Part shown: piece by piece, positions 1 through 64,000 of the stretch
Position numbering within the stretch: the first letter of the stretch is position 1
Layout of the letters: each line of letters starts with the position of its first letter
Source: Thermodesulfobacteriota bacterium
GTDB taxonomy: Bacteria; Desulfobacterota_D; UBA1144; Nemesobacterales; JAJCZQ01
Reading direction: 5' to 3'
Length of the DNA stretch: 64,000 bases
Assembly: GCA_965215275.1 (NCBI GenBank)
Contig: OZ244044.1
Coordinates: 1,024,001 to 1,088,000 of the forward strand
Position numbers and translations under genes: made by a program
The notes under the pieces: generated by a model
Seen by the model: only the letters and a program-made list of their open reading frames with translations
Told to the model about the DNA's origin: nothing
Database searches by the model: none

Positions 1-156
1 GATTTTAAGGGTCAAACTTACTTGCCTTAACGGTTAAAGTAAAGCAGCAAGGGATCTGTGAGGTTAACGCAGGGTCTTCTGTTTAACTAAGCAGAAATAA
101 ATATGGACCTTATATCTTTATAGTTATTAACTGAGTATGAGACATTATCTATACAC

Positions 157-185
157 TTGACATTCGTTCATAATATAAGTAAAGT
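157..185 (+). promoter_or_regulatory. sigma70-type promoter of pseudo-subtilase gene 1
   Basis: TTGACA (157-162), 17-bp spacer, TAAAGT (180-185), ATG at 194. The CACTTGACATTCGTT(C/T)ATAATA motif recurs upstream of both paralogs. Confidence 0.7.
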
Positions 186-193
186 AAAAAGTT

Positions 194-2781
194 ATGAACA
201 TCTTATTTAGAATAATTTCCCCCCCCCCCTTCTATCTAAGTTAGTAATTCCCTTTTTCTTTCTTCTGTGTTTTGTATCCATTGAGGCATATGGCCAGATT
301 AATAACTGTGACACCAGTACTACCGGTTTCAATGATCCCTTATACGGCTGTCAGTGGCATCTGAAAAATACAGGACAGCTTGGGACTGTAACTACCTCTG
401 GAGAAGATATAAACGTAGAAGGGGTCTGGGATGATAACACATTCGGTGCTGGAATTAACATAGCGGCGGTAGATGACGGTATGCAAACCGGTCACGAGGA
501 CCTTACTGATAATGTAAATACCAGCCTGAATCATGATTATTCAGGGAACAATGACGTATACGACCCTTCAAAAGCTCGTGGAACACATGTAGCAGGCATT
601 ATAGCAGCAGCGGGAGATAACAGCCTTGGAGTAAGAGGCGTAGCACCACAGGCAGGCATCTATAGTTATAACTTAGCTGCTAACTTCAGTAATGCTAACG
701 CAAAAGATGCTATGATCCGTAACAGAGATATAACGGCTGTATCCATCAACAACTGGGGACCGGAAGACACGTCTGTTCTTATAGAGGCTTCATCAGAGTG
801 GGAGGAAGGAGTGGGAATGGGTATAAGAGAATGGTTAGGTGATAAAGGGATATTTTACGTGTGGGCGACTGGAAACAGAGGTGACAACCGCGGTCAGGCT
901 AATTTTGATGAGTATTCCAACTACTACGCAGTAACCACCGTATGTTCGGTGGATGGAGAAGGGAACAAGAGCTCTTTTTCAGAAGAGGGAGTAAATCTGT
1001 GGGTATGTGCTCCAGGTGAAGATATTACAACTACTGATAATAACAATGGATATGTTTTTGATGCGAGTGGAACGGCATATTCAGCAGCGCAGGTTGCAGG
1101 TGTGGCGGCACTGATGAGAGAGGTAAACAGTGACCTTAGCTGGAGGGACCTTAAGCTGATACTTGCAGCTTCAGCTCGTAAGAACGACGCTTCTGACACA
1201 GACTGGGAGACGGGAGCACATAAATACGGTTCTGATACAGAAAGTTATAATTATAATCCCAAGTACGGTTTTGGTGTGGTAGACGCTGAAGCGGCAGTAG
1301 GACTTGCTGAAAGCTGGGCTAGTGTTGGAGGGATGAGAGCCTCGACCATTTCCTCTGGGCCTATTAATATGGCAATCCCCGACCGCACACCTGGAGTAGA
1401 CGGAGAAGCTACTGCCATACTGACCATACCAGATACTTTTCCTTCTTTTACAGAGTTTATAGAGATAGAGATCAGTTTCACTCATCCGTTCTTTCCAGAA
1501 CTGAAAATACAGATAACCTCCCCTGACGGGACTGTGTCGCAACTTACTGAGGAACATTCAAGAGGAGCTTCACACAGCTTTGCTCACACAGACAGAACTC
1601 ATCGTTTTGGTTTAGCCAGGCACCTTGGAGAAGACCCTGCCGGAGAATGGAGTTTGAAAATATCTGACACTTCTATTGGAGATACAGGGACTTTACACTC
1701 ATGGAGCATTAGAGTCTATGGGCATAAGACCGGAAATACAGTGCCAGGCTTTGGCAGTGAGACGATAGATAATAAGGAGTATATAATAACGGGCAGTGCA
1801 ATAACAACAGAGACGCTGCCTGCTGCAACTAACGGAAATGGAACACTAACTTACAGTCTGAAACCTGCATTACCAACTGGACTGGACTTTGATAAAAACA
1901 CCAGAGTGTTAAGTGGAACACCCACTACTGCGACGAGCAGGACTATTTATACATATACAGTTACTGATACAGATAGAGATACGGATGAGTTGACGTTCAG
2001 TATCACTATATCATCTGACACGGAACCGAGCTTCAGCAGTGAGACGATAGATAATAAGGTGTACATTAACGGCATTACAGCAGTAATGGAAATACTGCCT
2101 GAAGCAACGGGAGGGAATGCTCCATTAACTTACAGTTTAAGCAGTGGTTTACCCGCTGGACTGGACTTTGATAAAAACACCAGAGTGTTAAGTGGAACAC
2201 CCAATGTTGGTAATCCAAGTTCACTTCCTATAAGTGTTACTCATACATATACAGTAACGGACGCAAATGGAGATACTGCAGATTTGACGTTCAGTATCAC
2301 TACAGAAGAAGACAGCGACCCGGACTTCAGCGGTGTGACAATTCCTGCTCGGGTGTACACGGGGGGAGAGATAACGCTTCCTGCTGCAACGGGAGGGAAT
2401 CCACCAGTTACTTACAGTATAACACCTCGTTTACCACTTGGATTGAGTTTTAACGGTAACACCAGAAAGATAAGTGGCACACCCACCCGTGCATCATCTG
2501 CTGCTACTTACATGTATACGGCAACGGACAGGAATGGAAACACGGATACATTGGATTTCATGCTCAGTGTAGAGATTTCTTCTGCTCCGCCGCCAACAAG
2601 ACCACCAACAACACGAAGACCAGGAACGTCAGGTACTGATTCAGGCGGAGGTGGAGGAGGATGTGCTGTCTCAGATCAAAACAACTTTGTTCCTGATCTG
2701 CTCGGAGCAGTGGCATGTCTGATACTTATACCTGTATCAGTAGTGCTCAGAAGGAAGAGAAGCAATCCTATAAAAACTTAG
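194..2781 (+). CDS. Secreted S8 (kexin-like) subtilase homolog + P-domain + 3 putative Ig repeats + C-terminal sorting signal; frameshifted at C11 (219-229); catalytic His and Ser substituted
   Basis: The ORF-track frame (481-2781) is open back to 211 and encodes a signal peptide plus DPLYGCQWHLKNTGQ. The ATG194 frame stops at 242-244, and one extra C joins the two frames. Motifs: AAVDDG, ARGTHVAG, SGTAYSAAQVAG, GGGGGGC-TM-RRKR. Confidence 0.85.
219..229 (+). repeat. poly-C (C11) tract, candidate phase-variation switch
   Basis: Lies in codons 9-12 of gene 1. C12 or C9 would restore the frame. Confidence 0.8.
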
Positions 2782-2967
2782 CAACTCAGTCCTTTCAAAG
2801 AAACGTTGAGCTAACTTAGGCCCTTCCGTCAGATATGATCCTGTTAAAAACATCGTCTTTGTTCACTCAGCATAGCTGCCTGTATAATCCCCAGTATTTT
2901 ATCAAGACAGAGGTCCTTTCCTCTTGAAACTTTAAACAACTGATATAGGGTTTTATAATATACGGTC

Positions 2968-4563
2968 ATGAGTATTTCCTTTTTCAGAGAAAAATATCAG
3001 TGGGTAACTAAATTTATCCTTGTGGCGATCGTCGTGAGTTTCATTTTCAGCTTCGGATATTTCGGAGTTTCAAGTCTGCAGTCAGGAGTTCCCACAGGCA
3101 CGGCTGCCAAGGTCAACGGAGAAAAGATACCGCTGGTACGGTTTTATAATGTCAGGGACAATCTGTACAGACAGCTCGGACTCGGACGCAGTGATACAAC
3201 GCCTGAGACAAGAAACTTCCTCAACGTTACAGCACTGCAGCAACTGGTAGAGAACAAACTGCTGGCACAAAAGGCAAGAGAACTTGGTTTTTATGTTTCA
3301 GATGAAGAACTGAGCAGATCAATAATGGATGACCCGGCTTTTCAGATCAACGGGAATTTCATAGGGGCAGAAGCGTACAGAAACACCATAAGACAGGCCT
3401 TGAACATAGACCTTGGAGAGTTTGAAAAAACTTACAGAGAAGAGCTTTTGATCATGAAGCTCAGAGAACTGATCAGAAGTTCAGTAAAGATAAGCGAGGA
3501 TGAACTTTATAATATATACAAGGTCCAGAACGAGAACGTGAGCCTTTACTACGCTGAATTCAGGACCGGAGACTTCACGGACGCTGCATCCATCTCCGAT
3601 GATGAGATCAGAGAACATTATGATAAGAACAGGGAATATTATCTAACGCCTGAAAAAAGAAAAATCAAGTTCGTAAAGGTATCAAGGGAGGACTTTATAA
3701 ACAAGATCCATATAGGGGACGATGATATCAGGTCTTATTATAAATCCTACAGCGACGAATTTAAGGATGAAGACGGGAATTTGAAAAGCATAGATGAGGC
3801 AAGGCCGGAGATATCCGGCAAACTGAAGGCCAAACTGGCGGACAGGGACTACAGAAGTTTTGCACTTCTTCTTTCAAGGAACGAACGACTTAAGCCAGTT
3901 GATAAAATACTGGAGGAAAACGCACTTGGAAGTTCCATGGAGTCGGGGCTTTTTTCCATAGACCAGAATACGGAAGATATTCCACAGGATATACGCAAAC
4001 AGGCGTTCCAGCTTGGAGCCGGAGAAACCTCCTATATCAACTCTGAAGAAAATATATGGGTATTTCAACTGGCCGAGGTTAAACTCCCTGAACAGAGAAC
4101 GCTTGAAGAAGCAAGAACAGATATCGCAGGTACTTTAAGCAGGGTCAAAGGACGTAAAGCCGCAGAAGCCGCCGCAAAGGCAATGTTGAACCTGCTTACC
4201 AAATCCACAGAGTCCTATAAGGACGTGGCAGAAGGGCTGGGCGTCAGCGTTAATGAAACGGCCCCGTTCTCAAGGACCGAACCTCCAGAGGCCCTGGACG
4301 TGGAAGACCTGAAATTCGATGCTTTTTCTCTAAGTAACTCAAGACCACACGGAGAAAAAGTATATCAGAAAGAAGGTTCATACTTTGTGATCTCCCTGAA
4401 GGAGAAGTTCAATATAGCCCCCGAAGAGTTCGAAGAAGAAAAGCCTGAGATAAAAAACACCCAGCTCATACAAAGGGAAAGAGAACTGCTGAACGAATGG
4501 CTTGCCAGGCTCAGAGAAAACGCAGAAGTAATTCCAAATCCAGGTATTTTCAATTCACCTTAA
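2968..4563 (+). CDS. ppiD: PpiD/SurA N-terminal domain membrane-anchored periplasmic chaperone
   Basis: N-terminal TM, AAKVNGEKI, LLAQKARELGFYVSDEEL, PAFQINGNF; typical PpiD layout. Confidence 0.8.
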   Translation: MSISFFREKYQWVTKFILVAIVVSFIFSFGYFGVSSLQSGVPTGTAAKVNGEKIPLVRFYNVRDNLYRQLGLGRSDTTPETRNFLNVTALQQLVENKLLAQKARELGFYVSDEELSRSIMDDPAFQINGNFIGAEAYRNTIRQALNIDLGEFEKTYREELLIMKLRELIRSSVKISEDELYNIYKVQNENVSLYYAEFRTGDFTDAASISDDEIREHYDKNREYYLTPEKRKIKFVKVSREDFINKIHIGDDDIRSYYKSYSDEFKDEDGNLKSIDEARPEISGKLKAKLADRDYRSFALLLSRNERLKPVDKILEENALGSSMESGLFSIDQNTEDIPQDIRKQAFQLGAGETSYINSEENIWVFQLAEVKLPEQRTLEEARTDIAGTLSRVKGRKAAEAAAKAMLNLLTKSTESYKDVAEGLGVSVNETAPFSRTEPPEALDVEDLKFDAFSLSNSRPHGEKVYQKEGSYFVISLKEKFNIAPEEFEEEKPEIKNTQLIQRERELLNEWLARLRENAEVIPNPGIFNSP

Positions 4564-4788
4564 AACCTTTGTTATAGTCCAGCCCTGATATCATCTTTTG
4601 GGAACTATATAGGAAAGTTGACAAAAATGAGGGGATTACCCTGAACGGTTGACAGGCTGTATTTTACCTTTATTATTATCAGTGGGAACTGAATACCGTC
4701 AATTACAGTGAACGGGATAAAAAGAGAATGATCCGTGCGTCCTGAATATCATTGTCATTGCAGGAAAGGAAAGAAAAGGAAATTACAC

Positions 4789-4818
4789 TTGACATTCGTT
4801 CATAATACGAAGTAAAAT
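4789..4818 (+). promoter_or_regulatory. sigma70-type promoter with dyad TTCGT-N7-ACGAA in the spacer
   Basis: TTGACA 4789-4794, TAAAAT 4813-4818, inverted repeat 4795-4811. Confidence 0.65.
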
Positions 4819-4827
4819 ATCAGTGTT

Positions 4828-7800
4828 ATGAAAAATTTCATGAAAAATTCAAACATAAAAACAAAAACACGTAGTTCCATTACCCCCCCCCCGTGTATAC
4901 CTGACCTTTCAGTCTGGTATAAGTGTTTTTTAAGAACAATGTTTAAGATAATCCCCCCCCCATCTAAGTCATTACTAACTTTAGTCTTTATTCTTCTGTT
5001 TATACTGGTAATAGCTGCAAAAGGGCAGAGCAGCCTGGAAGAAACATTATCTGAATGCAGAGGCATCAGTGCAGACACGGAAGATCCGTTATACGGATGT
5101 CAGTGGCATCTGAAGAACACGGGGCAGTTAAGTTTTTCCGGAAATAGAATAACTGCAGGAGAAGATATAAACATAGAGGGGGTGTGGAACGAAGACGTAT
5201 ACGGTACCGGAATTAACGTAGCAATAGTAAGTGACGGTATCGACCTTTCACATGAGGACCTTTCTGCAAACGTCCGTTCCGGACCGAACTATGATCTTTC
5301 TGACAGTTCATCCTTTAGTGGGACAAGAGCGGCAGGAGTAACAGCAGCAACTGGATATAACGGACTGGGAGTAAGAGGAACAGCACCTGGTGCGAGTATA
5401 TACAGTTACAGGTTATCCGGTGATATCAGTGAAGCGGACGCGGTGGTCCGTAATAAGGAAATAACAGCAGTATCGGTTAACGGCCGGGGATCTGAGGACG
5501 GAGCTTTTTTTCAGGAGGCTTCATCTTCCTGGGAAGAAGGAGTGGAACTTGGTATAAAGCAAGGGTTTTACGGTAAAGGGGTGTTTTACGTCCGGGGAGT
5601 AGGGGACGGGCATGAAAGAGGAGATCAGGCTAATTTTAATGAATATTCCAGCTATTACGGAGTAACAGCCGTCTGTTCAACGGACGGCTTTGGAAAGAAG
5701 AGTATTTTTTCAGAAGAGGGAGTAAATCTGTGGGTATGTGCACCTGGTTCTGATATTGTAACTACTGATAACAAAAACGATTACGTTGTAACTTCCGGAA
5801 CATTTCTATCAGCTTCACAGGTTGGAGGAGTGGCAGCACTGCTGAGAGAGATAAACGGGAATCTGAGCTGGAGGGATATAAAGCTTATACTTGCGGGTTC
5901 AGCACGGCAGAACGATTTTTTTGATATGAGCTGGGAGACTGGAGCTGTTAAATACGGTTCTGATACGGAAAGATATAATTCTAATCCTAAGTATGGTTTT
6001 GGCGTGGTAGACGCAGAAGCAGCTGCAGAACTTGCAAAAAGCTGGAAAGGCGTTGGAGAGATGAGGACCATTACAGCTTCTTCAGATAATGAACTGACAA
6101 TTCCTGATGGAGATGGAGAAGCGGACGGGGTCCTTGTTTCCAGACTTATGATACCGGACCTTGAAGAGGTAACATTTACGGAGTTCGTTGAAGCTGAGCT
6201 TGTTCTTTCGTGTGACTGCTTACAGGACCTTAATATACAGATAACCTCTCCTTCCGGGACAGTATCTGAACTTGTGCGGGAGGTTGTAAGGGGATCTTCG
6301 AATGAAGAAGAAAACTGCGTCAGTTACCTGAGAAGAACACATCGTTTCGGGTCGGCAAGACACCTCGGAGAAGACCCTTCCGGAGAATGGATCCTTCATA
6401 TAACTGATACTGCTTATGGAGATGAAGAAAATGAAGAAAACACCGTTACCCTGCACTCATGGAGCGTTAAGGTGTATGGACATTTTTATCAGGGATCTGG
6501 CAGTGAGATCACTCCTAAAGCTTTAACCTTCGGCGGTGCGACGATCCCAACCCAGAATTATTTTGTAGGAGAAGCAATAACACCAGTAATGCTGCCTGAG
6601 GCAACCGGGGCAAGCGACATAACATACAGTTTTAATCCTGCTTTAGCAAGAGGATTGGAATTTGATCAGGATACCCGAACTATAAGCGGAACACCAGCTA
6701 TTACTCATGTGTCAGGTCGTTTGTATTCATATGTTGCAAGAGGTGGCGGACGGATTGTAACTATACCTTTTACTATTAGAATTAGCCCTCGACGAGTGCC
6801 GACCTTCGGCAATCAGACGGTAGAAAATCAGGTTTTTGTTAATGGTTCAGCAGTAACGTTAACTCTGCCTCAGGCTACCGGAGGTAACGGAACTTTAAAT
6901 TACAGTTTAACTAATAGTATAGGTGATCCAATTAAAATTAATGGATTGGATTATAACGAAAACACCAGAACGTTAAGTGGAACGCTCAACGTTTCTCCAA
7001 GTGGATTACCTATAACTCAAACTTATACCTACAAGGTAACTGATGATGACGGTGATTCTGACAGTATTACTTTCTCTATTACTATTACTATAGAAGCGAA
7101 CTCAGAGCCGAGCTTTGGTGGTCAGTCTATCCCAAATCAGATATATATTGAAGGGACTACGGCAAACCTTCCAGTAACACTGCCTGCTGCAACGGGAGGG
7201 AATGGGACTTTAACTTACAGTTTAACCCCTTCATTACCAACTGGATTGAGCTTTGAGCCTGCTACCCGAGTGATAAGTGGAACAGCACCTGATCCTACTC
7301 CGTTTACTTTTAGAACTTTCACATATAAGGTAACGGACAGTGATGGAGATAAAGTTGAGCTGACGTTCATAATACAAATAATAAAAGACACCCAGCCAGC
7401 CTTTAATAATACGATAACAGATAAGGTGTATTATACGTTTACAGGAGTAACGGAAACGTTACCTGAGGCAGCAGAAAATAATAATCTACCTTCAACTTAC
7501 AGTTTAGTTCCTGCATTACCTGATGGACTGATCTTTACCCCTGCTACCAGAGAGATAACAGGAACACCAACTGCTGCAACGTCTGAGACTGATTATACGT
7601 ATACGGTTGCTGATCTAAATGGAGATACGGACGAGTTAACGTTCAGTATTACTGTAAGAGCAGAACCGAACACAATGCCGACCTTCGGAAGTGAAACTAT
7701 AGATAACAAGGTATATATAAACGGAGAAGCAGTAAATGAAACACTGCCTGAAGCAACGTCAGGGAATGCTCCATTAACTTACAGCTTAACTCCTGCCTTA

Positions 7801-8379
7801 CCTGCCGGATTGGATTTTACCCCTGCTACACAAGTTATAAGCGGAACACCGACTACTGCAACGTCTGAGACTGATTACACGTATACAGTAACGGACGCAG
7901 ATAATGATACAGATGAACTGGAGTTCAGTATTACAGTGGAAGAAGACAGCGAACCGGACTTCAGCGTGACGACGATAGAAGATCAGGTGTACATGGGGAG
8001 ATCAATAAGGTTGCCGGTAGCAACGGGAGGGAATGCACCGTTAGTATACAGTATAACGCCTCCCTTACCTCCTGGGTTGAGATTGGACAGAAACACAGGG
8101 ATAATAAGCGGGACGCCCGCGAGTGCGTCGTCTGAGAGGACCTACACGTACACGGTAACGGACAGGAATGGAGACATTAAAGAGTTGACCTTCAGGTTCA
8201 GTGCAGCGGCTCCGCCACCGACAGGTAGTGATTCAGGCGGAGGTGGAGGAGGATGTGCCGTATCAGAGCAAAGCAGCGTTGATGAAGATATTCCTGGAGT
8301 AATGGCATGTCTGATACTTATACCCGTGTCGGTATTGATCAGAAGGAAGGGAAGAGCTCGGATAAGGACCTGGCAATGA
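4828..8379 (+). CDS. S8 subtilase homolog (triad D/H/S all substituted) + P-domain + 6 putative Ig repeats + C-terminal sorting signal; in frame
   Basis: IVSDG, FSGTRAAG, RGVGD, SGTFLSASQVGG; P-domain (HLGEDPSGEW...LHSWSVKVYG); LPxGLxF..TRxISGTP repeats; GGGGGGCAVS-TM-RRKGR. Alternative start ATG 4939. Poly-C tracts at 4883-4892 and 4953-4961. Confidence 0.9.
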   Translation: MKNFMKNSNIKTKTRSSITPPPCIPDLSVWYKCFLRTMFKIIPPPSKSLLTLVFILLFILVIAAKGQSSLEETLSECRGISADTEDPLYGCQWHLKNTGQLSFSGNRITAGEDINIEGVWNEDVYGTGINVAIVSDGIDLSHEDLSANVRSGPNYDLSDSSSFSGTRAAGVTAATGYNGLGVRGTAPGASIYSYRLSGDISEADAVVRNKEITAVSVNGRGSEDGAFFQEASSSWEEGVELGIKQGFYGKGVFYVRGVGDGHERGDQANFNEYSSYYGVTAVCSTDGFGKKSIFSEEGVNLWVCAPGSDIVTTDNKNDYVVTSGTFLSASQVGGVAALLREINGNLSWRDIKLILAGSARQNDFFDMSWETGAVKYGSDTERYNSNPKYGFGVVDAEAAAELAKSWKGVGEMRTITASSDNELTIPDGDGEADGVLVSRLMIPDLEEVTFTEFVEAELVLSCDCLQDLNIQITSPSGTVSELVREVVRGSSNEEENCVSYLRRTHRFGSARHLGEDPSGEWILHITDTAYGDEENEENTVTLHSWSVKVYGHFYQGSGSEITPKALTFGGATIPTQNYFVGEAITPVMLPEATGASDITYSFNPALARGLEFDQDTRTISGTPAITHVSGRLYSYVARGGGRIVTIPFTIRISPRRVPTFGNQTVENQVFVNGSAVTLTLPQATGGNGTLNYSLTNSIGDPIKINGLDYNENTRTLSGTLNVSPSGLPITQTYTYKVTDDDGDSDSITFSITITIEANSEPSFGGQSIPNQIYIEGTTANLPVTLPAATGGNGTLTYSLTPSLPTGLSFEPATRVISGTAPDPTPFTFRTFTYKVTDSDGDKVELTFIIQIIKDTQPAFNNTITDKVYYTFTGVTETLPEAAENNNLPSTYSLVPALPDGLIFTPATREITGTPTAATSETDYTYTVADLNGDTDELTFSITVRAEPNTMPTFGSETIDNKVYINGEAVNETLPEATSGNAPLTYSLTPALPAGLDFTPATQVISGTPTTATSETDYTYTVTDADNDTDELEFSITVEEDSEPDFSVTTIEDQVYMGRSIRLPVATGGNAPLVYSITPPLPPGLRLDRNTGIISGTPASASSERTYTYTVTDRNGDIKELTFRFSAAAPPPTGSDSGGGGGGCAVSEQSSVDEDIPGVMACLILIPVSVLIRRKGRARIRTWQ

Positions 8380-9257
8380 GGTCCTTTCAGGGACGTTCAT
8401 GAGAGAGGACCGCGTAATGGTCCTCCCATGTACCCGTCCGCTTAAGGTAAAGGCAGCGTTACCGCGCACTGGACCGTCCCTGTATTCTGATGAGACGACG
8501 GGAGAAGCAGAGGAAGGCATCAGCACGGGTGATCTTCCGGACGTTCCGTTTACTTAGGTATACCGTTCCCCGTTATAATCCCGTTGTCAGCGTTCCCGGC
8601 AAGATACCTTTACAGGGAAAGGGAGCAGGTAGATATAAAGGCAGGTACACGTCCGGGGATCAGTCCTGAAGGTCTGAAAAGGTTCCGTATCGTGTAATTC
8701 AGCCATGGGGAGGCGTTCACGGTTCCTGGAACGGGAGGAGTTCAACGTCATGGACACGCGGACTTGCCGCTTCGGGGAAAGCGGGGACCCTGACCGAAGA
8801 AGGCAGGGAAGTGATCAGGGTTATACTGACCATGCCGACCGGTCTGAGACAGATAAGGATAAGGTCAGTAAAGGAAAAATAAAAGGTAAACCTCGGGTGA
8901 AACCTGCCGCCGCTGATCATAAAGGAAAAACAACGGGCAATGGATAGATCATCAAGGATGTTTTTAAAAACGGGATAAATCCCGCATAAACGACCTGAAA
9001 AAAACAACTAAATAAGAACTGAACAAAAGGTTTAAATTGGCAGCAGGTCCTAAAGGAGATCATTTTATAAAAGAAGTTAATGATCAAAGAAAATTATGGG
9101 ACCTGTCAACTTTCCTTTATAGTTTCCCATCTTTCATATAAGATGGGAACATTAAAAAGACGGTACAGATTGACACCTTCGTAATATACATATATTATTA
9201 AGGTCAGTGGTTTCTCTAACAGAGTTCTGAGATAAAAACAGGCTTTATCTTTTAGAC

Positions 9258-12200
9258 TTGTCCATGCATATCAAATCATTGGAACTTACGGGTTTTAAAT
9301 CATTTCACGATAAAACCAAAGTAGGTTTTAACAAAGGCATCAACGCCATCGTTGGTCCCAACGGATGTGGCAAATCCAACATCATTGACGCAATAAGATG
9401 GGTGCTTGGGGAACAGAATCCCAGAACGCTCAGGGCAGACACTATGAAGGACCTGGTCTCTAATGGCTCGGACGTGTTAAAGCCCTACGGCATGGCAGAA
9501 GTCTCCATGGTGGTAAATGGCCTGCCGGGAATGAGTTTTGAAGATGTAAACATTAAAAGGAGACTTTACCGGTCAGGTGAGAGCGAATACTATATAAACG
9601 GAATAGAAAGCCGTCTGAAAGACGTTACGGAACTTTTTCTTGATACTGGCGCGGGTGCCGGGAGCTATTCAATAATCGGACAGGGTAAGGTCGAAGAGTT
9701 CATAACGGCAAAACCTGAAGAGAAAAGAAAGCTAATTGAAGAAGTGGCGGGAGTGGTAAAATACAAAACCCGCAGAAAGGAAACTCAAAGCCGCATTAAA
9801 ACCGCCCAGGAAAACCTGATCCGAGTATCCGATATAAAGTCGGAACTGCTCATACAGATGAAAAACCTGAGTAAGCAGGCAAAAGAAGCCGAGAAATACA
9901 AACGACTCAATAATGAACTCGCTATCTTGGAAATAAGCATTCTGGACCTGCAGTCCTCGGAAATGGAAGCAGAAAAAAATGCCCTTCTGCAGACAAGATC
10001 AGAACTTGAGAACAAAATAACCGGACTTCAGGAACAGAAGGTCAGCAAAACAAAAGTGCTGAGCGAAGAAGAACTGAAAAGCTCCAGTATAGATGAATCG
10101 GTGGACAGGCTTGAGGAAGAGGTACGCTCAATAGAATCACAGATCAATGAAAAGAAAGCGTTCCTTGAATATGCAGATAAACAGAGAGAGAGCATTGATG
10201 AGTTCACAGACAGACTGGAAAAAGATACAGGGTCCCTCGAAAATGAAAAATTACAGAACAACGAAGATACGGACAGAAAGAAAAAATACCTTGAGCAACA
10301 TGAAATAACCAAGCAGAAAATTCAGCAACAGCTGAAAGTAAAGACAGAAGAGCTTGAAAAGCTTAAAGTTGAATCAGAAAGCAATAAAACGGAACTTGAA
10401 CAGTCCAAACAGCTGTTCTTTGATATCCTGAACAGGCACAGTTCCATAAAGGGAACGGCAGAGGTGGTATCAAGGGAACTTGATGAGATCAAACTCAGGA
10501 AAGCAAAGATGGAGCAGGAAAAGGCAGACCTGAAGAAGCAAAGCGATCAGTTGTCCGCGGCCCTTGACGGTCTGAAAAACGAGCATAAAAGCTTAAAGCA
10601 TGAAAATACCGAACTGGAAAACGACCGGTCGCAGCAGAAAAACACGTGCGAGGTAAAAAGAAAAAGTTATAACGACCTGACCGGATCAATAAGCGATATC
10701 AAGGAGAAAATAAACGAAGCCTCATCCAGGGCGGACGTGCTGAAAAACATACAGGCTTCCTACGAATGGCTGCCCGAGGTTACCAGGGACTTTATTATCA
10801 ACAAGAGCTTTAACGGAGTTATTGGAATAATATCAGACTTTATTACGGTTCCAAAAAAGTACGAAAAGGCACTTGAAGCAGCTCTTGGAGAAAAGGCCAA
10901 CTGGGTTGCCGTAAAAAGCAGCAACGAGGCGGTGGAGGCGATCAGCAGGCTAAGGACCTCCAGCAAAGGAAGGAGCACGTTCATACCCGTGCAGAACATC
11001 GGTCACAGCGATACTTCAGAGATACCCGAAGGTAAGTATCAGAGGCTCACCGACCTTATAACGGTCAGGAACATCAACCCTGATATAATAGGTTCAGTAC
11101 TGAAAGACGTTTTTGTAGTTCCGACCATCAAGGACGCCATAGAGGCCAAGAACAGCTCAGACGCTCATGCTTTATACGCAACGCTGGAAGGTGACTTCAT
11201 AGATGATTCGGGATCCATTACCGGAGGATTTGCCTCAGGAGGCGTGTTTGAAAAAAGAAGAGAGGTCGAAGAACTGGACAGGGAACTGGCACGGCTCGGC
11301 AGTGAGCACAAGAACAAAAGCGATGAACAGGAAAGGGTCTTACGCGAAGTTAACGATATTGAAAGCAGAATTGATAACCTTGATTCCCTTCTGAAGGAAA
11401 AGGAAATAAAGATCGTCGAACTGGAAAAAGATATATCAAATACAGCTTCCACCGTTGCTGGTAACGAGAAAAACATCTCGAAGATAACGGGCGACATAGA
11501 GGAACTTGACGGATCAATAAAGGACAGGCAAAACAAAGTCCTGAAGTACAGCAGTGACCTGAAGGACCTTGAGAAAGACAGGGAAGAGGTCAACCTTCGT
11601 TTTAATAAGTTCGAAACGGTCGTTAAAAGCTACGAGAACAGGGAAAAGCTCATAGAGAAGGATATAACCGAACTGAAGGTCCATGCCGCCGCTTTGGATG
11701 AAACACAAAGGTCCACGCGTCGGGAAATAGATGACCTGACCGAAAGGACCAGCAGGATAGTGGATAAAATAAACGAGCAGAAAGACGAGATCATGTTAAA
11801 GGAAAGGGAAAAAACCGAACTGGCAGACAGGAAGGGATCAGCGGTAAAGGATATAGAGGAATTAGAGAATAGGTCAGGCGTTACCAGGCAGGAGCTGTCT
11901 GGCATAAAGGAGGAAAGACAAAGGGCAAAAGAAACCCTTAACACTGACAGGCAGAACATAGCCGATATCGATCAGGAACTGACGCAGATGAGAGAAGACA
12001 GGTCGTCCTGCGAGATCGAACTGCAGAGCGTGGTAAGTAAGCTTGATCACGTTCGTGAAAGGACCCAGAGGATCAGTGAAGAAAAAAACCTCGGGAAGGA
12101 CGTGGACGGTAAAAACGCCTATAAAGACGTCTCCCTTGATGAACTGAACGAAAAATATCAGAAGATGAAGCAGAAAGTGGACGGTTACGGACTGGTAAAT

Positions 12201-12785
12201 CTGCTGGCACCGGAAGAGTATCAGAAGCTTGAAGAAAGGCATGATCTTTTAAGTAAAAATACCGAAGATATAGAATCCTCTCTTGATGATCTAAAAAAAG
12301 CCATAAAAAAATTAGACAGGGAATCCATAACGAGATTTAAAAAAACGTTCGAAGAGGTAAACGATAAATTCGGAGAGATCGTAAGCAAACTGTTCCATGG
12401 TGGAGAAGGCAAACTGATCATAACGGACCCGGACGACCTTCTCGAGACGGGTATTGAGGTGATGGTAAAACCCAGAGGAAAAAGATTTCAGTCCATGAAC
12501 CTGCTTTCCGGCGGAGAGAAGGCGATCTCTGCAATTGCGCTCATAATGTCCGCCTGCCTGATCAAACCCGTGCCGTTCCTGCTTCTGGACGAAATAGACG
12601 CTCCACTGGACGAGGCAAACACCACAAGGTTTTCAAAACTCGTCCGGGAGATAGCAAAGAATTCCCAGGTCGTGCTGATTACTCACAATAAAATAACCAT
12701 GCTTGAAGTTGACACGTTAACCGGAATTACAGCAGACAGGTCGGCGGTCTCAAAAGTAGTAACGGCAGAACTGAACGTTGCCTGA
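9258..12785 (+). CDS. smc: Chromosome segregation protein SMC
   Basis: GFKSF, Walker A GPNGCGKSN, long coiled coils with hinge, LSGGE signature, LLDEIDAPLD. Confidence 0.97.
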   Translation: MSMHIKSLELTGFKSFHDKTKVGFNKGINAIVGPNGCGKSNIIDAIRWVLGEQNPRTLRADTMKDLVSNGSDVLKPYGMAEVSMVVNGLPGMSFEDVNIKRRLYRSGESEYYINGIESRLKDVTELFLDTGAGAGSYSIIGQGKVEEFITAKPEEKRKLIEEVAGVVKYKTRRKETQSRIKTAQENLIRVSDIKSELLIQMKNLSKQAKEAEKYKRLNNELAILEISILDLQSSEMEAEKNALLQTRSELENKITGLQEQKVSKTKVLSEEELKSSSIDESVDRLEEEVRSIESQINEKKAFLEYADKQRESIDEFTDRLEKDTGSLENEKLQNNEDTDRKKKYLEQHEITKQKIQQQLKVKTEELEKLKVESESNKTELEQSKQLFFDILNRHSSIKGTAEVVSRELDEIKLRKAKMEQEKADLKKQSDQLSAALDGLKNEHKSLKHENTELENDRSQQKNTCEVKRKSYNDLTGSISDIKEKINEASSRADVLKNIQASYEWLPEVTRDFIINKSFNGVIGIISDFITVPKKYEKALEAALGEKANWVAVKSSNEAVEAISRLRTSSKGRSTFIPVQNIGHSDTSEIPEGKYQRLTDLITVRNINPDIIGSVLKDVFVVPTIKDAIEAKNSSDAHALYATLEGDFIDDSGSITGGFASGGVFEKRREVEELDRELARLGSEHKNKSDEQERVLREVNDIESRIDNLDSLLKEKEIKIVELEKDISNTASTVAGNEKNISKITGDIEELDGSIKDRQNKVLKYSSDLKDLEKDREEVNLRFNKFETVVKSYENREKLIEKDITELKVHAAALDETQRSTRREIDDLTERTSRIVDKINEQKDEIMLKEREKTELADRKGSAVKDIEELENRSGVTRQELSGIKEERQRAKETLNTDRQNIADIDQELTQMREDRSSCEIELQSVVSKLDHVRERTQRISEEKNLGKDVDGKNAYKDVSLDELNEKYQKMKQKVDGYGLVNLLAPEEYQKLEERHDLLSKNTEDIESSLDDLKKAIKKLDRESITRFKKTFEEVNDKFGEIVSKLFHGGEGKLIITDPDDLLETGIEVMVKPRGKRFQSMNLLSGGEKAISAIALIMSACLIKPVPFLLLDEIDAPLDEANTTRFSKLVREIAKNSQVVLITHNKITMLEVDTLTGITADRSAVSKVVTAELNVA

Positions 12786-12897
12786 CCTTTTAAGTTTCCG
12801 TCAGCAGCCGGTTCTTCAACTACATTGCTTTAACAGCCGTTAGTTCTTATACTTTTCTTTGGTTTTTACTCATTCACGGTCACATTACTGCAACGTT

Positions 12898-15750
12898 ATG
12901 ATTTCTTATATACTGAAAAAGATCGTAGGTTCCAAGAACGAAAGAGAGATCAGGGGAATAGAGAAGACGGTAAACCATATAAACTCCCTTGAGCCCGAGT
13001 TCTCCAGGCTCACAAACGCCGAGATCAGATCAAAAGCCGCAAATTTTATCGATACGGTCCAGTCCGGCTCAGATAATGATAAGAACGTTGACGATGACCA
13101 TTTCAAAAAGCTTACCGAAGCACTGGACGAGATCATACCTCCTGCGTTCGCGCTGGTAAGAGAAGCCGGACGGCGAACGCTCGGAATGAGGCATTTTAAC
13201 GTGCAGCTTATAGGCGGAATAGTTCTGCATAAAGGCAGAATAGCGGAGATGAAAACCGGTGAAGGTAAAACGCTCGTTGCGGTCCTTCCTCTGTTCCTGA
13301 ACGGAATAAGCGGTCAGGGAGCCCACCTTGTTACGGTAAACGACTACCTGGCAGCAAGGGACGCCACCTGGATGGGACCCGTTTATAAACTGCTGAACGC
13401 GACCGTGGGGGTAATAAATCACGACAGGTCCTATCTCGTTGACTGGGAAGATCCGGAAAGGGCAGAAAAGGCAATAGAGCAGAATCTATCCGTATGGCCA
13501 AATGGAAAGTCAGACGAAGAAATACCTCCTGAAAAAAACCTTGAAGTCCTGTCCGCATTTAAAACAAAGCTCGTTCCCTGTACCCGGCAGGAAGCCTACT
13601 CTGCACATGTGACCTACGGAACCAATAATGAATTCGGTTTTGATTATTTAAGGGACAATATGAAATTCTCTCTTGATGATTACGTGCAGAGGGGACATTT
13701 TTACTCAATCGTGGACGAAGTCGACAGTATACTGATAGATGAAGCAAGAACCCCTCTCATAATATCAGGACCTTCGGAAGACCGTACGGACCTTTACTAT
13801 AAAGTCGATAAGATCGTCAAAACGCTCAGACCGGAGAAAGATTTCACTCTGGATGAAAAAGCAAAGCAGGCAAATCTGACCGAAGTCGGAATATCAAAAG
13901 TGGAAAACCTGCTGAACTTAAACAACATTTACGACCCGTCAAACCTGGACCACCTTCATCACGTTAATCAATCATTAAAGGCTAACAGCCTGTTTAAAAA
14001 AGACGTTGATTACATGATCCAGGACAATAAGGTGGTAATAGTGGATGAATTCACGGGAAGACTGATGCCGGGAAGAAGATGGAGCGATGGGCTCCATCAG
14101 GCCGTCGAAGCCAAGGAAAACGTCCAGATCGAAAATGAAAATCAGACCCTGGCGACTATCACCATTCAGAACTACTTCAGAATGTACAGTAAGCTTGCCG
14201 GTATGACCGGTACCGCGGACACGGAGGCAACGGAGTTTAAGAACATTTACCATCTGGACGTAAACGTCGTACCGACCCATAAACCCATTGCAAGAACGGA
14301 CTATAATGATTCCATCTATAAAACGGAAGAGGAGAAATATGACGCGGTCTGTCAGCAGATCGGTGAATTAAATAAAAAGGGGACCCCTATCCTCGTCGGT
14401 ACCATCTCGATCGAGCAATCGGAAAAACTGAGCAGGAGGCTGAACGCTCAGAATCTGAAACACAGCGTTCTCAATGCAAAGCATCACTCAAAAGAAGCAG
14501 AAATAATCGCTCAGGCAGGAAGGATAAGTTCCATAACGATCGCAACGAACATGGCTGGCAGGGGCACGGACATCCTTCTCGGGGGCAACCCTGAGTTCCT
14601 GGCCAGGGACCTGATGAAGAAAGAGCATGGAGCAGACGAGAACAACTTCAGCACTGAGCAGTACGAAGAAGCTATGATAAACGCAAGGAACATCTGCGAG
14701 AAGGAAAAGCAGAAAGTGATAGACCTTGGAGGAGTGCATATCATAGGGACCTGCAGGCATGAATCGAGAAGGATCGATAATCAGCTCAGGGGCAGGTCCG
14801 GCAGGCAGGGAGACCCGGGTTCCTCAAAGTTCTATATATCCCTGGAAGATGACCTGATGCGGATCTTCGCGTCTGAAAGGGTTACGGGAATTATGGATAA
14901 GTTAGGATGGGAAAAAGGAGAACCCATTGAGCACAAGATGATCACAAGGTCGATCGAAAACGCACAGAAAAAGGTCGAGGGTCGCAACTTCGACATAAGA
15001 AAACATCTTCTGGAATATGATGACGTGCTCAATACCCAGCGAGAGGTGGTTTACTCGCTGAGAAGAGAAATACTTACGGGTGGTGATGAACTGAAGGAAC
15101 ATTTTTACCAGGTAATTGACGTTCTGGTCGATGAACTGTCCCTTTATCACCTTCCTGATAAACCAGACGGTGATACTGACCTTACGGACATTCAGGACGC
15201 CGTACAGAGAATATTCGCTCTGAGCCTTAACCTCAACGACAGGACCTCCGACGGTGCAACGCAGGGGTCCGCAGCGGAGTACTTAAAGTCCGAGATAAAA
15301 AGATGCTACGAGGAAAAAGAAAGCAGTATAGGTCCTGATGTACTGAGGCAGGTTGAAAGGTACATAATGCTTCAGACGCTGGACTATCTGTGGAAGGACC
15401 ACCTTCTGGGCATGGACCACCTAAGAGAAGGGATAAATCTTCGTGGATACGCACAAAAGGACCCGCTTCTGGAATATAAGAAGGAAGGATTTGACAGGTT
15501 TACCTCCACTATGAAGCTGTACAACGAGGAGATATGCGAAAAGCTGTTTAAAGTACAGCCGGTCTCCGAGGTTGATATGAAAGAAATGGAAGAAAGAAGA
15601 AAGCAGGAAGAGCAGAACCTGATATTCGGCAGAGGGGACGAGCAGGAAGAAAAAGTTCAGAAGCCCATAAGACGTGAGAAAAAGATCGGAAGGAACGCTC
15701 CCTGCCCCTGTGGGAGCGGACTGAAGTATAAAAAATGCTGTGGAAGGTAA
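12898..15750 (+). CDS. secA: Preprotein translocase ATPase SecA
   Basis: MKTGEGKT, DEVDSILIDEARTPLIISG, C-terminal SEC-C GRNAPCPCGSGLKYKKCCG. ATG 12898 is preferred over TTG 12859. Confidence 0.97.
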   Translation: MISYILKKIVGSKNEREIRGIEKTVNHINSLEPEFSRLTNAEIRSKAANFIDTVQSGSDNDKNVDDDHFKKLTEALDEIIPPAFALVREAGRRTLGMRHFNVQLIGGIVLHKGRIAEMKTGEGKTLVAVLPLFLNGISGQGAHLVTVNDYLAARDATWMGPVYKLLNATVGVINHDRSYLVDWEDPERAEKAIEQNLSVWPNGKSDEEIPPEKNLEVLSAFKTKLVPCTRQEAYSAHVTYGTNNEFGFDYLRDNMKFSLDDYVQRGHFYSIVDEVDSILIDEARTPLIISGPSEDRTDLYYKVDKIVKTLRPEKDFTLDEKAKQANLTEVGISKVENLLNLNNIYDPSNLDHLHHVNQSLKANSLFKKDVDYMIQDNKVVIVDEFTGRLMPGRRWSDGLHQAVEAKENVQIENENQTLATITIQNYFRMYSKLAGMTGTADTEATEFKNIYHLDVNVVPTHKPIARTDYNDSIYKTEEEKYDAVCQQIGELNKKGTPILVGTISIEQSEKLSRRLNAQNLKHSVLNAKHHSKEAEIIAQAGRISSITIATNMAGRGTDILLGGNPEFLARDLMKKEHGADENNFSTEQYEEAMINARNICEKEKQKVIDLGGVHIIGTCRHESRRIDNQLRGRSGRQGDPGSSKFYISLEDDLMRIFASERVTGIMDKLGWEKGEPIEHKMITRSIENAQKKVEGRNFDIRKHLLEYDDVLNTQREVVYSLRREILTGGDELKEHFYQVIDVLVDELSLYHLPDKPDGDTDLTDIQDAVQRIFALSLNLNDRTSDGATQGSAAEYLKSEIKRCYEEKESSIGPDVLRQVERYIMLQTLDYLWKDHLLGMDHLREGINLRGYAQKDPLLEYKKEGFDRFTSTMKLYNEEICEKLFKVQPVSEVDMKEMEERRKQEEQNLIFGRGDEQEEKVQKPIRREKKIGRNAPCPCGSGLKYKKCCGR

Positions 15751-15907
15751 ACTACAGACCGGACCTGCCGCTGGTCCCGCTGGAACCGGGCCAGGGAAAA
15801 ACAAAACGCTTCCAGCACGATCAACGGTATAATACTACAGACGAAGATAGCACCAGCAGCGTATTATATGGTATACTAAACAAGACGAAGGTGCCGTAAC
15901 CGACATT

Positions 15908-16180
15908 ATGAAAAACAGATTTAAATTACATTCCTATATATCACCATCTTCATCCTTTCTGGGGCTTGTGATCTTTGTATTCATCATACTGTCCCTGATA
16001 CTGTTCTCGTTCTTTGGAATTATTGCCTTTATCATAGCTTCCGTAATTGCACTTGTAGCTTCAGTTATAAGACTTTTAAGGCCCTCACGGAAAAAATTCA
16101 AGGACTACAATCCAGCGACAAAGACCCTGACCCTGGAAGAAAATGATTACGAGATCATAGAGGACGACCCGCAGAAATAA
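15908..16180 (+). CDS. Small hypothetical membrane protein
   Basis: 90-aa ORF with a long hydrophobic stretch; TATACT-like -10 upstream. Confidence 0.6.
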   Translation: MKNRFKLHSYISPSSSFLGLVIFVFIILSLILFSFFGIIAFIIASVIALVASVIRLLRPSRKKFKDYNPATKTLTLEENDYEIIEDDPQK

Positions 16181-16193
16181 CGTCTGAAGATCT

Positions 16194-17555
16194 TCAGATC
16201 CTGTCCCTGCACTCCTGCAGTTCTGATTCGATCATATGCCTGATCTCGTTCAATCTCTCTTTCGACCGGGCTTCAAATCTCATCACCAGGGCAGGCTGCG
16301 TGTTGGAAGCCCGTATAAGTCCCCATCCATCAGGAAAGTTGACCCTTACCCCATCTATATCCACGACTTCGTGATCGGACCTGAGCTTTTCCGTAACGCT
16401 CTCGACCAGTTTAAATTTTATGTCCTCTTCACAGTCCACTCTTATCTCCGGAGTGGAGCAGGTTTCAGGTACGTGAGATAGGAGTTCAGACAGCTTTCTT
16501 TCCGTGCCTGAAATTATTTCCAGTAACCTGAGTGCGGCATACAGAGCATCATCGTAGCCGTAGAACCTGTCGTTGAAGAAAACGTGTCCGCTCATCTCAC
16601 CGGCAAGTACTGCACCGGTTTCCCCTATTTTGTTCTTAATAAGAGAATGTCCCGTTTTCCACATGACGGGGTTTCCGCCTGCCCTTCTGATCTCACCGAA
16701 CAGCTCAGAGGAACATTTAACGTCCCCTATTACCGTTGCACCTTTGATCTTTTCCAGAATGCTCAGGGCATAGATAAGTACGAGCATATCTCCCCAGATG
16801 ATACTTCCGTTCTCATCCAGCACCCCGATACGGTCGCCGTCCCCGTCGAACGCTATTCCGACCTCACATCCGTTATCAACAACGGCTCTGCGCAGGTCCT
16901 TTAAGTTCTCCTCCACTGTGGGATCAGGATGATGATTTGGAAAACTGCCGTCCGGATCTGAATAAAGCTCTACAAGGTCACATCCCAGCTCTCTAAGGAC
17001 CGCGGGTCCTGCCAGTCCGACCATACCGTTACCACAGTCAACTGCCACCTTCAGACCTCGTCTGATATTGATGTCCTTTCTTATATCCTTTGAGTAGGCA
17101 TCCGTAACTGACCGCTCCTGCACCAGGCCGCTTCCTTTTTCAAAGTCGTCTTTTTCAATAAGTTCCTTCAGTCCTTTTATCCCGGCACCAAATAACGAAC
17201 TCTTCCCGACGTTCAGCTTCATACCGTTGTAATCCTTAGGATTATGACTTGCCGTCACCATAACCCCTCCATCGACCTTCAGGTTGAATAAGGAAAAGTA
17301 AAGGATCGGAGTGGAGACGAGACCGATGTCCACAACGCTTACCCCCGTGTCAACGATACCCTGAATTAACGACCCTGAGAGGCTCGGGGAACTCGACCTG
17401 CAGTCTCTGCCCACTGAGACCACCCTGCCCCCGTTTCTTCTGATCAAAGTACCGTAAGCCCTTCCGATCAGCACGGCGTCACGTTCCCGTATATCCAGAC
17501 CGTATACGCCCCTTATATCGTACTCTCTGAAAATATCCTGTCTTATACTCGCCAT
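16194..17555 (-). CDS. Phosphomannomutase/phosphoglucomutase (AlgC-like)
   Basis: FREYDIRG, TASHNP phosphoserine motif, DGDGDR, GEMSGH. Confidence 0.95.
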   Translation of the reverse strand: MASIRQDIFREYDIRGVYGLDIRERDAVLIGRAYGTLIRRNGGRVVSVGRDCRSSSPSLSGSLIQGIVDTGVSVVDIGLVSTPILYFSLFNLKVDGGVMVTASHNPKDYNGMKLNVGKSSLFGAGIKGLKELIEKDDFEKGSGLVQERSVTDAYSKDIRKDINIRRGLKVAVDCGNGMVGLAGPAVLRELGCDLVELYSDPDGSFPNHHPDPTVEENLKDLRRAVVDNGCEVGIAFDGDGDRIGVLDENGSIIWGDMLVLIYALSILEKIKGATVIGDVKCSSELFGEIRRAGGNPVMWKTGHSLIKNKIGETGAVLAGEMSGHVFFNDRFYGYDDALYAALRLLEIISGTERKLSELLSHVPETCSTPEIRVDCEEDIKFKLVESVTEKLRSDHEVVDIDGVRVNFPDGWGLIRASNTQPALVMRFEARSKERLNEIRHMIESELQECRDRI

Positions 17556-17672
17556 CGTCCTTATCTGATCATGTATTTAAGATCTGCCGGTAATTATAAT
17601 TGGGACTTATATACTTTAGTACCCAACAAAAGATTTAACAGATAAATAGTATTGTAATATAATTACAGAGGA

Positions 17673-19064
17673 ATGGATAGTGAAAAGAGGATAATTAAGC
17701 AGACGAGGACGGAACGCAGAGTGGCTGGATTGAATCACCCTTCAACTCATAAGGGTTTGGAAAGGACTTTGGACCAGCTTACCTATCTGTATAACAGCGC
17801 TCTGGAAGAAAGGAAAGAAGCGTACAAAAAATACAAGAAGCTGAAGAAGTGGGGTTTGTCAGAAGAAAGATTACAGATGTATTTCTACCCACAATGGGAG
17901 TTTGGTACTTCTTACAACAAGAAGAACAGAGTTAAATATCTGGATACAGTTTATGAAGCAGTTAACAGGTTAGTAAGTAATATCAGACCTTGCGATGATC
18001 CTGTTAACTGGAGAGAGTTAACAAAACAGGAGCTAAAGAAGAAGTCAGTCAGTTACGAAGATCAGGCGAAGTCACTGACTGAGATAAGGAATGATGTTTT
18101 ATTGAAAGGATTCAACAAGGCAGGCGTTCAGGGACAGCAAAGGACGTTAAAGAGAGTGGATAAGGCTTACAGTGATTATATTAAAGGATTGAGAGGCAGT
18201 CCGAGATATAAGAACAGCAGCAGGAAGGTAAGAAGTTTTGAAACATATACATGGGGAAATGTAAAGAAAGGTGAGAGAAGGACATATTTAACGGTAAAGG
18301 GAGTTGGGAGGATCTCATTCAGAGGAAGCATACCGGAAGGAACAAAATACATAAGGATATTAAGAACAGCTTTAAGAGTAGAGATCCAGTTTATTTACGA
18401 AACAATAGCTGGAGAGGACAGAGGACTGGACAGACCTGTAGGAATGGACCTTGGAGTAAGGAACAGGATTGCTTTATCAGATGGGTCGTTTTACAAGGGA
18501 ACTGAAGTAAGCAGAAAGAAAGACAAAAGAAAGCAAAGAGCAGTTTCAAGAGCTGAGAAAAGTTCGAACGGCAGAAAGAAGAAGATAAAGCTGCTTGGGA
18601 AGGAACATGCAAGAACAGCAATGAAGGAACATAACAAAGTTCACAGGTTAACTACAGAACTGTCAAGAGCGTATAATTTTGTTATATCAGAAGATCTGAG
18701 ATTAAGGGATATGAGCAGATCGGCAAAGGGGAACGTGGGAGATCCGGGTAAGAAAGTAAAGCAGAAATCTGGATTAAACAGGTCCTTACGGGAACAGCAA
18801 TTGGGCAAGGTATTAAATCAGCTTGAATACAAGGTTAAAAGCACTGGTGGCAAGCTGATCAGGAACCCGGCTCAATATACGTCACAGACCTGTTCTGAGT
18901 GCGGATACAGAGATAAAAGGAACAGAAAAGGAGAAGTATTTAAGTGTGTGTATTGCGGTCATAAAGACCATGCAGACACGAATGCAGCTATAAACATTTG
19001 CAATAGTGAAAAGACACTATGTCGGGTGGGACAGCCAGACTTGAGTTCCCGATGCAAGCTGTAA
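17673..19064 (+). CDS. tnpB: RNA-guided endonuclease TnpB family protein
   Basis: N-terminal YLYNSALEER helix, GSPRYK, RuvC-I GMDLG, RuvC-II ISEDL, KSGLNRS, YTSQTCSECG/CVYCG zinc finger, RuvC-III HADTNAAINI. Confidence 0.93.
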   Translation: MDSEKRIIKQTRTERRVAGLNHPSTHKGLERTLDQLTYLYNSALEERKEAYKKYKKLKKWGLSEERLQMYFYPQWEFGTSYNKKNRVKYLDTVYEAVNRLVSNIRPCDDPVNWRELTKQELKKKSVSYEDQAKSLTEIRNDVLLKGFNKAGVQGQQRTLKRVDKAYSDYIKGLRGSPRYKNSSRKVRSFETYTWGNVKKGERRTYLTVKGVGRISFRGSIPEGTKYIRILRTALRVEIQFIYETIAGEDRGLDRPVGMDLGVRNRIALSDGSFYKGTEVSRKKDKRKQRAVSRAEKSSNGRKKKIKLLGKEHARTAMKEHNKVHRLTTELSRAYNFVISEDLRLRDMSRSAKGNVGDPGKKVKQKSGLNRSLREQQLGKVLNQLEYKVKSTGGKLIRNPAQYTSQTCSECGYRDKRNRKGEVFKCVYCGHKDHADTNAAINICNSEKTLCRVGQPDLSSRCKL

Positions 19065-19154
19065 ATGTTTTATCAAAAGAGAACGGGGAATTAAGAGGGA
19101 CTCTGCTTGCAGAACAGTATGTTTAGTACTTGTGTACTAAAGTATATAAGTCCC
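19020..19154 (+). ncRNA. Putative omega-RNA scaffold overlapping the tnpB 3' end
   Basis: Position typical of TnpB omega-RNAs. Stems: GTCGGG/CCCGAT (19021-19053), TGCAAGC/GCTTGCA (19053-19059 with 19105-19111), TTTAGTAC/GTACTAAA (19122-19141). Boundaries are inferred. Confidence 0.5.
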
Positions 19155-19204
19155 TTATAAAGCCGTTATTGACTTTGATAAGTTACTTCTTATTATTCCT
19201 GACT

Positions 19205-20689
19205 GTGATCTATCCAAGCATTGATGAATTTAAGAAAAGCCTGGAACACGGCAATATGGTCCCCGTGTGGGAAGAGATACTTGCGGACTTCGACACGCCC
19301 GTCTCGGCTTTTAAAAAAATAGAGAACGGTAACTACTGCTTTCTTTTCGAAAGCGTGGAAGGTGGTGAGAAATGGGGGCAATACAGCTTTATCGGCTCGG
19401 AAGTATCCGTGATATTCAGATCAAAAGGGGAGAACATTGAAATAATCGAAAGCGGCAACGTCAGGAATATAAAAGGCAATCCGATAGATGAGCTGAGAGA
19501 ACTGCTTTCACGATACACGCCGGTCGAAAGTCCCTGCCTGCCCAGATTTCAGGGAGGAGCAGTGGGGTATTTCAGCTACGATATCGTAAGGTTCATAGAA
19601 AAACTTCCCGACGGTAACGAAGATGACCTGCAGCTCTGGGACTGTATTTACGTCATTACGGACACTATAGTTGCCTTTGATAATATTAACAATAAGATAA
19701 AAATAATTGCCAATGCGTTCGTTCCGGACAAAAAAGACGCCGACAAGGTATACAGCAGTTCCGTAGAAAAGATCAAAAGCATAAAGAACAGGCTGAGGGG
19801 GCCCCTGCTCGATAAAAACATCTATAACCGTCACGGCACCGACAATGATAACAGGACAGACCTGAGCTCTAACTTTGACAAGGAAGCATATAAAGAGGCA
19901 GTTGCAAAGACGAAAAAGTACATAGAGGCCGGAGATATTATCCAGTCAGTGATCTCTCAAAGATGGAACACCAGGCTTACGGTCGACCCGTTCGACCTTT
20001 ACAGATGCCTCAGGGTACTCAACCCATCGCCGTACATGTTCTATCTGAAGTTTGACGATCAGATCCTTGCAGGTTCATCTCCGGAAGTTATGGTCAGGGT
20101 AGAGGAAGGCAGAATAGAAAGCAGACCAATTGCCGGTACCCGTCCAAGGGGCAGGACCCCGGACGAAGATATGCACCTGTCGAAAGACCTGCTCTCGGAC
20201 CCCAAGGAACGGGCAGAGCACATCATGCTGGTTGACCTTGCAAGGAACGACCTGGGAAAGGTGGCTCAGGTGGGCAGCGTAGTGGTCGATGAGTTCATGA
20301 CGATCGAGAGATACTCTCACGTTATGCACATCGTCTCCAACGTGGTTGCCAGACTGGACACGGGTAAGGACTCGTTCGACGTGATAAAAGCAACCGTTCC
20401 GGCCGGAACCCTTTCCGGTGCACCTAAAATAAGGGCGATGGAAATAATAGATGAGATGGAAAACACAAGGAGAGGAGCATACGGAGGAACAGTTGGCTAC
20501 TTCAGCTTTTCAAGTAACATGGACAGTTGTATAGTTATCAGAACGTTCGTTATAAAGAACGGGAGGATATATATACAGTCAGGGGCAGGTATCGTGGCTG
20601 ATTCAGATCCGGAATCAGAGTATAATGAGACCGTGAACAAGATCAAGGCACTTGTCAAGGCAGTTGAGATGGCAAAGACAGGACTATAG
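19205..20689 (+). CDS. trpE: Anthranilate synthase component I
   Basis: DFDTPVSAF, FLFESVEGGEKWGQYSFIG, NPSPYM, PIAGTRPRG, PAGTLSGAPK. GTG 19205 taken as start because the track start lies inside the TIR. Confidence 0.93.
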   Translation: MIYPSIDEFKKSLEHGNMVPVWEEILADFDTPVSAFKKIENGNYCFLFESVEGGEKWGQYSFIGSEVSVIFRSKGENIEIIESGNVRNIKGNPIDELRELLSRYTPVESPCLPRFQGGAVGYFSYDIVRFIEKLPDGNEDDLQLWDCIYVITDTIVAFDNINNKIKIIANAFVPDKKDADKVYSSSVEKIKSIKNRLRGPLLDKNIYNRHGTDNDNRTDLSSNFDKEAYKEAVAKTKKYIEAGDIIQSVISQRWNTRLTVDPFDLYRCLRVLNPSPYMFYLKFDDQILAGSSPEVMVRVEEGRIESRPIAGTRPRGRTPDEDMHLSKDLLSDPKERAEHIMLVDLARNDLGKVAQVGSVVVDEFMTIERYSHVMHIVSNVVARLDTGKDSFDVIKATVPAGTLSGAPKIRAMEIIDEMENTRRGAYGGTVGYFSFSSNMDSCIVIRTFVIKNGRIYIQSGAGIVADSDPESEYNETVNKIKALVKAVEMAKTGL

Positions 20690-20696
20690 ACCAGAC

Positions 20697-21269
20697 ATGA
20701 TATTAATGATAGACAACTACGATTCGTTTACGTACAACCTGGTCCATTACTTTGGAGAACTGAACGAAGAGGTCAGAACGGTACGGAACGATAAAATAAC
20801 CATAGAAGATATTATCTCCCTTAACCCTGATATGATCGTCATTTCTCCAGGACCGTGCACGCCAAGGCAGGCGGGTATATCGGTAAACGTCATAAAGGAA
20901 CTGTCCTGCAGAAAGCCCATAATGGGGATCTGTCTCGGACATCAGTCCATTGCAGAGGCCTTCGGTGGCAGGATTGTAAGAGCAGACAGACTGGTACACG
21001 GAAAAACGTCACAGATATACCATAACGGAACGGGAATATTTAAAGATATACCAAACCCTTTTGAAGCAACCCGTTATCACTCTCTTATAATCGACAGGGC
21101 ATCTCTGCCGGAGCAGCTTGAAGTGACTGCCTGGACAGACGAAGATGAGATCATGGGAATAAAGCACAAGGAGCTTGCAGTTCAAGGAGTGCAGTTCCAT
21201 CCGGAGTCCGTTCTGACAAAACACGGCAGGGACATACTAAGTAACTTTTTAAAAATTACAAAAAACTGA
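20697..21269 (+). CDS. trpG: Anthranilate/aminodeoxychorismate synthase component II (glutamine amidotransferase)
   Basis: MILMIDNYDSFTYNL, SPGPC, GICLGHQ, QFHPES. Confidence 0.93.
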   Translation: MILMIDNYDSFTYNLVHYFGELNEEVRTVRNDKITIEDIISLNPDMIVISPGPCTPRQAGISVNVIKELSCRKPIMGICLGHQSIAEAFGGRIVRADRLVHGKTSQIYHNGTGIFKDIPNPFEATRYHSLIIDRASLPEQLEVTAWTDEDEIMGIKHKELAVQGVQFHPESVLTKHGRDILSNFLKITKN

Positions 21270-21285
21270 TGAACGAGGTGTTTGT

Positions 21286-23010
21286 ATGAAACTGCTTTTC
21301 AGACCAAGGGACCCTAAATTCATAGGAGCAGGAAGTCTTCCTTTCGGGACTTTTGACGATACCGAAAAATGGAGGCCCATATACAGATATTTAGAACAGG
21401 GAGCGGAACTCTTCCCGGAGAAAAGACTTTTCAGTGTTGCAGACAGGGACGGGAACATAACTAAAAGTTACACCTACAGGGAATCCAACGTCCTGGCAAA
21501 CAGGATCTCAAACGGACTGATAGATAAATGCGGAGTTAAAAAAGGACAGACGGTGGGAATTTATATGCTCAACTCGTCCGAATTTGTCGTCTCCATACTT
21601 GCCATTCACAAGGCTGGCGGAGTTCAGGTGCCCATCAATAAGGACGAGAAAGGAGAAAGACTGGCTTATATAATCAACTATTCCGACCAGCGGGTGCTCC
21701 TGACGGACGTCGAAAGTTTTGAATTTATCAGAGAAATAGCAGATGACCTGAGCGGCTTAAAGTACATATTCGTGGCAGGGGAAGCCGAAGACCTTCCGTC
21801 AAGGCTGAACGATATCGAGGTACATCCCTTCTCGCTGCTGGACGATTTTTCAAACGACAACCCGGGCGTGGACGTCAGCGTGTCCGACGTGGAAAGATGC
21901 ATGTTCACCTCCGGCACCACGGGTATGCCAAAGGGAGTTTCAAGAAACCATGGCGGAGTGGTGCTTACGGTAAGGGCTTATATTCAGATGCACGGGGTCA
22001 GGGATCAGGATATCCTGATGTCCGTCTTATCGCTCGCACACGCAAACGCCCAGGTAATGTGCCTTTTAACCTCGATCGGAGCAGGCGCTTCCTGCGTGTT
22101 CTATCCGAGGTTCTCGGCCTCTAATTTCTGGAAGTGGGCTTTTGAATCCGGTGCTACCGTAACAAACATGCTCGGTTCGGTATCCGAGTACGTCTCCGCT
22201 GCACAGGAAAGCAAGTGGGATAAGAAGCACAGCGTACGGACCATACTTGCCGGACCCGCTCCGAAGAACAAACCGGAATTCGAGAAAAGATTCAACACAA
22301 GAGTGCTTGACGGATACGGCTCAACGGAAATGGGCATGGTCCTGTGGCAGTACCCTGAAGATCTCAGACCCGCTTCATCCGGATTTGTCACCGAAGGCTA
22401 CTACGTGGAGATCAGGGACCCGGAAAGAACGGATAAGGTCATAACAAAGATATGGAACTACGATGAGGAAGAAAACCCTCCCGAAGAGGCAAAAGGACTT
22501 CTGTTCATAAAACCTTTAATTCCGGATACAACCCTTAATGAATACTTTAAGGACGAAAAGCGCACCCGGGAGGCGTTTGACCCAGAGGGATTTTTCAATT
22601 CAGATGACCTTTTTATAAAAGGTATCGACGACAGATATTACTTCCAGGGCAGATACAGCAGAATAAGGGTTTCCGGAGAGAACGTGGATCCAAACGCCGT
22701 TGCGAACTACGCACTGCAGCACCCATCGGTGCAAGGTGCAGTGGCAGTGGGGATAAGACTGCCGAACATTTCAGATGACGAAATAAAGTTAAATCTCACC
22801 CTGAAAAAAGGGACGGAATTCGATAACGTTCAGTTCTGCACGTGGATGGCTGAAATAGTTCCAGTGTACATGGTTCCAAGGTTTATCGAGATATACGAAG
22901 AGTTCCCGCTTACCTCAACTCAGAAGGTAAGTATGGACTCCCTGAAAAAGATCACGGATGGTACGTGGGACAGGAACGCGTCCGGAGTTAAGTTCAAAAC
23001 GCGTAAATGA
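21286..23010 (+). CDS. AMP-binding acyl-CoA ligase (CaiC-like), paralog 1
   Basis: FTSGTTGMPKG, YGSTE, IRVSGENV, PLTSTQK. Confidence 0.88.
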   Translation: MKLLFRPRDPKFIGAGSLPFGTFDDTEKWRPIYRYLEQGAELFPEKRLFSVADRDGNITKSYTYRESNVLANRISNGLIDKCGVKKGQTVGIYMLNSSEFVVSILAIHKAGGVQVPINKDEKGERLAYIINYSDQRVLLTDVESFEFIREIADDLSGLKYIFVAGEAEDLPSRLNDIEVHPFSLLDDFSNDNPGVDVSVSDVERCMFTSGTTGMPKGVSRNHGGVVLTVRAYIQMHGVRDQDILMSVLSLAHANAQVMCLLTSIGAGASCVFYPRFSASNFWKWAFESGATVTNMLGSVSEYVSAAQESKWDKKHSVRTILAGPAPKNKPEFEKRFNTRVLDGYGSTEMGMVLWQYPEDLRPASSGFVTEGYYVEIRDPERTDKVITKIWNYDEEENPPEEAKGLLFIKPLIPDTTLNEYFKDEKRTREAFDPEGFFNSDDLFIKGIDDRYYFQGRYSRIRVSGENVDPNAVANYALQHPSVQGAVAVGIRLPNISDDEIKLNLTLKKGTEFDNVQFCTWMAEIVPVYMVPRFIEIYEEFPLTSTQKVSMDSLKKITDGTWDRNASGVKFKTRK

Positions 23011-23012
23011 CC

Positions 23013-23966
23013 CTACGTAACCGTAAGGTAGATAAATACCGCGTAGCAGACAAGAAGCAAAAGACCGTCAAATCTTGATATGACTTTACCTATATACATC
23101 AGTGGATAGATCAGAACGCTCAGTGCGATCATCACGGGCAGGTCGAACCTGATTACAGCAGGATTTACTTCAACCGCGTGTATCATCGTTACAAGTCCTA
23201 TTATTCCGAGATTAAAGATATTACTGCCTATTATATTTCCAACCACTATACCGTCCTGTTTTCTTATCACGGAGATCACGGTCGTTGCAAGCTCGGGCAG
23301 GGACGTACCAACGGCAATTACCGTTATACCTATAATGAGCTCGCTAAGTCCGAACGTTCTGGCAAATATTATCGCCTGATCGACCGTCAGACGGGCACCT
23401 AATAAAAGCAGTCCCAGTCCAAGAACTATGAAAAACAGCTGAAAAAGGTGCGGAGCTGCACCTTTCTTGTCCGGGAAACTGGAGTTTTCTGAAGAGGCGA
23501 TCTTTGAAGAGACAAAATATAGATAATAGATGTTTATTGCAATGAGAAGTGAGAAGAACAGCAGCCCCTCCATGAACCCTATATAGCCGTTCAGGCAGAT
23601 AATAAAAAAAAGAACGCTCATAAATATTAAAATGGGTACATGCGTCCTTAAAATGGATGCTTCGACCCTTATGGGACTTATAACTGAAGATATGCCAAGG
23701 ATTAACGCAATATTGGAGATATTACTCCCGATAATATTTCCAAGTGTTATATCACCTGAACCTTTTAACGCGGCCACAAGGCAGACAACGAACTCTGGCG
23801 AGGAAGTACCGAACGCCACAATGGTAAGTCCGACTATCATCGGATTTATTCCAATCCCCTTGGCAAACCTGGAAGAACCCCGCACCAGCATCTCTCCACC
23901 TATAAGCAGAATGGCCATTCCAGAGACAAATAAAGTTACATTGAGAAGTAAAGCTGAACTGATCAT
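23013..23966 (-). CDS. Calcium/sodium antiporter (YrbG family)
   Basis: Two alpha repeats: GTSSPE...GNIIGSNISN and GTSLPE...GNIIGSNIFN. Confidence 0.92.
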   Translation of the reverse strand: MISSALLLNVTLFVSGMAILLIGGEMLVRGSSRFAKGIGINPMIVGLTIVAFGTSSPEFVVCLVAALKGSGDITLGNIIGSNISNIALILGISSVISPIRVEASILRTHVPILIFMSVLFFIICLNGYIGFMEGLLFFSLLIAINIYYLYFVSSKIASSENSSFPDKKGAAPHLFQLFFIVLGLGLLLLGARLTVDQAIIFARTFGLSELIIGITVIAVGTSLPELATTVISVIRKQDGIVVGNIIGSNIFNLGIIGLVTMIHAVEVNPAVIRFDLPVMIALSVLIYPLMYIGKVISRFDGLLLLVCYAVFIYLTVT

Positions 23967-24068
23967 TTTAGGTATTAATTTCTGCGTGCAGTACAAATGT
24001 ATTTGGAAAGCTAATGTAATTGTTATATTCTTTTAATCAAATCCACAATTGAGGCCAGAAAACCTGCC

Positions 24069-26163
24069 GTGAATAAACATTTAAGAGAAAAGTTAGAAAA
24101 AATACTAAAGCGGGAAGAGATGTTTTTAGACGATGAGACCGCGGAGCTTGATTATATAAGGATCAAACACTCTGCGGATCAGAACGATGAGAAACTTCTC
24201 TCACTCCTGTATGACGATGAGGAATTGAGAGAAAAATTCTTTACCAAAATAAAGGATATATATGTTTTCAGCACTGATAACTTCAAATTTTTTCTGGATG
24301 AAAACAAGATAGATAACTCATACACACAACTTGCTAACAGAATTGGTCTTCATGATGGCAGTGAGTTTCTTAAAAACAGAAATGAGGTGGTGATCAATTT
24401 TCCATTTAAAGACTGTGTACTACAGGGCGGGCAAAGTGCTGAAGAAGGAATGGATACTTATTTTGAATATGAAGAAGAAAAGACAAAAGCCGTACAAGGT
24501 GAAAGAGTAACCGAACCATCAGGTTACAAAGAAAAAAACCACCCAAGAAAAGAGGTATTTTTCAACTCTGTTTTAGCCCACGATGAGATAGACAGGCTCT
24601 TTGATCCCAAGGCACTGGTAAACTGGAAAAAAGTTACCAAGGACGGGGCATTTTCCCCTTATATGAAAGAGCAGTCCGAAAGGATTGACGGGGGGGGGGA
24701 GAAGTCTTCGAACGAGATGAAGACGGAACGATCAAAGAGAATTTGATCATTAAGGGCAATAATTTACTCGCTTTACATAGTCTCAAAAAACAGTTCACCG
24801 GGAAAATCAAGTTAATATATATTGACCCGCCTTATAACACTGGAAACGACAGCTTTAAATACAACGATAGTTTCAATCACTCCACTTATCTGACCTTTAT
24901 GAAAAACAGGTTGGAGGTAGCAAGGGAATTATTAAAGGAGGATGGGGTGATCTTTGTACAATGCGATGATAACGAACAAGCGTATTTAAAGGTATTGATG
25001 GATGAAATATTTGGGAGAGAAAATATCAACAGCGTTATTTCAATAAAAGTAGCCTCAGAAAGTGGTGTTAAAGTCAATGCGAACAAACCCGTACGAGTAA
25101 AGGAGCATATTTTAGTTTTTACTAAAAGCCTTGATTTTAAGTACAAAAAGCAGTTTATTCCAATAAATTCTTTTGACAAAGCTTATTCTGACTACGTTGA
25201 AAATCCAAATGACGACCCTGATAAATGGATAATTGGAAATATAAAGACCGTTTACAGAAAAGAAAATGGTTTAGATACAAGAGCACCTGTTGCAGATGCT
25301 GATTTATATAGATTTCAAGTAAAAAACAAGGATAAAGTTTTTGCTCGTAAAGATATAAGCCAACCATTAAAAAAAAGGTTTGGAGATAATCCTAATCAAT
25401 TTATTATAGTGGAGAATAAGAATGGAACAAAGTCTATACTGTGGAAAAAAAGAGAAGTAGTGTTTTATTCCAGAAAAGTTCACACAGTTGATGGAGCCTT
25501 ATGTGGTACAAAATACTTAAGCGATATGTGGACAGACACAACTTGTGATGGCATTGCTAATGAAGGAAACGTTAAACTGAAAAGAGGCAAGAAACCAGAA
25601 AGATTATTAAAAAGGATTATAGAGATGAGCACAGAGAAAAATGACATTGTGCTGGATTTCTTTTCAGGCACTGGAACTACTTGTGCCGTTGCTCATAAAC
25701 TACACAGGCAGTATATCGGTATTGAGCAATTAGATTACGGAGAGAATGACAGTAAGGTCAGACTTCAAAACGTCATTAATGGGGACAGGACAGGTATCTC
25801 AAGATCTGTAAACTGGTTGGGGGGGGGTATTTCCTCTACTGTGAACTTGCCAAATGTAACGAACTGGCAAAAGAGCAAATCAACGCTTGTAACAATTTAG
25901 GCGAGTTAGAAATTTTCTTTGATGAAATGTATGAGAAGTATTTCCTAAACTACAACTTCAGAATCAAAGAATTCAGAGAGCAAGTCGTAGGGAAGGAAAA
26001 CTTTAAAAACCTATCTTTGGACAAACAAAAAAGAATGTTCCTCATCATGCTTGATCTCAATCAATTGTACATAAATAAAACAGAAATGGCCGATGAAAGG
26101 TTTGAGATTACTCAAACGGACCAGCAATTAACGGAAGAGTTTTATAATTCCCATAATAAATGA
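24069..26163 (+). pseudogene. mod: Type III R-M methyltransferase Mod (N6-adenine, beta class), split into three frames at G10 and G9 tracts
   Basis: IYIDPPYNTG and DFFSGTGTT motifs. One extra G at 24690-24699 gives GGEVFERDEDGTIKENLIIKGNNL; one extra G at 25819-25827 gives WLGGGYFLYCELAK... running into ORF 25927-26163. Confidence 0.88.
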
Positions 26164-28919
26164 CCATGGACAATACAGAAAATCTCTACAAAACGATAAA
26201 ACTGGAAAAAGAAGCCGTAAAAAAATTCCCCCCGGAAATTGTTGAAATCCCTGAGTATATTACAAACAACTTAAAGCACAGTTTTTTTGAGTGGCAAAAA
26301 GACGCTTTTGAAAATTTTTTGTACTACCAAAATACAAAATCAAAAGATTTAAAGTTACCTTCTCACCTCATGTTCAACATGGCAACGGGAACAGGAAAAA
26401 CCCTGCTTATGGCCGCCACCATTTTGTACTATTACAAGCAAGGGTACCGTCATTTTATTTTCTTTGTAAATCAAAAAAATATCGTTGACAAAACAGAAAA
26501 TAATTTTATTGACAGCACCCACACAAAATATTTATTTACTGGAAAGATCGTCATTGATGATAAAACGGTAAATATTAAAAAAGTAGAAACCTTTAGTGAT
26601 AAACCACAGGAAATAGAAATTAAATTTACCTCCATTCAAAAGCTCTATAACGATATTCACATAGAAAAAGAAAATCAGACCACTTTAGACGATCTGCACA
26701 GCAAGGATATAGTCATGCTGGCCGATGAAGCTCATCATCTCAATGTAAACACAAGAAAAGGACTACACTTGATACAAGAACTGAAAAATAATGCGGGCAA
26801 GGAAAAAATAGAAAGAAAAGGCTGGGAAGATACCGTTATAAAACTCATTTTGAATAAAAACGGCAAAACAGAAAACAATAAGAACGTTTTACTGGAGTTT
26901 ACGGCAACTATCCCGGCAACCGAAGCCGTTGCCAGAAAATACCAAGACAAGATCATCTATCAATTTGGCCTTAAAGAATTTTTAAAAGCGGGATACACAA
27001 AAGAAATAAACCTTATTTCGTCAACACTAGAAAAAAAGGAACGGATACTGCAAGCACTTCTTTTCCAATGGTACAGGCATCAAATCGCATTGAAAAATAA
27101 AATACCGAACTTTAAACCGGTAATTCTATTCAGAAGTAAAACCATTGAAGAATCAAAAAGGGACTATGAAGAATTTCTGACAATAATAAGAGATCTTGAG
27201 GAAAAAGATTTTAATTTCCTGAATGGTATTAAAGATAGATTTACCGAAAGTGAAAACACCTACGAACAAGGCAAATCAAGAGTGGTAGATTTAATTAAAC
27301 TTATTGAAAATACAGGTCTGTCTGATGTCATACACTTTATAAAAAGTAACTTTACTGAGCGACAGTGTATGATCACAAATTCAAAAACCAATAGGAATCA
27401 ACAGGAAAAAACCGATGAAAATCAGGAAAAACTGCTCAACAACCTTGAGGACAAAACCAATCACATACGAGCTATCTTTACAGTAAACAGACTGACCGAA
27501 GGCTGGGACGTGTTAAACCTGTTTGATATTGTGAGACTTTATGAAGGAAGAGATGAAAGCAAGGATAAAACAGGAAATCGCAAGGCTGGAAGTGCAACCG
27601 TGTCTGAAATTCAACTTATAGGAAGGGGAGTAAGGTATTTTCGTTTTGCTTATAAAGATAAAATCAAAAACAAAAGAAAGTTTGACGGTGACCTCGGTCA
27701 CGAATTAAGAGTATTAGAAGAACTTTACTTTCATTCAACAAACAATCACAGATACATTGATGAACTTAAAAGAGAATTAAAAAAAGAGGGTTACATTCCG
27801 GATAATAGAAAGATCAGGACTTTTGCTCTTAAAAAAGAATTTCAAGAGGACAATTTCTACAAAAATACAAAAATCTGGTACAACAAGCAAATTGATAATC
27901 CCGACAGAAAAAAGAAAACGCTGCAAGGTCTTAATACAGATTCCTTTGAACCATATAAAGCCAGAGGTCTTGAATTGAACGAGCAGGAAATAGACTTTGA
28001 AAGCGAAAAAGATCTACAAAGACTATACCTGCGAAAAAATGGACTAAAAACGATTGCACAAAAATTCAAAGACATTGAAAAACACATTTTTCAAAAAGCG
28101 GTCAATATAAAAGCAAATAATGAAAACTCGCTATATCGATTTGAAAACATAAAAGAAGAACTGGACATTAAAAGTATTGAAGAACTGCAAACGGATAAAC
28201 TGGCTGATCTTGATGTAAAGATGATCGTTAATAAAAATATGGATTATGACCACATAGATAACGCAGACAAACTTGCAGCAGTGATAAAGTTCCTAGATAA
28301 CGTTTTCGCACAGTTAAAAGAATCCATTACTCCCAAGATCGGGGATAAATTTATAGCCGATAAATTTGAAAAATTCTTTGCACTGCCAAAAACAAAAACC
28401 ATTCAAAAAGACTGTGAATCAGAAAAAATTGCCGAAGAACTGAAAAAGAAAAAATGGTACGTTTTAGACTCTTTCTATGGAACAAGTGAAGAAAAAGCAC
28501 TTATAGATTTTATTAAAGAAACGATTGGCAATCTAAAGGATAAATACAAAGAAGTGTACCTCTTGAGAAATGAAGAAGTTTATAAAATCTACGACTTTGA
28601 GAAAGGCAGGGGTTTTCAACCAGATTTTATCCTCTTTTTAAAAACGAATAAAAAAGAAGATATTGGCGACTTCAGAACAGAACTTTACTATCAAGTATTT
28701 ATCGAGCCGAAAGGCGGTCAATTTATTGGCGATAAGGGAACATTCAGATCAGGAAAAGAGGGATGGAAAGAAGAGTTCTTAAAGCAGATCACTGAAAAAT
28801 ACGGGTTTAATAACATTATAGAAGCAGAAAATCCCCATTATCGTTTAATTGGATTGCCATTCTTTAATAAAGACCACAATAATGAATTCTCCAGCGAATA
28901 CGAAAAATTGATAAATTAG
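26160..28919 (+). CDS. res: Type III restriction endonuclease Res subunit (DEAH helicase-like ATPase + PD-(D/E)xK nuclease)
   Basis: MATGTGKT, LADEAHH, LTEGWD, QLIGRGVR, FQPDF...IEPKG. Overlaps the mod stop; AT-rich. Confidence 0.9.
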   Translation: MTMDNTENLYKTIKLEKEAVKKFPPEIVEIPEYITNNLKHSFFEWQKDAFENFLYYQNTKSKDLKLPSHLMFNMATGTGKTLLMAATILYYYKQGYRHFIFFVNQKNIVDKTENNFIDSTHTKYLFTGKIVIDDKTVNIKKVETFSDKPQEIEIKFTSIQKLYNDIHIEKENQTTLDDLHSKDIVMLADEAHHLNVNTRKGLHLIQELKNNAGKEKIERKGWEDTVIKLILNKNGKTENNKNVLLEFTATIPATEAVARKYQDKIIYQFGLKEFLKAGYTKEINLISSTLEKKERILQALLFQWYRHQIALKNKIPNFKPVILFRSKTIEESKRDYEEFLTIIRDLEEKDFNFLNGIKDRFTESENTYEQGKSRVVDLIKLIENTGLSDVIHFIKSNFTERQCMITNSKTNRNQQEKTDENQEKLLNNLEDKTNHIRAIFTVNRLTEGWDVLNLFDIVRLYEGRDESKDKTGNRKAGSATVSEIQLIGRGVRYFRFAYKDKIKNKRKFDGDLGHELRVLEELYFHSTNNHRYIDELKRELKKEGYIPDNRKIRTFALKKEFQEDNFYKNTKIWYNKQIDNPDRKKKTLQGLNTDSFEPYKARGLELNEQEIDFESEKDLQRLYLRKNGLKTIAQKFKDIEKHIFQKAVNIKANNENSLYRFENIKEELDIKSIEELQTDKLADLDVKMIVNKNMDYDHIDNADKLAAVIKFLDNVFAQLKESITPKIGDKFIADKFEKFFALPKTKTIQKDCESEKIAEELKKKKWYVLDSFYGTSEEKALIDFIKETIGNLKDKYKEVYLLRNEEVYKIYDFEKGRGFQPDFILFLKTNKKEDIGDFRTELYYQVFIEPKGGQFIGDKGTFRSGKEGWKEEFLKQITEKYGFNNIIEAENPHYRLIGLPFFNKDHNNEFSSEYEKLIN

Positions 28920-29150
28920 CCTTTGTTAGATTTATTGAAGAACAAATTCCAAAAGTGGCTGACGGTCTTCAGACCGGCCAAAAGCAGTCCGGTTTTCGAA
29001 GTTCTTAAAGTTATTGAAATTCTTTTGCCCTTAATGTATACTGTTTCCTACTGAATTTAAGTTAGAGAGGTTGGGTATAACTTTCTTATTTTGTTTCAGC
29101 ATCAAACGTATTTCAGTAAATGAAATGTTTACTGAACAAGGAGGGATATA

Positions 29151-30872
29151 ATGGATCTACTATTCAAACCAAGAGACGTTAAATATACAGGTGACGGGGA
29201 ACTCCCATTTGGTAATTTTGAAAATACCCTTGAGTGGGAACCAATTACAAAATGCCTGGAAAAGGGAGCGGAAACGTTTCCGGAAAAACCGATGTTCAAA
29301 GTCGGAGATGGAGATGGGAATATAATAGAATCCTACACGTACAAGGAAACAAATGATTGGTCGAACAAGGTTGCCAACGGACTGATCGAAGACTTCGGGA
29401 TAAGCAAAGGTGATAAAGTCGGGATGTACATGCTTAACTGTTCTCAATACGTGGTCTCGATAATCGCCATACATAAAGCAGGAGCGGTGCAGGTACCTAT
29501 AAACAAGGACGAAAAAGGTGAGCGGCTTGCTTATGTAATCAACTACTCGGAGATGAGGTGCCTTATAATCGATGAAGGCAGTATAGAGTTCCTGTCCGAT
29601 ATAGCGGACAGTATAGACAACCTGGAATGCATCTTCGTAACTTCCGAGAAGGCACCGGCAAAGATAGGCAATATAAAGGTACTTCCGTTTTCGGAATTTG
29701 ATAAATATAAATCCGCCAATCCCGGCGTGGAGGTTTCCACATCGGATATGGAAAGATGCATGTTCACATCCGGAACCACGGGTATGCCCAAGGGAGTTGC
29801 ACGTGACCACGGCGGCGTGGTCATGACCGTGCGCAGCTACCTGCAGCAGCAGGGGATCAGAAGTGAAGACACTTTGATGAGCATATTGTCCCTTGGACAT
29901 GCAAATGCTCAGGTTATGTGTCTTTTCAGTTCCATGGGTGCAGGTGCAACCGCGATATTCTTCCCAAGGTTTTCCGCCTCCAATTTCTGGAAATGGGCTG
30001 CTAACTGCGGAGCCACCTGTGTGAATATGCTGGGCGCCGTGGCAGAATACCTGTGGGCTGCTCCCGAATCAGAATGGGACAATAAACACAAGATAAGGAT
30101 CATGCTCGGATCTCCCGCTCCAAGAAATCTGCCTGAGTTCCAGGAGAGGTTCGGAGTACGGGTAATAGACGGTTATGGTTCGACCGAAATGGGTATGGTC
30201 CTCTGGAAAGACCCCGAAGATCACAGACCGGGTTCTTCCGGATTTGTCATGGAGGGTTATTACACGGAACTCAGAAATCCAGACAACACGGACGAGGTCG
30301 TAAGACCTTTCTGGAACCCAAGCGACAATATAACTCCTCCGGACGATGCAAAAGGACTGCTGTTTATCAAACCCCTCGTTCCTCACACGACCCTGAACGA
30401 GTACTTTAAGGACGAGAGAAGAACAAGAGAAGCCTTTGATGACGAAGGGTTCTTTAATTCCGATGATATCTTTGCAAGAGGAATAGATGGAAGGTACTAC
30501 TTCGTGGGCAGGTTCAGCAGAATAAGGGTCTCTGGTGAAAACGTAGACCCGGTTGCCGTTCAGGACGTTGCAAACGAGTATCCCGCCATTCAGGAGGCGA
30601 TCGCCGTGGGGATCAGACTTCCAAACGTTTCCGACGATGAGATAAAGCTCTGTATAACCGTCAAGCAGGGTGATGACTTTGACCCGGTCGAGTTCTGCCA
30701 CTGGATGGCAGAAAGGGTAATGGTTGCCATGGTTCCAAGGTTTATCGAAATATATAAAGATGGTTTTCCAGTAACTGCAACGCAGAAGATCAAGGTTGCC
30801 GAGATCAAGGAAATTACCGACGAAACGTGGGACAGGAACAAAGCCGGGGTAAAGTTCAGCGCAAGAAAGTAA
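29151..30872 (+). CDS. AMP-binding acyl-CoA ligase (CaiC-like), paralog 2
   Basis: FTSGTTGMPKG, YGSTE, SGENVDP; collinear with 21286-23010. Confidence 0.88.
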   Translation: MDLLFKPRDVKYTGDGELPFGNFENTLEWEPITKCLEKGAETFPEKPMFKVGDGDGNIIESYTYKETNDWSNKVANGLIEDFGISKGDKVGMYMLNCSQYVVSIIAIHKAGAVQVPINKDEKGERLAYVINYSEMRCLIIDEGSIEFLSDIADSIDNLECIFVTSEKAPAKIGNIKVLPFSEFDKYKSANPGVEVSTSDMERCMFTSGTTGMPKGVARDHGGVVMTVRSYLQQQGIRSEDTLMSILSLGHANAQVMCLFSSMGAGATAIFFPRFSASNFWKWAANCGATCVNMLGAVAEYLWAAPESEWDNKHKIRIMLGSPAPRNLPEFQERFGVRVIDGYGSTEMGMVLWKDPEDHRPGSSGFVMEGYYTELRNPDNTDEVVRPFWNPSDNITPPDDAKGLLFIKPLVPHTTLNEYFKDERRTREAFDDEGFFNSDDIFARGIDGRYYFVGRFSRIRVSGENVDPVAVQDVANEYPAIQEAIAVGIRLPNVSDDEIKLCITVKQGDDFDPVEFCHWMAERVMVAMVPRFIEIYKDGFPVTATQKIKVAEIKEITDETWDRNKAGVKFSARK

Positions 30873-31339
30873 GTAAAGCAGATATTCAGGATCTGGATGA
30901 AAAATTCATGCACCTCGCGTTCAAGGAGGCACAGAAAGCGAGGTGCATGAACGAGATCCCCGTTGGTGCGGTCTTAACCGACAAATACCATAATATAATT
31001 TCAAAAGCACACAATCTGAAAGAGACTGATCAGAATCCGCTCTCTCACGCCGAAATCCTCGTCATTGAGCAAGCCTCAAAGAGGCTGAATACCTGGAGAC
31101 TGCTCAATACTACCCTGTACGTTACTTTAGAACCGTGCGTCATGTGTATGGGCGCTATTGTAAACTCCCGTATTGAAAGGGTCGTTTTCGGCACTGCTGA
31201 CCCAAAAGCCGGAGGCCTGACAAGTTTATATAATATAGGTGCGGACGGTAAGTTAAATCACAGAGTTAAATACACTCAAGGTATCCTACGATCCGAATGC
31301 AGTAATATCCTGAAAGACTTCTTTAAAAGCAGAAGATAA
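30827..31339 (+). CDS. tadA: tRNA adenosine(34) deaminase
   Basis: EIPVGAV, HAE, TLEPCVMC motifs; start codon uncertain. Confidence 0.92.
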   Translation: MGQEQSRGKVQRKKVSKADIQDLDEKFMHLAFKEAQKARCMNEIPVGAVLTDKYHNIISKAHNLKETDQNPLSHAEILVIEQASKRLNTWRLLNTTLYVTLEPCVMCMGAIVNSRIERVVFGTADPKAGGLTSLYNIGADGKLNHRVKYTQGILRSECSNILKDFFKSRR

Positions 31340-31343
31340 CAGA

Positions 31344-31991
31344 TCAGCCGCTGTTTGAAGGCTTTACCAGTATCTTTTTGTAATCACCCTCATCAATGGT
31401 ATCAAAATCAATGTCTCTTTCTTTTTTAAGGGCTATATAGGCAAGGCGCCTTTCACCAGCGGACATTCTGGTCAGGTAACTCTTTTTCTTTGTTCTGCGA
31501 ACCTTGTTAATTACATCCGACACTATCTTATTGATAGTTTCCTCTTTTTTACTGATATATCCGTCAACGTCTATATAAACCCTTTTGTCCCTGCCTGATT
31601 TACAATCCCTTGAAGCTATTCTGCCAATGAGGTATTCCAGTGCCCTTAAAGTCTCACCTCGCTTTCCGATAATGTAACCTTTTTCTCCGCTCATATTAAT
31701 GTCGAGCTTTATCCTTTCCGGCTTTTCATCAAGAACGACCGAGGACGCAGAGACAAGATATTTAAGTATGTTTTCCAAGACCTTTTTTGACTTTAATCCC
31801 TTATCACTGACCATTTCGTTCGTAACGCTTACCTTGACCCTGGCCAGTCTTTCTCCGATCCCCAGCACCCCTTTTGAGGCTTCTCTAATCACTTCTATTT
31901 CAACATCGTTCCTTGATACTCCCAGTTCCTCACATGCACTTATAATTGCCTCGGAAACCGTTTTTCCTTCTGTTTCAATCTCAATTGCCAT
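31344..31991 (-). CDS. jag: Jag/EloR (KhpB) RNA-binding protein
   Basis: Jag_N (EGKTVSEAI), KH IIGKRGETL, degenerate R3H; downstream of yidC. Confidence 0.85.
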   Translation of the reverse strand: MAIEIETEGKTVSEAIISACEELGVSRNDVEIEVIREASKGVLGIGERLARVKVSVTNEMVSDKGLKSKKVLENILKYLVSASSVVLDEKPERIKLDINMSGEKGYIIGKRGETLRALEYLIGRIASRDCKSGRDKRVYIDVDGYISKKEETINKIVSDVINKVRRTKKKSYLTRMSAGERRLAYIALKKERDIDFDTIDEGDYKKILVKPSNSG

Positions 31992-31993
31992 TC

Positions 31994-33691
31994 TTATGCT
32001 CCTTTCTTCTCAATGTGAACGGTTTTGTTTATATATATCTGTTGTCCTATTGATAAAATATTACTTACAGTCCAGTACAGTATCAACCCTGAAGGCAGTC
32101 CCCAGAACATGACCGTAAATATGATCGGTAAAAACTGCATCATTTTCATCTGAAGTTCCATACTTTCACTTGCCGGAGCAACTCCCGTCGGGGTCATCTT
32201 CTGCGATACAAACCACGATATACCCATTGCAAGAGGCAGTATCCTGAAGGGAATGGCAAAATCACCGAATATCGGTATATCGAACAGATGCTCGGGTTCG
32301 GCCAGATCAGCTATCCATAAAAAGGCACTCTGCCTTAGATCTATCGAGTATAAAAGCACGTCGTACAACGCTACAAAAACAGGAAGCTGAAGCAGCAGGG
32401 GAAAACAGCCTCCGAGACTGCTCAGAGGATTGACCCCGTGGCTGGTGTAGAGTTTCATAAGCTCCGCGTTCTGCTTTGTTTTGTCATCCTTATATTTTTC
32501 CTTCATTGCATCGATCTTGGGCTTCAGGTCCGTCATCTTTACCTGCATCGCCTTCATGGACCTCATGCTCTTCAGGGTCAGAGGAAGGAACAGAACTCGT
32601 AAGATCACGGTGATAGCTATTATGGAAATACCGTAATTGTGAAAGATGGAGTTTAACATTTTCAGGAACTTCAAAGCTACTTTTGCTAAAACTTCTATCC
32701 ATCCGTAGTTTATTGCCTGCTCCAGACCATATCCGATCGATTGTAAGTTCTTTGGTTCTTTGGGCCCAAGGTAAAATTTCCACTTCGTCGTGCTGCTGTA
32801 GCCGTCGTTGACCCTGCTCCTGGGATAAGAGAACTCTGCATTTATCAGATCGTTGTTTCCTATCGTGTTGATCAATACCGAACTGTTACTTCCGGTCCCT
32901 GGTATGATAGCGGTCAGAAAGTACTTATCTCCGAAACCGAACCAGTTTACCTGTCCGCTCAGCCGTTCAGGCTGACTCGGAGGTTGAGACAGTTTCTTGA
33001 GTTCGTTGTTGATAAAAACGTAAAGTTCATTGTTACCCGTGCCTCTGATCCCTTCCGACTTAACTGCTCCAAAGGTCTGAAAGGCAATTCTGTATCTCTG
33101 CTGAACTCCGCTGCTGTTGCCAAGTGTGAGGGATTCGTCAATCGAGTAGTTTGCAGTATCGAACTCGATCGTCTTTATAATCTCCAGCCCGTCCTCGTTC
33201 TTGTACCTAAGCGTTATACCTTTGTTCTCATCACCAAGGCTTATATCGCTTCTGCCTTCATATCTGTATGGAACGAGAGAAGGAACGGCGGATTTTTCCA
33301 AATCAATGGTGGAAAAGACCCTGTTCCTGCCGTTAATCAGATTTACAGGTGGAGAATCATCGTCCGTGGTACTGGCGTAGTTTTTAAGTTCCCACTTTGT
33401 CACCCTGCCGCCAAGCGTGTCTATCTCCGCTCTGTAAAGCGGGGAATCGACCCTGATGATCGTTCCCTGCATATCGCTTTCCACCAGACTCTCGTATTTG
33501 CTGGTTGCATCAACGGGTGCAGCCTCCTCTTTTGTGGAAGCTGGAACTTCCCTGGAGATGGACTTCGGTCCTGTAGCTCCTTCTTCCTGCTTCGGTGCGA
33601 ACATATACTGAAATCCAAAAATGACCAGAAAGGAAAGAGCTAGAAAGATAATATAGTTAAATGTAAATCCACTTTTCATTTTTTCTCCCAA
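31994..33691 (-). CDS. yidC: Membrane protein insertase YidC
   Basis: NYGISIIAIT, GGCFPLLLQLPVF, LPSGLILYW. Confidence 0.95.
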   Translation of the reverse strand: MGEKMKSGFTFNYIIFLALSFLVIFGFQYMFAPKQEEGATGPKSISREVPASTKEEAAPVDATSKYESLVESDMQGTIIRVDSPLYRAEIDTLGGRVTKWELKNYASTTDDDSPPVNLINGRNRVFSTIDLEKSAVPSLVPYRYEGRSDISLGDENKGITLRYKNEDGLEIIKTIEFDTANYSIDESLTLGNSSGVQQRYRIAFQTFGAVKSEGIRGTGNNELYVFINNELKKLSQPPSQPERLSGQVNWFGFGDKYFLTAIIPGTGSNSSVLINTIGNNDLINAEFSYPRSRVNDGYSSTTKWKFYLGPKEPKNLQSIGYGLEQAINYGWIEVLAKVALKFLKMLNSIFHNYGISIIAITVILRVLFLPLTLKSMRSMKAMQVKMTDLKPKIDAMKEKYKDDKTKQNAELMKLYTSHGVNPLSSLGGCFPLLLQLPVFVALYDVLLYSIDLRQSAFLWIADLAEPEHLFDIPIFGDFAIPFRILPLAMGISWFVSQKMTPTGVAPASESMELQMKMMQFLPIIFTVMFWGLPSGLILYWTVSNILSIGQQIYINKTVHIEKKGA

Positions 33692-33930
33692 GGTTCTGCA
33701 GAACGTTTAATTACCGGATCATATCCGCCGGCACACATGGGATTGCACCTTAAAACCCTTTTAAAGGTCAGCCATATCCCACCTAAAACCCCATGCTCAA
33801 GCAACGACAGCCGGGAGTATTCAGAACAGGAAGGATAGAACCTGCAGGAATTTGGCAGCAAGGGAGAAAAAACCGTTTTATATATCCTGATAAGCAGCAG
33901 AAAAATCCTTAAGCAAACTTTCTCAATCAT
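33676..33930 (-). CDS. yidD: Membrane protein insertion efficiency factor YidD
   Basis: SPLLPNSCRFYPSCSEY, RCNP, GGYDPV. Start ATG 33930 preferred. Confidence 0.92.
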   Translation of the reverse strand: MIEKVCLRIFLLLIRIYKTVFSPLLPNSCRFYPSCSEYSRLSLLEHGVLGGIWLTFKRVLRCNPMCAGGYDPVIKRSAEPWEKK

Positions 33931-34291
33931 ATTTATTAAATCGTCTGGAACTTCGTATGTTACTCTCGATCGTATCTGGCTTCCAGGTTGAAATATCTCT
34001 TTTGCATATAAATATAATGTCTTTGGAACCAAAAAGGGATTTGTTGTACCTGAAATACTCTCTGAACAGTCTTTTGACCCTGTTCCTTATAACGGACTTT
34101 TTTGAGATCTTCTTACTGACAATATAACCCACCCTAGAGTATCCGAAATCATTGGAACCATAAACTACGTCAAAACTTTCAAACCTGACCCTCTTTCCAC
34201 CTTTCAACAGACGCTCAAAGTCTTTACTTCTGCGTAAGACCCGTTCCTTCGAAAGGCGTCCGTCCAAAGCCCCTTCGTTTATTTTTTCCAT
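33923..34291 (-). CDS. rnpA: Ribonuclease P protein component
   Basis: [19 protein letters not shown] (RNR motif); lies between rpmH and yidD. Confidence 0.92.
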
Positions 34292-34428
34292 CTCTGCACA
34301 GTAAGGCTGTGCCTGCCTTTTGCCAACCTTCTTCTCAGAACTCGGCGACCTGCCTTGGTACTTATCCTCTCACGAAACCCGTGAGTCCTCATCCTTTTTT
34401 TTACGTGCGGCTGATATGTTCTTTTCAT
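34279..34428 (-). CDS. rpmH: 50S ribosomal protein L34 (not in ORF track)
   Basis: Manual translation: [49 protein letters not shown]. Confidence 0.95.
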
Positions 34429-34770
34429 CTCTATAAAAGGTGAAAATTTACATGATTTATTTCCCTGGTCAAGAATAATGTTACTTATTTTCTTCCGGTC
34501 AGGTTCTGCTCGCCGCGATCAGTACAGCTAAGTATGTGTCTAAACGGCAGATGGACAGCCGTGAACCGTCCTGTACAAGGACCGCAAACAGTATCAGACA
34601 AGAGATAACAGGACCAGCCTTATACACTTATCTTTAAGAACTATAGTCCACTTTCTCAACAGATGAACTGCAACGGCTGTATCACCAAAACCCGAAATTG
34701 ACTTTTACATAATCTGTAATACCGGTTAAACTGTCAGGAACTTATTAAAGTATAATTCAGGTTAAACGTT

Positions 34771-34992
34771 ATGATCATTGAGGGATTGAAATTAATGGTT
34801 CTGGGGATGGTGATAGTCTATGTTTTTTTAACGGTTCTGCTGGTGCTGGTCCGTCTTTCCGCAGATGTTATTAAAAAACGTATGCCGCTTCCGACCTCAG
34901 GTTCACGCTCTGCCTCTGCAAGGAACAACGATCTCATTGCTGTACTGTCTGCTGCAATATCCGCGTACAGAAGCAAGAACTCTAATAAATAA
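34771..34992 (+). CDS. oadG: Na+-pumping decarboxylase gamma subunit (OadG family)
   Basis: GLKLMVLGMVIVYVFL TM segment and IAVLSAAI motif; first gene of oadGAB. Confidence 0.85.
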   Translation: MIIEGLKLMVLGMVIVYVFLTVLLVLVRLSADVIKKRMPLPTSGSRSASARNNDLIAVLSAAISAYRSKNSNK

Positions 34993-35005
34993 AGGTCTAT
35001 AGCTT

Positions 35006-36820
35006 ATGAAAAAAATACTATTTCAGGATACATCTTTCAGAGATGGTTTTCAGTCGTTCTTTGGTGCAAGGGTACTGACGGAAGACTTTATACCCGCGGT
35101 AGAAGCCGCAGCCCATGCGGGCATTACCCATTTTGAAGCTGGTGGAGGTGCAAGGTTTCAAAGTCTCTTCCTGTACTGCGGCGAGTCAGCTTTCGATATG
35201 ATGGACAGGTTCCGCGAAGCCGCGGGACCTGACGCGAACCTGCAGACGCTTGCAAGAGGTATAAACGTCGTCGCTCTGTCACAGCAGCCTAAGGATATGA
35301 TAGACCTTCATGCAAAAATGTTTAAAAAACATGGCATTACCCATATAAGGAACTTTGATGCACTGAACGACGTCAGGAACCTTGAGTACTCGGGAAAGTG
35401 TATAAAAAGCTCCGGACTGCACCATCAGGCGGTCGTGACCCTTATGGAACTTCCTCCCGGATGTACGGGAGCACATGACGTTGATTTTTATATAAAGACC
35501 CTCAGAAAGATCCTGGATTCCGGCCTGCCGTTCGATTCTATCTGCTTCAAGGACGCTTCAGGAACGTCCAGTCAACACAAGATCTACGAAACCGTAAAAG
35601 CCGCAAGGAAGCTGGTGGGTAATGATACGATCCTGTGGATGCACACTCATGAAACGGCTTCTCAGGGAGTTTCTCAATACCTTGCCGCCATAAACGGCGG
35701 ATGCGACGGTATATGCGTGGCAAGAGCACCTGTTTCTGGCGGAACTTCGCAGCCCGATCTTATTTCAATGTGGAACGCCTTGAAAGGTACGGATTTCACA
35801 CTTGATATAGATGTGAACAAAATACTTGAAGCGAACGCAGTGTTCAGAGAACAGATGAAGGATTACTACTTTCCACCTGAAGCTCTGAAAGTTTCCTCGG
35901 AAGTGCTTCTGTCCCCAATGCCGGGAGGTGCGCTTACCGCTAACACGATGATGATGAGGGACACGGGAACTCTGCACCTGTACCCTCAGGTGATTGAGGC
36001 AATGTCCGAATGCGTTGCCAAAGGAGGATTTGGCACCTCGGTCACACCGGTTTCACAGTTTTACTTTCAGCAGGCCTATGCCAATGTAACACAGGGTGCA
36101 TGGAAGAAAATAACCGAAGGCTATGGGAATATGGTTCTTGGATATTTCGGTAAAACGCCGGTAAGTCCTGACCCGGAAGTTGTAAAGATCGCCGAAAAAC
36201 AGATGGAAAAACCCGTGTTTGACGGTAATCCGGTTGATATACTTGATCCTGGCATACCAAAGGCAAAAGCAGTGCTTGAAGAGAACGGACTGGAGATCAA
36301 CGACGAGAACGTATTCATAGTCGGTGCACTTGAAACCCCCGGTGGGAACAAGGGACTGGAGTTCCTTAAAGGTAACTTTACAGTTAACGTCAGAAAGGAA
36401 TCAGGAGATAAACAGCCTGAGGCAAAGCCAACTGCAAGAACTGCTTCCCCATCAGGACCGGAAAAATTCATAATCGCCGTCAATGGAAAGGACTACAGAG
36501 TAACGGTCAGAGAAGACGATCAGGAAATACAGGAAGTAAGTGAGGTAAAACCCAAACCTTCTGAACCAGCACCGAAAACCTCTCCTGACGTGTCAGGGGA
36601 CGTTGTGGAAGTTGCTGCAAACGTTCCTGGAAATATTTATAAAGTGGCGGTAAAAGCAGGAGATGAAGTAAACGAAAACGATACTTTAATAGTTCTTGAA
36701 GCTATGAAGATGGAAACTCCAGTAGCTTCCCCGTGCAGGGGAAGGGTGGATTCAGTTGAAGTGGAACAGGGGGACGTCGTGGAAACCGGACAGCTTCTGC
36801 TTACCATCAGTCCACAGTAA
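35006..36820 (+). CDS. oadA: Oxaloacetate decarboxylase alpha subunit-like carboxyltransferase + biotin carrier
   Basis: [13 protein letters not shown] metal ligands, MPGG, VTPVSQ, C-terminal EAMKM. Confidence 0.88.
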
Positions 36821-36828
36821 ACCAGATA

Positions 36829-38127
36829 ATGAGAATTGTAGCCTGCCTGCTTTTTATAACGGTCCTGACCGGACTGTTCTCAAATGACCTTACACACGCC
36901 GCCGAGACGGTTTCATCCATTGAGATATCCCAGGCACAGGAAACTCCTTCCCTTCCCGGGTTTGGAGAACTTATATCCAATATAGCCGAAGCTACCGGTA
37001 TAAGCGGATTTATAGAAGGTAACAGGAACTCCTGGACGGACGGGCTGGGACGTCTGTTAATGATAATGATCGGGTTCCTGCTCCTTTATCTGGGAATTGC
37101 AAAAAAATTCGAACCTCTGCTTCTGGTAACCATTGCCTTCGGGTGTATCTTATCAAATATCCCCCTTGCCGGAATAAGTGAACCGGGGGGTATTATTTAC
37201 TATATTTACGATATAGGGATCAAAACGGGTATTTTCCCTCTGATAATCTTTATGGGAGTGGGAGCACTGACCGATTTCGGACCTCTTCTGGCAAACCCAA
37301 AGACCATCCTGCTTGGAGGAGCTGCACAGTTCGGTATCTTCACAACTGTGGTAGGTGCACTTGCACTTACGCAATACGTGCCGGGAATTGATTTTTCGTT
37401 CAAGGACGCCGCCTCTATCGGTATCATAGGAGGTGCGGATGGTCCCACTGCGATCTATCTGTCCTCTCAACTCTCACCCAGACTGCTGGGAGCGATCTCC
37501 ATAGCCGCTTATTCATATATGGCACTGGTGCCTATAATCCAGCCTCCTATAATGAAACTCCTGACAACAAAGGAAGAGAGAAAGATAAAAATGAGGCAGT
37601 TGAGACCGGTCGGAAAGACCGAAAAGATCATATTCCCTCTTATGGCGTTAACTCTTTGTACCCTTTTGCTGCCTTCGGCCGCACCACTTATCGGGTTTTT
37701 TATGTTCGGTAACCTGATGAGAGAATGCGGGGTCGTTGAAAGACTGTCCGACACGACGCGTAACGCACTGATAAATATAACGACCATATTTCTGGGGCTC
37801 GGAGTTGGTTCAAGACTGCTGGCTAATGAGTTCCTCACCCTGGAGACACTAGGGATATTACTGCTTGGAATCATTGCTTTCAGTATAGGTACGGCTTCAG
37901 GAGTGCTGATGGCAAAACTTATGAACCTGTTTTCCCCGACGAAACTCAATCCCCTGATCGGTTCAGCTGGCGTTTCTGCCGTTCCCATGGCCGCAAGGGT
38001 CTCTCAGGATATGGGAGCAAAGGAAGATCCCCAGAACATCCTTCTCATGCACGCAATGGGACCTAACGTTGCAGGCGTGGTGGGATCAGCGGTTGCCGCG
38101 GGTATGCTTCTTGCCGTTTTTCAGTAA
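36829..38127 (+). CDS. oadB: Na+-translocating decarboxylase beta subunit
   Basis: [30 protein letters not shown]. Confidence 0.95.
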
Positions 38128-38139
38128 TATCAGATAAGT

Positions 38140-39594
38140 TCAGCCTGCCGCTTTGGCACCGTGTGAAGTTCTCCCGGTTAAAACCGTCATAACCGTAACC
38201 AGCGTGTTCACGCCAAGCAGTATGATATCCGTGCGCAGTCCCATAACCGCTTTTGGCACGATACCAAAGAGCGACATCAGGAACAACGCCAGACTGACCG
38301 TGGTAACGATCGGGATCAAAGCGTTGAACCTTCTTTGCTTGCAGAGAATGGACGTCATTATCATCGGAGACATAAGTGCCGTTCCCATAAATCCATGTAA
38401 AGCCAGCTGTATAAGGCTTTTGGAACTTTTAATGGCAACAATGAAAGAGGCAAAACAAAATACCAGTATAACCAGCTTTACAAACACTATCGGAGATATG
38501 TTCAGCCTTCTGCTGAACCTGGAAAAAGCATTGTTGATCTCCGACCCGAGGGCAAAGAACTGGGAGTCGGAAGTCGACATAGCAGCTGCCAGTATCCCTA
38601 TCAGGGCAATGGCACCTATAACGGCGTTCTGCTGCAGTATCAGTTTACCGATGAACTCGGGACCGCTCTCAGCAGATATGGCAACCGCACCGTAAAGTCC
38701 GATTATAAGTCCCGCTATAAGGAGAAGAAAAGTAAAGGAAGCATGCAGAACCGGAACTTTGCGCCTCTCGTCCAGCCCCTTGAGTATACTGAGCCTTGCA
38801 GTGAGCTGAGGCTGCGACAGTGGCAGCAGAACGATGGATATAAACCCCACTATAAGCCACTGCACTGAAAGAAGTCCCTTGGGACCGGGAGCTGACAGCA
38901 GTTCAGGGTTTGTTTCCGACACGGCCTGAACCAGTTTTCCGATCCCGCCAAAGTCAGACAGAACGATCGCTGCCATTATCCATATAACGATAAACAGCAT
39001 GACCCCCTGAAGTGCATCACAGTACATAATGCCCCTCAGACCACCTATGGACGAATAAAGATACATAAGCACCAGAATAATGACCGCCCAGCCCCATTGA
39101 GGAACGGGACCATTAAACAGGGAAACGTGAATATCAACTATACTGGCAAGAAGTCCAGACGCTCCCTTGATCTGAATAGCTATGTAGGGAACAAGAAATA
39201 TTACAAGTCCCACCACGTAGACGATGACCCCGTAGGAACCAAACGTTTCCCTGAGCAGGTCCGATATACTGCGAAACTCCCTCGCGGCTATCCTTTTTCT
39301 CAGCTTCAGCGAAAGCCATAACGTGAAGATGGCCAGCGCCATATCGGTTACTCCCAGGAATATCCACGTTGCAACTCCATGCACGCGGAAGAAGTTAGGC
39401 ATCCCTATAAGAATGAAAGTACTGTACAGGGTGGCAAAGAACGTCAGAAAACCGATTATCGTCCCCAGGTTGCCACCTGCGAGAAAGAACTGATGCTCAT
39501 CGCCCTTGTTCTTCCTGTTCCCCAGAACGGCAAGGCTTATGAGCACAACAAGGTATATCCCAGCAACTGCTATAAAAGTTATTCCCGTATTCAT
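38140..39594 (-). CDS. Sodium:solute symporter family protein
   Basis: FFLAGG, ATLYSTF, GGLRG...DALQG, AAAMSTSDS; many TM segments. Confidence 0.88.
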   Translation of the reverse strand: MNTGITFIAVAGIYLVVLISLAVLGNRKNKGDEHQFFLAGGNLGTIIGFLTFFATLYSTFILIGMPNFFRVHGVATWIFLGVTDMALAIFTLWLSLKLRKRIAAREFRSISDLLRETFGSYGVIVYVVGLVIFLVPYIAIQIKGASGLLASIVDIHVSLFNGPVPQWGWAVIILVLMYLYSSIGGLRGIMYCDALQGVMLFIVIWIMAAIVLSDFGGIGKLVQAVSETNPELLSAPGPKGLLSVQWLIVGFISIVLLPLSQPQLTARLSILKGLDERRKVPVLHASFTFLLLIAGLIIGLYGAVAISAESGPEFIGKLILQQNAVIGAIALIGILAAAMSTSDSQFFALGSEINNAFSRFSRRLNISPIVFVKLVILVFCFASFIVAIKSSKSLIQLALHGFMGTALMSPMIMTSILCKQRRFNALIPIVTTVSLALFLMSLFGIVPKAVMGLRTDIILLGVNTLVTVMTVLTGRTSHGAKAAG

Positions 39595-39625
39595 GTACGT
39601 CTCTTTTTTAATGTAAGGGGGTCAG

Positions 39626-39865
39626 TTACTTTCTGTCACCATCCGTGGTCAGCATTGCCAGAACGAGTATCACGTATACAGAAAGTGATATAAGTATCCC
39701 GCTCCACAGGGTCCTTGGAAGTCCCAGAAAATACGGCTCTGACACTCCATAAGGAATTACCAGAGGAGTAAACGATATGACCGACAGGATTAATACGACC
39801 ACCCCGTAAAGTGTCCAACGGATTCGTATACTGTTTTTCATACTGGATTGAAAGCAGCTGATCAC
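39626..39865 (-). CDS. Small two-TM protein upstream of the SSS transporter
   Basis: Two hydrophobic helices and a PYFLGLP motif, in the position usual for SSS accessory subunits. Confidence 0.6.
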   Translation of the reverse strand: MISCFQSSMKNSIRIRWTLYGVVVLILSVISFTPLVIPYGVSEPYFLGLPRTLWSGILISLSVYVILVLAMLTTDGDRK

Positions 39866-40046
39866 ATACCGATATTAGTAATAAAGAGCATTTTACTTAA
39901 AATAATGAGCGAGTGTCAAGGTAAGCCGTGATAACGCCTGCTTTAAAGTCGGAGATACGGAAGTACATAACCCCATGAAACAAAGCGTCCTTGGTCGTTC
40001 TCTCTGTTGACTTAAAAAACCTTATCGTTAACATTAAAATCGTCCT

Positions 40047-41354
40047 ATGGAAAAAAAATACCTGTATTTAGAAACCTACGGCTGCCAGATGAACGAATAT
40101 GATTCAGATCGTATTCATAACGCACTTGACGCCGAACTTACTGACGACCCTGCAAGTGCCGACTGCATAATCGTAAATACCTGTGCAATAAGAGAAAAAG
40201 CGGATCAGAAAGCCTTGAGCAGCGTTGGGAGATTTAAACACATCAAGAGGAAAAACCCCGAGGTGATCATAGGCATTGCAGGATGTGTTGCACAGTTATA
40301 CGGAGACAAACTGCTGAAGAAGATACCGCATCTGGACTTTGTGCTCGGTCCAAGAGCGATCCCGAAACTGCCGGAGATCATATCCGATATAAAAACAAAG
40401 AGATCAAGACCAGTTGAAACCTCTTTTGACATAGAAGAGGTTTTTGAAGTTACTCCCTATCATGAGAGCGGTAAAGTGAACGGGTATGTATCCATCCAGC
40501 AGGGATGTAACAAAAGGTGCACCTACTGCGTGGTACCATCGGTCAGGGGCAGTGAACTTAACAGACCAACACAGGATATAATAAGAGAAACCGTTTATCT
40601 CCTGTCAAAAGGTGTCAGGGAGATCACTTTGATCGGACAGACGGTCAATTCATGGAAGTACGACAGGTATAAGTTCGGCGACCTGTTGAGGATCGTGGGA
40701 GAACTTGAAGGACTTGAAAGATTACGATTTACCACTTCCTACCCAAGGGATATAACAAAACGTATGATAGATGCAATGAAAGAGGTAAGAACGGTATGCA
40801 GGCACATTCACCTGCCCGTACAGTCAGGATCTAACAAAGTGCTGAAACTGATGAACAGAACCTACACAAGGGAATGGTTTTTAGACTGCGTCAGCAGGCT
40901 GAAGGACGCTATGCCGGACCTTGCCATCTCGTCCGATATAATAGTGGGTTTTCCGGGAGAGACCGACCCTGATTTTCAGCAAACGATAAGCCTTCTTGAG
41001 GAAGTAAGATTTGAAAGTTCGTTCTCCTTTAAATTTTCACCGAGGCCGGGAACCCCAGGTGAAGAACTCGCCCGGACAGATGCAGTTGATGACGAAGTCT
41101 CCGGACAGAGGCTGAAACGGTATCAGCAGCTGCAAAGACAGTACACCATGGAGCAGAACATGGAACGTACCGGTATGGTGGAGGAAGTTTTAGTGGAAGG
41201 TGAAAGCAGACAGAGCAGATCAGTTTTATCTGGCAGAACCACCCATAACAGAATTGTGAACTTTGAAGGCAGTAAAAACCTGATAGGCGACCTTGTATCG
41301 GTCAAGGTACAGGAAGGATTGCCTAATTCACTGAGAGGAGTAATAATAAACTGA
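40047..41354 (+). CDS. miaB: tRNA-2-methylthio-N6-dimethylallyladenosine synthase
   Basis: TYGCQMN, NTCAIRE, CNKRCTYC radical SAM motif, C-terminal TRAM. Confidence 0.95.
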   Translation: MEKKYLYLETYGCQMNEYDSDRIHNALDAELTDDPASADCIIVNTCAIREKADQKALSSVGRFKHIKRKNPEVIIGIAGCVAQLYGDKLLKKIPHLDFVLGPRAIPKLPEIISDIKTKRSRPVETSFDIEEVFEVTPYHESGKVNGYVSIQQGCNKRCTYCVVPSVRGSELNRPTQDIIRETVYLLSKGVREITLIGQTVNSWKYDRYKFGDLLRIVGELEGLERLRFTTSYPRDITKRMIDAMKEVRTVCRHIHLPVQSGSNKVLKLMNRTYTREWFLDCVSRLKDAMPDLAISSDIIVGFPGETDPDFQQTISLLEEVRFESSFSFKFSPRPGTPGEELARTDAVDDEVSGQRLKRYQQLQRQYTMEQNMERTGMVEEVLVEGESRQSRSVLSGRTTHNRIVNFEGSKNLIGDLVSVKVQEGLPNSLRGVIIN

Positions 41355-41365
41355 CTGGTGATAAA

Positions 41366-41842
41366 GTGCTTCAGGAAATGAAAGTTACGGGAATAGCAAT
41401 AGACCCACTTACGAACAGTCCCATAGTTATACTAAAGAGCGAAAATGGAGATAAGGTCCTTCCGATCTGGGTTGGCTATCTGGAGGCCAGTTCCATTGCA
41501 ATGGAACTGGAACAGGTCCAGCGTCCTCGCCCCGTAACCCATGATCTGATGAAAAACATGTTCGATAAGCTGAACTTCAAACTTTCCAGGATCGAGGTCA
41601 CAGAACTGAAGGAGAACACTTTTTACGCGAACATATACCTGCAGAACAATGGTAAGGAACACGTGTTCGACGCAAGGCCAAGTGACGCCATAGCAGTTGC
41701 CCTGAGGACCGGTGCTCCAATATACGTAAGCAAAGAGGTTATTGAGAACGCCCAGAACATTGAGATTGACGACGACAGGGAAAAAATAAGAGATATACTG
41801 TCTCAAATGTCGGATGAGGAGTTCGGTAAGTATAAAATGTAG
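41366..41842 (+). CDS. Bifunctional nuclease family protein (DUF151)
   Basis: LPIWVG..EA, RPVTHDL, DARPSDAIAVA. Confidence 0.9.
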   Translation: MLQEMKVTGIAIDPLTNSPIVILKSENGDKVLPIWVGYLEASSIAMELEQVQRPRPVTHDLMKNMFDKLNFKLSRIEVTELKENTFYANIYLQNNGKEHVFDARPSDAIAVALRTGAPIYVSKEVIENAQNIEIDDDREKIRDILSQMSDEEFGKYKM

Positions 41843-41849
41843 TCAGGGT

Positions 41850-42062
41850 TTAATGATAGGCGTGACCCCTCAGTTCCTTTCTGTCCGTTATGACCTTAAG
41901 TACATCTCCGCATTTTTCACACTGAAGCCTGAGTTCGATCGGTGGATGGCTTATACCGATACTGACTATCATCAGACCCCAGAAGGAATGTATCGATTTG
42001 GGCACTACCCACGGGTCTCCCAGTTTATATCCGCATTTACATGATCTGCTTTCATCGCTCAT
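41850..42062 (-). CDS. Small hypothetical protein, possible zinc ribbon
   Basis: CKCG and CEKCG pairs; fills the gap downstream of amtB. Confidence 0.55.
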   Translation of the reverse strand: MSDESRSCKCGYKLGDPWVVPKSIHSFWGLMIVSIGISHPPIELRLQCEKCGDVLKVITDRKELRGHAYH

Positions 42063-42107
42063 GGGCTTGAACTGCTGACCTTCACCTTTTACCTGACCGC
42101 CTTGAAA

Positions 42108-42139
42108 TTAAAGAACCTGCAACTTTGCAGGTTCTTTAA
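42108..42139. terminator. Inverted repeat downstream of amtB, probable intrinsic terminator
   Basis: TTAAAGAACCTGCAA-ct-TTGCAGGTTCTTTAA. Confidence 0.7.
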
Positions 42140-42169
42140 CGTTATGACAAGATCTTAATCTGAGCATAC

Positions 42170-43501
42170 TTACAGGTCGTACCCGACTTCACCATGGTCG
42201 GTAACGTCCAGACCCTCCAGTTCCTCAGCGTCTGTGACCTTAAGACCAACTATCCCGTCAACCACTTTAAGTATCACGTAACTTACTACAGCCGTATATA
42301 TTATAGCGAACGCGGCGGCATAGACCTGTATTCCGAACTGCTTTGCAATATTGAGCGACTCTTCCGACCCACCGAACTTGGACGAAGCAAATATCGAAAC
42401 CAGTATAATTCCCACAAATCCACCAATTCCGTGAACCCCGACAACGTCAAGTGCATCATCGTATTTGAACCTGAACTTTACTATCGTTGCAAAAATATAA
42501 GCCAGTACTGACGAAACAAATCCTATAACTAACGCACCCAGCGGTCCCACCGTACCTGAGGCTGGCGTAATGGCAGCCAATCCTGCTATTGCTCCCGTTG
42601 CAAAACCAAGAGCACTTGGTTTACCGTTCTTTATCCATTCTATGATTATCCAAGTAAGTGCAGCCGTACACGGCGATATCTGAGTTACCACGACCGCCAT
42701 TGCAGCCTGACCATTTGCAGCCAGGGCACTGCCACCGTTAAATCCAAACCATCCCACCCACAGCATTGCAGTTCCCACAAGCGTCATCGTAAGGTTGTGA
42801 GGCAAGGAGATATGACCAGGGAATCCCCTTCGTGCTCCAATGACCACAGCGGCAACAAGTGCAGCCACACCAGCGGTAATATGAACAACGATACCACCTG
42901 CAAAATCAAACACTCCCATATCCCCTAAATAGGAACCCTCTCCACCCCATACCATGTGAGCTATCGGGAAATAGCAGAACGTTACCCATAAAGCCGTAAA
43001 TATCAGCATTGCCGAGAATTTCATTCTTTCGGCAAAAGCACCCACGATAAGTCCAGGGGTTATGATCGCAAAAGTAAGCTGAAAGGCAAAGAAAAGTACC
43101 TCCGGTATCGTCCCGGAGAGAGAATCAGTACCAATTCCGCTCAAAAAGACCTTGTTCAGACCACCTATGAACGAATTCAGGGTAATCTCCCCTGCAACCA
43201 TGCCCACAGAGTCAAAGGTCAGGCTGTAGCCAAACAAAGTCCAGATGATCGTAACGACCGCAGTGATCGAAAGACACTGCATAAATACAGAAAGTACGTT
43301 CTTTTTAGCTACAAGTCCGCCATAGAACATTGCAAGCCCGGGGATCATCATAAAAAGCACAAGTCCGGTTGAGATCAATATCCATGCTGAATCTCCTGAA
43401 CTCAACTCATCGGCAAATGCGTTTTCAGATGATAAAAGAACAACACAAAGGATCAAACTTAACCTGAACAAAGCAGGTAAAACGCGTTTTAAACTCATCA
43501 T
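42170..43501 (-). CDS. amtB: Ammonium transporter
   Basis: DFAGGIVVH, LWVGWFGFNGGS, DDALDVVGVHG. Confidence 0.96.
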   Translation of the reverse strand: MMSLKRVLPALFRLSLILCVVLLSSENAFADELSSGDSAWILISTGLVLFMMIPGLAMFYGGLVAKKNVLSVFMQCLSITAVVTIIWTLFGYSLTFDSVGMVAGEITLNSFIGGLNKVFLSGIGTDSLSGTIPEVLFFAFQLTFAIITPGLIVGAFAERMKFSAMLIFTALWVTFCYFPIAHMVWGGEGSYLGDMGVFDFAGGIVVHITAGVAALVAAVVIGARRGFPGHISLPHNLTMTLVGTAMLWVGWFGFNGGSALAANGQAAMAVVVTQISPCTAALTWIIIEWIKNGKPSALGFATGAIAGLAAITPASGTVGPLGALVIGFVSSVLAYIFATIVKFRFKYDDALDVVGVHGIGGFVGIILVSIFASSKFGGSEESLNIAKQFGIQVYAAAFAIIYTAVVSYVILKVVDGIVGLKVTDAEELEGLDVTDHGEVGYDL

Positions 43502-44162
43502 ATCCTTCCATCTCCTTTAAACTGTTTAAATTATCTTCATAATAATAAACCATAAAGAACTTTTTTAACAGATAAATTGCGGCCATACACCTTCAGCAGC
43601 TAAGTTAGCTCAGCCGCTTAACCTTCAGATCTTTTAGCCTTTCTGCTGAATTTAACTGACTGCTTTGTCTATCCGTGCTGACAACTTGTACAAGGTTATT
43701 TCAGCAAGTCCTCAGCTGTGAAAGACTTGCGGGATAAGTAAAGGTGTCTTTGGAATTTTCAAGAGGTTAAAAATCACCGGTCTTGTTTAATTATCATCTC
43801 AGCGTTCAAAGCATCCTTTTGCGTCTGGTCTTCAAGCTTCATCTTATCAGGTCAGCAGCGTCCTGATCTCTGCCGGCAGTGTAACATTAAATCTTTTCTC
43901 GAATTCAGTGATGCTTTTATGCTTATCGTGAAAAAAGCAGGCAATATTGAACCATTTTCTAATAATGGTCAGGTCTGCTTTGGCACTTTCCCATTCACTC
44001 AGGCACAGTTCCATAATTGCCCGTTCATAGCAGTTGTGATATTCATCTGGATCAATTTCTACTGCCTTGTCAAATTCCTTAATTGCTTCTCTGTATTGCC
44101 AAAGTCGGGTTTTAGCAAATCCTCTTTCAGTATAGTATTTTGCATCTTGCGGGTCGGTTCTA

Positions 44163-45233
44163 CTATTTTATCAAAGTCTGCAGTCGCTTCCTCATGTAAC
44201 CGTAAAAGTCCCAGGTCGCTTCTTTGTATTGTCCAAGTCTGTATTTGGCAGACCCTCTGTCATTATAAGCTATTACCAATTGCGGGTTGATCTCTATTGC
44301 CTTGTCAAAGTCTTCGACCGCTTCTTTATATTGCCCAAGGCTGACTTTAGCAAGTCCTCTGTTATAGTACTTTTTTGTAATTACTTTCTTGTAGTGTTTA
44401 AGTCTGTTTTTGGCAAGCTTTTTCTGATAGCGATCTTCTGATAATTGCTGGTTGGTATCTATTGCTTTGTTAAAGTATTCGATCGCTTCCCTGTATTGCC
44501 CAAGGCTGCATTTAGCACACCCTCTGTCATAGTAGGATCTTGCTTTATCAAAGTCTTTGGTTGCTTTCTTGTATTGCCCAAATTTAGTTCTGACAAACCC
44601 TCTTTGATAGGTAAGCCCTATAGGGTAGATCTCTATTGCTTTGTCAAAATCCTTGATTGCTTCTCTGTATTGCCTAAGTTCATAATTGGCAATCCCTCTG
44701 AGATAGTTAAGTCTCATATGCGTATATATCTGGTCTAAAACCACCGATTCATAATTGGTAATCCCTATCTGATAGATAAGCCCTATAGGGTAGATCTCCA
44801 TTGCTTTGTCATAGTCCTTGATTGCTTCTCTGTATTGCCTAATTTTATAATTAGCAATCCCTCTGTTACAGTAAGCTGCTGCAAATTGTGGATAGACCTC
44901 TATTGCTTTGTCAAAGTCCTTGACCGCTTCCTTGTATTGCCCAAATTTAGTTTTGCCAAGCCCTCTACGATAGTAGAACTCTGTATCTTGAGGGGGGGGG
45001 GAATTGGTTCCTATTGCTTGATACAAGTCCTTGAGCGCTTCCTTGTATTTCCCAAGCTCGTTTTTGGCAATCCCTCTATGATAGTAAGCTCTTGTAAATC
45101 GGGGATTGAGATGGATCGCCTCATCTAGATCATCAATAGCTTTTACGACCTCTCCTTTGTTCAAAAAGTCGTTTCCGCGTTCAAAGTATCCTTTTGCATC
45201 CTTTGGTTCTGATAAGGTATTTAATCTGTCCAT
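44163..45233 (-). CDS. Tetratricopeptide repeat protein with internal C10 tract; degraded 3' end
   Basis: Repeated YxxRGxAxxxLGQYxEAxxDFDKAIEI units. A further out-of-frame TPR (AKYYTERGFAKTRLWQYREAIKEFDKAVEIDP) lies at about 44040-44145. Confidence 0.85.
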   Translation of the reverse strand: MDRLNTLSEPKDAKGYFERGNDFLNKGEVVKAIDDLDEAIHLNPRFTRAYYHRGIAKNELGKYKEALKDLYQAIGTNSPPPQDTEFYYRRGLGKTKFGQYKEAVKDFDKAIEVYPQFAAAYCNRGIANYKIRQYREAIKDYDKAMEIYPIGLIYQIGITNYESVVLDQIYTHMRLNYLRGIANYELRQYREAIKDFDKAIEIYPIGLTYQRGFVRTKFGQYKKATKDFDKARSYYDRGCAKCSLGQYREAIEYFNKAIDTNQQLSEDRYQKKLAKNRLKHYKKVITKKYYNRGLAKVSLGQYKEAVEDFDKAIEINPQLVIAYNDRGSAKYRLGQYKEATWDFYGYMRKRLQTLIK

Positions 45234-45447
45234 GTCTATTATCCGAAAGGTGTATTCTTTACCATCTAATAGAAGTTTCAGGTCACCGCTAGAGTCATAT
45301 TATTCCCAATACAGAATGAATAGCTGAAAGAGGTTTGCCCAGATTACTCTCTATATACATTAATGCCTTAGTAAGTATCTTTATCTTCAATACCCTTTAT
45401 AAACTTCTTTTTCAGGGACTAATACTTAAATTACCCAAAATATTCAT

Positions 45448-46251
45448 TCAAAACACATCATTTAATTTCTGCACATCCTGTTCTTCGATCAAGTCCCATC
45501 CAGAAGCACCGCAGTTTTCCTCCGTCCTTTCAACAGAGTTGGATTTTGGAATTACCACAACATTTTTATGTCTCAGACACCAGTTAAGTGATACCTGCCC
45601 TGGCGTTTTGTTATTGTTCCTGGCAATTTCATACAGGACTTTGTATTTTCCCGAGCCGTCTGGATCGGATGTTTCGCAAAGCCTGCCAGCATCAAGGGGC
45701 GTATAGGCAATGATAGTAACCTTATTATCAGCACAGTAAGGAAGAAGGTCCTCTTCTATTTCCCTTGCGTTTAGATTGTACAGAACCTGATTGGACTGAA
45801 TTTTATAATTCGGCAGGAAATGCTGCGCTTCCAACATCTCATCGAGGGAAAAATTACTTACCCCTACATACCTTACGACCCCCTCATCGACCAATCTCTC
45901 CATTGCCTTCATCGTCTCCTTTACTGGAAAAGACGGGTTAGGCCAATGTATTTGATAAAGATCAATAAAGTCCGTCTGCAGTTTTTCAAGGCTCTGTTCG
46001 CATGCTCGCAGAACGCCGTCATAATCAAGGTGCCTGCCCGAGACTTTGGTCGCAATTACCACCTCGTCCCTTATTTCACCCACGGCCTCACCCACCACGC
46101 CCTCCGTGTAATACCCTTCTGCCGTATCAATAAAGTTCACCCCGAGTCCCACTCCTCTTCTTAACGGACCAGGTCCTCCCTTGTAGTTCCAGGTGCCAAG
46201 GCCTACCTCGGAGATGTTCAGGTCAGTATCGCCCAGTTTCTTATATCTCAT
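45448..46251 (-). CDS. Aldo/keto reductase
   Basis: GLGTW, FIDTAEGY, IATKV, DLYQIHWP, VGVSNF, IPKS. Confidence 0.93.
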   Translation of the reverse strand: MRYKKLGDTDLNISEVGLGTWNYKGGPGPLRRGVGLGVNFIDTAEGYYTEGVVGEAVGEIRDEVVIATKVSGRHLDYDGVLRACEQSLEKLQTDFIDLYQIHWPNPSFPVKETMKAMERLVDEGVVRYVGVSNFSLDEMLEAQHFLPNYKIQSNQVLYNLNAREIEEDLLPYCADNKVTIIAYTPLDAGRLCETSDPDGSGKYKVLYEIARNNNKTPGQVSLNWCLRHKNVVVIPKSNSVERTEENCGASGWDLIEEQDVQKLNDVF

Positions 46252-46358
46252 AATTGATATTTTACAGGTTTACACGGCTTTTCTGCAAAAAATCAGTCAT
46301 ACTGATTACAACGGTATTTAAATACTGTAAATTATTCAGGATTATACTTGTTCGGCAG

Positions 46359-46435
46359 GGGGATGTAGCTCAGTATGGGAGAGCGCTGCGTTCGCAACGC
46401 AGAGGTCGGGGGTTCGATTCCCCTCATCTCCACCA
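46359..46435 (+). tRNA. tRNA-Ala(CGC)
   Basis: GGGGATG/CATCTCC acceptor stem with G3:U70, anticodon arm CTGCG-TTCGCAA-CGCAG, GTTCGA T-loop, encoded CCA. Confidence 0.97.
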
Positions 46436-46469
46436 AATATATTTAACAAAGTTTTTAGTAAAATAGTTC

Positions 46470-46713
46470 ATTATTATCAAATCGCTCAGAAGTAAGAAAG
46501 AAAAAGCTTTTACTCTTATAGTAGCAGCGATTATCGGTATTCTGGTCGCAACAGCAGTTCCTAAACTGCGTGGTGCTGGATCTTCTGCCAATAAGGCAAC
46601 AGACAAAAAAAGAAGTACAGGTTATCCGGGATGCGGAATCCCAGGAATCCCAGTTTTACGAACAGGATCTAGATGACCCCGACGACAACATTGGAGATTA
46701 TACAAACAAGTAA
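46470..46713 (+). pseudogene. Type IV pilin-like pseudogene
   Basis: IKSLRSKKEKAFTLI-VAAIIGILVATAVPKL prepilin segment lacking the ELL residues; no start codon; frameshift at the A7 run 46605-46611. Confidence 0.6.
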
Positions 46714-46798
46714 GAGGCTTGTTAAAGGCAGTGTTCAGTAGACGAGTCCATTACAAAAGCCTCAAAGCCGTAAGACAATATCTCTGTAACAACAGATA

Positions 46799-48256
46799 TC
46801 ACTTTTGCTTATCTTCCAGCATTAGTACTTCTTCAGACAGTTCAAGTCCTTTGATTTCCGGGATTTCCCTTCCTGCAATTCCCTGGAGGTCACCGTACAT
46901 CCCAACCGTGGATTCTATCACGCCTCGAATCTGGGTCTCGCGCTTTGCCCATAGCTGGGTCATACGTGCCCGCTCTTTTTTAAGGTCATCCTGCATATCT
47001 GAAAATTTCTCGACAATAGCTTCAATACGATGCCGAAAATTAGGACCGGTCAAATATTTATAAACCAGCTCCGTCTTCGTTTGTTGACCTTCGGTTGCAA
47101 TTCTGGCTTTGTTAACTTCGATTAAAGATTGGCGAAGTGCAATAGCTAAAGGTACACAGTACTGAGGACCAGTAATCCATACACCTTTTACCGTACCAAA
47201 CGTCTTGATATCTTTAGGAAGTGCCTGAGAGACTATTATCGCGATCTCTGCTTTTGCGGCACGTTGGTCGTCCCGGAGTTTTGAAATCCACTTAGGACTC
47301 CACTTCTTTGTCCTTTTTGCTTCCCAAAGTATCAACCCACAATCCGTTCCTTCGGGAGACTTTACGCGTTGCAGAACATCACCACCTGATTTACCTTTGC
47401 GGACAGGTTCAATATTATCGGCAGGAAATGCGTTTTCCAGCGTTTCCTCTAATACTAATTCAAACGCTTCGCCCTGAAGTTGCTGTGAACCCTGTTCTGC
47501 TTTTCGCTTCAGATCATCAATTTGCTTGCTCATAGAGGTAATCTGTTCTTCTTTTTCGGTGAGTTTGATAGTTAAAGCCTGTTCAGCTTCGTCTTTAGCT
47601 TTTTCCCGGATGGCAGACACGGTTTCCTGAACTTGCTTTTCTACCGTTAAATCCAGTTCACGCTCCTTATCCTCAAACTCACGCTTTTTCCTTAACATCT
47701 CGGCCTCGGCTTTCTGTGCCCCCTTAAGTTTATCATTGCGTTCCTTGAGAAGTTGCTCAAGGTACGCAACTTCTTCGGATTTAGCGCTTAGTTCCTCATC
47801 AGCGGCAATTTTTGCCTTTTTTCTTTCCTCTTTTACTATTACTGCCTTTTCGGACTTGATCTTCTCAGCCACCTGCTCATCAATGTTTTCTCTATCCTTC
47901 TCGATCTCTCGCTGCTGCTGCTTTAGTTGTACTTCTCTTTTTGCAAATGATTTTTCCTTCGTTGCTAACTCGGCTTCGTATTTTTTTTGTTCGGACTTGA
48001 TCTTCTCAGCCACTTGCTCATCAATGTTTTCTCTATCCTTTTCGATCTCTCGCTGCTGCTGCTTTAGTTGTGCTTCCCTTTTCGCAAATGATTTTTCCTT
48101 CGTTGCTATTTCGGCTTCGTATTTTTTTTGTGTTGCCTGTATTAGCGGAGCAACTAAACTTTCCGTAAGTTTGATCTCTGTATTGCATTCAGGACAGATG
48201 ATCGTTGGGTCGTAACCGCCTAGTAGGATTTCTTTTGTGTCTTTATTGTCCGTCAT
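46799..48256 (-). CDS. DUF2130 domain protein (zinc ribbon, coiled coil, C-terminal nuclease-like domain)
   Basis: IICPECNTEIKL, QGSQQLQGEAFE, GDVLQ..GLILWEAKRTK, MYGDLQGIAG. Confidence 0.85.
   Translation of the reverse strand: MTDNKDTKEILLGGYDPTIICPECNTEIKLTESLVAPLIQATQKKYEAEIATKEKSFAKREAQLKQQQREIEKDRENIDEQVAEKIKSEQKKYEAELATKEKSFAKREVQLKQQQREIEKDRENIDEQVAEKIKSEKAVIVKEERKKAKIAADEELSAKSEEVAYLEQLLKERNDKLKGAQKAEAEMLRKKREFEDKERELDLTVEKQVQETVSAIREKAKDEAEQALTIKLTEKEEQITSMSKQIDDLKRKAEQGSQQLQGEAFELVLEETLENAFPADNIEPVRKGKSGGDVLQRVKSPEGTDCGLILWEAKRTKKWSPKWISKLRDDQRAAKAEIAIIVSQALPKDIKTFGTVKGVWITGPQYCVPLAIALRQSLIEVNKARIATEGQQTKTELVYKYLTGPNFRHRIEAIVEKFSDMQDDLKKERARMTQLWAKRETQIRGVIESTVGMYGDLQGIAGREIPEIKGLELSEEVLMLEDKQK
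47849..48130. repeat. 141-bp (47-aa) near-perfect tandem duplication within DUF2130
   Basis: QKKYEAE(I/L)ATKEKSFAKRE(A/V)QLKQQQREIEKDRENIDEQVAEKIKSE twice; period 141 nt. Confidence 0.92.
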
Positions 48257-48328
48257 TTTTATCTCCTTTGTATAAAATCTGGGATTTTACAGAGATAATT
48301 TAACAAACAAATTATCTCTACTGATCTT

Positions 48329-48358
48329 AATATAGTACCCCCCCCCTATTAAAATCAA
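48329..48358 (-). promoter_or_regulatory. Candidate DUF2130 promoter with a G9 tract in the -35/-10 spacer
   Basis: Minus strand reads TTGATT-ttaata-GGGGGGGGG-TACTATATT. Confidence 0.55.
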
Positions 48359-48402
48359 GAAAATATTTTAATTATAAGTTGACAGTGAAAATCAAGAGAA
48401 AG

Positions 48403-48476
<74 letters not shown>

Positions 48477-48489
48477 TCGGCAGCGTTCT

Positions 48490-48912
48490 TTACGGCTTAT
48501 AGGTCTGAACGACTACAAGCTGAGGATCTTCTGGATCATTGCTGAAAAACAGTACTATCTCTGAACTGCTCGTTTTCCAGATGGTAACGATGTTATCTTC
48601 TTCATCCTTTTCAGTAGGCTTTGAAGGCTGGGTCTCCAGCCTTTTGCTCCAGCTGTCCTCAAGGGATTTACGATACAGTTCGAACTGCTTGAAAAGCCCT
48701 TCGTTAAAACTATAACCCGTGGATATTATAACAAGGCTGTCGTTGTGAAAACCGTAAGTTACTTCCTTCTGAGGCTGAAAATCCTGTTTAGGAGGAAAAA
48801 CATAGGTAATTTCCTCAAGCTCGCTCTGCTCGTTACTGCTTGTTGAATGCGGCTCACCAAGCTGTTCTATAACGTTTTCCTTTGTCGCTCCCCAGTATTC
48901 TGATTCCGACAT
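48490..48912 (-). CDS. Hypothetical protein
   Basis: 140-aa ORF with a GGAGG RBS upstream of the ATG. Confidence 0.65.
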   Translation of the reverse strand: MSESEYWGATKENVIEQLGEPHSTSSNEQSELEEITYVFPPKQDFQPQKEVTYGFHNDSLVIISTGYSFNEGLFKQFELYRKSLEDSWSKRLETQPSKPTEKDEEDNIVTIWKTSSSEIVLFFSNDPEDPQLVVVQTYKP

Positions 48913-49025
48913 CCGATGGTCCTCCGTTCAGTATCCACTTTGATAAGTCATTACGATACACGACAGAACGAACGGGGGCAAACATAATGACAAACACAAA
49001 ACAGCTGGTTATAATTTCGGTTTAC

Positions 49026-49994
49026 ATGGAAATGTCCTTGAAACACAACGGCGGGACCAGGTATCTGGAGTTTCATGATCCCGGGCTGGTAAAGCAGTTA
49101 TACGGCAGACTGAACGAAAATCTGAAGGAGATAGAAGGACTTTACCAGGTAAGGGTTCACTCAAAAGGTTCCAGATTGACCTTGGAAGGTCCTGCGGACA
49201 GGACTGCAAAAGCAGACAGACTGATACAGTCCATTTATTCCCTTTTGGCAAAAGATTATAAGCTCGACCCGTGCGATATAGAGCTTGCCTCCCGTATGCT
49301 GGAAGCAGATAAATCCCCTCTGGAAGAGATATTTCTGGATACGGTCTGCGTATCGATAAGGAAAAAACTCATTACTCCCAAGAGCATCAATCAGAAGGTG
49401 TACGTTGACGCTATAAGAAAGAACGACATCGTGTTCGGTATCGGTCCTGCCGGAACGGGAAAGACCTATCTGGCCATGTCCATGGCGGTTTCCGCTCTCT
49501 TAAATAAAACCGTCAGCAGAATAATCCTTGCCAGACCCGCGGTCGAAGCGGGAGAAAGGCTCGGATTCCTGCCGGGGGACCTTCATCAGAAGGTCGACCC
49601 CTACCTAAGGCCCCTGTTCGATGCCCTTTACGAAATGATGGATATAGACAGGGCTACAAGTCTGATAGAAAAAGGGGTTATAGAAATAGTTCCCCTTGCC
49701 TTTATGAGAGGAAGAACGCTGAACGATGCATTCGTGATACTTGACGAAGCTCAGAACACCACGGTAAATCAGATGAAGATGTTCTTAACAAGGCTGGGTT
49801 TCAGTTCAAAAACGGTAATAACGGGCGATAAAACCCAGGTCGACCTGTCAGAAGACAGCAGGTCGGGATTAAACGATGCAGAAACGCTGCTGAGAAGCAT
49901 TGACGGAATTGACTTTGTGTATTTTAACAAGAGCGACGTTATAAGACATCCTCTTGTAAAAAAAATAATCGAAGCGTATGAAAAACCTGAATAG
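49026..49994 (+). CDS. phoH: PhoH family ATPase
   Basis: GPAGTGKT, RPAVEAGERLGFLPG, FMRGRTL, DEAQN. ATG 49026 preferred. Confidence 0.93.
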   Translation: MEMSLKHNGGTRYLEFHDPGLVKQLYGRLNENLKEIEGLYQVRVHSKGSRLTLEGPADRTAKADRLIQSIYSLLAKDYKLDPCDIELASRMLEADKSPLEEIFLDTVCVSIRKKLITPKSINQKVYVDAIRKNDIVFGIGPAGTGKTYLAMSMAVSALLNKTVSRIILARPAVEAGERLGFLPGDLHQKVDPYLRPLFDALYEMMDIDRATSLIEKGVIEIVPLAFMRGRTLNDAFVILDEAQNTTVNQMKMFLTRLGFSSKTVITGDKTQVDLSEDSRSGLNDAETLLRSIDGIDFVYFNKSDVIRHPLVKKIIEAYEKPE

Positions 49995-50050
49995 GTCAGT
50001 TGCCTGAAGTTAACTTCAAGGGTAGTTTATTATCCGGAGAGATATCGACC

Positions 50051-50488
50051 ATGAAAACAGCCACTTTAGTCTTATCGTTAATTTTTCTTTTCCTTACAGC
50101 TTCCTGCAATAAAGGGTGGCAGGACCCGAACACGACGGTGCCGGCGTCGGAGCTTCCAGTTGCAACCATTGTGGCAGCCCCTAACGCGTTCAACGGAGCT
50201 GGGGTTATAGTCAAGGGAGTAGTGTGGAACATTGTAAACGACGAGTTTACCTATACGGACAATGGTGATGAGAGGACGGTAAGTTATTCCATGTTCAAGC
50301 TGGCGGATAAGAAAGGGAATTTTGTGACCGTATATACAGAGTCGCTGGAAGATGTAAAGGAAGGGGACCTGATAAAGGTCAGGGGTATTTACAGAAAAGA
50401 TATGAACACGCAGAAAAGATACTACGTTAACGAGATCGAAGCAGTGGACATTCAGGTGATAGAATCGCAGGTAAAAACAAAAGGATAA
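50051..50488 (+). CDS. Lipoprotein, probable OB-fold
   Basis: MKTATLVLSLIFLFLTASC lipobox; beta-rich body (VKGVV, FKLAD, EGDLIKVRG). Confidence 0.7.
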   Translation: MKTATLVLSLIFLFLTASCNKGWQDPNTTVPASELPVATIVAAPNAFNGAGVIVKGVVWNIVNDEFTYTDNGDERTVSYSMFKLADKKGNFVTVYTESLEDVKEGDLIKVRGIYRKDMNTQKRYYVNEIEAVDIQVIESQVKTKG

Positions 50489-50510
50489 AAACGGATAAAC
50501 CCCTGCCGAC

Positions 50511-53046
<2,536 letters not shown>

Positions 53047-53047
<1 letters not shown>

Positions 53048-54633
53048 CAGAATTTGACCTGCGTCAGGGAAATTATATCAGGGATCTTACGTATTTTGTC
53101 CATAAGTTCCTGTGGAACAGGGGAATCAACGTTCGTAAAAACAATAGCCCTTCCTCCGATCTTTTCCCTGCCAAGATGCATAAGACCGATATTTACCCCA
53201 TGCTCGCCAAGCAGGGAGGTCATTGAAGCGATAAATCCCGGCTTGTCATAGTTCTCACTGTAAAGCATATAACCTTGAGGCTTTACGTCAACTGATATAC
53301 CGTTCAGCAGGACAAATCTCGTCTCACCCCGGCCAAATATCGTTCCGGATACCCTGGTTTCCGCTTTCGAAGTAATAACGGTAACGTTTATAAGACTGGT
53401 AAATTCATTTGCAGTTTCCGTTTTTGATTCTATCACCTTAATACTGCGCTCCCTGGCTATGACCGGAGCATTAACGTAAGTGACGACCAGGTCCATCATG
53501 GGAGAAAGAAAACCCTTGAGCGCTGCCACGGTAAGGGGTTCGGTGTTCAGTTTTGATACTTCTCCTGCAAATTCTATCCGTATTTCCTTAACGGCACCTT
53601 TACATATCTGTCCATGAAGGCTTCCGATCTTTTCCGCAAGGTTCAGGTAGGGTTTTAAGGACTTTAGCTGCTCAAGGTTCAGTGACGGCATGTTCACGGC
53701 GTTCCTTACGACACCGTCCGTGGCAAAATCAACCATCTGCTCCGCGATAGCAACCCCGACCTTTTTCTGAGCTTCCTCGGTCGATGCTCCAAGATGAGGA
53801 GTGTGTACTATGTTGTCATCAACCGTGAGGAGCGGGTCCCTGCTTTCAAGTGGTTCAGAGGAGTAAACGTCCATACCGGCACCGGCTATTCTGCCCTTTT
53901 TCAGTGCATCGACCAGATCCCGTTCATTAACGATGCCTCCTCGTGCACAGTTGATTATAAGAACGCTCTCTTTCATTTTAGCTATACTGTCCGCATTTAT
54001 CAGATCTTTTGTGTCCGAAGTAAGGGGAGTATGTATGCTTATCACGTCGGATCTTTCCAGCAGTTCGTCAAGTGAGACAAGTTGAACGCCCAGTTTGGCA
54101 ACGGCTTCCCGGGTCAGAAAAGGATCATAGGCGATCGCCTTCATCTTTATTCCGATAGCACGTTCTGCAACCAGCTTGCCTATGTTGCCCAGACCTATGA
54201 ACCCAATTGTCTTTCCATACAGTTCAACTCCCTTGTACTTGCTCCTTTCCCATTTTCCCTTTGCAAGGGAGCAATGTGCCTGCGGTATGTTCCTTGCAAG
54301 TGAAAAAAGAAGGGCCAGGCTGTGCTCCGCCGTCGTGATAGCGTTTGCTTCCGGGGTGTTCATAACGACTATACCGTTCCTCGTGGCCGTTTCCACGTCA
54401 ACGTTATCCACACCGATGCCAGCTCTGCCTATTATCTGTAAATTACCCTCGGAGGCCTCTATTACTTCCTTTGTGACTTTTGTGGCACTTCTTACTATCA
54501 GTCCCTGATAGCTTTTTATCTCCGTCAGAAGTTCTTGTGGCGAAGTCTTCTTGTTTACGACCAGGTCTACGTTTGCCGCCCTGATGATATTCTCACCTTT
54601 CTCAGAAAGGCCGTCAGTGGCCAATATTCTCAA
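53047..54633 (-). CDS. serA: D-3-phosphoglycerate dehydrogenase
   Basis: GRAGIGVDNVD, GLGNIG, INCARGG, TPHLGAST, C-terminal ACT. TTG 54633 has a GGAGG RBS. Confidence 0.95.
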
Positions 54634-54759
54634 ATTACACCTCCGGAACTGGTAGGTCTGATAAAACCTGTAAAATATATGCGAGACTGGGATTTTGTCA
54701 ATTGAAAAAACGGACACGGATAACGGTCGTTTGATCATTAAAAAACTCCGGGCTGGTTA

Positions 54760-55530
54760 ATGCCCGGCGATTTAGTTAACATTCATAAAGCAATGACAGA
54801 GCAGAAACTGATGAACTTTCTGGATCACGTTCAGGAACTCAGAAAAAGGGTCCTTTACGTGCTGATAGCTGTTTTTATATTTTTCATACCGGCTTATTTC
54901 TTCTCAAAGGAAATATTCTCTTTTCTTATGACCCCTATAATCGCAAACCTTCCCAGTGGCAGTTCGATGATATTCATCAGACCAGCTGAAGGGTTTATAA
55001 CTTATTTAAAAGTATCGATCTTTGCTGCCTTCGTTCTTGCCTTTCCCGTTGTTCTTTACCAGGTATGGAGCTTCATATCCCCTGCTCTGTATAAAAGAGA
55101 AAAGAGGATACTGCTTCCCTTTCTTCTGTTCGGAACGATATTTTTTCTCTCCGGCGGTCTGTTCTGCTACTACGTTGCGGCACCAAAGGGATTTGGATTT
55201 TTACTTGGCGAGTATTCAAGTGAATACGTAAAGGCATTTCCAACTATCAGGGAAGGATTATCTTTCCTGATGTCGCTTATGATAGGGTTCGGGCTGGTTT
55301 TTGAATATCCGGTCGTGGTGTTCATGCTGTCAAGATTTGGACTTATCACAGGCAGCTGGCTGAGAAAGCAGAGAAAGTACGCATGGCTTGTAAGTGCAGT
55401 TGTAGCAGCATTTATCACTCCGACGACCGATGCCGTATCAATGATGTTCATGCTCGTGCCCCTGTTCATCTTTTATGAACTGGGAATTTACGTTGCACTG
55501 ATATTCGGCAGAAAAGAACGGGCAGAATAA
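54760..55530 (+). CDS. tatC: Twin-arginine translocase subunit TatC
   Basis: HVQELRKR, WSFISPALY..E, FGLVFEYP, ITPTTD. Start may be 54793. Confidence 0.94.
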   Translation: MPGDLVNIHKAMTEQKLMNFLDHVQELRKRVLYVLIAVFIFFIPAYFFSKEIFSFLMTPIIANLPSGSSMIFIRPAEGFITYLKVSIFAAFVLAFPVVLYQVWSFISPALYKREKRILLPFLLFGTIFFLSGGLFCYYVAAPKGFGFLLGEYSSEYVKAFPTIREGLSFLMSLMIGFGLVFEYPVVVFMLSRFGLITGSWLRKQRKYAWLVSAVVAAFITPTTDAVSMMFMLVPLFIFYELGIYVALIFGRKERAE

Positions 55531-55587
55531 GTGATCCGGCAGAACCGGTCCACCCGTGATCCGAAGGACTGACCCAATGATATCAGA

Positions 55588-56595
55588 TCAGTTACCCAGC
55601 TTTTTTGGAGCAAGCCTGGTCAGGGTTTCCACTATCTGCTCTCTGGAGGCTTTGAACGGGAACATCAAGACAGGACAGTCAACTTCGGACCATAAAGCAT
55701 GCAGTTTTTCCAGAGCGTCTTCCTGCAGGCCGTTTACAGATACGGTATTTGTCAGTTCATCACTGACGCACTTTACCGCAGCCTCCATATCCCTCCTGCC
55801 CCATGCCTCCTTAACTCCGGAGGCGTCGGTCTCAAATCCGTAGCTGCTCACCAGTCTGTTGTAGTAAGGTCCCATTGCACCTACGTAAAACGCAATGAAC
55901 TCCTTCAACCTGTAATTTGCCTGTTCCTGATCATCCGATACCAAAGCCGGTACGTAGGGATAAACCGAAACGTCCTTCACGGCCCGCCCTGCCGTCAGGG
56001 AGGCTTTTTCAACTACATCCCTCAGCTTTATCAGATGACCCACGGGACAGAGGAACGGCAGCCATCCATCGGCGACCTCTCCGGTCATCTGCAGATTTTT
56101 AGGACCGAGCGAGGCAAGATATACGGGAACGTTCCTTCTTACAGGTTCGGACTGCAGCCTGAAGTTTCTGAGCCTGAATATCTCTCCCTCGTAATTTACC
56201 CGTTCACCGCTTAAAATAAGCCTTATTATCTCAACGTATTCCCTGGTCCTCTGAAGAGGTCTTTCATGCCTGGTTCCATGCCAGTTCTCATTTACCAGAC
56301 TGGTGCTTGAACCAAGTCCGAGCACGCTCCTTCCGCCTGATATCAGATCAAGCGTTGCTATGGTCTGTGCCATTACCGCGGGACTTCTGCTGTATATGGA
56401 AACTACACCACTTCCGAACTTTAAACTGTCCGTGTTATGAGCGATCGTTGCCAGTAACGTAAACGCGTCATTTCCCCAGGTTTCAGGAACCCATATGGAA
56501 TCGTAACCAAGCTCTTCTGCAAGTTTTGAGTAAAAAACGACCCCATCCCTGTCGATAGTAGCCCAGTTTGGAAGAACAAAGGCCAGTTTTGACAT
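55588..56595 (-). CDS. LLM class flavin/F420-dependent oxidoreductase
   Basis: AEELGYDSIWVPE, RSPAVMAQTIATLD.ISGGR, GEVADGW. Confidence 0.88.
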   Translation of the reverse strand: MSKLAFVLPNWATIDRDGVVFYSKLAEELGYDSIWVPETWGNDAFTLLATIAHNTDSLKFGSGVVSIYSRSPAVMAQTIATLDLISGGRSVLGLGSSTSLVNENWHGTRHERPLQRTREYVEIIRLILSGERVNYEGEIFRLRNFRLQSEPVRRNVPVYLASLGPKNLQMTGEVADGWLPFLCPVGHLIKLRDVVEKASLTAGRAVKDVSVYPYVPALVSDDQEQANYRLKEFIAFYVGAMGPYYNRLVSSYGFETDASGVKEAWGRRDMEAAVKCVSDELTNTVSVNGLQEDALEKLHALWSEVDCPVLMFPFKASREQIVETLTRLAPKKLGN

Positions 56596-56689
56596 ACAGG
56601 TACTCCTTTTTTTATTTGAATATCTTGCTGTAAAATAAGAACATAATCAAATTTGCCCGTTTATATGAATTAAAAACAAGGAGAGAAAG

Positions 56690-57901
56690 ATGAGAACGTT
56701 ACCTTCAAGGATGCAGGACAGACTGTACAACGATCAGTTCATCCCGAGCGAAACACTCAGGATGCGGAAAAAATACAGACGCTTTGCCGAAGAAGAGCTG
56801 TTCCCACAGGCATATCAGATCGGTCAGAGGACCGAGGATAATGATAACTTCCCATGGAAGCTTTTCAGATCAATGGCAGAAAAAGGTTTTTTCAAAGTGC
56901 CTTTTAAAAAATCGGAAGGAGGACTGGGATTAAAATATCCAGCCTGTGCAGCAGCAGTTCTTGCAGAGGAACTGGCCTACGTAAGTGCCAGTTTCGCAGG
57001 GTCTGTAAATGCTCATTTTCTGCTTGCGGGAAAAAGTATCAGTTTCGGTTCTGAACACATCAGGAAAAAATATCTAAAACCACTTCTGCAGTGCAGATCG
57101 GTGGGAGCTTTTGCAATGACGGAACCACAGTCGGGATCAGACGTAAGAGCGGATTCACTGATAACAAAAGGGATCAGAAAAGGAAAAAAATACATAATAA
57201 GCGGTCAGAAGAGATATATAACGAACGCAGGGATTGCAGATTACGTTTCAACGCTCGTAAACATTGAAGGCAAGTCCTGCATGCTTGTAATTGATCTGAA
57301 CTCCGAAGGATGCAGAGTAGGCAAGCCGGACAAAAAACTCGGTAACAGAGGGGAACTGACTTACGACATATATTTTAACAACGTTGAGGTTCCCAGGGAA
57401 AATCTGATCGGCAAGGAAGGGGATGGGCTTAAGGTCTGTATAGGTGCCCTGATGTACGGAAGGACGGGAATTGGAGCAAGCGGAACAGGAATGGCACAGT
57501 CGGCTTTTGACGAATGTTCTCAGTTTATGAATAAAAGGGAGGCTTTCGGAAAAAAGATAAACCAGTTCCAGCACTGGCAGTTCTTAATGGCAGAAAGGGC
57601 AATAGAGATCGAGAATGCCAGAAATCTGTATATTAAAAGTGCTCTTGCTATCGATCAGGGAAACAGCTTCCCCGTGATGCTGTCGTCGGGAGCAAAATTC
57701 TACGGTTCGGAGATATCGGTCACTATGGCAAGGGATGCCGTGCAGATATTTGGAGGGTTGGGACTGATGGTCGAACTGGGACATGACGACTCCACTTACA
57801 AGGTTGAAGAGATATACAGAGATTCAAAAGTCGGGGAGATATATGAAGGATCTAATGAAATTCATAAAATGCTTATCGCAAGGGAGATATTTAATTCCTG
57901 A
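56690..57901 (+). CDS. Acyl-CoA dehydrogenase
   Basis: FAMTEPQSGSD, GQKRYITN, AVQIFGG, EIYEGSNEI. Confidence 0.93.
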   Translation: MRTLPSRMQDRLYNDQFIPSETLRMRKKYRRFAEEELFPQAYQIGQRTEDNDNFPWKLFRSMAEKGFFKVPFKKSEGGLGLKYPACAAAVLAEELAYVSASFAGSVNAHFLLAGKSISFGSEHIRKKYLKPLLQCRSVGAFAMTEPQSGSDVRADSLITKGIRKGKKYIISGQKRYITNAGIADYVSTLVNIEGKSCMLVIDLNSEGCRVGKPDKKLGNRGELTYDIYFNNVEVPRENLIGKEGDGLKVCIGALMYGRTGIGASGTGMAQSAFDECSQFMNKREAFGKKINQFQHWQFLMAERAIEIENARNLYIKSALAIDQGNSFPVMLSSGAKFYGSEISVTMARDAVQIFGGLGLMVELGHDDSTYKVEEIYRDSKVGEIYEGSNEIHKMLIAREIFNS

Positions 57902-58010
57902 TGTTGAACTGAAAAAACATTGACTGCCGCCGAAAAACGCTTTTTAAATAGGGAATTATATATTTATCCACTTGACATTCGTTTATAATACGAAGTAAAA
58001 TATAAATGTT

Positions 58011-61000
58011 ATGAAAAATTTCATGAAAAATTCAAACATAAAAACACGTAGTTCCATTACCCCCCCCCCGTGTATACGTGACCTTTCATCTGGATATAAG
58101 TATTTTTTAAGAACAATGTTTAAGATAACCCCCCCCCCCATCTAAGTCATTACTAACCTTAGTCTTATTTATTCTGTGTTTGATAGTAATAGCTGCAAGA
58201 GCAGAGAGCAGCCTGGAAGAAACATTATCTGAATGCAGAGGTATGAGTGCAGATGTGGAAGATCCGTTATACGGATGTCAGTGGCATCTGAAGAACACTG
58301 GGCAGTTTATTTATTCAGGAAAGGAAATAACAGCAGGAGAAGATATAAACATAGAAGGAGTGTGGAACGAAGACGTATACGGTACCGGAATTAACGTAGC
58401 AATAGTAAGTGACGGTATCGACCTTTCACATGAGGACCTTTCTGCAAACGTCCGTTCCGGACCGAACTATAGTTATTCTGAAAGAAATAATTCTGAAGAG
58501 AACAGTTCTGAAAAAGATAGTTCAGAAAGAGATGATCTTTCAGACGGTTCATCCTTTACCGGAACACGAGCGGCAGGTGTTATTGCAGCAACTGGATATA
58601 ACGGACTGGGAGTAAGAGGAACAGCACCGGGTGCGAGTATATACAGTTACAGGTTATCCGGTGATCTCAGGGAAGCGGACGCGGTGGTCCGTAATAAGGA
58701 AATAACAGCTGTATCGGTTAACGGCCTGGGATCTGAGGACGGAGCTTTTTTTCAGGAGGCTTCAACTTCCTGGGAAGAAGGAGTGGAACTTGGAATAAGT
58801 AAAGGGTTTTATGGTAAAGGAGTGTTTTACGTCTGGGGAGCAGGGGACGGTCATGAAAGAGGAGATCAGGCTAATTTTTCTGAATATTCTAATTACTACG
58901 GCGTAACTGCCGTTTGTTCAACTGACGGTTTTGGAAAAAAGAGTATTTTTTCAGAAGAGGGAGTAAATCTATGGGTATGTGCACCTGGTTCTGATATTGT
59001 AACTACTGATAACAAAAACGATTACGTTGTAACTTCCGGAACATTTCTATCAGCTTCACAGGTTGGAGGAGTGGCAGCACTGCTGAGAGAGATAAACGGG
59101 AATCTGAGCTGGAGGGATATAAAGCTTATACTTGCGGGTTCAGCACGGCAGAACGATTTTTTTGATCCGAGCTGGGAGACTGGAGCTGTTAAATACGGTT
59201 CTGATACGGAAAGATATAATTCTAATCCTAAGTATGGTTTTGGCGTGGTAGACGCAGAAGCAGCTGCAGAACTTGCAAAAAGCTGGAAAGGCGTTGGAGA
59301 GATGAGGACCATTACAGCTTCTTCAGATAATGAACTGACAATTCCTGATGGAGATGGAGAAGCGGACGGGGTCCTTGTTTCCAGACTTATGATACCGGAC
59401 CTTGAAGAGGTAACATTTACGGAGTTCGTTGAAGCTGAGCTTGTTCTTTCGTGTGACTGCTTACAGGACCTTAATATACAGATAACCTCTCCTTCCGGGA
59501 CAGTATCTGAACTTGTGCGGGAGGTTGTAAGGGGATCTTCGAATGAAGAAGAAAACTGCGTCAGTTACCTGAGAAGAACACATCGTTTCGGGTCGGCAAG
59601 ACACCTCGGAGAAGACCCTTCCGGAGAATGGATCCTTCATATAACTGATACTGCTTATGGAGATGAAGAAAATGAAGAAAACACCGTTACCCTGCACTCA
59701 TGGAGCGTTAAGGTGTATGGACATTTTTATCAGGGATCTGGCAGTGAGATCACTCCTAAAGCTTTAACCTTCGGCGGTGCGACGATCCCAACCCAGAATT
59801 ATTTTGTAGGAGAAGCAATAACACCAGTAATGCTGCCTGAGGCAACCGGGGCAAGCGACATAACATACAGTTTTAATCCTGCTTTAGCAAGAGGATTGGA
59901 ATTTGATCAGGATACCCGAACTATAAGCGGAACACCAGCTATTACTCATGTGTCAGGTCGTTTGTATTCATATGTTGCAAGAGGTGGCGGACGGATTGTA
60001 ACTATACCTTTTACTATTAGAATTAGCCCTCGACGAGTGCCGACCTTCGGCAATCAGACGGTAGAAAATCAGGTTTTTGTTAATGGTTCAGCAGTAACGT
60101 TAACTCTGCCTCAGGCTACCGGAGGTAACGGAACTTTAAATTACAGTTTAACTAATAGTATAGGTGATCCAATTAAAATTAATGGATTGGATTATAACGA
60201 AAACACCAGAACGTTAAGTGGAACGCTCAACGTTTCTCCAAGTGGATTACCTATAACTCAAACTTATACCTACAAGGTAACTGATGATGACGGTGATTCT
60301 GACAGTATTACTTTCTCTATTACTATAACGGACCTGGCCTTTGAACACTATCCTCTAACTCATCTGATTTTTGTAGCAGGGAGGCAAGTAACACCACAAG
60401 TAGAGCTACCTGAAGCAACTGGAGGGACTGCTCCATTAACTTACAGTTTAACTCCTGATTTACCTCTTGGATTGAGTTTTAATGAAGTTACGCGGGTTAT
60501 AAGTGGCACACCAACTATTGGGATATCTGATACTGATTATACATATACTGTTACTGACGCAGATGGAACTACGGTGGAGTTTACATTTATTGTTCAGATA
60601 AGAGCAAGTTTTGATAATGTAACGATAAATAATAAGGTGTATATAGTCGGTACAGCAGTAACGGAAGTGCTGCCTGAGGCAATTGGACATAATGAAACGG
60701 TAACCACCTACGGTTTAACCCCTACATTACCAGCTGGACTGGACTTTAACACGGCTACCCGAGAGATAAGAGGAACACCGACTACTGCAACGTCTGAGAC
60801 TATGTATACATACAGAGTAGATGACGGAAATGGATTCACTAATGACGATTTAACTTTCAGTATCACGGTAAGGGATGCAACTGTACCTACTTTCAGTGGT
60901 GAGACTATAGATGATCAGGAGCATACAGCAGGGGTTCAGATAACACCAGTAACGCTGCCTGAGGCAACTTCAGGAGATGCTCCGTTAACATACCGTTTAA

Positions 61001-61851
61001 CCCCTGCCTTGCCTGATGGATTGATCTATAACAATATCACCGGAGTTATAAGCGGAACACCGACTGCTGCAATGTCTGAGACTATGTATACATATACAGT
61101 AACGGATAATGATGGAGATACGGATGAACTGACGTTTAATATTGAGGTAGCAGCAAGCTTCAGCAACGTAACGATAGAAGATAAGGTGTATATAGCAGGT
61201 ACAGCAGTAACGGAAATGCTGCCTGAGGCAACTGGACATAATGGAACGGTAACCTACAGTTTAACCCCATCATTACCAGCTGGACTGGACTTTAACACAG
61301 CTACCCGGGAGATAAGTGGAACACCTTCTGCTGCAACGTCTCAGACTACTTATACATATACAGTTACTACTGGTGCAGGAGGACCTGCACGAACTTTGAC
61401 ATTCAGGATAACGATAGAAGAAGACAGCGAACCGGACTTCAGCGTGACGACGATAGAAGATCAGGTGTACATGGGGAGATCAATAAGGTTGCCGGTAGCA
61501 ACGGGAGGGAATGCACCGTTAGTATACAGTATAACGCCTCCCTTACCTCCTAGGTTGAGATTGGACAGAAACACAGGGGTCATAAGCGGGACGCCCGCGA
61601 GTGCGTCGTCTGAGAGGACCTACACGTACACGGTAACGGACAGGGACGGAGACATGAAAGAGTTGACCTTCAGGTTCAGTGCAGCGGCTCCGCCACCGAC
61701 AGGTAGTGATCCAGGCGGAGGTGGAGGAGGATGTGCTGTATCAGAGCAGAGCAGTGTTGATGAAGATATTCTCGGAGTAATGGCATGTCTGATGCTTATA
61801 CCTGTATCAGTAGTTATCAGAAGGAAAAGAAGAGCTCAGATAAAGATGTAG
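58011..61851 (+). CDS. S8 subtilase homolog (triad substituted) + P-domain + 7 putative Ig repeats + sorting signal; frameshifted at C11 (58129-58139)
   Basis: The ATG58011/ATG58116 frame stops at 58143-58145. Removing one C joins it to the main frame and restores the signal peptide seen in gene 2. Motifs: IVSDG, FTGTRAAG, SGTFLSASQVGG, GGGGGGC-TM-RRKRR. Confidence 0.87.
58471..58530 (+). repeat. 4 x 15-bp degenerate tandem repeat (SYSER/NNSEE/NSSEK/DSSER)
   Basis: agttattctgaaaga, aataattctgaagag, aacagttctgaaaaa, gatagttcagaaaga; absent from gene 2. Confidence 0.8.
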
Positions 61852-62182
61852 TAATGCGGTCCTTTCTTAGGACACTTAACTAACTGAGATCTTTCCCATC
61901 AGAATATCTGCTGGCTGCTTATGGAAGAAGCTATATATCTTTGTTAAAGTCCTTTTTTGATATTCAATTTTCTTATTACCACAAGGATTTAACTACAAGG
62001 TTTTCCACCCGATACGAATATAATCTTGTTAAAAACATCTTTTTTATTCATTTGGCGCAGTTACATATATTATTCCCTTTTAAATAACTGTAATTCGTAA
62101 CGACCTTATTATCTGCCCACTGCTTCATTTACATAACTTTCTATATCGGGAATTTTCGTGCAATGTATAAAATATAATAAAA

Positions 62183-62201
62183 TATTACAACTCTTGTAAT
62201 A
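62183..62201. promoter_or_regulatory. Palindromic operator candidate upstream of the XRE gene
   Basis: TATTACAA-ctc-TTGTAATA, overlapping the direct repeat TAATAAAATATTACA (two copies). Confidence 0.55.
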
Positions 62202-62230
62202 AAATATTACACAGCTACAATACTGCCATT

Positions 62231-63040
62231 ATGATCCGGTCAAAGGAACTTGGGGAAAAAATAAGACGGTTAAGACAGGATAATGAGTTGTCTCAGGCAG
62301 AATTAGCCAGCGCTGTTGGTGTAAGCAGGGAAGTTATATCTAACCTTGAAAACGGTTTGAGAATGCCGAAGTTAAATGAGATAAACAGGTTGTCCGAACT
62401 TTTTAGCTGCTCCATTGATGATCTGATAAGTAACAGAGAGAGCGTAAAGATAATCGTAAAAAAAGACAATAAAAACAAGCAAAAGAAAGAGACTTTGAGA
62501 ATAAACGTGCCTCAGAAAAACCTCAGAAAGTTCAAAGAGGTGCTTCTGTACGTTCTGAGCAAGGTAGGTGCAAAACCAAACATAGGTGAGTCAGTTATAC
62601 AGAAGATGCTTTACTTTATTGACTTTGATCATTATGAAAAATACGAAGAGCAGTTGATAGGAGCAACTTACATAAAGAACAAATACGGACCCACACCGGT
62701 CGAGTTCCAGAAAGTCACAGGTTATATGATAGAACACAAAGATATAGTTAAACTTAAAAAAAATCATTTCAATTACGAACAGACAAAGTACCTTCCCTTG
62801 CGTAACGCCGACCTCACGGTTTTGAACGCAAACGAAGTGGAGACTATTAATAATGTCCTTGTAAGATTATCTGATATGAACGAAGATCAGATCTTACGGT
62901 ATTCACACAATGACATACCTTGGCTTGGAACCGAAGATGAAAAGACGATTGATTATGAAGCCGTTTTTTACAGAACTCCCGCATACTCAGTAAGACCACA
63001 TATTGAAGAAGATCAGAACGGAAGAGCTAACGGATTTTAA
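62231..63040 (+). CDS. XRE helix-turn-helix fused to DUF4065/SocA (Panacea-like) antitoxin domain
   Basis: LSQAELASAVGVSREVISNLENG HTH; KMLYFIDF, YGPTP, SH..IPW motifs. Confidence 0.82.
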   Translation: MIRSKELGEKIRRLRQDNELSQAELASAVGVSREVISNLENGLRMPKLNEINRLSELFSCSIDDLISNRESVKIIVKKDNKNKQKKETLRINVPQKNLRKFKEVLLYVLSKVGAKPNIGESVIQKMLYFIDFDHYEKYEEQLIGATYIKNKYGPTPVEFQKVTGYMIEHKDIVKLKKNHFNYEQTKYLPLRNADLTVLNANEVETINNVLVRLSDMNEDQILRYSHNDIPWLGTEDEKTIDYEAVFYRTPAYSVRPHIEEDQNGRANGF

Positions 63041-63369
63041 AAAAGACCTTAAAAAACTGATAAAAAGATTCCGAACGCTCGAAGAAGACCTGCAAATCTT
63101 TATCCAGTATCAGTTGAACCCGTTTCATCTTATGGGTCAGGACAGCAACGGTATAAAGCGCATAAGTGGTCTGGGGATCAAGAACCCTGAAATATACAAA
63201 ACAAGAAAGTTTGCATGTAAGTCGTTAAAAGGAAGGGGAAATAAATCTGGAATAAGAGTTGTTTACTCTTATCTTTAAAGACGAAGACAGGATCGAACTC
63301 GTTGAGGTCTACTTCAAGGGCGATAAAACATCAGAGGACAGAGATCGTATCAGAAAACTTTATGGTTAA
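63003..63369 (+). pseudogene. RelE-like toxin, frameshifted near 63275
   Basis: FKKDLKKLIKRF...IYKTRKFACKSLKGRGNKSGIRVVY, then a stop at 63276-63278. The C-terminus KDEDRIELVEVYFKGDK...LYG* continues in another frame. Confidence 0.72.
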
Positions 63370-63422
63370 TCCCTGACGCAGTAAAGATAATGCAGATCGA
63401 AATTCTTTATTAAAGAATAAAG

Positions 63423-63448
63423 TCACCCCCTGAAAATACAGGGGGTGA
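63423..63448. terminator. Hairpin between convergent genes
   Basis: TCACCCCCTG-aaaata-CAGGGGGTGA. Confidence 0.75.
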
Positions 63449-63458
63449 TATAATGATA

Positions 63459-64000
63459 TTAATTAGTTGGACAGGATGATCGACGCTCAGCAAATACAAC
63501 ACCAACAGCAGAACCTTCTAAACCATCCTCCAAGGTAATACTGTCTTCAAATGCCCCTCCCTAGGTACCTGCAAGGTATCCACCATTACTTCCAAAGAAC
63601 TGAGCTCCCCAATTCCCGGTAGCATTTGACCTAGTTCCTGGAATGTTTTCTATAGCAGTAGTTCCAGAATAAAGCAATTCGTTTCCACCTGATCCCGCTG
63701 TAGCTTGCTCAAGAATTACCCTAACTGTAGTTTGACCAGGAATTCCTTCTATACCGGTAATTAAACCACGTATAGTTCCATCATCTGCTAGGGTCAAAAC
63801 AGCCACTCCTTCCAGTCTTATATGATGAGAAGTCACTCCATTTGCACTAACGGTATAATATACTATAGCATCACCTGTATAACACGTGTCTGCATTTACA
63901 CTTGGAATATCTGTCTGTGGAGTTTCACTTTCAGTTAATTCATCTACAGCCATTCCCCAGACCTCGCCATAAGTCCATATACCAAATACTAATCGGTCGC
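63459..64000 (-). pseudogene. C-terminal part of a TbpB-like beta-barrel surface lipoprotein with an internal TAG; 5' end lies outside the window
   Basis: Frame open from the window edge (FGIWTYG..., TCYTGDA, GNWGAQFFG, LAGT*). After TAG 63561-63563 it continues GGAFEDS...SAVGVVFAERRSSCPTN*. Confidence 0.55.

Follow-up and report, generated by a model that had tools for sequence, protein, structure and literature searches.

Three genes on the forward strand of the 64,000-nucleotide stretch of DNA analysed here (the window) encode subtilase-like proteins in which catalytic residues appear to have been replaced. This raises the question of whether such genes are decaying copies of a peptidase or are maintained for a function other than proteolysis.

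Catalytic residues, fold and domain architecture

Gene 1 (p33, 194..2781) belongs to the DRxA subclade, and gene 2 (p34, 4828..8379) and gene 3 (p35, 58011..61851) belong to the SxDF subclade. The translations were aligned to Kex2 (reference motifs DDG, HGT, GN and GTS), with furin as the second reference, and the degenerate positions match the catalytic sites of both. Gene 1 reads D/R/N/A: the Asp (472-474) and the oxyanion Asn (874-876) are kept, Arg (CGT, 577..579) occupies the position of the catalytic His, and Ala (GCA, 1075..1077) that of the Ser. Genes 2 and 3 read S/S-or-T/D/F. The replacements in gene 2 (5230..5805) are Asp to Ser at 5230, His to Ser at 5317, oxyanion Asn to Asp at 5605 and Ser to Phe at 5803; those in gene 3 (58408..59046) are Asp to Ser at 58408, His to Thr at 58558, Asn to Asp at 58846 and Ser to Phe at 59044. 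The Asp/His/Ser triad of active S8 peptidases is thus absent from gene 1 (D/R/A), gene 2 (S/S/F) and gene 3 (S/T/F). All residue calls of the initial annotation are correct for the three genes; in the motif that it gave as VDDG in gene 1 the Asp is indeed present, but the motif reads AVDDG.

The His in the RGTH of gene 1 is the usual second His of HGTH and not the catalytic one; HGTHVAG is found in many intact homologs. An alternative catalytic His, whether this one or that of the DHG motif in the DRDS subclade, is unsupported, and the window genes lack a nucleophile (Ala, Phe and Phe, respectively).

The fold is predicted to have survived these changes. An AlphaFold2 model of the head of gene 2, which represents the most degenerate type, has a pLDDT of 83 and superimposes on furin and Kex2 with TM scores of 0.82-0.86. 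Kexin and furin are the best PDB matches by both sequence and fold, with 26-27% identity in the fold search. The model of gene 1 was poor (pLDDT 45, from 19 sequences) and was left out of the fold evidence.

Peptidase_S8, P_proprotein and He_PIG scored above the Pfam cut-offs in all three genes. The leader of gene 1 is followed by the S8 domain from 334, the P domain to 1725, three He_PIG repeats and a GGGGC-TM-basic tail. In gene 2, a leader with two poly-C tracts precedes the S8 domain (from 5083), the P domain (to 6483) and an Ig stalk of four He_PIG stretches by Pfam, or five by motif count. Gene 3 is built likewise (S8 from 58261, P domain to 59724), with five stretches by Pfam and seven by motif. 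The C-terminal tail of gene 1 (2647..2781) consists of a Gly run, a Cys, a TM helix and RRK, and the same tail ends gene 2 (Cys at 8254) and gene 3 (Cys at 61732). Predicted sigma70-like promoters that match the consensus precede gene 1 (TTGACA-17-TAAAGT, 157..185) and gene 2 (4789..4818), and a predicted box with TTGACA at 57972 precedes gene 3 (57972..58001, end approximate). The gene 1 box recurs upstream of most paralogs. Among Rfam models, two tRNAs only were matched in the window.

The genome has a single CPBP match (PF02517), located directly upstream of paralog p25; its best matches are MrtP and Mrt_core, yet it falls below all cut-offs. Together with the signal peptide, the stalk and the Cys/TM tail, this neighbouring CPBP protease gene supports a prediction of surface display.

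A large family under purifying selection

One 2-Mb genome carries 57 kexin-like S8 plus P-domain paralogs, the three window genes among them, and the family occupies about 9% of it. Six paralogs keep D/H/N/S, one has the triad with Asn replaced by Asp, and 50 lack triad residues. The sampled dead copies (17 of the 50 in the tree) form one clade with support of 99/98, nested among intact paralogs, and the SH-aLRT value of this clade in a larger quick tree is 99. Triad-less relatives also occur in other assemblies (P0010-12, P0015, P0019, P0027, P0029, P0141 and P0149); a scan of genome contigs with an intact paralog as query found no relative.

Maintenance is supported by the pattern of substitution. 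The dN/dS ratios of the dead subclades, all of them NG86 values, are 0.41, 0.39 and 0.29, compared with 0.40 for the intact paralogs, and one nonsense codon is observed against approximately 335 expected under neutrality. Decay is therefore not an adequate description of the family, and neutral decay is ruled out by the count of nonsense codons. It should be noted that at least five copies of the dead clade are damaged: p9, p14 and p58 carry frameshifts, p37 a stop and p49 a deletion. With catalytic residues lost, selection purifying and the kexin fold retained by prediction, the view that the window genes are pseudoproteases kept by selection, as the initial annotation had proposed, is supported; the adhesin, receptor and inhibitor-decoy roles that it suggested would be candidates for the non-catalytic function. 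The wider context, comprising the 57-member family, poly-C switches, gene conversion and the OFF state of two of the three genes, was overlooked there.

Poly-C tracts and reading frames

The genome contains 78 C/G runs of length 6, none of length 7 and 139 of length 8 or more, compared with fewer than one extrapolated for length 9; the family holds approximately 80 of these 139 long tracts. Tracts of C8-C13 lie in the leaders of 49 of the 50 dead genes and in none of the six intact genes, a contrast that amounts to one evolutionary event rather than 50 independent ones because loss of the triad and gain of the 5′ tract map to one branch. Two intact genes, p21 and p24, have internal tracts.

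The S8 and P domains of the window genes are in frame within themselves, as initially described. In genes 1 and 3, however, a poly-C tract shifts the frame relative to the gene's start codon, and gene 2 alone is continuous from its ATG. Thus, as assembled, genes 1 and 3 are OFF and gene 2 is ON. In gene 1, the C11 tract of the leader (219..229) puts the ATG at 194 out of frame (MNILFRIISPPPFYLS, then a stop). Both tracts of gene 2 are in frame, the C10 at 4883..4892 and the C9 at 4953..4961, the latter right after an inner ATG (MFKIIPPP). In gene 3, the first tract (C10, 58060..58069) is in frame with the inner ATG, and the second (C11, 58129..58139) is out of frame (MFKITPPPI, then a stop). 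Two tracts in series occur in 28 copies, and the commonest OFF frame of the first tract stops 5 nt before the inner ATG. The last tract is out of frame in 37 of 48 copies and in frame in 11, a share statistically compatible with one third (p=0.17).

Tract lengths were compared across sequencing runs at the level of contigs, and indels in the tracts of gene 2 were excluded from the comparison of short-read contigs because paralogs with near-identical flanks cross-map. In six of seven tracts tested, OFF ones included, the short-read contigs match the assembled length uniformly across runs, which rules out homopolymer error behind the frameshifts for these six; the C11 of gene 1, for example, has equal length in contigs of runs X1, X2, X4 and X5. 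The remaining tract, a C12, is C11 in two runs. A contig break with a drop in depth occurs at one tract. Tract length varies between samples or strains in few cases, namely this one of seven in contigs and the p24 tract, whose frame, judging by the protein end, is flipped in ortholog P0014. Loss of mismatch repair as a driver is ruled out: the genome encodes an open MutS of 868 aa and contains a MutL motif. Given both genes and the uniformity of six of the seven tracts, switch rates may be low.

Proposed function

Dead genes that have C runs at their start and are under purifying selection are likely to constitute a surface set that does not cut and can be turned on and off. We consider it somewhat probable that the 50 dead kexin-like heads are a phase-variable set of non-catalytic, Ig-stalked surface binding proteins, predicted to bind host molecules. 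Exchange of sequence blocks between paralogs, the near-invariant cleft of the DRDS subclade and the reuse of the stalk in a congener, all detailed below, also speak for this reading. The best reading, in our opinion, would be an opa-like phase-variable surface repertoire of pseudoproteases in a Dadabacteria-like bacterium; the best titled match of SecA is to Ca. Dadabacteria (65%). From the lineage only, we infer host association.

According to this model, the proteins would be exported by Sec, and the CPBP protease would cleave or anchor the Cys tail. Slipped-strand switching would operate gene by gene, such that between about one sixth and one quarter of the set would be displayed by a cell (in the assembly, 7-11 of 48). 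The heads would bind host ligands while altering what host recognition proteins or phage perceive, and the few intact proteases, mostly without 5′ switches, would perform the cutting.

A more detailed scenario is put forward tentatively. In a Dadabacteria-like symbiont, one kexin-like protease may have given rise to an opa-scale variable coat made up of some 50 pseudoproteases, each switched independently, with subfamilies whose clefts were remodelled differently (substrate-trap, conserved-ligand and blocked types) and active paralogs unswitched at the 5′ end. The two tracts may provide OFF, low and high control by translational coupling, and the whole may serve as contingency-locus antigenic variation, possibly against an invertebrate host without adaptive immunity.

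These results bear on annotation and on ecology. Annotation would count 57 peptidases, of which at most seven have the triad, and most dead copies are OFF. The share of DNA and of long G/C tracts devoted to the family suggests that, in this uncultured lineage, variation of the surface is strongly selected for. The family also offers candidates for host recognition that are named and can be expressed, and tract polymorphism in reads would show whether symbionts of this kind diversify their surface in the manner of pathogens.

Alternative explanations

The clefts bear on two alternatives, each of which we regard as rather improbable. According to the first, already raised in the initial annotation, the dead heads are decoys that absorb host protease inhibitors and so shield the six or seven intact paralogs, much as XLP1 protects XEG1 in the account of PMC12003678. 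Active and dead paralogs do coexist, and heads of the gene 1 type keep the Asp and the NWGP strand and, in p33 and p45, also the oxyanion Asn with Ser replaced by Ala, a trap-like change that leaves the cleft in place. The decoy reading fits this type only. Genes 2 and 3 suit it badly, with their Ser to Phe replacement and a substrate strand changed from SWG to NGRG/NGLG; in about 30 SxDF copies, Ser to Phe or Val together with a remodelled substrate strand should hinder canonical inhibitor binding. Moreover, the clefts of the intact paralogs diverge without the dead ones following suit, and constant shielding is hard to square with most copies being OFF.

According to the second, the heads are folded spacers that bind nothing specific and form a structural coat, switched and shuffled against phage or host recognition. 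Antigenic or phage-escape variation of this kind predicts switching together with gene conversion, and mosaic blocks are indeed swapped among paralogs. For example, a 1158-bp block is identical in gene 2 (5928..7085) and gene 3 (59169-60326), which would reflect either recent gene conversion or duplication. A congener (G001) places LRR heads on the same stalk, with G9-10 tracts. The constraint on SxDF heads falls mostly on the core, and the DRxA and SxDF clefts are neither more conserved nor more variable than the remaining domain (p=0.16 and 0.66), so they offer no direct indication of binding sites in these two subclades. The DRDS cleft, in contrast, is remodelled and almost invariant despite synonymous divergence (7 amino-acid states compared with 21 synonymous ones, p=5e-4) while its periphery varies, which suggests a conserved ligand at least in that subclade. 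The replacements are also fixed and subclade-specific (Arg, Phe), which is not what drift of the triad would leave.

It is quite unlikely that part of the family, above all the 10 DRDS paralogs, retains enzymatic activity by means of a rewired base. These paralogs keep the Asp and the Ser within their strongly conserved cleft, and a His follows the catalytic Asp (Asp+1) in 10 of 10 copies of the genome (G000). This His, however, is Tyr in ortholog P0010, Arg occupies the catalytic His site, and the window genes have no nucleophile to activate.

Slightly less credit still is due to the idea of decaying duplicates or silent donor cassettes, with tracts as mutation hot spots in disused genes. The 37 out-of-frame copies, the five or more damaged ones and the extensive conversion are what it would predict; against it stand dN/dS ratios equal to or below those of intact paralogs, the near absence of stops, the promoter box, leader and tail that most copies have of their own, and the in-frame share indistinguishable from one third. 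That homopolymer errors and mis-assembled repeats created the frameshifts and identical blocks is largely refuted and most improbable: the C12/C11 discrepancy would fit, but six other tracts match short-read contigs, triad-less relatives occur in other assemblies, an identical block has about 3x single-copy depth, and residue substitutions are not homopolymer errors.

Comparison with known systems

Large pseudoprotease families (in a mite) and SSR-switched multi-locus antigens (in human pathogens) are known separately; the two joined, or either in Dadabacteria, were not found in our literature search. This search, whose coverage leaves out most subscription papers, yielded no publication about pseudo-subtilases of Dadabacteria or sponge symbionts that are expanded or phase-variable.

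The heads share the S8 plus P-domain arrangement with kexin/furin (S8B) and Aeromonas ASP, and, as in ASP, no propeptide family was detected; ASP uses an external chaperone according to PMC5638518. Unlike these enzymes, the three genes have lost the triad and possess a stalk and a sorting tail; identity to furin/Kex2 in the fold search is 26-27%. The tail, with its Gly-rich linker, Cys, TM helix and basic end, and the CPBP gene adjoining a family member resemble Synerg-CTERM and JDVT-CTERM with their myxosortase-type CPBP proteases. Nevertheless, both tail (14.3 and 13.0 against a cut-off of 22.5; 13.1 against 27) and protease score below the curated cut-offs, and the system is an uncatalogued relative at best.

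CspC and CspA of Clostridioides difficile are S8 pseudoproteases with a degenerate triad that have been reused, next to an active paralog, for binding or sensing, as outlined in bioRxiv 10.1101/461657. The family described here likewise combines a subtilase fold and a degenerate triad in a genome with active paralogs. CspC and CspA differ in being few, soluble spore proteins with a prodomain and without P domain or stalk, and the window genes scored 16-21 bits against the NCBIfam CspC model (NF040808), whose cut-off is 675.

Another large family of inactive serine protease paralogs is SMIPP-S of the scabies mite, with 33 members, a blocked S1 site and non-catalytic binding to host defence proteins (PMC4031079). 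SMIPP-S are eukaryotic and chymotrypsin-like in fold, and phase-variation tracts go unreported in the accessible text of that source. The surface through which they act lies at a distance from the former active site, a caution that binding in the present family may also take place outside the cleft.

The opa genes of Neisseria encode a phase-variable surface antigen at multiple loci, and their repeat sits in the signal-peptide coding region. It is a CTTCT repeat carried by the paralogs (PMC5084427), and opa genes are described as dispersed, identical or near-identical copies, a minority of them in frame, with ON/OFF states inferred from the frame (PMC13183285). There is no homology between the two systems: opa encodes beta-barrel adhesins, has a pentamer repeat and occupies 9-12 loci, whereas the present family has about 50 loci, dead kexin-like heads, Ig stalks and a Cys/TM tail, and its poly-C tracts frequently come as two in series. 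What they have in common is a dispersed set of paralogs with near-identical copies, ON/OFF states set by the frame, and a minority of copies in frame.

Catalytic residues and family relationships

The window encodes three secreted S8 and P-domain proteins with He_PIG stalks: gene 1 (194..2781), gene 2 (4828..8379) and gene 3 (58011..61851). In an alignment to Kex2, furin and one intact paralog, their Asp/His/oxyanion/Ser positions read Asp/Arg/Asn/Ala, Ser/Ser/Asp/Phe and Ser/Thr/Asp/Phe, respectively, which confirms the residue calls of the initial annotation. Its statement that the S8 and P domains are in frame also holds, both being unbroken in all three genes, but poly-C tracts put genes 1 and 3 out of frame with their own start codons. 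Gene 2 is unbroken from its start codon; an alternative TTG start of gene 3 at 58180 would lose most of the signal peptide. The suggested structural modelling, applied to the most degenerate head, that of gene 2 (pLDDT 83, pTM 0.89, 102 aligned sequences), predicts the furin/Kex2 fold (TM 0.82–0.86 to both), toward which an alignment of mostly intact homologs is biased. No propeptide family was detected.

A tblastn search of the source genome (G000, a single contig of 1.99 Mb) found 58 S8 matches, making 57 genes, p17 and p18 being a single gene split by a G13 tract; the summed ORFs (~175 kb) occupy 8.8% of the genome. Only 6 of the 57 paralogs keep D/H/N/S; p14 has a complete triad but Asn->Asp, and the other 50 have lost one or more triad residues. 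The careful tree (24 paralogs, 5 outgroups) groups all 17 dead rows in one clade (support 99/98) that has p14 as its sister group and branches from within the intact paralogs. A quick 77-row tree agrees; in both trees long outgroup branches are flagged and gene conversion blurs the topology. The dead subclades are DRxA (7 copies, including gene 1), DRDS (10 copies, His->Arg, Ser kept) and SxDF/V (about 30 copies, including genes 2 and 3). In paralog p10 (G000 401402-400302), DLSHE is repeated four times in tandem, in frame, after the catalytic Asp position.

Among distant homologs, D/H/N/S is present in 67 of 68 and D/H/S/S in one; judged by sequence, the ancestral state of the family is an active protease. 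A further 134 representatives of 50% clusters contain 145 domains (triad in 129, a residue lost in 14, two incomplete), and 44 further distant proteins contain six dead domains. Thus, sporadic dead domains are not rare in the subfamily; the special feature is the expansion of dead copies, not dead domains as such. P0194, a 3332-aa protein of an unrelated genome, has five tandem S8 domains, all of which lack the catalytic Asp and Ser positions as aligned, at low identity (27–31%).

Close relatives in other assemblies include intact as well as dead types. The dead motif was absent wherever readable in the metagenome loci (22 of 22 examined by motif), and no match among 30 relatives was better than E 7e-15. 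Eight of 100 genomes of the order have one strong match each, with His and Ser motifs intact in all six inspected; the same-genus congener G001 (80% complete) yielded no family member. The best titled match of SecA is Ca. Dadabacteria CSP1-2 (65%; next 55%), and NCBI assigns Ca. Nemesobacterales to the same class as Ca. Dadabacteria. A reference title calls Ca. Nemesobacterales sponge-specific (PMC11008079), and marine Dadabacteria are described as having streamlined genomes with few duplications (bioRxiv 2020.06.22.165886). From its lineage, G000 may be host-associated.

Selection on the dead copies

The dN/dS comparison proposed to detect simple decay (values near 1) gave pairwise NG86 medians over S8+P of 0.41 for intact (6), 0.41 for DRxA (7), 0.40 for DRDS (10) and 0.29 for SxDF (27) genes. 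Tree-wide values, which for the dead genes cover 47 of 50 (all but p7, p17/18 and p49), were 0.40, 0.41, 0.39 and 0.29, so that dead subclades are similar to or below intact ones. One nonsense codon was observed (p37), compared with about 335 predicted under neutrality for the same synonymous tree length. These ratios and this count speak against decay of the dead copies as a group; further lesions occur in a few copies (frameshifts in p9, p14, p24 and p58; a deletion in p49).

The cleft, 64 positions set by motif, was compared with the rest of the domain. Intact paralogs diversify there (72 amino-acid vs 25 synonymous states, p=3e-5), and the DRDS cleft is almost frozen (7 vs 21, p=5e-4); for DRxA and SxDF, cleft and remaining positions show no difference (p=0.16, 0.66).

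Homopolymeric tracts and block sharing

G000 contains 78 C/G runs of length 6, none of 7, 6 of 8 and 133 of 9 or more, where extrapolation predicts fewer than one of length 9. In meningococci, the homopolymers that varied were those of 8 or more (PMC5084427). Leader C8–C13 tracts occur in 49 of the 50 dead genes (one in 21, two in 28). The remaining gene, p17/18, has G11 (G000:C1:518941-518951) just 5' of the ATG, and the G13 that splits it (518332-518344) lies within the S8 domain. In the six intact genes, no 5' run exceeds 4, although intact p21 and p24 have internal in-frame tracts. The dead/tract split falls on one branch and does not amount to a statistical test.

Scoring of 48 genes, with p14, p15 and p17/18 omitted, found 11 with an in-frame last tract (p=0.17 vs one third), of which seven are open from the first ATG and four only from an inner ATG. 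In two-tract genes, both out-of-frame readings of the first tract end at a stop codon that precedes or overlaps the inner ATG; in 12 of 20 cases this stop lies exactly 5 nt upstream. Therefore, the two tracts would work serially or through coupling. G000 has both MutS and MutL.

Uniquely anchored short-read contigs bridge at least seven tracts among the matches listed. The C11 length of gene 1 is reproduced in runs X1, X2, X4 and X5 (two studies), compared over 30 letters beyond the tract and with one run possibly the assembly source; five other tracts are reproduced in X2 and/or X4. One C12 tract reads C11 in both X2 and X4; in X2 a contig breaks there and depth drops from 575 to 235. The length difference may be variation or assembly error. 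Ortholog P0014 ends in PSPPPIT, exactly the G000 DNA after the p24 tract in another frame. Downstream called starts (60 residues) in two orthologs of in-frame p45 are suggestive only, and orthologs of p41 (in frame) and p16 (out of frame) showed no difference from G000. The differing contig tract and the P0014 frame, few cases as they are, support switching between strains.

An identical block of 1158 bp is common to genes 2 and 3, which diverge on either side of it; gene 2 and p2, 890 kb apart, share blocks of 1404 and 1212 bp. Paralog p45 departs from its orthologs in one patch, located in the loop that follows the oxyanion site, where its sequence matches that of gene 1.

Display architecture

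Each family gene has a signal-peptide-like leader, 0–15 Ig repeats and a Gly-run/Cys/TM/basic tail, which scored below the cut-offs of the Synerg-CTERM and JDVT-CTERM models. The sole CPBP match of G000, a candidate tail-processing protease, adjoins p25 directly upstream and scored below the myxosortase cut-offs. The G000 genes at L035:485-1804 and L036:407-1348 carry the leader, C tract and tail without S8, with PPC-like domains and with or without an Ig repeat; thus, the switch/stalk/tail chassis is modular. Three lipoprotein-like paralogs (L037:543-1874, L038) have G9–G10 immediately before the start codon, in the ribosome-binding region.

In G001, He_PIG-stalked LRR proteins with lipoprotein-like leaders (L184, L185, L186, L187) share the stalk with the G000 family but differ in head and switch position: at four loci, a TTGACA box is followed within a few bases by G9–G10, which probably belongs to the spacer of the promoter.

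Other features of the window

A DNA methyltransferase gene (24069-26160) lies in three frames, broken by G10 (24690-24699) and G9 (25819-25827), and is followed by a 919-aa restriction-like ORF; the pair is probably type III, and the methyltransferase gene, doubly OFF, is a candidate phasevarion. A TPR gene (44163-45233, minus strand) has an in-frame C10 tract (44992-45001, as G10), shared with its flanks by several TPR paralogs elsewhere in G000. An IS605-family TnpB-like gene (17673-19064; Pfam OrfB_IS605, Cas12f1-like_TNB) lies between phosphomannomutase-like and trpE-like genes, and a DUF2130 coiled-coil gene contains a 141-bp tandem duplication (47849-48131). The ~850 bp 3' of gene 2 (8380-9230) contain no 100-aa ORF or Rfam match; shortly 3' of gene 3 is an HTH-Panacea (SocA-like) antitoxin-type gene (62231-63040).

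Interpretation

The reading that we favor, at somewhat better than even odds, is an opa-like repertoire of switched, reshuffled, stalked non-catalytic binders of host molecules beside few active proteases. Slippage would switch each dead gene, gene conversion would reshuffle them, and the stalk would display the dead head as a binder, while the few active paralogs would stay unswitched. That the heads are inhibitor decoys is unlikely, and the idea suits genes 2 and 3 less well than gene 1; an inert variable coat is an equally unlikely account. A rewired enzyme is improbable, and decay, given the selection results, slightly more so. An artefact is barely credible.

The proposed repertoire resembles Neisseria opa (PMC13183285) in its way of working, and its heads, as kept pseudoproteases, resemble SMIPP-S (PMC4031079) and CspC (10.1101/461657); the G000 family is a member of none of the three.

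Follow-up and report, generated by a model that had tools for sequence, protein, structure and literature searches.

A probable IS1595-type mobile insertion cassette with a gene from a 57-member family encoding predicted surface proteins in a Thermodesulfobacteriota genome

The unit between ppiD and smc

In the 64,000-nucleotide stretch of DNA analysed here (the window), a gene for a SurA/rotamase (PpiD-like) protein and smc flank a unit of 4528 bp (4600-9127) with IS1595-type ends and an 8-bp duplication. The features of this unit, and two related features elsewhere in the window, are as follows.

4592..4599, no strand: left target-site duplication CATCTTTT, last base unlike the empty-site allele CATCTTTC
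4600..4623, + strand: left terminal inverted repeat (TIR), IS1595 type, GGGAACTATATAGGAAAGTTGACA
4789..4818, + strand: sigma70-like promoter TTGACA-18-TAAAAT (11/12), a consensus match only
4828..8379, + strand: cargo gene (gene 2), 1183 aa from the first ATG; alternative ATG at 4939
4883..4892, + strand: poly-C tract 1 (C10), between the first and second ATG
4953..4961, + strand: poly-C tract 2 (C9), within codons of the predicted signal peptide; in frame (ON)
5203..5961, + strand: Peptidase_S8 domain; relative to furin, catalytic D>S and H>S, oxyanion N>D, and S>F
8573..8928, + strand: decayed captured host DNA; 8573-8668 (69%) and 8764-8928 (77%) match locus edges
8921..9127, + strand: IS1595-derived right end, 208 bp, including the right TIR (9104-9127)
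9128..9135, no strand: right target-site duplication CATCTTTC
2869..2892, - strand: solo IS1595-like end, facing inward, behind paralog gene 1 (ORF 481-2781)
57950..62077, + strand: older second cassette of the same family; ORF 58180-61851

A first-pass annotation, made from the letters of this stretch, had described a transposase-less cassette with 24-bp inverted ends and an 8-bp duplication, inserted between ppiD and smc and enclosing a promoter and a whole pseudo-subtilase gene, and these elements were borne out, the promoter as consensus matches. The right end (9104-9127), which reads GGAAACTATAAAGGAAAGTTGACA inward, matches the left end (4600-4623) at 22/24 positions, and the two form the longest inverted repeat among those listed for the window. 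The flanks CATCTTTT and CATCTTTC differ by one base and correspond to a single copy at the empty site described below; agreement of at least 7/8 occurs in 1.2% of 43,056 random end-flank pairs from the same genome. The interior holds a single long ORF (4828-8379), and five promoter-like sites were found in the cassette as compared to 1.4 expected, including a further sigma70-like site (11/12) at 4649-4676. None of the genome's 28 IS1595 transposase matches (PF12762) and none of its 23 TnpB matches (PF07282) falls inside the cassette, and Rfam gave no structured-RNA match there at E<=0.1.

A number of other element types were considered and rejected. The unit is not an IS1595 transporter IS (tIS), as it has no transposase gene of its own beside the passenger. 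IS200/IS605 and IS607 elements carry tnpB and/or an HUH or serine tnpA and have no terminal inverted repeats; a (tnpB) element of this kind was rejected here, with TIRs and an 8-bp duplication present and no TnpB match inside. The 550-bp tail of the cassette is not a transposase remnant either, as it has no transposase similarity and is host-derived DNA; 8573-8668 and 8764-8928 each match one edge of a chromosomal locus (genome 154377-155887). Finally, contigs of runs X3 and X6 cross both junctions without differences, which excludes an assembly artefact; these runs may represent the source sample itself and lend the biology no independent support.

Empty site, twin copy and IS1595-type ends

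The first-pass annotation had proposed looking for an uninterrupted ppiD-smc junction in relatives, and such a junction was found in a sister strain (~97% identical), where contigs of runs X1 and X2 (two runs, one study) join ppiD to smc across a single CATCTTTC, without the repeats. That this reflects insertion here, rather than precise loss in the sister strain, is argued by parsimony. Two other relatives, both from GTDB, were uninformative as empty-site comparisons; another gene sits between ppiD and smc in G003, and the two genes are far apart in G002. Near-zero X1/X2 contig cover over 8548-8781 hints that this part of the tail is absent from the sister strain.

A search of the genome for both TIRs, also proposed earlier, recovered a second complete cassette (the twin) at genome 1496306-1500591, at a different target and with a perfect TTTCTTTT duplication. 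Homology between the twin and the gene 2 cassette ends at the TIRs, and their 3' non-coding parts are 99% identical. The host genes around the twin site are 69 bp apart in G002 vs 6340 bp here, a gap that also holds another paralog. Only two full and about three truncated copies of this particular cassette were found.

With regard to the origin of the ends, the left end of the cassette matches the two ends of an IS1595 copy at genome 1100815-1102101 at 24/24 and 23/24 positions; the first 37 bp of the cassette are 89% identical to the left end of this IS, and the 208-bp right end is 84% identical to its right end and 79-83% identical to MITE copies. The IS is the only element with these exact ends. 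The search for a cognate transposase thus yielded an element of the cognate type, but one whose transposase is frameshifted; the intact transposases tested are 39-48% identical to the larger piece of the frameshifted one and go with other end subtypes. Because the sole element with the exact ends carries a frameshifted transposase, present-day activity of the cassette is doubtful, and it is probably immobile in this genome now. This genome also has IS1595 elements that combine a transposase with a passenger. The IS1595 end family accounts for 208 sites scoring at least 15 genome-wide, as compared to 4 on one strand of a shuffled genome, and of the 25 pairs of ends whose flanks match, 19 show perfect 8-bp duplications (91% AT). 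The tnpB elements of this genome use the same end family, so the resemblance to tnpB element ends that had been reported is real but indirect, the ends themselves belonging to IS1595.

An alternative history is that an IS1595 element or MITE landed at ppiD-smc first and that the gene was then swapped in by homologous recombination with the twin, such that the 4.5-kb unit itself never transposed. While gene conversion is clearly active in the family (see below) and both ends are homologous to resident IS or MITE copies, homology to the IS, limited to 37 bp at the left end and to 84% identity at the right, is a poor substrate, and although the inner junctions and the host-derived tail are common to both full copies, each copy has its own duplication; we consider this history very improbable.

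The cargo and its 57 paralogs

The gene 2 protein consists of a predicted signal peptide, an S8 domain, a P domain, about six Ig-like He_PIG repeats, and a Gly-rich/Cys/hydrophobic/basic C-terminal tail, which scored far under the cut-off for the Synerg-CTERM sorting signal (TIGR04564; 13.3 bits, E 0.066, cut-off 22.5 bits), an assignment that was thus rejected. By sequence, S8 and P have a kexin-like fold (E 1e-32 to furin); an active S8 kexin-type protease was rejected for gene 2, as the triad and oxyanion residues are S/S/D/F. Nor is the product a CspC, since it scores 21 bits against the CspC model (NCBIfam NF040808), for which the cut-off is 675.

Gene 2 belongs to a family of 57 paralogs that makes up about 8% of the 2-Mb genome. 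A quick S8 tree places gene 2 with two other paralogs (SH-aLRT 99) rather than with the twin, and in 13 of 16 200-bp windows over 5000-8199 it is 100% identical to at least one of seven non-twin paralogs; gene 2 is a patchwork of stretches shared at full identity with other paralogs. Because recombination among paralogs homogenises coding sequences, transposition accounts for the positions of copies, not for their present coding content. The catalytic residues D-H-N-S are kept in only 6 of the 57 paralogs, and one more has D-H-S with Asp at the oxyanion site; there are four different dead-site patterns within the family, and the replaced residues are conserved within clades. The median dN/dS in the dead clade is 0.27 (405 pairs), and its coding sequence is under purifying selection.

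A 5'-region poly-C run of at least 7 C is present in 49 of the 57 paralogs, 11 in frame and 38 out of frame by assembled homopolymer lengths. The tracts recur at the same place after the start codon, often two per gene. Genome-wide there are 78 C/G runs of length 6, none of 7, 6 of 8 and 133 of at least 9, and 77 of the 139 runs of at least 8 lie within 750 bp upstream of family genes; the G002 contig has no C/G run of at least 9. Contigs aligned at the gene 2 locus show tract indels, which may stem from paralogs. Loss of mismatch repair was rejected as a cause of the tracts, as MutS and MutL are present with open frames. These data bear on the possibility that the family is decaying debris, in which poly-C frameshifts would reflect pseudogenisation or homopolymer errors of long reads, and loss of the triad a loss of function. 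In line with this, 38 of the 49 tract-bearing copies are out of frame, 4 of these 38 have further breaks, and homopolymer lengths are known from the assembly alone. By contrast, 34 of the 38 out-of-frame copies are otherwise intact, with kilobase-long frames; the fixed post-start position of the tracts, their bimodal length spectrum without 7-mers, the dN/dS of 0.27 and the clade-wise conservation of replaced catalytic residues also speak against debris, as do the many copies suggested for the sister strain, where X1 depth over the S8 region is about 13-28x that of the flanks (a rough guide only). We thus give decay hardly any weight.

A further question is how far IS1595 ends account for the positions of the family as a whole. 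With an end profile trained only on non-S8 elements and 55 of the 57 paralogs scored, an inward IS1595-like end (score at least 10) lies within 900 bp of 29/55 paralogs as compared to 59/715 control genes (p 2e-15), and outward ends show no excess (11/55 vs 122/715; p 0.58). Automatically chosen end pairs, compared with a one-base shift allowed, have flanks within one mismatch in 5/55 cases vs 0.6% for swapped pairs (p 5e-5). Hand curation yielded 12 two-ended copies with matching flanks (8 with 0-1 mismatches, 4 with 2). The older cassette at 57950..62077 is bounded by IS1595-type ends that have decayed and belong to another subtype, and its TTTTAAAT duplication is perfect (57942-57949 / 62078-62085). 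The neighbours of gene 1 are separated by 122 bp in G002 vs 2990 bp here, and for the family as a whole the flanking genes are adjacent in G002 at 17 of 51 paralog sites. It is conceivable that only the gene 2 cassette lineage was moved by IS1595 and that the other paralogs spread by recombination or another route, with nearby ends representing independent insertions into AT-rich gaps. About half of the paralogs (26/55) have no end scoring at least 10, the genome holds about 200 ends, so that 59/715 control genes also lie near one, and many paralog sites are rearranged or unmapped relative to G002, since their flanking genes are non-adjacent there at 34 of 51 sites (baseline conservation 626/755), as would fit rearrangement breakpoints. 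However, the enrichment is six-fold and confined to inward-facing ends, the 12 copies with both ends and a matching 8-mer come from different S8 clades and several end subtypes, and end-to-gene distances recur within paralog subfamilies; a role for IS1595 in this lineage only is therefore unlikely.

Outside this genome and the sister strain, this query gave no match at E<=1e-20 among 30 relatives and none at E<=1e-60 among 119 other genomes of the phylum, several genomes being incomplete. The closest foreign homologs with context (38-48% identity) are in Dehalococcoidia (22 of 24 loci), Tepidiformaceae (1) and Acidimicrobiia (1), plus four metagenome loci; homologs at 56-77% were seen without context in other assemblies. 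At the 28 foreign loci, no paired ends were found with a profile tuned to this AT-richer genome, and long C/G runs were single ones at most.

Proposed origin and comparison with known systems

The empty site, the second full copy and the IS1595-type ends support the earlier suggestion of a mobile cassette that copies surface-protein genes. We are fairly confident that the unit is a transposase-less, IS1595-ended cassette, likely moved in trans, which carries a member of a 57-gene predicted surface family that likely forms a switchable coat. In the proposed sequence of events, an IS1595 element would have lost its transposase gene and gained a promoter, a gene and a piece of host DNA, leaving the cargo with a 37-bp end on its left and a 208-bp end on its right; acting in trans, a cognate transposase would then have carried the unit to AT-rich gaps between genes, as other IS1595 end subtypes may earlier have moved other paralogs. 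Copies placed in this way may swap coding tracts by gene conversion, and poly-C slippage would put each copy in or out of frame; because frame would be set per copy, as in Neisseria opa, the variants shown by any one cell would be a minority. Mounted on its Ig stalk, the dead S8-P head would most likely bind a ligand or shield the surface rather than cut.

An IS1595 mobile insertion cassette, itself of a known kind, thus likely seeded an opa-like phase-variable surface repertoire. We also lean towards a broader reading, in which a host-domesticated IS1595 cassette system turned a single protease gene, acquired horizontally, into an antigenic-variation-like repertoire: 57 expression sites were seeded by transposition, the protease site was killed more than once under selection on the fold, gene conversion reshuffles heads and Ig stalks, and the displayed subset is chosen by poly-C switches, of which each gene has one or two. 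The scattering of dispersed, individually switched surface-gene families is rarely visible afterwards; here the origin can be read from sequence because traces in the form of ends, duplications and an empty site remain at copies that differ in age. If true, the broader reading would be a direct demonstration, from an uncultured bacterium, of how dispersed variable families of the opa type can arise. The data point to a large, selected family of predicted pseudo-subtilase surface proteins, and with a 3.5-kb gene flanked by ends of 37 and 208 bp, IS1595 joins the families that have large-cargo cassettes. Openly accessible literature on IS1595, cassettes and phase variation yielded no description of this system.

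Mobile insertion cassettes (MICs) include MIC231 of Bacillus cereus, with IS231/IS4 ends (as cited in PMC4337579, PMC3129680 and PMC2266710), and the Xanthomonas MICs, which have Tn3 ends and TALE cargo and hold 55 TALE genes, 45% of the collection (PMC4337579). Like these, the cassette has a passenger between IS ends, no transposase of its own and a target duplication, and there are several copies, with solo ends next to genes of a single family. Unlike these, its ends are IS1595 (24 bp, 8-bp duplication) rather than Tn3 or IS231, its cargo is a predicted self-displayed surface protein rather than an injected effector, and 57 copies, each possibly with a slippage tract, are dispersed in intergenic gaps of one 2-Mb chromosome. 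IS1595-family transporter IS have ends of about 25 bp, AT-rich 8-bp duplications and passenger genes (PMC5704250, PMC12561309); ISApl4 has 14-bp ends beginning GGGG (PMC12561309), and the transporter IS MTnSag1 and tISCpe8 are 1.7-2.0 kb with lincosamide-resistance cargo (PMC5704250). The cassette shares ends of about 25 bp (14 bp in ISApl4), AT-rich 8-bp duplications and a passenger with the transporter IS, whereas, unlike them, it encodes no transposase and its 3.5-kb cargo is far bigger than the lincosamide-resistance cargo. CspC and gene 2 have both lost the subtilase triad; in contrast to CspC, the gene 2 protein has an Ig stalk and a C-terminal anchor-like tail. Finally, Neisseria opa genes (about 11 copies) encode an outer-membrane adhesin and carry CTCTT repeats (PMC4534519). 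Dispersed complete copies, a repeat in signal-peptide codons and recombination between copies are common to opa and to the family described here, in which switching is predicted from sequence; by contrast with opa, this family comprises 57 S8-P-Ig copies with poly-C, often two runs per gene, and transposon ends lie around many of them.

Ends and target site of the gene 2 cassette

The source genome, G000, is a single 1.99-Mb contig (the window is C1:1024001-1088000), and in it both the inverted ends and the target duplication that the first-pass annotation had proposed for the gene 2 cassette are real; positions 4600-4623 and 9104-9127 match at 22/24, with CATCTTTT as the left and CATCTTTC as the right flank. 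Located between a PpiD-like gene and smc, the cassette contains promoter-like boxes and one ORF of 1183 aa whose product has Peptidase_S8, P_proprotein, and He_PIG domains. Both junctions are spanned with zero differences by contigs from runs X3 and X6, which possibly represent the source sample and are not independent support.

The uninterrupted ppiD-smc junction expected in relatives was found in a sister strain present in runs X1 and X2 (one study), with flanks approximately 97% identical (73 differences in 2461 bases in X1). In each run, a single contig links window position 4598 to 9139 with CATAG between; the junction consists of one CATCTTTC, then normal downstream sequence plus one extra base. 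Because the empty site reads as a single CATCTTTC, the cassette junctions map exactly to the repeats, and the T at window position 4599 is a later change. The GTDB relatives G002, in which ppiD and smc are far apart, and G003, in which a different gene separates them, were uninformative here. The right end carries damage of its own (a third-base change). The unit also captured host DNA, as two decayed pieces of chromosomal locus 154377-155887 separate the gene 2 stop codon from the IS-derived right end.

A genome search recovered a second full copy, the twin (genome 1496306-1500591), which aligns end to end with the gene 2 cassette; homology ends at the repeats, and the twin has its own perfect duplication, TTTCTTTT, and its own left-end damage, a one-base insertion. 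Identity between the two is 97% over the 5' 260 bp and 99% over the 3' 768 bp, but only 50-95% per window, with repeat-number gaps, in the coding part. Host genes flanking the twin site are 69 bp apart in the relative genome G002. Partial cassette copies without ends lie near genome 34410, 401802, and 408568-412933.

IS1595 origin of the ends

Ends of the cassette type number 208 genome-wide by an iterated profile, compared to 4 on one shuffled strand; 25 end pairs have flanks with at most 1 mismatch, including 19 with perfect 8-mers. The search for a cognate transposase returned 28 DDE_Tnp_IS1595 matches. The units bounded by the end pairs comprise plain IS1595 copies, IS1595 copies with passengers, MITEs, tnpB-only units, and the gene 2 cassette. 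The suspected likeness to tnpB element ends extends across the genome, where 18 of 23 TnpB matches lie between two such ends, often accompanied by perfect 8-bp duplications; a tnpB-only element in the window (17602-19154) has 25-bp IS1595-type ends (24/25) and flanks TTATAATT/TTATAAAG. IS1595 elements that combine a transposase with 1-3 passenger ORFs and are bounded by perfect 8-bp duplications are located as follows:

Genome 675417-678070, IS1595 with passengers
Genome 1002026-1005187, IS1595 with passengers
Genome 1304051-1307389, IS1595 with passengers
Genome 1516018-1519071, IS1595 with passengers
Genome 1812584-1815955, IS1595 with passengers

The IS1595 element at genome 1100815-1102101 has the same end sequence as the gene 2 cassette; cassette and element are 89% identical over the outermost 37 bp on the left and 84% identical over the outermost 208 bp on the right. 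The transposase of this element is frameshifted, and the nine intact IS1595 transposases that were compared are 39-48% identical to the larger piece. Behind this transposase lies a small ORF of approximately 61 codons, a decayed copy of which forms the cassette right end (window 8921-9090); MITEs retain it too. Pairs of approximately 420-445-bp MITEs with the cassette end subtype bracket 3-4.5 kb of other DNA at genome 17470-21955 and 1897941-1900957; the former looks like a putative MITE-bounded composite, because a perfect TAATATAA duplication lies outside its outer ends. In published accounts, the ends of IS1595 elements measure approximately 25 bp and their direct repeats are AT-rich and 8 bp long (PMC5704250, PMC12561309), and a mobile insertion cassette (MIC) is a passenger between IS ends that is mobilized in trans (PMC4337579, PMC3129680). 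The gene 2 cassette is very probably an IS1595-ended MIC placed by transposition.

Spread of the paralog family

The genome encodes 57 S8-P paralogs (approximately 163 kb, approximately 8% of the genome, by tblastn), and no member was found in the relatives searched; among foreign homologs for which context was available, the closest come mostly from Dehalococcoidia MAGs (38-48%), which suggests that the family may have been acquired horizontally. Using an end profile trained without S8-flanking sites and ORFs of at least 300 aa as controls, an inward end was found within 900 bp of 29/55 paralogs (excluding two with no C-terminal tail located) compared to 59/715 control ORFs; outward ends, searched with the same profile around the same paralogs and controls, showed no enrichment. 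Blindly picked end pairs had flanks with at most 1 mismatch for 5/55 paralogs when the flanks could be shifted by one base (permutation p 5e-5) and for 2/55 with no shift (p 0.01), in a run that missed gene 2 and the twin, where internal sites were chosen. Hand curation identified 12 two-ended copies, including:

Window 57950-62077, gene 3 cassette, two-ended, perfect TTTTAAAT duplication

Much of the S8 family is likely to have spread by IS1595-cassette transposition.

For comparison with G002, a 1.51-Mb contig (approximately three quarters of that genome) was used, with 51 distinct paralog sites (2 paralogs did not map; 4 shared a site). Paralog flanks were adjacent at 17/51 sites, including gene 1, and non-adjacent at 34/51, compared to a baseline adjacency of 626/755; non-adjacency fits insertion followed by rearrangement at repeats, and it also limits the synteny test. 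The difference from baseline suggests that the family or its ends may drive rearrangement. Paralog sites are often synteny breakpoints relative to G002 contig C17.

Cargo protein, recombination, and poly-C tracts

Compared to furin, gene 2 has Ser, Ser, and Phe in place of the catalytic Asp, His, and Ser, and Asp in place of the oxyanion Asn; all four residues are kept in only 6/57 paralogs, with several distinct dead patterns, and the dead clade has a median dN/dS of 0.27 (405 pairs, 29 genes). Gene 2 and its twin do not group in an S8 quick tree, and in 13/16 windows of its coding region gene 2 has a 100% match among the other paralogs, the partner shifting along the gene, from which we infer that position would be inherited via transposition and content via recombination. 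Distant paralogs at genome 373163 and 1102333 have identical S8-P domains and different stalks.

A C run of at least 7 lies upstream of the S8 domain in 49/57 paralogs, mostly directly behind an ATG. When frames are scored from ATG starts only, 11 tract-bearing paralogs (including gene 2 and the twin) are in frame and 38 out of frame, one of the latter (430604) being a doubtful call; the frame is open from tract to tail in 34 of these 38. Across its 2 Mb, G000 lacks C/G runs of exactly 7, yet MutS and MutL are present, and it has 133 runs of at least 9; the G002 contig has 19 runs of 7 and none of at least 9. Beyond the S8 5' regions, by the definition used for these, G000 has another 62 C/G runs of at least 8, and its distribution of runs is a genome-wide contingency-locus pattern. 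A G10 run (genome 1068992) lies near the start of the following feature:

Window 44045-45233, minus strand, ORF of approximately 8-9 tandem TPR-like repeats (labeled by sequence pattern)

We found no description in the open literature of a 57-copy, gene-converting, tract-switched pseudo-protease family seeded by an IS1595 cassette; each component, taken singly, is of a known kind. Functional phase variation of the S8 paralogs is quite likely. They share their 5' tract layout with Neisseria opa as described (PMC4534519); switching, surface display, and a ligand are only predicted here.

Follow-up and report, generated by a model that had tools for sequence, protein, structure and literature searches.

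We found that a tnpB gene in the genome of a Thermodesulfobacteriota bacterium very probably resides in a tnpB-only IS1595-type element that is moved in trans by the IS1595 transposases of the same genome, as judged from comparison of element ends, copies and flanks. The genome-wide comparison points to a real, active-looking family of such tnpB-only IS1595-type elements. For this family of tnpB elements the 8-bp target-site duplication is real, but for the focal copy it is false. The focal element lies in a window of 64,000 nucleotides (the whole stretch of DNA that was analysed), and the genome of the window comprises 1.99 Mb on one contig.

A tnpB-only element bounded by IS1595-type repeats

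The focal element spans positions 17602-19154 (1553 bp) and sits between the divergent host genes pgm and trpE, an adjacency that is also found in genomes G001, G002 and G003. Its terminal inverted repeats (TIRs) are 25 bp long (17602-17626 and 19130-19154) and complementary at 24 of 25 positions; our recomputation returned the same lengths and the same match as the earlier note on this DNA. The features of the element and its surroundings are listed here by position, with the basis for each in brackets.

16194-17555, minus strand: pgm, phosphoglucomutase/phosphomannomutase gene, host, left neighbour (Pfam PGM_PMM I-IV)
17589-17593, plus strand: host bases GGTAA 5' of the left 8-mer, candidate TAM site, inferred (position -9 is the A at 17593)
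17594-17601, plus strand: left 8-mer TTATAATT of the host, the most probable site of the original insertion (found in the X8 empty allele, and nearly in G001 and G002)
17602-17626, plus strand: left TIR, IS1595 type (fits the genome-wide end motif)
17635-17663, plus strand: putative sigma-70-like promoter TTAACA-17-TATAAT, 5' of tnpB (consensus scan, 11/12)
17673-19064, plus strand: tnpB, 463 aa (profile match, alignment, predicted fold)
19021-19154, plus strand: predicted omegaRNA scaffold (folding and alignment; prediction only)
19021-19026/19048-19053, plus strand: scaffold stem (predicted, conserved)
19028-19032 with 19150-19154, plus strand: pseudoknot between the loop GGGAC and the element tip GTCCC (predicted)
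Within the scaffold, plus strand: 3' hairpin, to which the right TIR contributes its inner half (predicted)
19130-19154, minus strand: right TIR, predicted to double as the 3' end of the scaffold (TIR pairing, folding prediction)
19155-19170, plus strand: right flank, host, predicted guide, beginning TTATAAAG (ahead of it, the filled allele lacks 12 bp of the empty-site spacer)
19205-20689, plus strand: trpE, anthranilate synthase component I, host, right neighbour (likely GTG start at 19205)

The sole substantial open reading frame (ORF) of the element is tnpB; apart from three antisense frames of 55-76 aa inside that gene, the element has no further ORF of at least 60 aa. Upstream of the start codon the element has 71 bp only, which contain the TIR and the promoter; a promoter-like site at 19169-19196, ahead of trpE, lies outside the element. 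No transposase gene was found within the element, and the nearest transposase locus is 38.5 kb away. As it has no IS1595 DDE transposase of its own, the element is non-autonomous.

The focal TnpB matched the NCBIfam profile guided_TnpB (NF040570) with 157 bits (cut-off 100) and scored under the cut-offs of both the IS200-TnpB and the IS607-TnpB NCBIfam profiles. The RuvC residues D259, E340 and D435 and the zinc finger cysteines C407, C410, C425 and C428 showed no variation in a 16-sequence alignment (A1). An N-terminal insertion of about 65 aa in the focal protein is confined to the A/B group of elements (see below). The AlphaFold model is of moderate confidence (mean pLDDT 67.6), and its top matches are the TnpB cryo-EM structures 8h1j and 8iaz. 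Profile, alignment and ORF list uphold the earlier observation of one tnpB with intact RuvC D/E/D and zinc finger and with neither tnpA nor another transposase. The gene is under purifying selection: comparisons among the four A copies gave dN/dS of 0.22-0.41, seven other pairs gave 0.15-0.40, and the range over all 13 pairs is 0.15-0.41.

Sister elements and IS1595 transposases in the genome

The genome contains 19 full-length tnpB-only elements, which fall into five groups (A-E) and include three further copies of the focal element (A2-A4, 95.6-96.5% identity); an ATG-started ORF of at least 400 aa is present in 16 of the 19. The two flanking 8-mers are identical at 8/8 positions in nine elements, at 7/8 in three, at 6/8 in two and at no more than 4/8 in five. 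The duplications differ between sister copies, and the sequence match reaches the TIR tips, outside which the host flanks differ. Other copies with different 8-bp duplications, which had been proposed as a check on mobility, were therefore found, nine of the 19 being perfect.

Matches to the end motif numbered 235 in the genome, versus 1 on one shuffled strand. Paired ends flank tnpB, transposases or passenger genes, and some of the TIR-sharing elements carry a transposase together with a DNA methylase passenger. We identified 32 IS1595-like transposase loci, none of which is inside a tnpB element; seven have a full ORF, a zinc ribbon and the D/D/E motifs, and all four transposases tested against NF033547 passed. 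One intact transposase, of 307 aa, belongs to the element at C1:675417-678070. In genome G052, the left end of an autonomous IS1595 element (L157) and that of the tnpB-only elements of G052 agree at 24/24 positions. In the available text of PMC5704250, IS1595-family elements are described as forming a circular intermediate and as having TIRs of 25 bp and repeats of 8 bp.

The sister duplications, together with an end motif that also bounds IS1595 transposases, bear out the earlier reading of a non-autonomous IS1595-type TIR element. An IS1595 transposase bounded by the same ends had been suggested as a further thing to look for, and we found it as the same end motif in this genome and as the identical 24-mer in G052. 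As a caveat on mobilisation in trans, 21/25 is the highest identity to the focal left TIR among the ends of all elements with an intact transposase in the genome.

The focal insertion site and its empty alleles

The focal flanks, TTATAATT on the left and TTATAAAG on the right, agree at 6 of 8 positions, and the earlier note had read them as an 8-bp duplication. Among 342 mismatched left/right pairings of the genome's tnpB elements, a match of at least 6/8 occurred in 23 and a match of 8/8 in none (0/342). One contig from run X8, a close strain, links position 17601 to position 19155 via 12 other letters and is an empty allele. G001, from the same genus, carries the same pgm-trpE spacer with 12 additional bases, and G002, from the same family, carries it with 13. 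The empty pgm-trpE site thus exists, as do second copies of the element, and it had been anticipated that the absence of both would speak against a mobile element.

As the spacer is also longer in G001 and G002, the longer form is ancestral, and the focal filled allele has undergone a net loss of 12 bp. Both 8-mers are present in the three empty alleles, 12-13 bp apart, and therefore predate the insertion, so the duplication claimed for the focal copy does not hold. We also considered a decayed target-site duplication as the source of the 6/8 match, which the same three alleles (X8, G001 and G002) rule out. The simplest history suggested by these sequences would be insertion at TTATAATT and, later, a deletion of 20 bp to the right of the element between two copies of TTATAA; the guide of the element would thereby have been altered. 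An adjacent deletion mediated by the element end, or recombination between two neighbouring insertions, would yield an identical allele.

The four A copies have flank matches of 6, 1, 4 and 1 of 8, none of them clean and with no duplication in A2-A4, and across the A/B group a duplication of at least 7/8 is retained in just three of eight copies. Variable sites among the A copies cluster in tracts, which suggests recombination between these copies. Flank swapping among the four was rejected as the reason for the absent duplications, as no left 8-mer equals the right 8-mer of another copy. The A4 site is also filled in runs X8 and X10, and the A2-A4 sites in G001 and G002 are too divergent for the junctions to be placed. 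An apparent MITE-like joint with ends of about 31 bp in runs X8 and X10 was rejected, being explained by the left TIR of one copy mapped onto the right TIR. Two short loose-end motifs of run X8 had no match in the genome.

A predicted omegaRNA scaffold at the right end

According to folding predictions, the TIR tip is likely to be where the omegaRNA scaffold stops. Right ends had, over their last 42 bases, a mean folding z-score of -2.0 against shuffles (55 ends), compared with -0.23 for left ends and -0.29 for tnpB-free ends (22 ends). In the predicted pseudoknot the loop GGGA(C/A) faces the tip (G/T)TCCC, and the fifth pair is C-G in three of four A copies and A-U in all seven copies of groups B-D. 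In a wider set of 65, this column holds 45 A-U, 3 C-G, 1 G-U and 16 unpaired combinations, and the covariation counts as one inherited event. The loop motif is retained in spite of the different reading frame in which group A translates this stretch. The scaffold region had no Rfam match near the gathering score.

Because the predicted scaffold ends exactly at the TIR tip, the guide would begin with the right copy of the duplication and continue into host DNA. The first 12 bases of the predicted focal guide are unique in the genome. Over 20 guides we found six extra 12-base matches, each with 2-4 mismatches in 16, and no guide had a full-length second target in the genome.

A conserved base outside the duplication

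We compared the base directly 5' of the left duplication (position -9) with the mirror position on the right. For relatives, the set consisted of the 29 C-type loci with a duplication of at least 7/8, with 21 other TIR-paired loci excluded. Position -9 is G in 28 of these 29 loci and the mirror position in 6 of 29 (Fisher p=2e-9); two of the loci (L101 and L138) are one site in two genomes, and the insertion sites represent separate events in elements whose proteins are kin. In the genome of the window, the C/D group has G at -9 in 7/7 copies versus 0/24 ends of 12 tnpB-free elements (p=4e-7), with C2 excluded from the count as a copy without an 8-bp duplication. The tnpB-free elements of relatives have G at 0/6 ends (three elements), giving 0/30 in combination with those of the genome; relatives provide a small control set, as a TIR pair with a duplication inside the fetched flank was obtained for 3 of their 44 transposase loci.

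The G spans three TIR subtypes in the genome, whereas the autonomous element L157, with an identical left TIR to its tnpB-only counterparts, has T at -9. Of 13 loci whose right end contains an in-frame ATG, 10 have a host ATG immediately before the element, compared with 0 of 16 for ends without one, which indicates that site survival shapes the flanks. At the sites without a preceding ATG, G is found at -9 in 18 of 19 (background G 23%).

Other groups have other bases at this position. E-type copies have a purine at -9 in 10/10, and the E group of the genome has TA there in 3/3, which is the geometry of the DDE-5 motif; L149, the sister of groups A-D, has A. The focal A/B group has A in 8/8 versus 14/24 control ends (p=0.035, weak), and the case for a TAM in this group is weak because the control ends also favour A. 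In the related elements, the -9 base is likely to mark a TAM that lies outside the duplication, and since the conserved base is outside it, the duplication itself would serve as the guide seed.

Distribution and origin of the family

A C-type query had matches in 22 of 36 genomes of one genus, which belongs to another family of the same order, and in none of four other genomes (80-99% complete) of the window's own family. Among 65 fetched loci with a C-type best match, TIR pairs are present in 50 and 8/8 duplications in 25, and among 13 E-type loci the corresponding numbers are 10 and 5; both locus sets contain a few repeated sites. A scan of a genome collection confirmed one of 95 candidates (alignment A2), the Arenicellales record L149, which has the same ends. 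In metagenomes, 8 of 13 matches to the end pattern had a TnpB match, and a scan with the focal protein confirmed none of 27 candidate stretches. Viral contigs yielded no matches to the end pattern.

A tree of 91 proteins was constructed with a quick method. One clade (SH-aLRT 99) unites groups A-D with the C-type relatives, L149 and L196; L149 is sister to A-D. Context is known for 19 of the 33 rows of this clade, and all 19 have TIRs. Close homologues have TIRs; their absence had been named in advance as an observation that would weigh against the element. Two distant homologues in the order (L106 and L107, 28-33% identity) are without TIRs and have IS605-like ends (GTTCAC/GTCAC), and the TnpB of the family descends from ordinary TnpBs. 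The E-type proteins form a separate clade (support 100, with a long-branch warning), apart from the A-D clade, which suggests that TnpB was captured by IS1595-type ends at least twice.

How the elements may spread

We consider it probable, on the basis of the sequence comparisons, that mobilisation in trans by IS1595, a guide taken from the right duplication, a TAM outside the duplication and homing by TnpB form one chain. A resident IS1595 DDE transposase would bind the 25-bp TIRs, insert the element into AT-rich DNA and duplicate 8 bp. The target matching the resulting guide would be the empty allele, in the order TAM, 8-mer, flank. In the filled allele, the left junction would present the TAM plus 8 matching bases and the right junction the full match without the TAM; without TAM and full match together, this allele would escape cutting. 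Because the transposase would supply no TAM, insertions behind a TAM would alone be able to home, by cutting empty sister or incoming alleles and spreading through recombination, and these TAM-adjacent insertions would be the copies seen at consensus frequency. If IS1595 copies out and leaves the donor intact, TnpB cannot restore an excised donor, and the benefit would be homing into empty alleles. Among the points against this chain, a near-100% bias that opposes the A/T preference of the transposase demands very strong selection, and L149, although sister to A-D, has A at -9.

The same bias can be read in two other ways, both of which we regard as unlikely. The somewhat less improbable of the two is that it reflects a preference of the transposase or of the end subtype, or a survivor effect at harmless sites, and that TnpB is a passenger with another role, such as plasmid or phage interference or RNA-guided binding. 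The position of the in-frame-ATG right ends behind host ATGs (10/13 vs 0/16) fits this, as does the small control set; but G is kept at 18/19 non-ATG sites and over three TIR subtypes, it is missing from -9 in L157 in spite of the identical TIR, the preferred base shifts with the TnpB subgroup (G, A or purine), and the genome holds no full-length second guide target. Slightly less probable again, though we treat it as the main rival, is that TnpB and its omegaRNA direct the IS1595 transposase, as it inserts, to sites next to a TAM, the guide remaining unused. Such steering would suit a bias that is near-absolute (28/29, 7/7), one-sided and opposed to the A/T preference of the tnpB-free elements (G at 0/30), and under general DDE chemistry the -9/-8 bond is the one that the RNA-encoding right end would attack. 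The physical link between TnpB and the transposase is hypothetical, however, consensus genomes display high-frequency alleles only, so that homing alone could account for the bias, and purifying selection with an intact RuvC indicates that cutting is the function that is kept. With the same low probability we mention a bolder form, in which the TnpB-omegaRNA complex, joined to the IS1595 transposase, would bring about insertion right behind its own TAM, as a guide-independent two-part precursor of CRISPR-associated transposition; one lineage would also land behind host start codons, its right end giving the gene a new in-frame ATG.

It is very improbable that an IS605- or IS607-type tnpB element jumped into an older IS1595 MITE and that the true ends lie inside the TIRs, a concern that the earlier note itself had raised. 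Copies match to the TIR tips with differing host flanks, the 71 bp before the start codon are taken up by TIR and promoter, and the right TIR is integral to the predicted scaffold. We saw no internal IS605-type boundary and, in the genome, no empty MITE with A-type inner ends. The genome has no match to the IS607 transposase (NF033518), and its single weak Y1_Tnp match (C1:1883440) lies outside all 19 elements and is unlinked to them. The ancestry among ordinary TnpBs and the distant homologues L106 and L107, with IS605-like ends in place of TIRs, are what speaks for such an origin. Homing of TAM-adjacent insertions is the reading that we prefer. The system is small, has cognate transposases and is predicted to include three types of TAM, and its natural insertion sites are numerous, so that selection and steering could be separated in one assay. 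The predicted one- and two-base TAMs are of interest for editing tools.

Comparison with known systems

IS1595 is the prokaryotic relative of the eukaryotic Merlin transposons. Altae-Tran 2023 (PMC10691335), in the text available, describes six DDE-associated TnpB branches (DDE-1 to DDE-6) that have inverted terminal repeats, as well as solo TnpBs in which these ends recur. The focal family resembles these branches in having TnpB between inverted repeats and solo tnpB genes that share the ends of transposase elements. The architecture proposed earlier, a TnpB in a DDE-type TIR element, stands, but its novelty was overstated, as DDE-associated TnpBs were already reported in that paper. The partner family named in its text is IS630; IS1595 is absent from the main text and appears once in the search-profile list of the supplement. 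A 2026 review (PMC13565253) gives ISL2, IS630 and IS1031 as TnpB partners in its available text. In the literature covered, outside which lie subscription papers including Siguier 2009, we found no pairing of TnpB with IS1595.

The supplement of PMC10691335 places a TA motif of DDE-5 at a distance of 8 bp upstream from the predicted end. The C/D and E groups have the same geometry, with TA as the motif in E, G in C/D and a weak A in the focal group. DDE-5 is described there as plasmid-enriched and as having a rearranged catalytic site, whereas the focal element is chromosomal and has the canonical D/E/D. DDE-5 may itself be IS1595-linked. The IS1595 family, including the passenger carriers MTnSag1 and tISCpe8, shares the 25-bp TIRs and 8-bp target repeats according to the available text of PMC5704250. 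The focal element differs from these passenger carriers in having no transposase, a guided nuclease as its sole cargo and a right TIR that is also the predicted scaffold end.

The IS200/IS605 elements (with IS1341-type solo tnpB) and IS607 elements have an omegaRNA over the 3' end of the gene and a guide from the right flank, as is predicted for the focal family. They are without TIRs or duplications (PMC13565253, available text), and their transposase target motif equals the TAM, whereas the inferred TAM of the focal family would be 8 variable bases away from the element. Fanzor1 and Fanzor2* are also found in TIR transposons, in eukaryotes; there, as far as the available text of PMC10711439 and PMC13565253 goes, the TAM includes the 5' duplication, and the scaffold takes up the 3' one. 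In the focal family, in contrast, the conserved base is outside the duplication. This bears on a question posed in the available text of PMC13565253, namely how a DDE transposon can be served by a guided nuclease when its target is both variable and duplicated. From the flank data comes a testable answer unlike that of the Fanzors, in which the TAM would lie outside the duplication, the duplication would act as the guide seed and the scaffold would extend to the TIR tip.

Start codons at the right end of tnpB elements

Among relatives in genus g10, a host ATG immediately precedes the element in 10 of the 13 loci with a right-end ATG located 15 bases from the element's tip (9 of 12 when counted by distinct sites), and in none of the 16 loci whose right end lacks that ATG. 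In seven of the g10 loci (L096, L098, L101, L127, L138, L140 and L141), the frame opened by the right-end ATG runs on as a long ORF, and so the element appears to supply the interrupted host gene with a new in-frame start.

Variation in TnpB and in element structure

The TnpB proteins of groups A and B contain an insertion near the N-terminal recognition region that the other relatives lack; it is modelled with low confidence in the predicted structure.

window:17830-18040, insertion of approximately 65 amino acids in group A and B TnpB

Two group B elements, B4 and B3, lie head to head at L010 (G000:C1:1616480-1619604, on the single contig of this genome), separated only by the 16 bp that make up their two left 8-mers. 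The same contig also has short pieces without tnpB.

G000:C1:890494-890742, 292673, 324044, 376656, 522415 and 773916-773941, short tnpB-free pieces

In these pieces a 3' core resembling an omegaRNA is preserved, together with a TIR tip whose last letters are CCG; one of them, a unit of 249 bp, has both ends. They are possibly MITEs or stand-alone guide RNAs.

The same end type was found in another phylum, where 675 bp separate the left end from the downstream tnpB and the tip is repeated by five additional bases ahead of the 8-mer.

L149:1826-3679, element in OZ241837.1 (Arenicellales)

IS1595-type elements with passenger genes

At L003, L004, L005, L020 and G000:C1:17470-21955, passengers are present in IS1595-type elements that show 8/8 duplications. 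The passengers include a DNA methylase-HNH fusion (Pfam), other methylase-like genes, unknown genes and a composite unit with a MITE of approximately 430 bp at each boundary. IS1595 copies are densely clustered at G000:C1:1897941-1984256, where many are frameshifted or have a changed catalytic glutamate and lack matching duplications.

Resemblance to known systems

One TnpB within the E-type clade has a CRISPR-like array behind it and no TIRs.

L027:369-539, CRISPR-like array behind a TnpB of the E-type clade, genome G019

The array comprises 39-nt repeats (two identical and a third partial) spaced 66 nt apart, and the terminal letters of the repeat, TATTCCCAAG, resemble the TIR tip plus flank. 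This arrangement may represent a TnpB-to-Cas12 conversion.

A frame with a weak Y1_Tnp match is unlinked to tnpB.

G000:C1:1883440-1883715, minus strand, 269-amino-acid Y1_Tnp-like frame

It has a helix-turn-helix-like C-terminal tail and resembles REP-associated tyrosine transposases.

Follow-up and report, generated by a model that had tools for sequence, protein, structure and literature searches.

Likely mobilisation in trans of a surface-protein gene cassette with IS1595-type ends in a bacterium of the Thermodesulfobacteriota

Elements of the kind described here are already known from the TALE cassettes of Xanthomonas and from TnpB nucleases linked to DDE transposases. In brief, the closest systems in the available texts include: the TALE-gene mobile insertion cassettes (MICs) of Xanthomonas and MIC231 of Bacillus cereus (PMC4337579); the transporter IS (tIS), exemplified by MTnSag1/tISSag10 and tISCpe8 (PMC5704250; 10.1101/2021.05.26.445724); and the DDE-transposase-associated TnpB branches DDE-1 to DDE-6 (Altae-Tran et al. 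2023, PMC10691335). In the available part of the last paper, IS630 is the only DDE partner named, IS1595 appearing once, in an HMM list; the partners listed in the accessible portion of a 2026 review are ISL2, IS630 and IS1031, and a benefit of TnpB to DDE transposons is treated there as rare and unexplained (PMC13565253). A search of the freely accessible literature, mostly of titles and the openings of abstracts and leaving aside Siguier et al. (2009, 2014) and the additional files of PMC10691335, found no publication on IS1595 ends around tnpB or around a surface-gene family such as the present one.

The window, i.e. the whole stretch of 64,000 nucleotides that was analysed, contains a cassette of 4.1 kb (57951-62077; Table 1) whose ends begin with GG and have the size of about 25 bp given for the IS1595 type in the available text of PMC5704250. 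From 62077 inwards, the right end reads GGGAATAATATATGTA. The inverted ends match at 14 of 16 positions and, over the longer span, at 17 of 25, versus 22-25 of 25 in autonomous copies; both these ends and the perfect 9-bp direct repeat noted in the preliminary description were found again, the duplication being readable as 9 bp or as 8+1. Its observation that the last 50 bp or so resemble the region after gene 1 also holds, with 73% identity over 60 nt. The terminal 10-13 bp are the same in IS1595 elements elsewhere in the genome, and the best match to the left end among nine such elements lies at genome 1812584-1815955 (18/25); an intact IS1595 transposase gene is at genome 1814933-1815877. 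No transposase was found inside the cassette, the 1223-aa cargo being its only long ORF. A passenger gene, inverted ends, no transposase and a duplication that is single in the empty allele are features that the unit has in common with mobile insertion cassettes; tIS identity was rejected, as no DDE_Tnp_IS1595 transposase with an N-terminal zinc ribbon is encoded.

Table 1. Positions of the cassettes and their parts in the window
Feature	Position	Strand	Remarks
Left copy of target-site duplication	57942..57950	.	TTTTAAATA; or 8 bp plus one extra element base
Left terminal inverted repeat, IS1595 type	57951..57975	+	starts GGGAATTATATATTTA at 57951
Candidate sigma-70-like promoter within the cassette	57972..58001	+	TTGACA-N18-TAAAAT; 11/12 consensus matches
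Leader frame from first ATG	58011..58145	+	stop just past second C run
Poly-C run, C10	58060..58069	+
Poly-C run, C11	58129..58139	+	putative slipped-strand switch
Cargo gene, 1223 aa	58180..61851	+	subtilase/P-domain/Ig-repeat surface protein
3' tail common to family members	62027..62077	-	terminates in right inverted repeat 62053-62077
Right copy of target-site duplication	62078..62086	.	TTTTAAATA
Right end and common tail behind gene 1 (481-2781)	2842..2892	-	older, fixed
Sister cassette, same surface-gene family	4600..9127	+	gene 4828-8379; 8-bp repeat CATCTTTT/CATCTTTC
TnpB-only cassette, same end type	17602..19154	+	tnpB 17673-19064; flanks match 6/8 bases

The cargo protein comprises an S8 subtilase domain, a P domain, about eight Ig-like (He_PIG) repeats, a Gly-rich linker and a hydrophobic C-terminal tail. 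It is predicted to be a pseudoprotease because T stands in place of the catalytic His, D in place of the oxyanion Asn and F in place of the Ser (site string D, T, D, F); active S8 subtilase identity was rejected, the Asp-His-Ser triad and the oxyanion Asn being incomplete. Only one of the 57 paralogues keeps D, H, N and S together, five paralogues not being readable at every position. The coding sequence is a mosaic, with tracts 95-100% identical to different paralogues. A pattern of the TTGACA/TAAAAT type lies upstream of 34 of the 57 paralogues, and the promoter search gave 2 sites versus 1.8 in shuffles. Phase-variable contingency genes carry homopolymer runs, and here as there poly-C runs just past the start codon set the reading frame; unlike contingency genes, the putatively switchable genes are themselves transposable cargo. 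The leader is out of frame with a signal-peptide-like segment and the main gene, so that the cargo gene is predicted to be in the OFF state, and in the paralogue at 4828 the leader is in frame and reads through. The C11 run is likely the slipped-strand switch.

Like the TALE MICs, as described in the available text of PMC4337579, the unit places a passenger between transposon-type inverted repeats, lacks its own transposase, a candidate for which is found elsewhere, and is flanked by a target duplication; in both cases a multigene family of repeat proteins has some members with both ends and others with a solo end. According to the same text, 45% of TALE genes are in MICs and 20 solo ends occur in addition; here, both ends and a repeat are kept in 9 of 57 paralogues (three perfect repeats, six with one mismatch) and at least one strong end in 32 of 57. 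The TALE MICs differ in their 92-bp ends of Tn3 type and 5-bp repeats, as against IS1595 ends of about 25 bp and 8-9-bp repeats here, and what the present unit carries is predicted to be a membrane-anchored pseudoprotease, its gene having poly-C runs, 57 copies per 2-Mb chromosome and ends common to solo tnpB. With the IS1595 tIS, going by the part of PMC5704250 available, it shares 25-bp terminal inverted repeats, A+T-rich targets and passengers, and its duplication of 9 bp or 8+1 compares with one of 8 bp there; unlike them it has no transposase, and it carries a larger cargo, whose genes form an expanded family. True tIS are present in this genome and in G017.

The preliminary description had pointed to relatives as the place to look for empty sites, and these were found in X6, a run from a strain 98% identical. 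Contig record 9 of X6 (18,423 bp, depth 16.6) joins window position 57941 directly to 62078, with one repeat copy left, which fits both readings of the duplication: 52000-57941 occupies 8886-14826 of that record and 62078-64000 occupies 6973-8885, no letters intervening. Two more cassettes are absent from X6 and X7, which come from one study, namely 4600-9127, where 4598 meets 9139, and the TnpB cassette 17602-19154, where 12 other letters stand at the joint of 17601 and 19155. X6 contigs cover 1-207 and 2704-4598 around gene 1, which has a right end only (2892), a decayed left end and no repeat. Other family members are abundant in X6 (summed depth up to about 600 versus 16.6 for single-copy sequence). 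X6 also holds a 151-bp contig (depth 2.4) spanning the occupied right junction of the 4.1-kb cassette, and one contig of X5 crosses the same junction; the X8 and X9 runs are too fragmented to bridge the borders. Among 30 relatives, 12 match part of the locus and none keeps both flanks together, so they provide neither an empty site nor polarity.

Genome-wide, GGRNNYTATA is matched 631 times versus 214-274 in shuffles, and its convergent pairs with a perfect 8-bp repeat number 14, whereas none of 8 local dinucleotide shuffles gave such a pair and 500 flank permutations averaged 0.24 (max 3). In a second control, 23 perfect repeats were counted where 300 permutations averaged 0.44 (max 3). Pairs therefore far exceed chance, so that this comparison, proposed in the preliminary description, came out in its favour; about 5 of 39 end pairs are expected by chance. 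Repeat length among 129 candidate pairs peaks at 8 bp (15 pairs), with 9 bp in 2; one autonomous IS1595 copy also has a 9-bp repeat. All six end variants reported earlier were located (2892, 4600, 9127, 17602/19154, 57951 and 62077), but the consensus drawn from them is loose and the 62077 end misses it by one base; the true end is about 25 bp long and begins GGGRAYTATA. Curation gave 34 elements: 9 with IS1595 transposases, 13 with tnpB only, 9 with a surface gene and 3 others. At least 16 IS and TnpB copies have no matching repeats, which indicates that secondary rearrangement is common. Passengers of the methyltransferase, restriction and toxin-antitoxin kinds, each next to a transposase, lie within the same pool of ends, as do composites bounded by MITEs and solo tnpB genes.

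The transposases belong to the IS1595 family (PF12762 and PF12760; NF033547 for the copy of a relative). Nine long frames fit the IS1595 motif search, all three acidic positions being present in eight, and nine repeat-flanked elements of the genome encode an IS1595 transposase with an N-terminal zinc ribbon. A single transposase for all elements was rejected, since the eight enzymes compared share 40-95% identity and the 25-bp ends of their elements are distinct. The proposal of one transposase family mobilising diverse cargo is thus supported as regards the family and its cargo (TnpB nuclease and surface proteins), but the family comprises several enzymes, not one. The best reading is that IS1595 transposases of several lineages, acting in trans, would move the mobile insertion cassettes.

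The surface-gene family counts 57 genes and makes up 8.6% of the genome. On the 3' side, an end motif marks the limit of homology between paralogue flanks in 20 of 53 cases, and on the 5' side in 14 of 57, versus 2.2% for random positions. At the strictest threshold, inward-facing ends were found on the left of 17/57 genes and on the right of 17/57; those facing outward number 7 and 5, and the rates among 664 control genes are 10% and 7%. With the loosest threshold, no bias of orientation is seen for left ends (32 inward versus 36 outward). The nine repeat-flanked copies are spread over the family tree (8 changes versus a shuffle mean of 8.6, on a quick tree). A search of 30 relatives with this query at E<=1e-30 gave no member of the S8 family, some of these genomes being incomplete, and among remote homologues from metagenomes (38-43% identity) the four long loci, L150-L153, show no convergent end pair. 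The ends of the sister cassette 4600-9127 (genome 1028600), which also has an inner, older right end at 8570, match those of a second copy at genome 1496306-1500591 with 95.6% identity over 201 nt and 98.9% over 557 nt; the repeats of the two copies differ, and their S8 domains belong to different subclades. Common ends with unlike repeats argue for movement of the cassettes as a unit. Transposition has probably helped to scatter the 57-gene family.

The 4.1-kb surface gene likely jumped by means of an enzyme encoded at another place in the genome, because IS1595 ends flank it and it is cleanly missing at the site in a close strain. With a probability of roughly four in five, the unit is a transposase-less, IS1595-ended cassette that was inserted in one piece by an IS1595 transposase acting in trans, much of the family having been seeded likewise and then modified by gene conversion. 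In this mechanism, a DDE transposase would bind both ends of about 25 bp and, with a stagger of 8-9 bp, insert the unit into intergenic DNA rich in A+T; the route would probably be the replicative, circle-forming one suggested for IS1595 members. Repeated rounds would seed much of the family, most ends decaying later; stuck copies could be remobilised by acquiring a less decayed end from an IS or MITE nearby, gene conversion among paralogues would reshuffle the coding part, and the poly-C runs would likely toggle copies on and off. Counting against this reading are the degenerate ends (17/25; 37/50 versus the closest transposase element), the small share of paralogues with both ends and a repeat (9/57), the pairs expected by chance, the unbiased left ends at the loosest threshold, the lack of an outgroup for the direction of change, the origin of X6 and X7 in one study, the 151-bp X6 contig on the occupied junction and the copies without matching repeats.

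Among the alternatives, an IS1595 element or a MITE could have made the duplication, the surface gene entering between its ends by paralogue recombination without the unit ever having transposed. The best-matching paralogue indeed changes between the left part, the middle and the right tail of this mosaic cassette, its ends differ at 8/25 positions, and the copies at genome 1028600 and 1496306 combine common ends with S8 domains of different subclades; yet such replacement in place is unlikely, since the X6 site is clean-empty and not IS-filled at both 57951-62077 and 4600-9127, the IS interior has no long homology to the surface gene, paralogue homology extends to the end motifs themselves, and two same-ended copies have different repeats. 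Loss from the X6 lineage by precise deletion between direct repeats, from an ancestral, immobile cassette whose ends are IS1595 fossils in a family that now changes by recombination only, would accord with the degenerate ends, the missing outgroup and the 12 extra letters at the X6 TnpB site, which indicate that not every difference is a simple insertion. This is judged very unlikely: it needs two independent precise losses and a third, less clean one, in one strain within about 2% divergence, whereas the repeat is still perfect, X6 keeps many other family members, so that the family was not purged, and intact transposases are present. That short motifs merely coincided by chance in the A+T-rich DNA between genes, conceivable from flanks with 71% A+T and the many 10-mer matches in shuffled DNA, is extremely improbable given a probability of about 8e-5 for the 9-mer match once the end pair is given, the 14 perfect pairs versus 0 in shuffles and a strain difference that stops exactly at the predicted borders, the empty allele refuting it.

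Furthermore, 13 tnpB units with inverted ends and repeats are present, with 71-161 non-coding bases in the four measured; the tnpB of the window has the RuvC D/E/D and zinc-finger Cys residues. IS200/IS605 or IS607 identity was rejected because inverted ends and duplications are present, these groups being characterised in the available text of PMC13565253 by no terminal inverted repeats, no target duplication and a Y1 or serine TnpA. As in the DDE-associated TnpB described in the accessible part of PMC10691335, tnpB here lies in inverted repeats, with its 3' end near the element end and solo copies that would be mobilised in trans. For DDE-5, the SI of PMC10691335 places a TA motif 8 bp upstream of the end, which is also where the motif lies here, and DDE-5, with which the cassettes share inverted repeats and a short motif so placed, may already be the kind found here; unlike in DDE-5, as far as that text goes, the motif varies by TnpB subfamily in this genome (TG, TA, GATA). 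In one subfamily, TG stands directly 5' of the duplication in 7/8 copies and in 0/21 other elements, which suggests a TAM-like signal. A clean replication was not obtained in G017, G021, G032 and G033: in the G033 copies, the base before the repeat is G on the tnpB 5' side in 4/4, but also on the other side in 3/4, and in the first three the counts are 7/9 versus 2/9, with TG on 3 of the 4 sides of the non-tnpB elements L166 and L173. Among the matches listed from a collection scan with the TnpB alignment, most are ordinary TnpB, 1 of 69 scorable loci (L123) passed the end-plus-repeat test, L070 has ends with an offset repeat, and an IS1595 gene lies near tnpB at 0 of 80 loci. An RNAalifold consensus of ten tnpB 3' ends has 41 pairs, 14 with two-sided change, in related, partly coding sequences, so that a putative omega-RNA is only a lead.

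Three strain-polymorphic sites within one 64-kb window imply that strains about 2% apart differ in the surface genes they carry and in their locations. In related genomes, ankyrin and fibronectin-III cargo lies within the same type of ends, which bears on the movement of eukaryote-like repeat proteins among symbionts, if host association is rightly presumed. The tnpB cassettes, with subfamilies of 407, 405 and 484 aa, offer compact nucleases of 400-480 aa, with a predicted TAM and guide start readable from the duplication, and a natural test of the benefit of TnpB to DDE transposons. It is possible, albeit doubtful, that one pool of IS1595 ends serves as a general gene-delivery system in likely host-associated bacteria of at least two phyla: it would renew, by transposition and gene conversion, a strain-variable coat of 57 phase-variable pseudoprotease adhesins, and captured active TnpBs, with a guide starting at the duplicated target, would cut the empty allele at their own TAM (TG, TA or GATA) and so restore or spread the cassettes, an RNA-guided homing on a DDE chassis that is unnamed in the texts searched. 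The cassettes suggest how dozens of large, repeat-rich surface genes may be gained and spread by a small genome, along a route that is concrete and testable.

The window (genome positions 1024001-1088000) derives from a genome assembled as a single contig of 1.99 Mb. Its main cassette, window positions 57951-62077, has inverted ends that match at 14/16 and 17/25 bases between two copies of TTTTAAATA and form the core of the longest inverted repeat within 57700-62400. These ends, the perfect 9-bp repeat and the homology of the tail (62027-62077) to the region following gene 1 (aligned at 2842-2892) had already been described from the sequence, and all are present. The cassette is flanked by genes for an acyl-CoA dehydrogenase and an HTH-Panacea antitoxin, neither of which it disrupts. 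By all three sequence criteria, it appears to work like a mobile insertion cassette (MIC), i.e., a passenger between ends with no transposase of its own. Identity as a transporter IS (tIS, an IS1595 element with passenger genes) was rejected, because the S8-P-He_PIG cargo gene is the only long frame inside. A promoter-like site and runs C10 and C11 are also carried, and the cargo gene is not in frame with the first ATG. Within the promoter spacer (57977-57997) there is an imperfect palindrome, TTCGT...ACGAA, which many paralogues retain in variant forms and which could possibly be a shared operator. Beyond the cassette, the HTH-Panacea (SocA-like) antitoxin gene is followed by a RelE-like ORF (62231-63370 together) that has a frameshift near 63270 when compared with G001 and G005, two genomes in which this module occupies different contexts.

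The preliminary description proposed the end consensus GGRNNYTATA and expected convergent pairs with direct repeats to be commoner than in shuffled sequence, as was indeed found. Genome-wide, this pattern gives 809 convergent pairs at most 15 kb apart, of which 14 have a perfect 8-bp repeat, versus 0 in each of 8 local dinucleotide shuffles; over 500 permutations of the real flanks the mean was 0.24 and the maximum 3. Among the 129 convergent pairs with at least 13/16 matching ends, perfect repeats measure 8 bp (15 pairs) or 9 bp (2 pairs), and none of 7 or 10-12 bp was found. A weight-matrix scan of the genome (registers 8, 9 or 8+1; at most one mismatch) returned 39 pairs, 23 of them perfect (permutation means 5.0 and 0.44, respectively). 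A stricter 12-mer end motif occurs 143 times (reversed control, 7); none of 30 relatives has more than 30 occurrences.

Part of 50000-58100 is contained in 17 sequencing runs, five of which were compared, all as contigs. The empty site sought in a relative is present in X6, a run from a ~98%-identical strain: a single contig of 18.4 kb covers 64000 to 62078 and passes directly to 57941, with no letters between; it lacks exactly the element and one repeat copy. This contig differs from the window at 100/5,942 and 70/1,923 positions. A minor strain in X6 may carry the main cassette, since a 151-bp contig (depth 2.4) spans the occupied right junction; a contig of run X5 is identical to 61995-62596, the same occupied junction. 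Because no relative examined keeps both flanks of the locus, we infer the direction of change (gain or loss). In X6 and X7, two runs of one study, contigs also bridge the sites of two further cassettes. Only 5 letters separate 4598 from 9139, interpreted as a single copy of the 8-bp repeat; at the other joint, 17601 to 19155, there are 12 different letters, and this site is therefore not in a clean single-copy state. The outer flanks of gene 1 (481-2781) are also present in X6 (1-207 and 2704-4598).

The cargo belongs to a large surface-gene family, S8-Ig. Tblastn of the genome gave 58 matches, 57 of which cover the end of the S8-P region; these 57 genes total 171 kb (8.6% of the genome). With this query the family was not found in 30 relatives, and among 120 matches listed from other assemblies two proteins reach 74-76% and the others at most 55%. 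The catalytic D-H-N-S is retained in 1/57 paralogues, the main-cassette copy reading D-T-D-F. At a strict threshold, inward-facing ends are enriched (17/57 on each side; 32/57 with at least one), whereas at a loose threshold left ends show no orientation bias among the 57. Flank homology between paralogues stops at an end motif in 20/53 and 14/57 cases, versus 2.2% at random. Repeat-flanked copies are dispersed across a quick family tree, and two copies with near-identical ends occupy different repeats, the best sign that a whole cassette may move. The cargo gene itself is a patchwork: four 250-nt windows (59201 to 60200) show 100% identity to the 4828 paralogue; its other windows best match other paralogues.

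Five of the 39 scanned pairs, long or overlapping, were judged to have arisen by chance and were dropped, leaving 34 elements; the five are 329667, 794108 and 952395, together with the longer pairing at each of 1273849 and 1610258.

Features of the main cassette and classes of IS1595-ended elements in the genome
Feature	Window position	Elements	Remark
9-bp direct repeat TTTTAAATA	57942-57950 and 62078-62086		Flanks the main cassette
Sole long frame inside the main cassette	58180-61851		S8 peptidase, P domain, He_PIG repeats
With IS1595 transposase		9/34	4 alone, 5 longer
tnpB only		13/34	One internally deleted
S8-Ig gene		9/34	One also with a nested tIS
ABC-ATPase-like and TPR genes		2/34	Bounded by MITE-like units of ~420 bp
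MITE-sized		1/34	

The transposases have domains PF12762 and PF12760; nine long frames fit in a motif search, eight of them keeping all three acidic positions. The proposal that one transposase family mobilises diverse cargo is supported, with one qualification: IS1595-type ends do surround surface genes and tnpB, and the family comprises several transposases, the eight compared being 40-95% identical, with distinct 25-bp ends on their elements. The ends of the 4600-9127 cassette agree at 47/50 positions with those of a truncated IS (genome 1100815); those of the main cassette match their best IS1595 partner at only 37/50. According to excerpts of two sources, IS1595 members have ends of 25 bp, duplicate 8 bp and insert into A+T-rich targets, and MTnSag1 has a circular intermediate (PMC5704250, PMC8101967). 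In two of the longer transposase elements, passengers resemble methyltransferase, HNH and toxin-antitoxin genes by sequence. The MITE-bounded composites (genome 17470-21955 and 1897941-1900957), with an ABC-ATPase-like gene and TPR genes as cargo, each have an 8-bp repeat. Two IS1595 copies in inverted orientation, at genome 1910772-1912064 and 1917021-1918313, share the 9 bases adjoining their 3' ends and belong to a cluster at 1.91-1.98 Mb whose copies lack target duplications; both features may be signs of IS-driven rearrangement. In a low-GC type III restriction-modification locus (window 24069-28919), the methylase is divided between two frames, and 26152 is the site of an end-like motif.

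The TnpB of 17602-19154 scores above the NF040570 cut-off and below those of IS200 and IS607, with aligned RuvC and zinc-finger residues present. In a comparison of 20 tnpB units, the 407-aa subfamily (eight copies, including one with a 2-mismatch repeat and a deleted one; a ninth without in-register repeat was excluded) has G in 8/8 and TG in 7/8 immediately 5' of the duplication, on the side where tnpB begins, and TG in 1/8 on the opposite side. TG adjoins the repeat in 0/21 non-tnpB elements on either side (background 6%; binomial p ~4e-7 corrected for 16 dinucleotides, Fisher p 5e-6). Because three different types of end occur among the 407-aa copies, the motif goes with the cargo. TA is found in the 405-aa subfamily (3/3) and GATA in one 484-aa group (2/2). 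From TnpB biology, a guide beginning at the duplicated target would require the TAM at this position. In the excerpt available, Altae-Tran et al. distinguish six branches of DDE-linked TnpB that have inverted ends; for DDE-5 they note a TA motif located 8 bp upstream of the element end (PMC10691335). In G017, G021, G032 and G033 (labelled Rhodothermales), tnpB genes are likewise found within these ends, with 8-bp repeats; in those genomes the TAM-like motif is less clearly one-sided.

The subgroup at window 17602-19154 and genome 82022, 772121 and 1695227 lacks a clean target duplication in 4/4 cases, and two TTATAA-like halves enclose the 12 extra letters of the X6/X7 allele; possible causes are an adjacent deletion or repair related to the nuclease. 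In an X6 contig (17632-19118), the first 31 and last 37 bases of the TnpB cassette are joined with 6 letters between, which is a minimal MITE of ~75 bp in that strain. Before the right end, ten tnpB 3' ends (18965-19154 and nine others) have DNA blocks conserved across three TnpB subfamilies, with a consensus fold showing two-sided changes in 14/41 pairs, a candidate omega-RNA scaffold.

Ends of this type, each with a perfect 8-bp repeat, enclose ankyrin and Panacea genes with a transposase (L164, G017), and, without a transposase, Fn3 and RTX-repeat genes with a methyltransferase fragment (L173, G031) or an N6-methyltransferase (L157, G033). At L167 (G017) two tandem tIS share one perfect 8-bp repeat, and at L165 (G017) a Mutator-family transposase gene interrupts a tnpB cassette. 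SecA of the window is 63-64% identical to that of two genomes labelled Candidatus Dadabacteria and Thermodesulfobacteriota, so the lineage is probably Dadabacteria-like. Its host may be a sponge or other animal.

DDE-linked TnpB with inverted ends (PMC10691335) and TALE-gene MICs (PMC4337579), the closest precedent, are already known from the parts of these sources available. To the latter, this case adds the IS1595 chassis, the scale (57 genes in 2 Mb), the strain-level empty sites, a link to gene conversion and to poly-C runs, and ends that appear common to surface cassettes and to TnpB with a subfamily-specific TAM-like signal.
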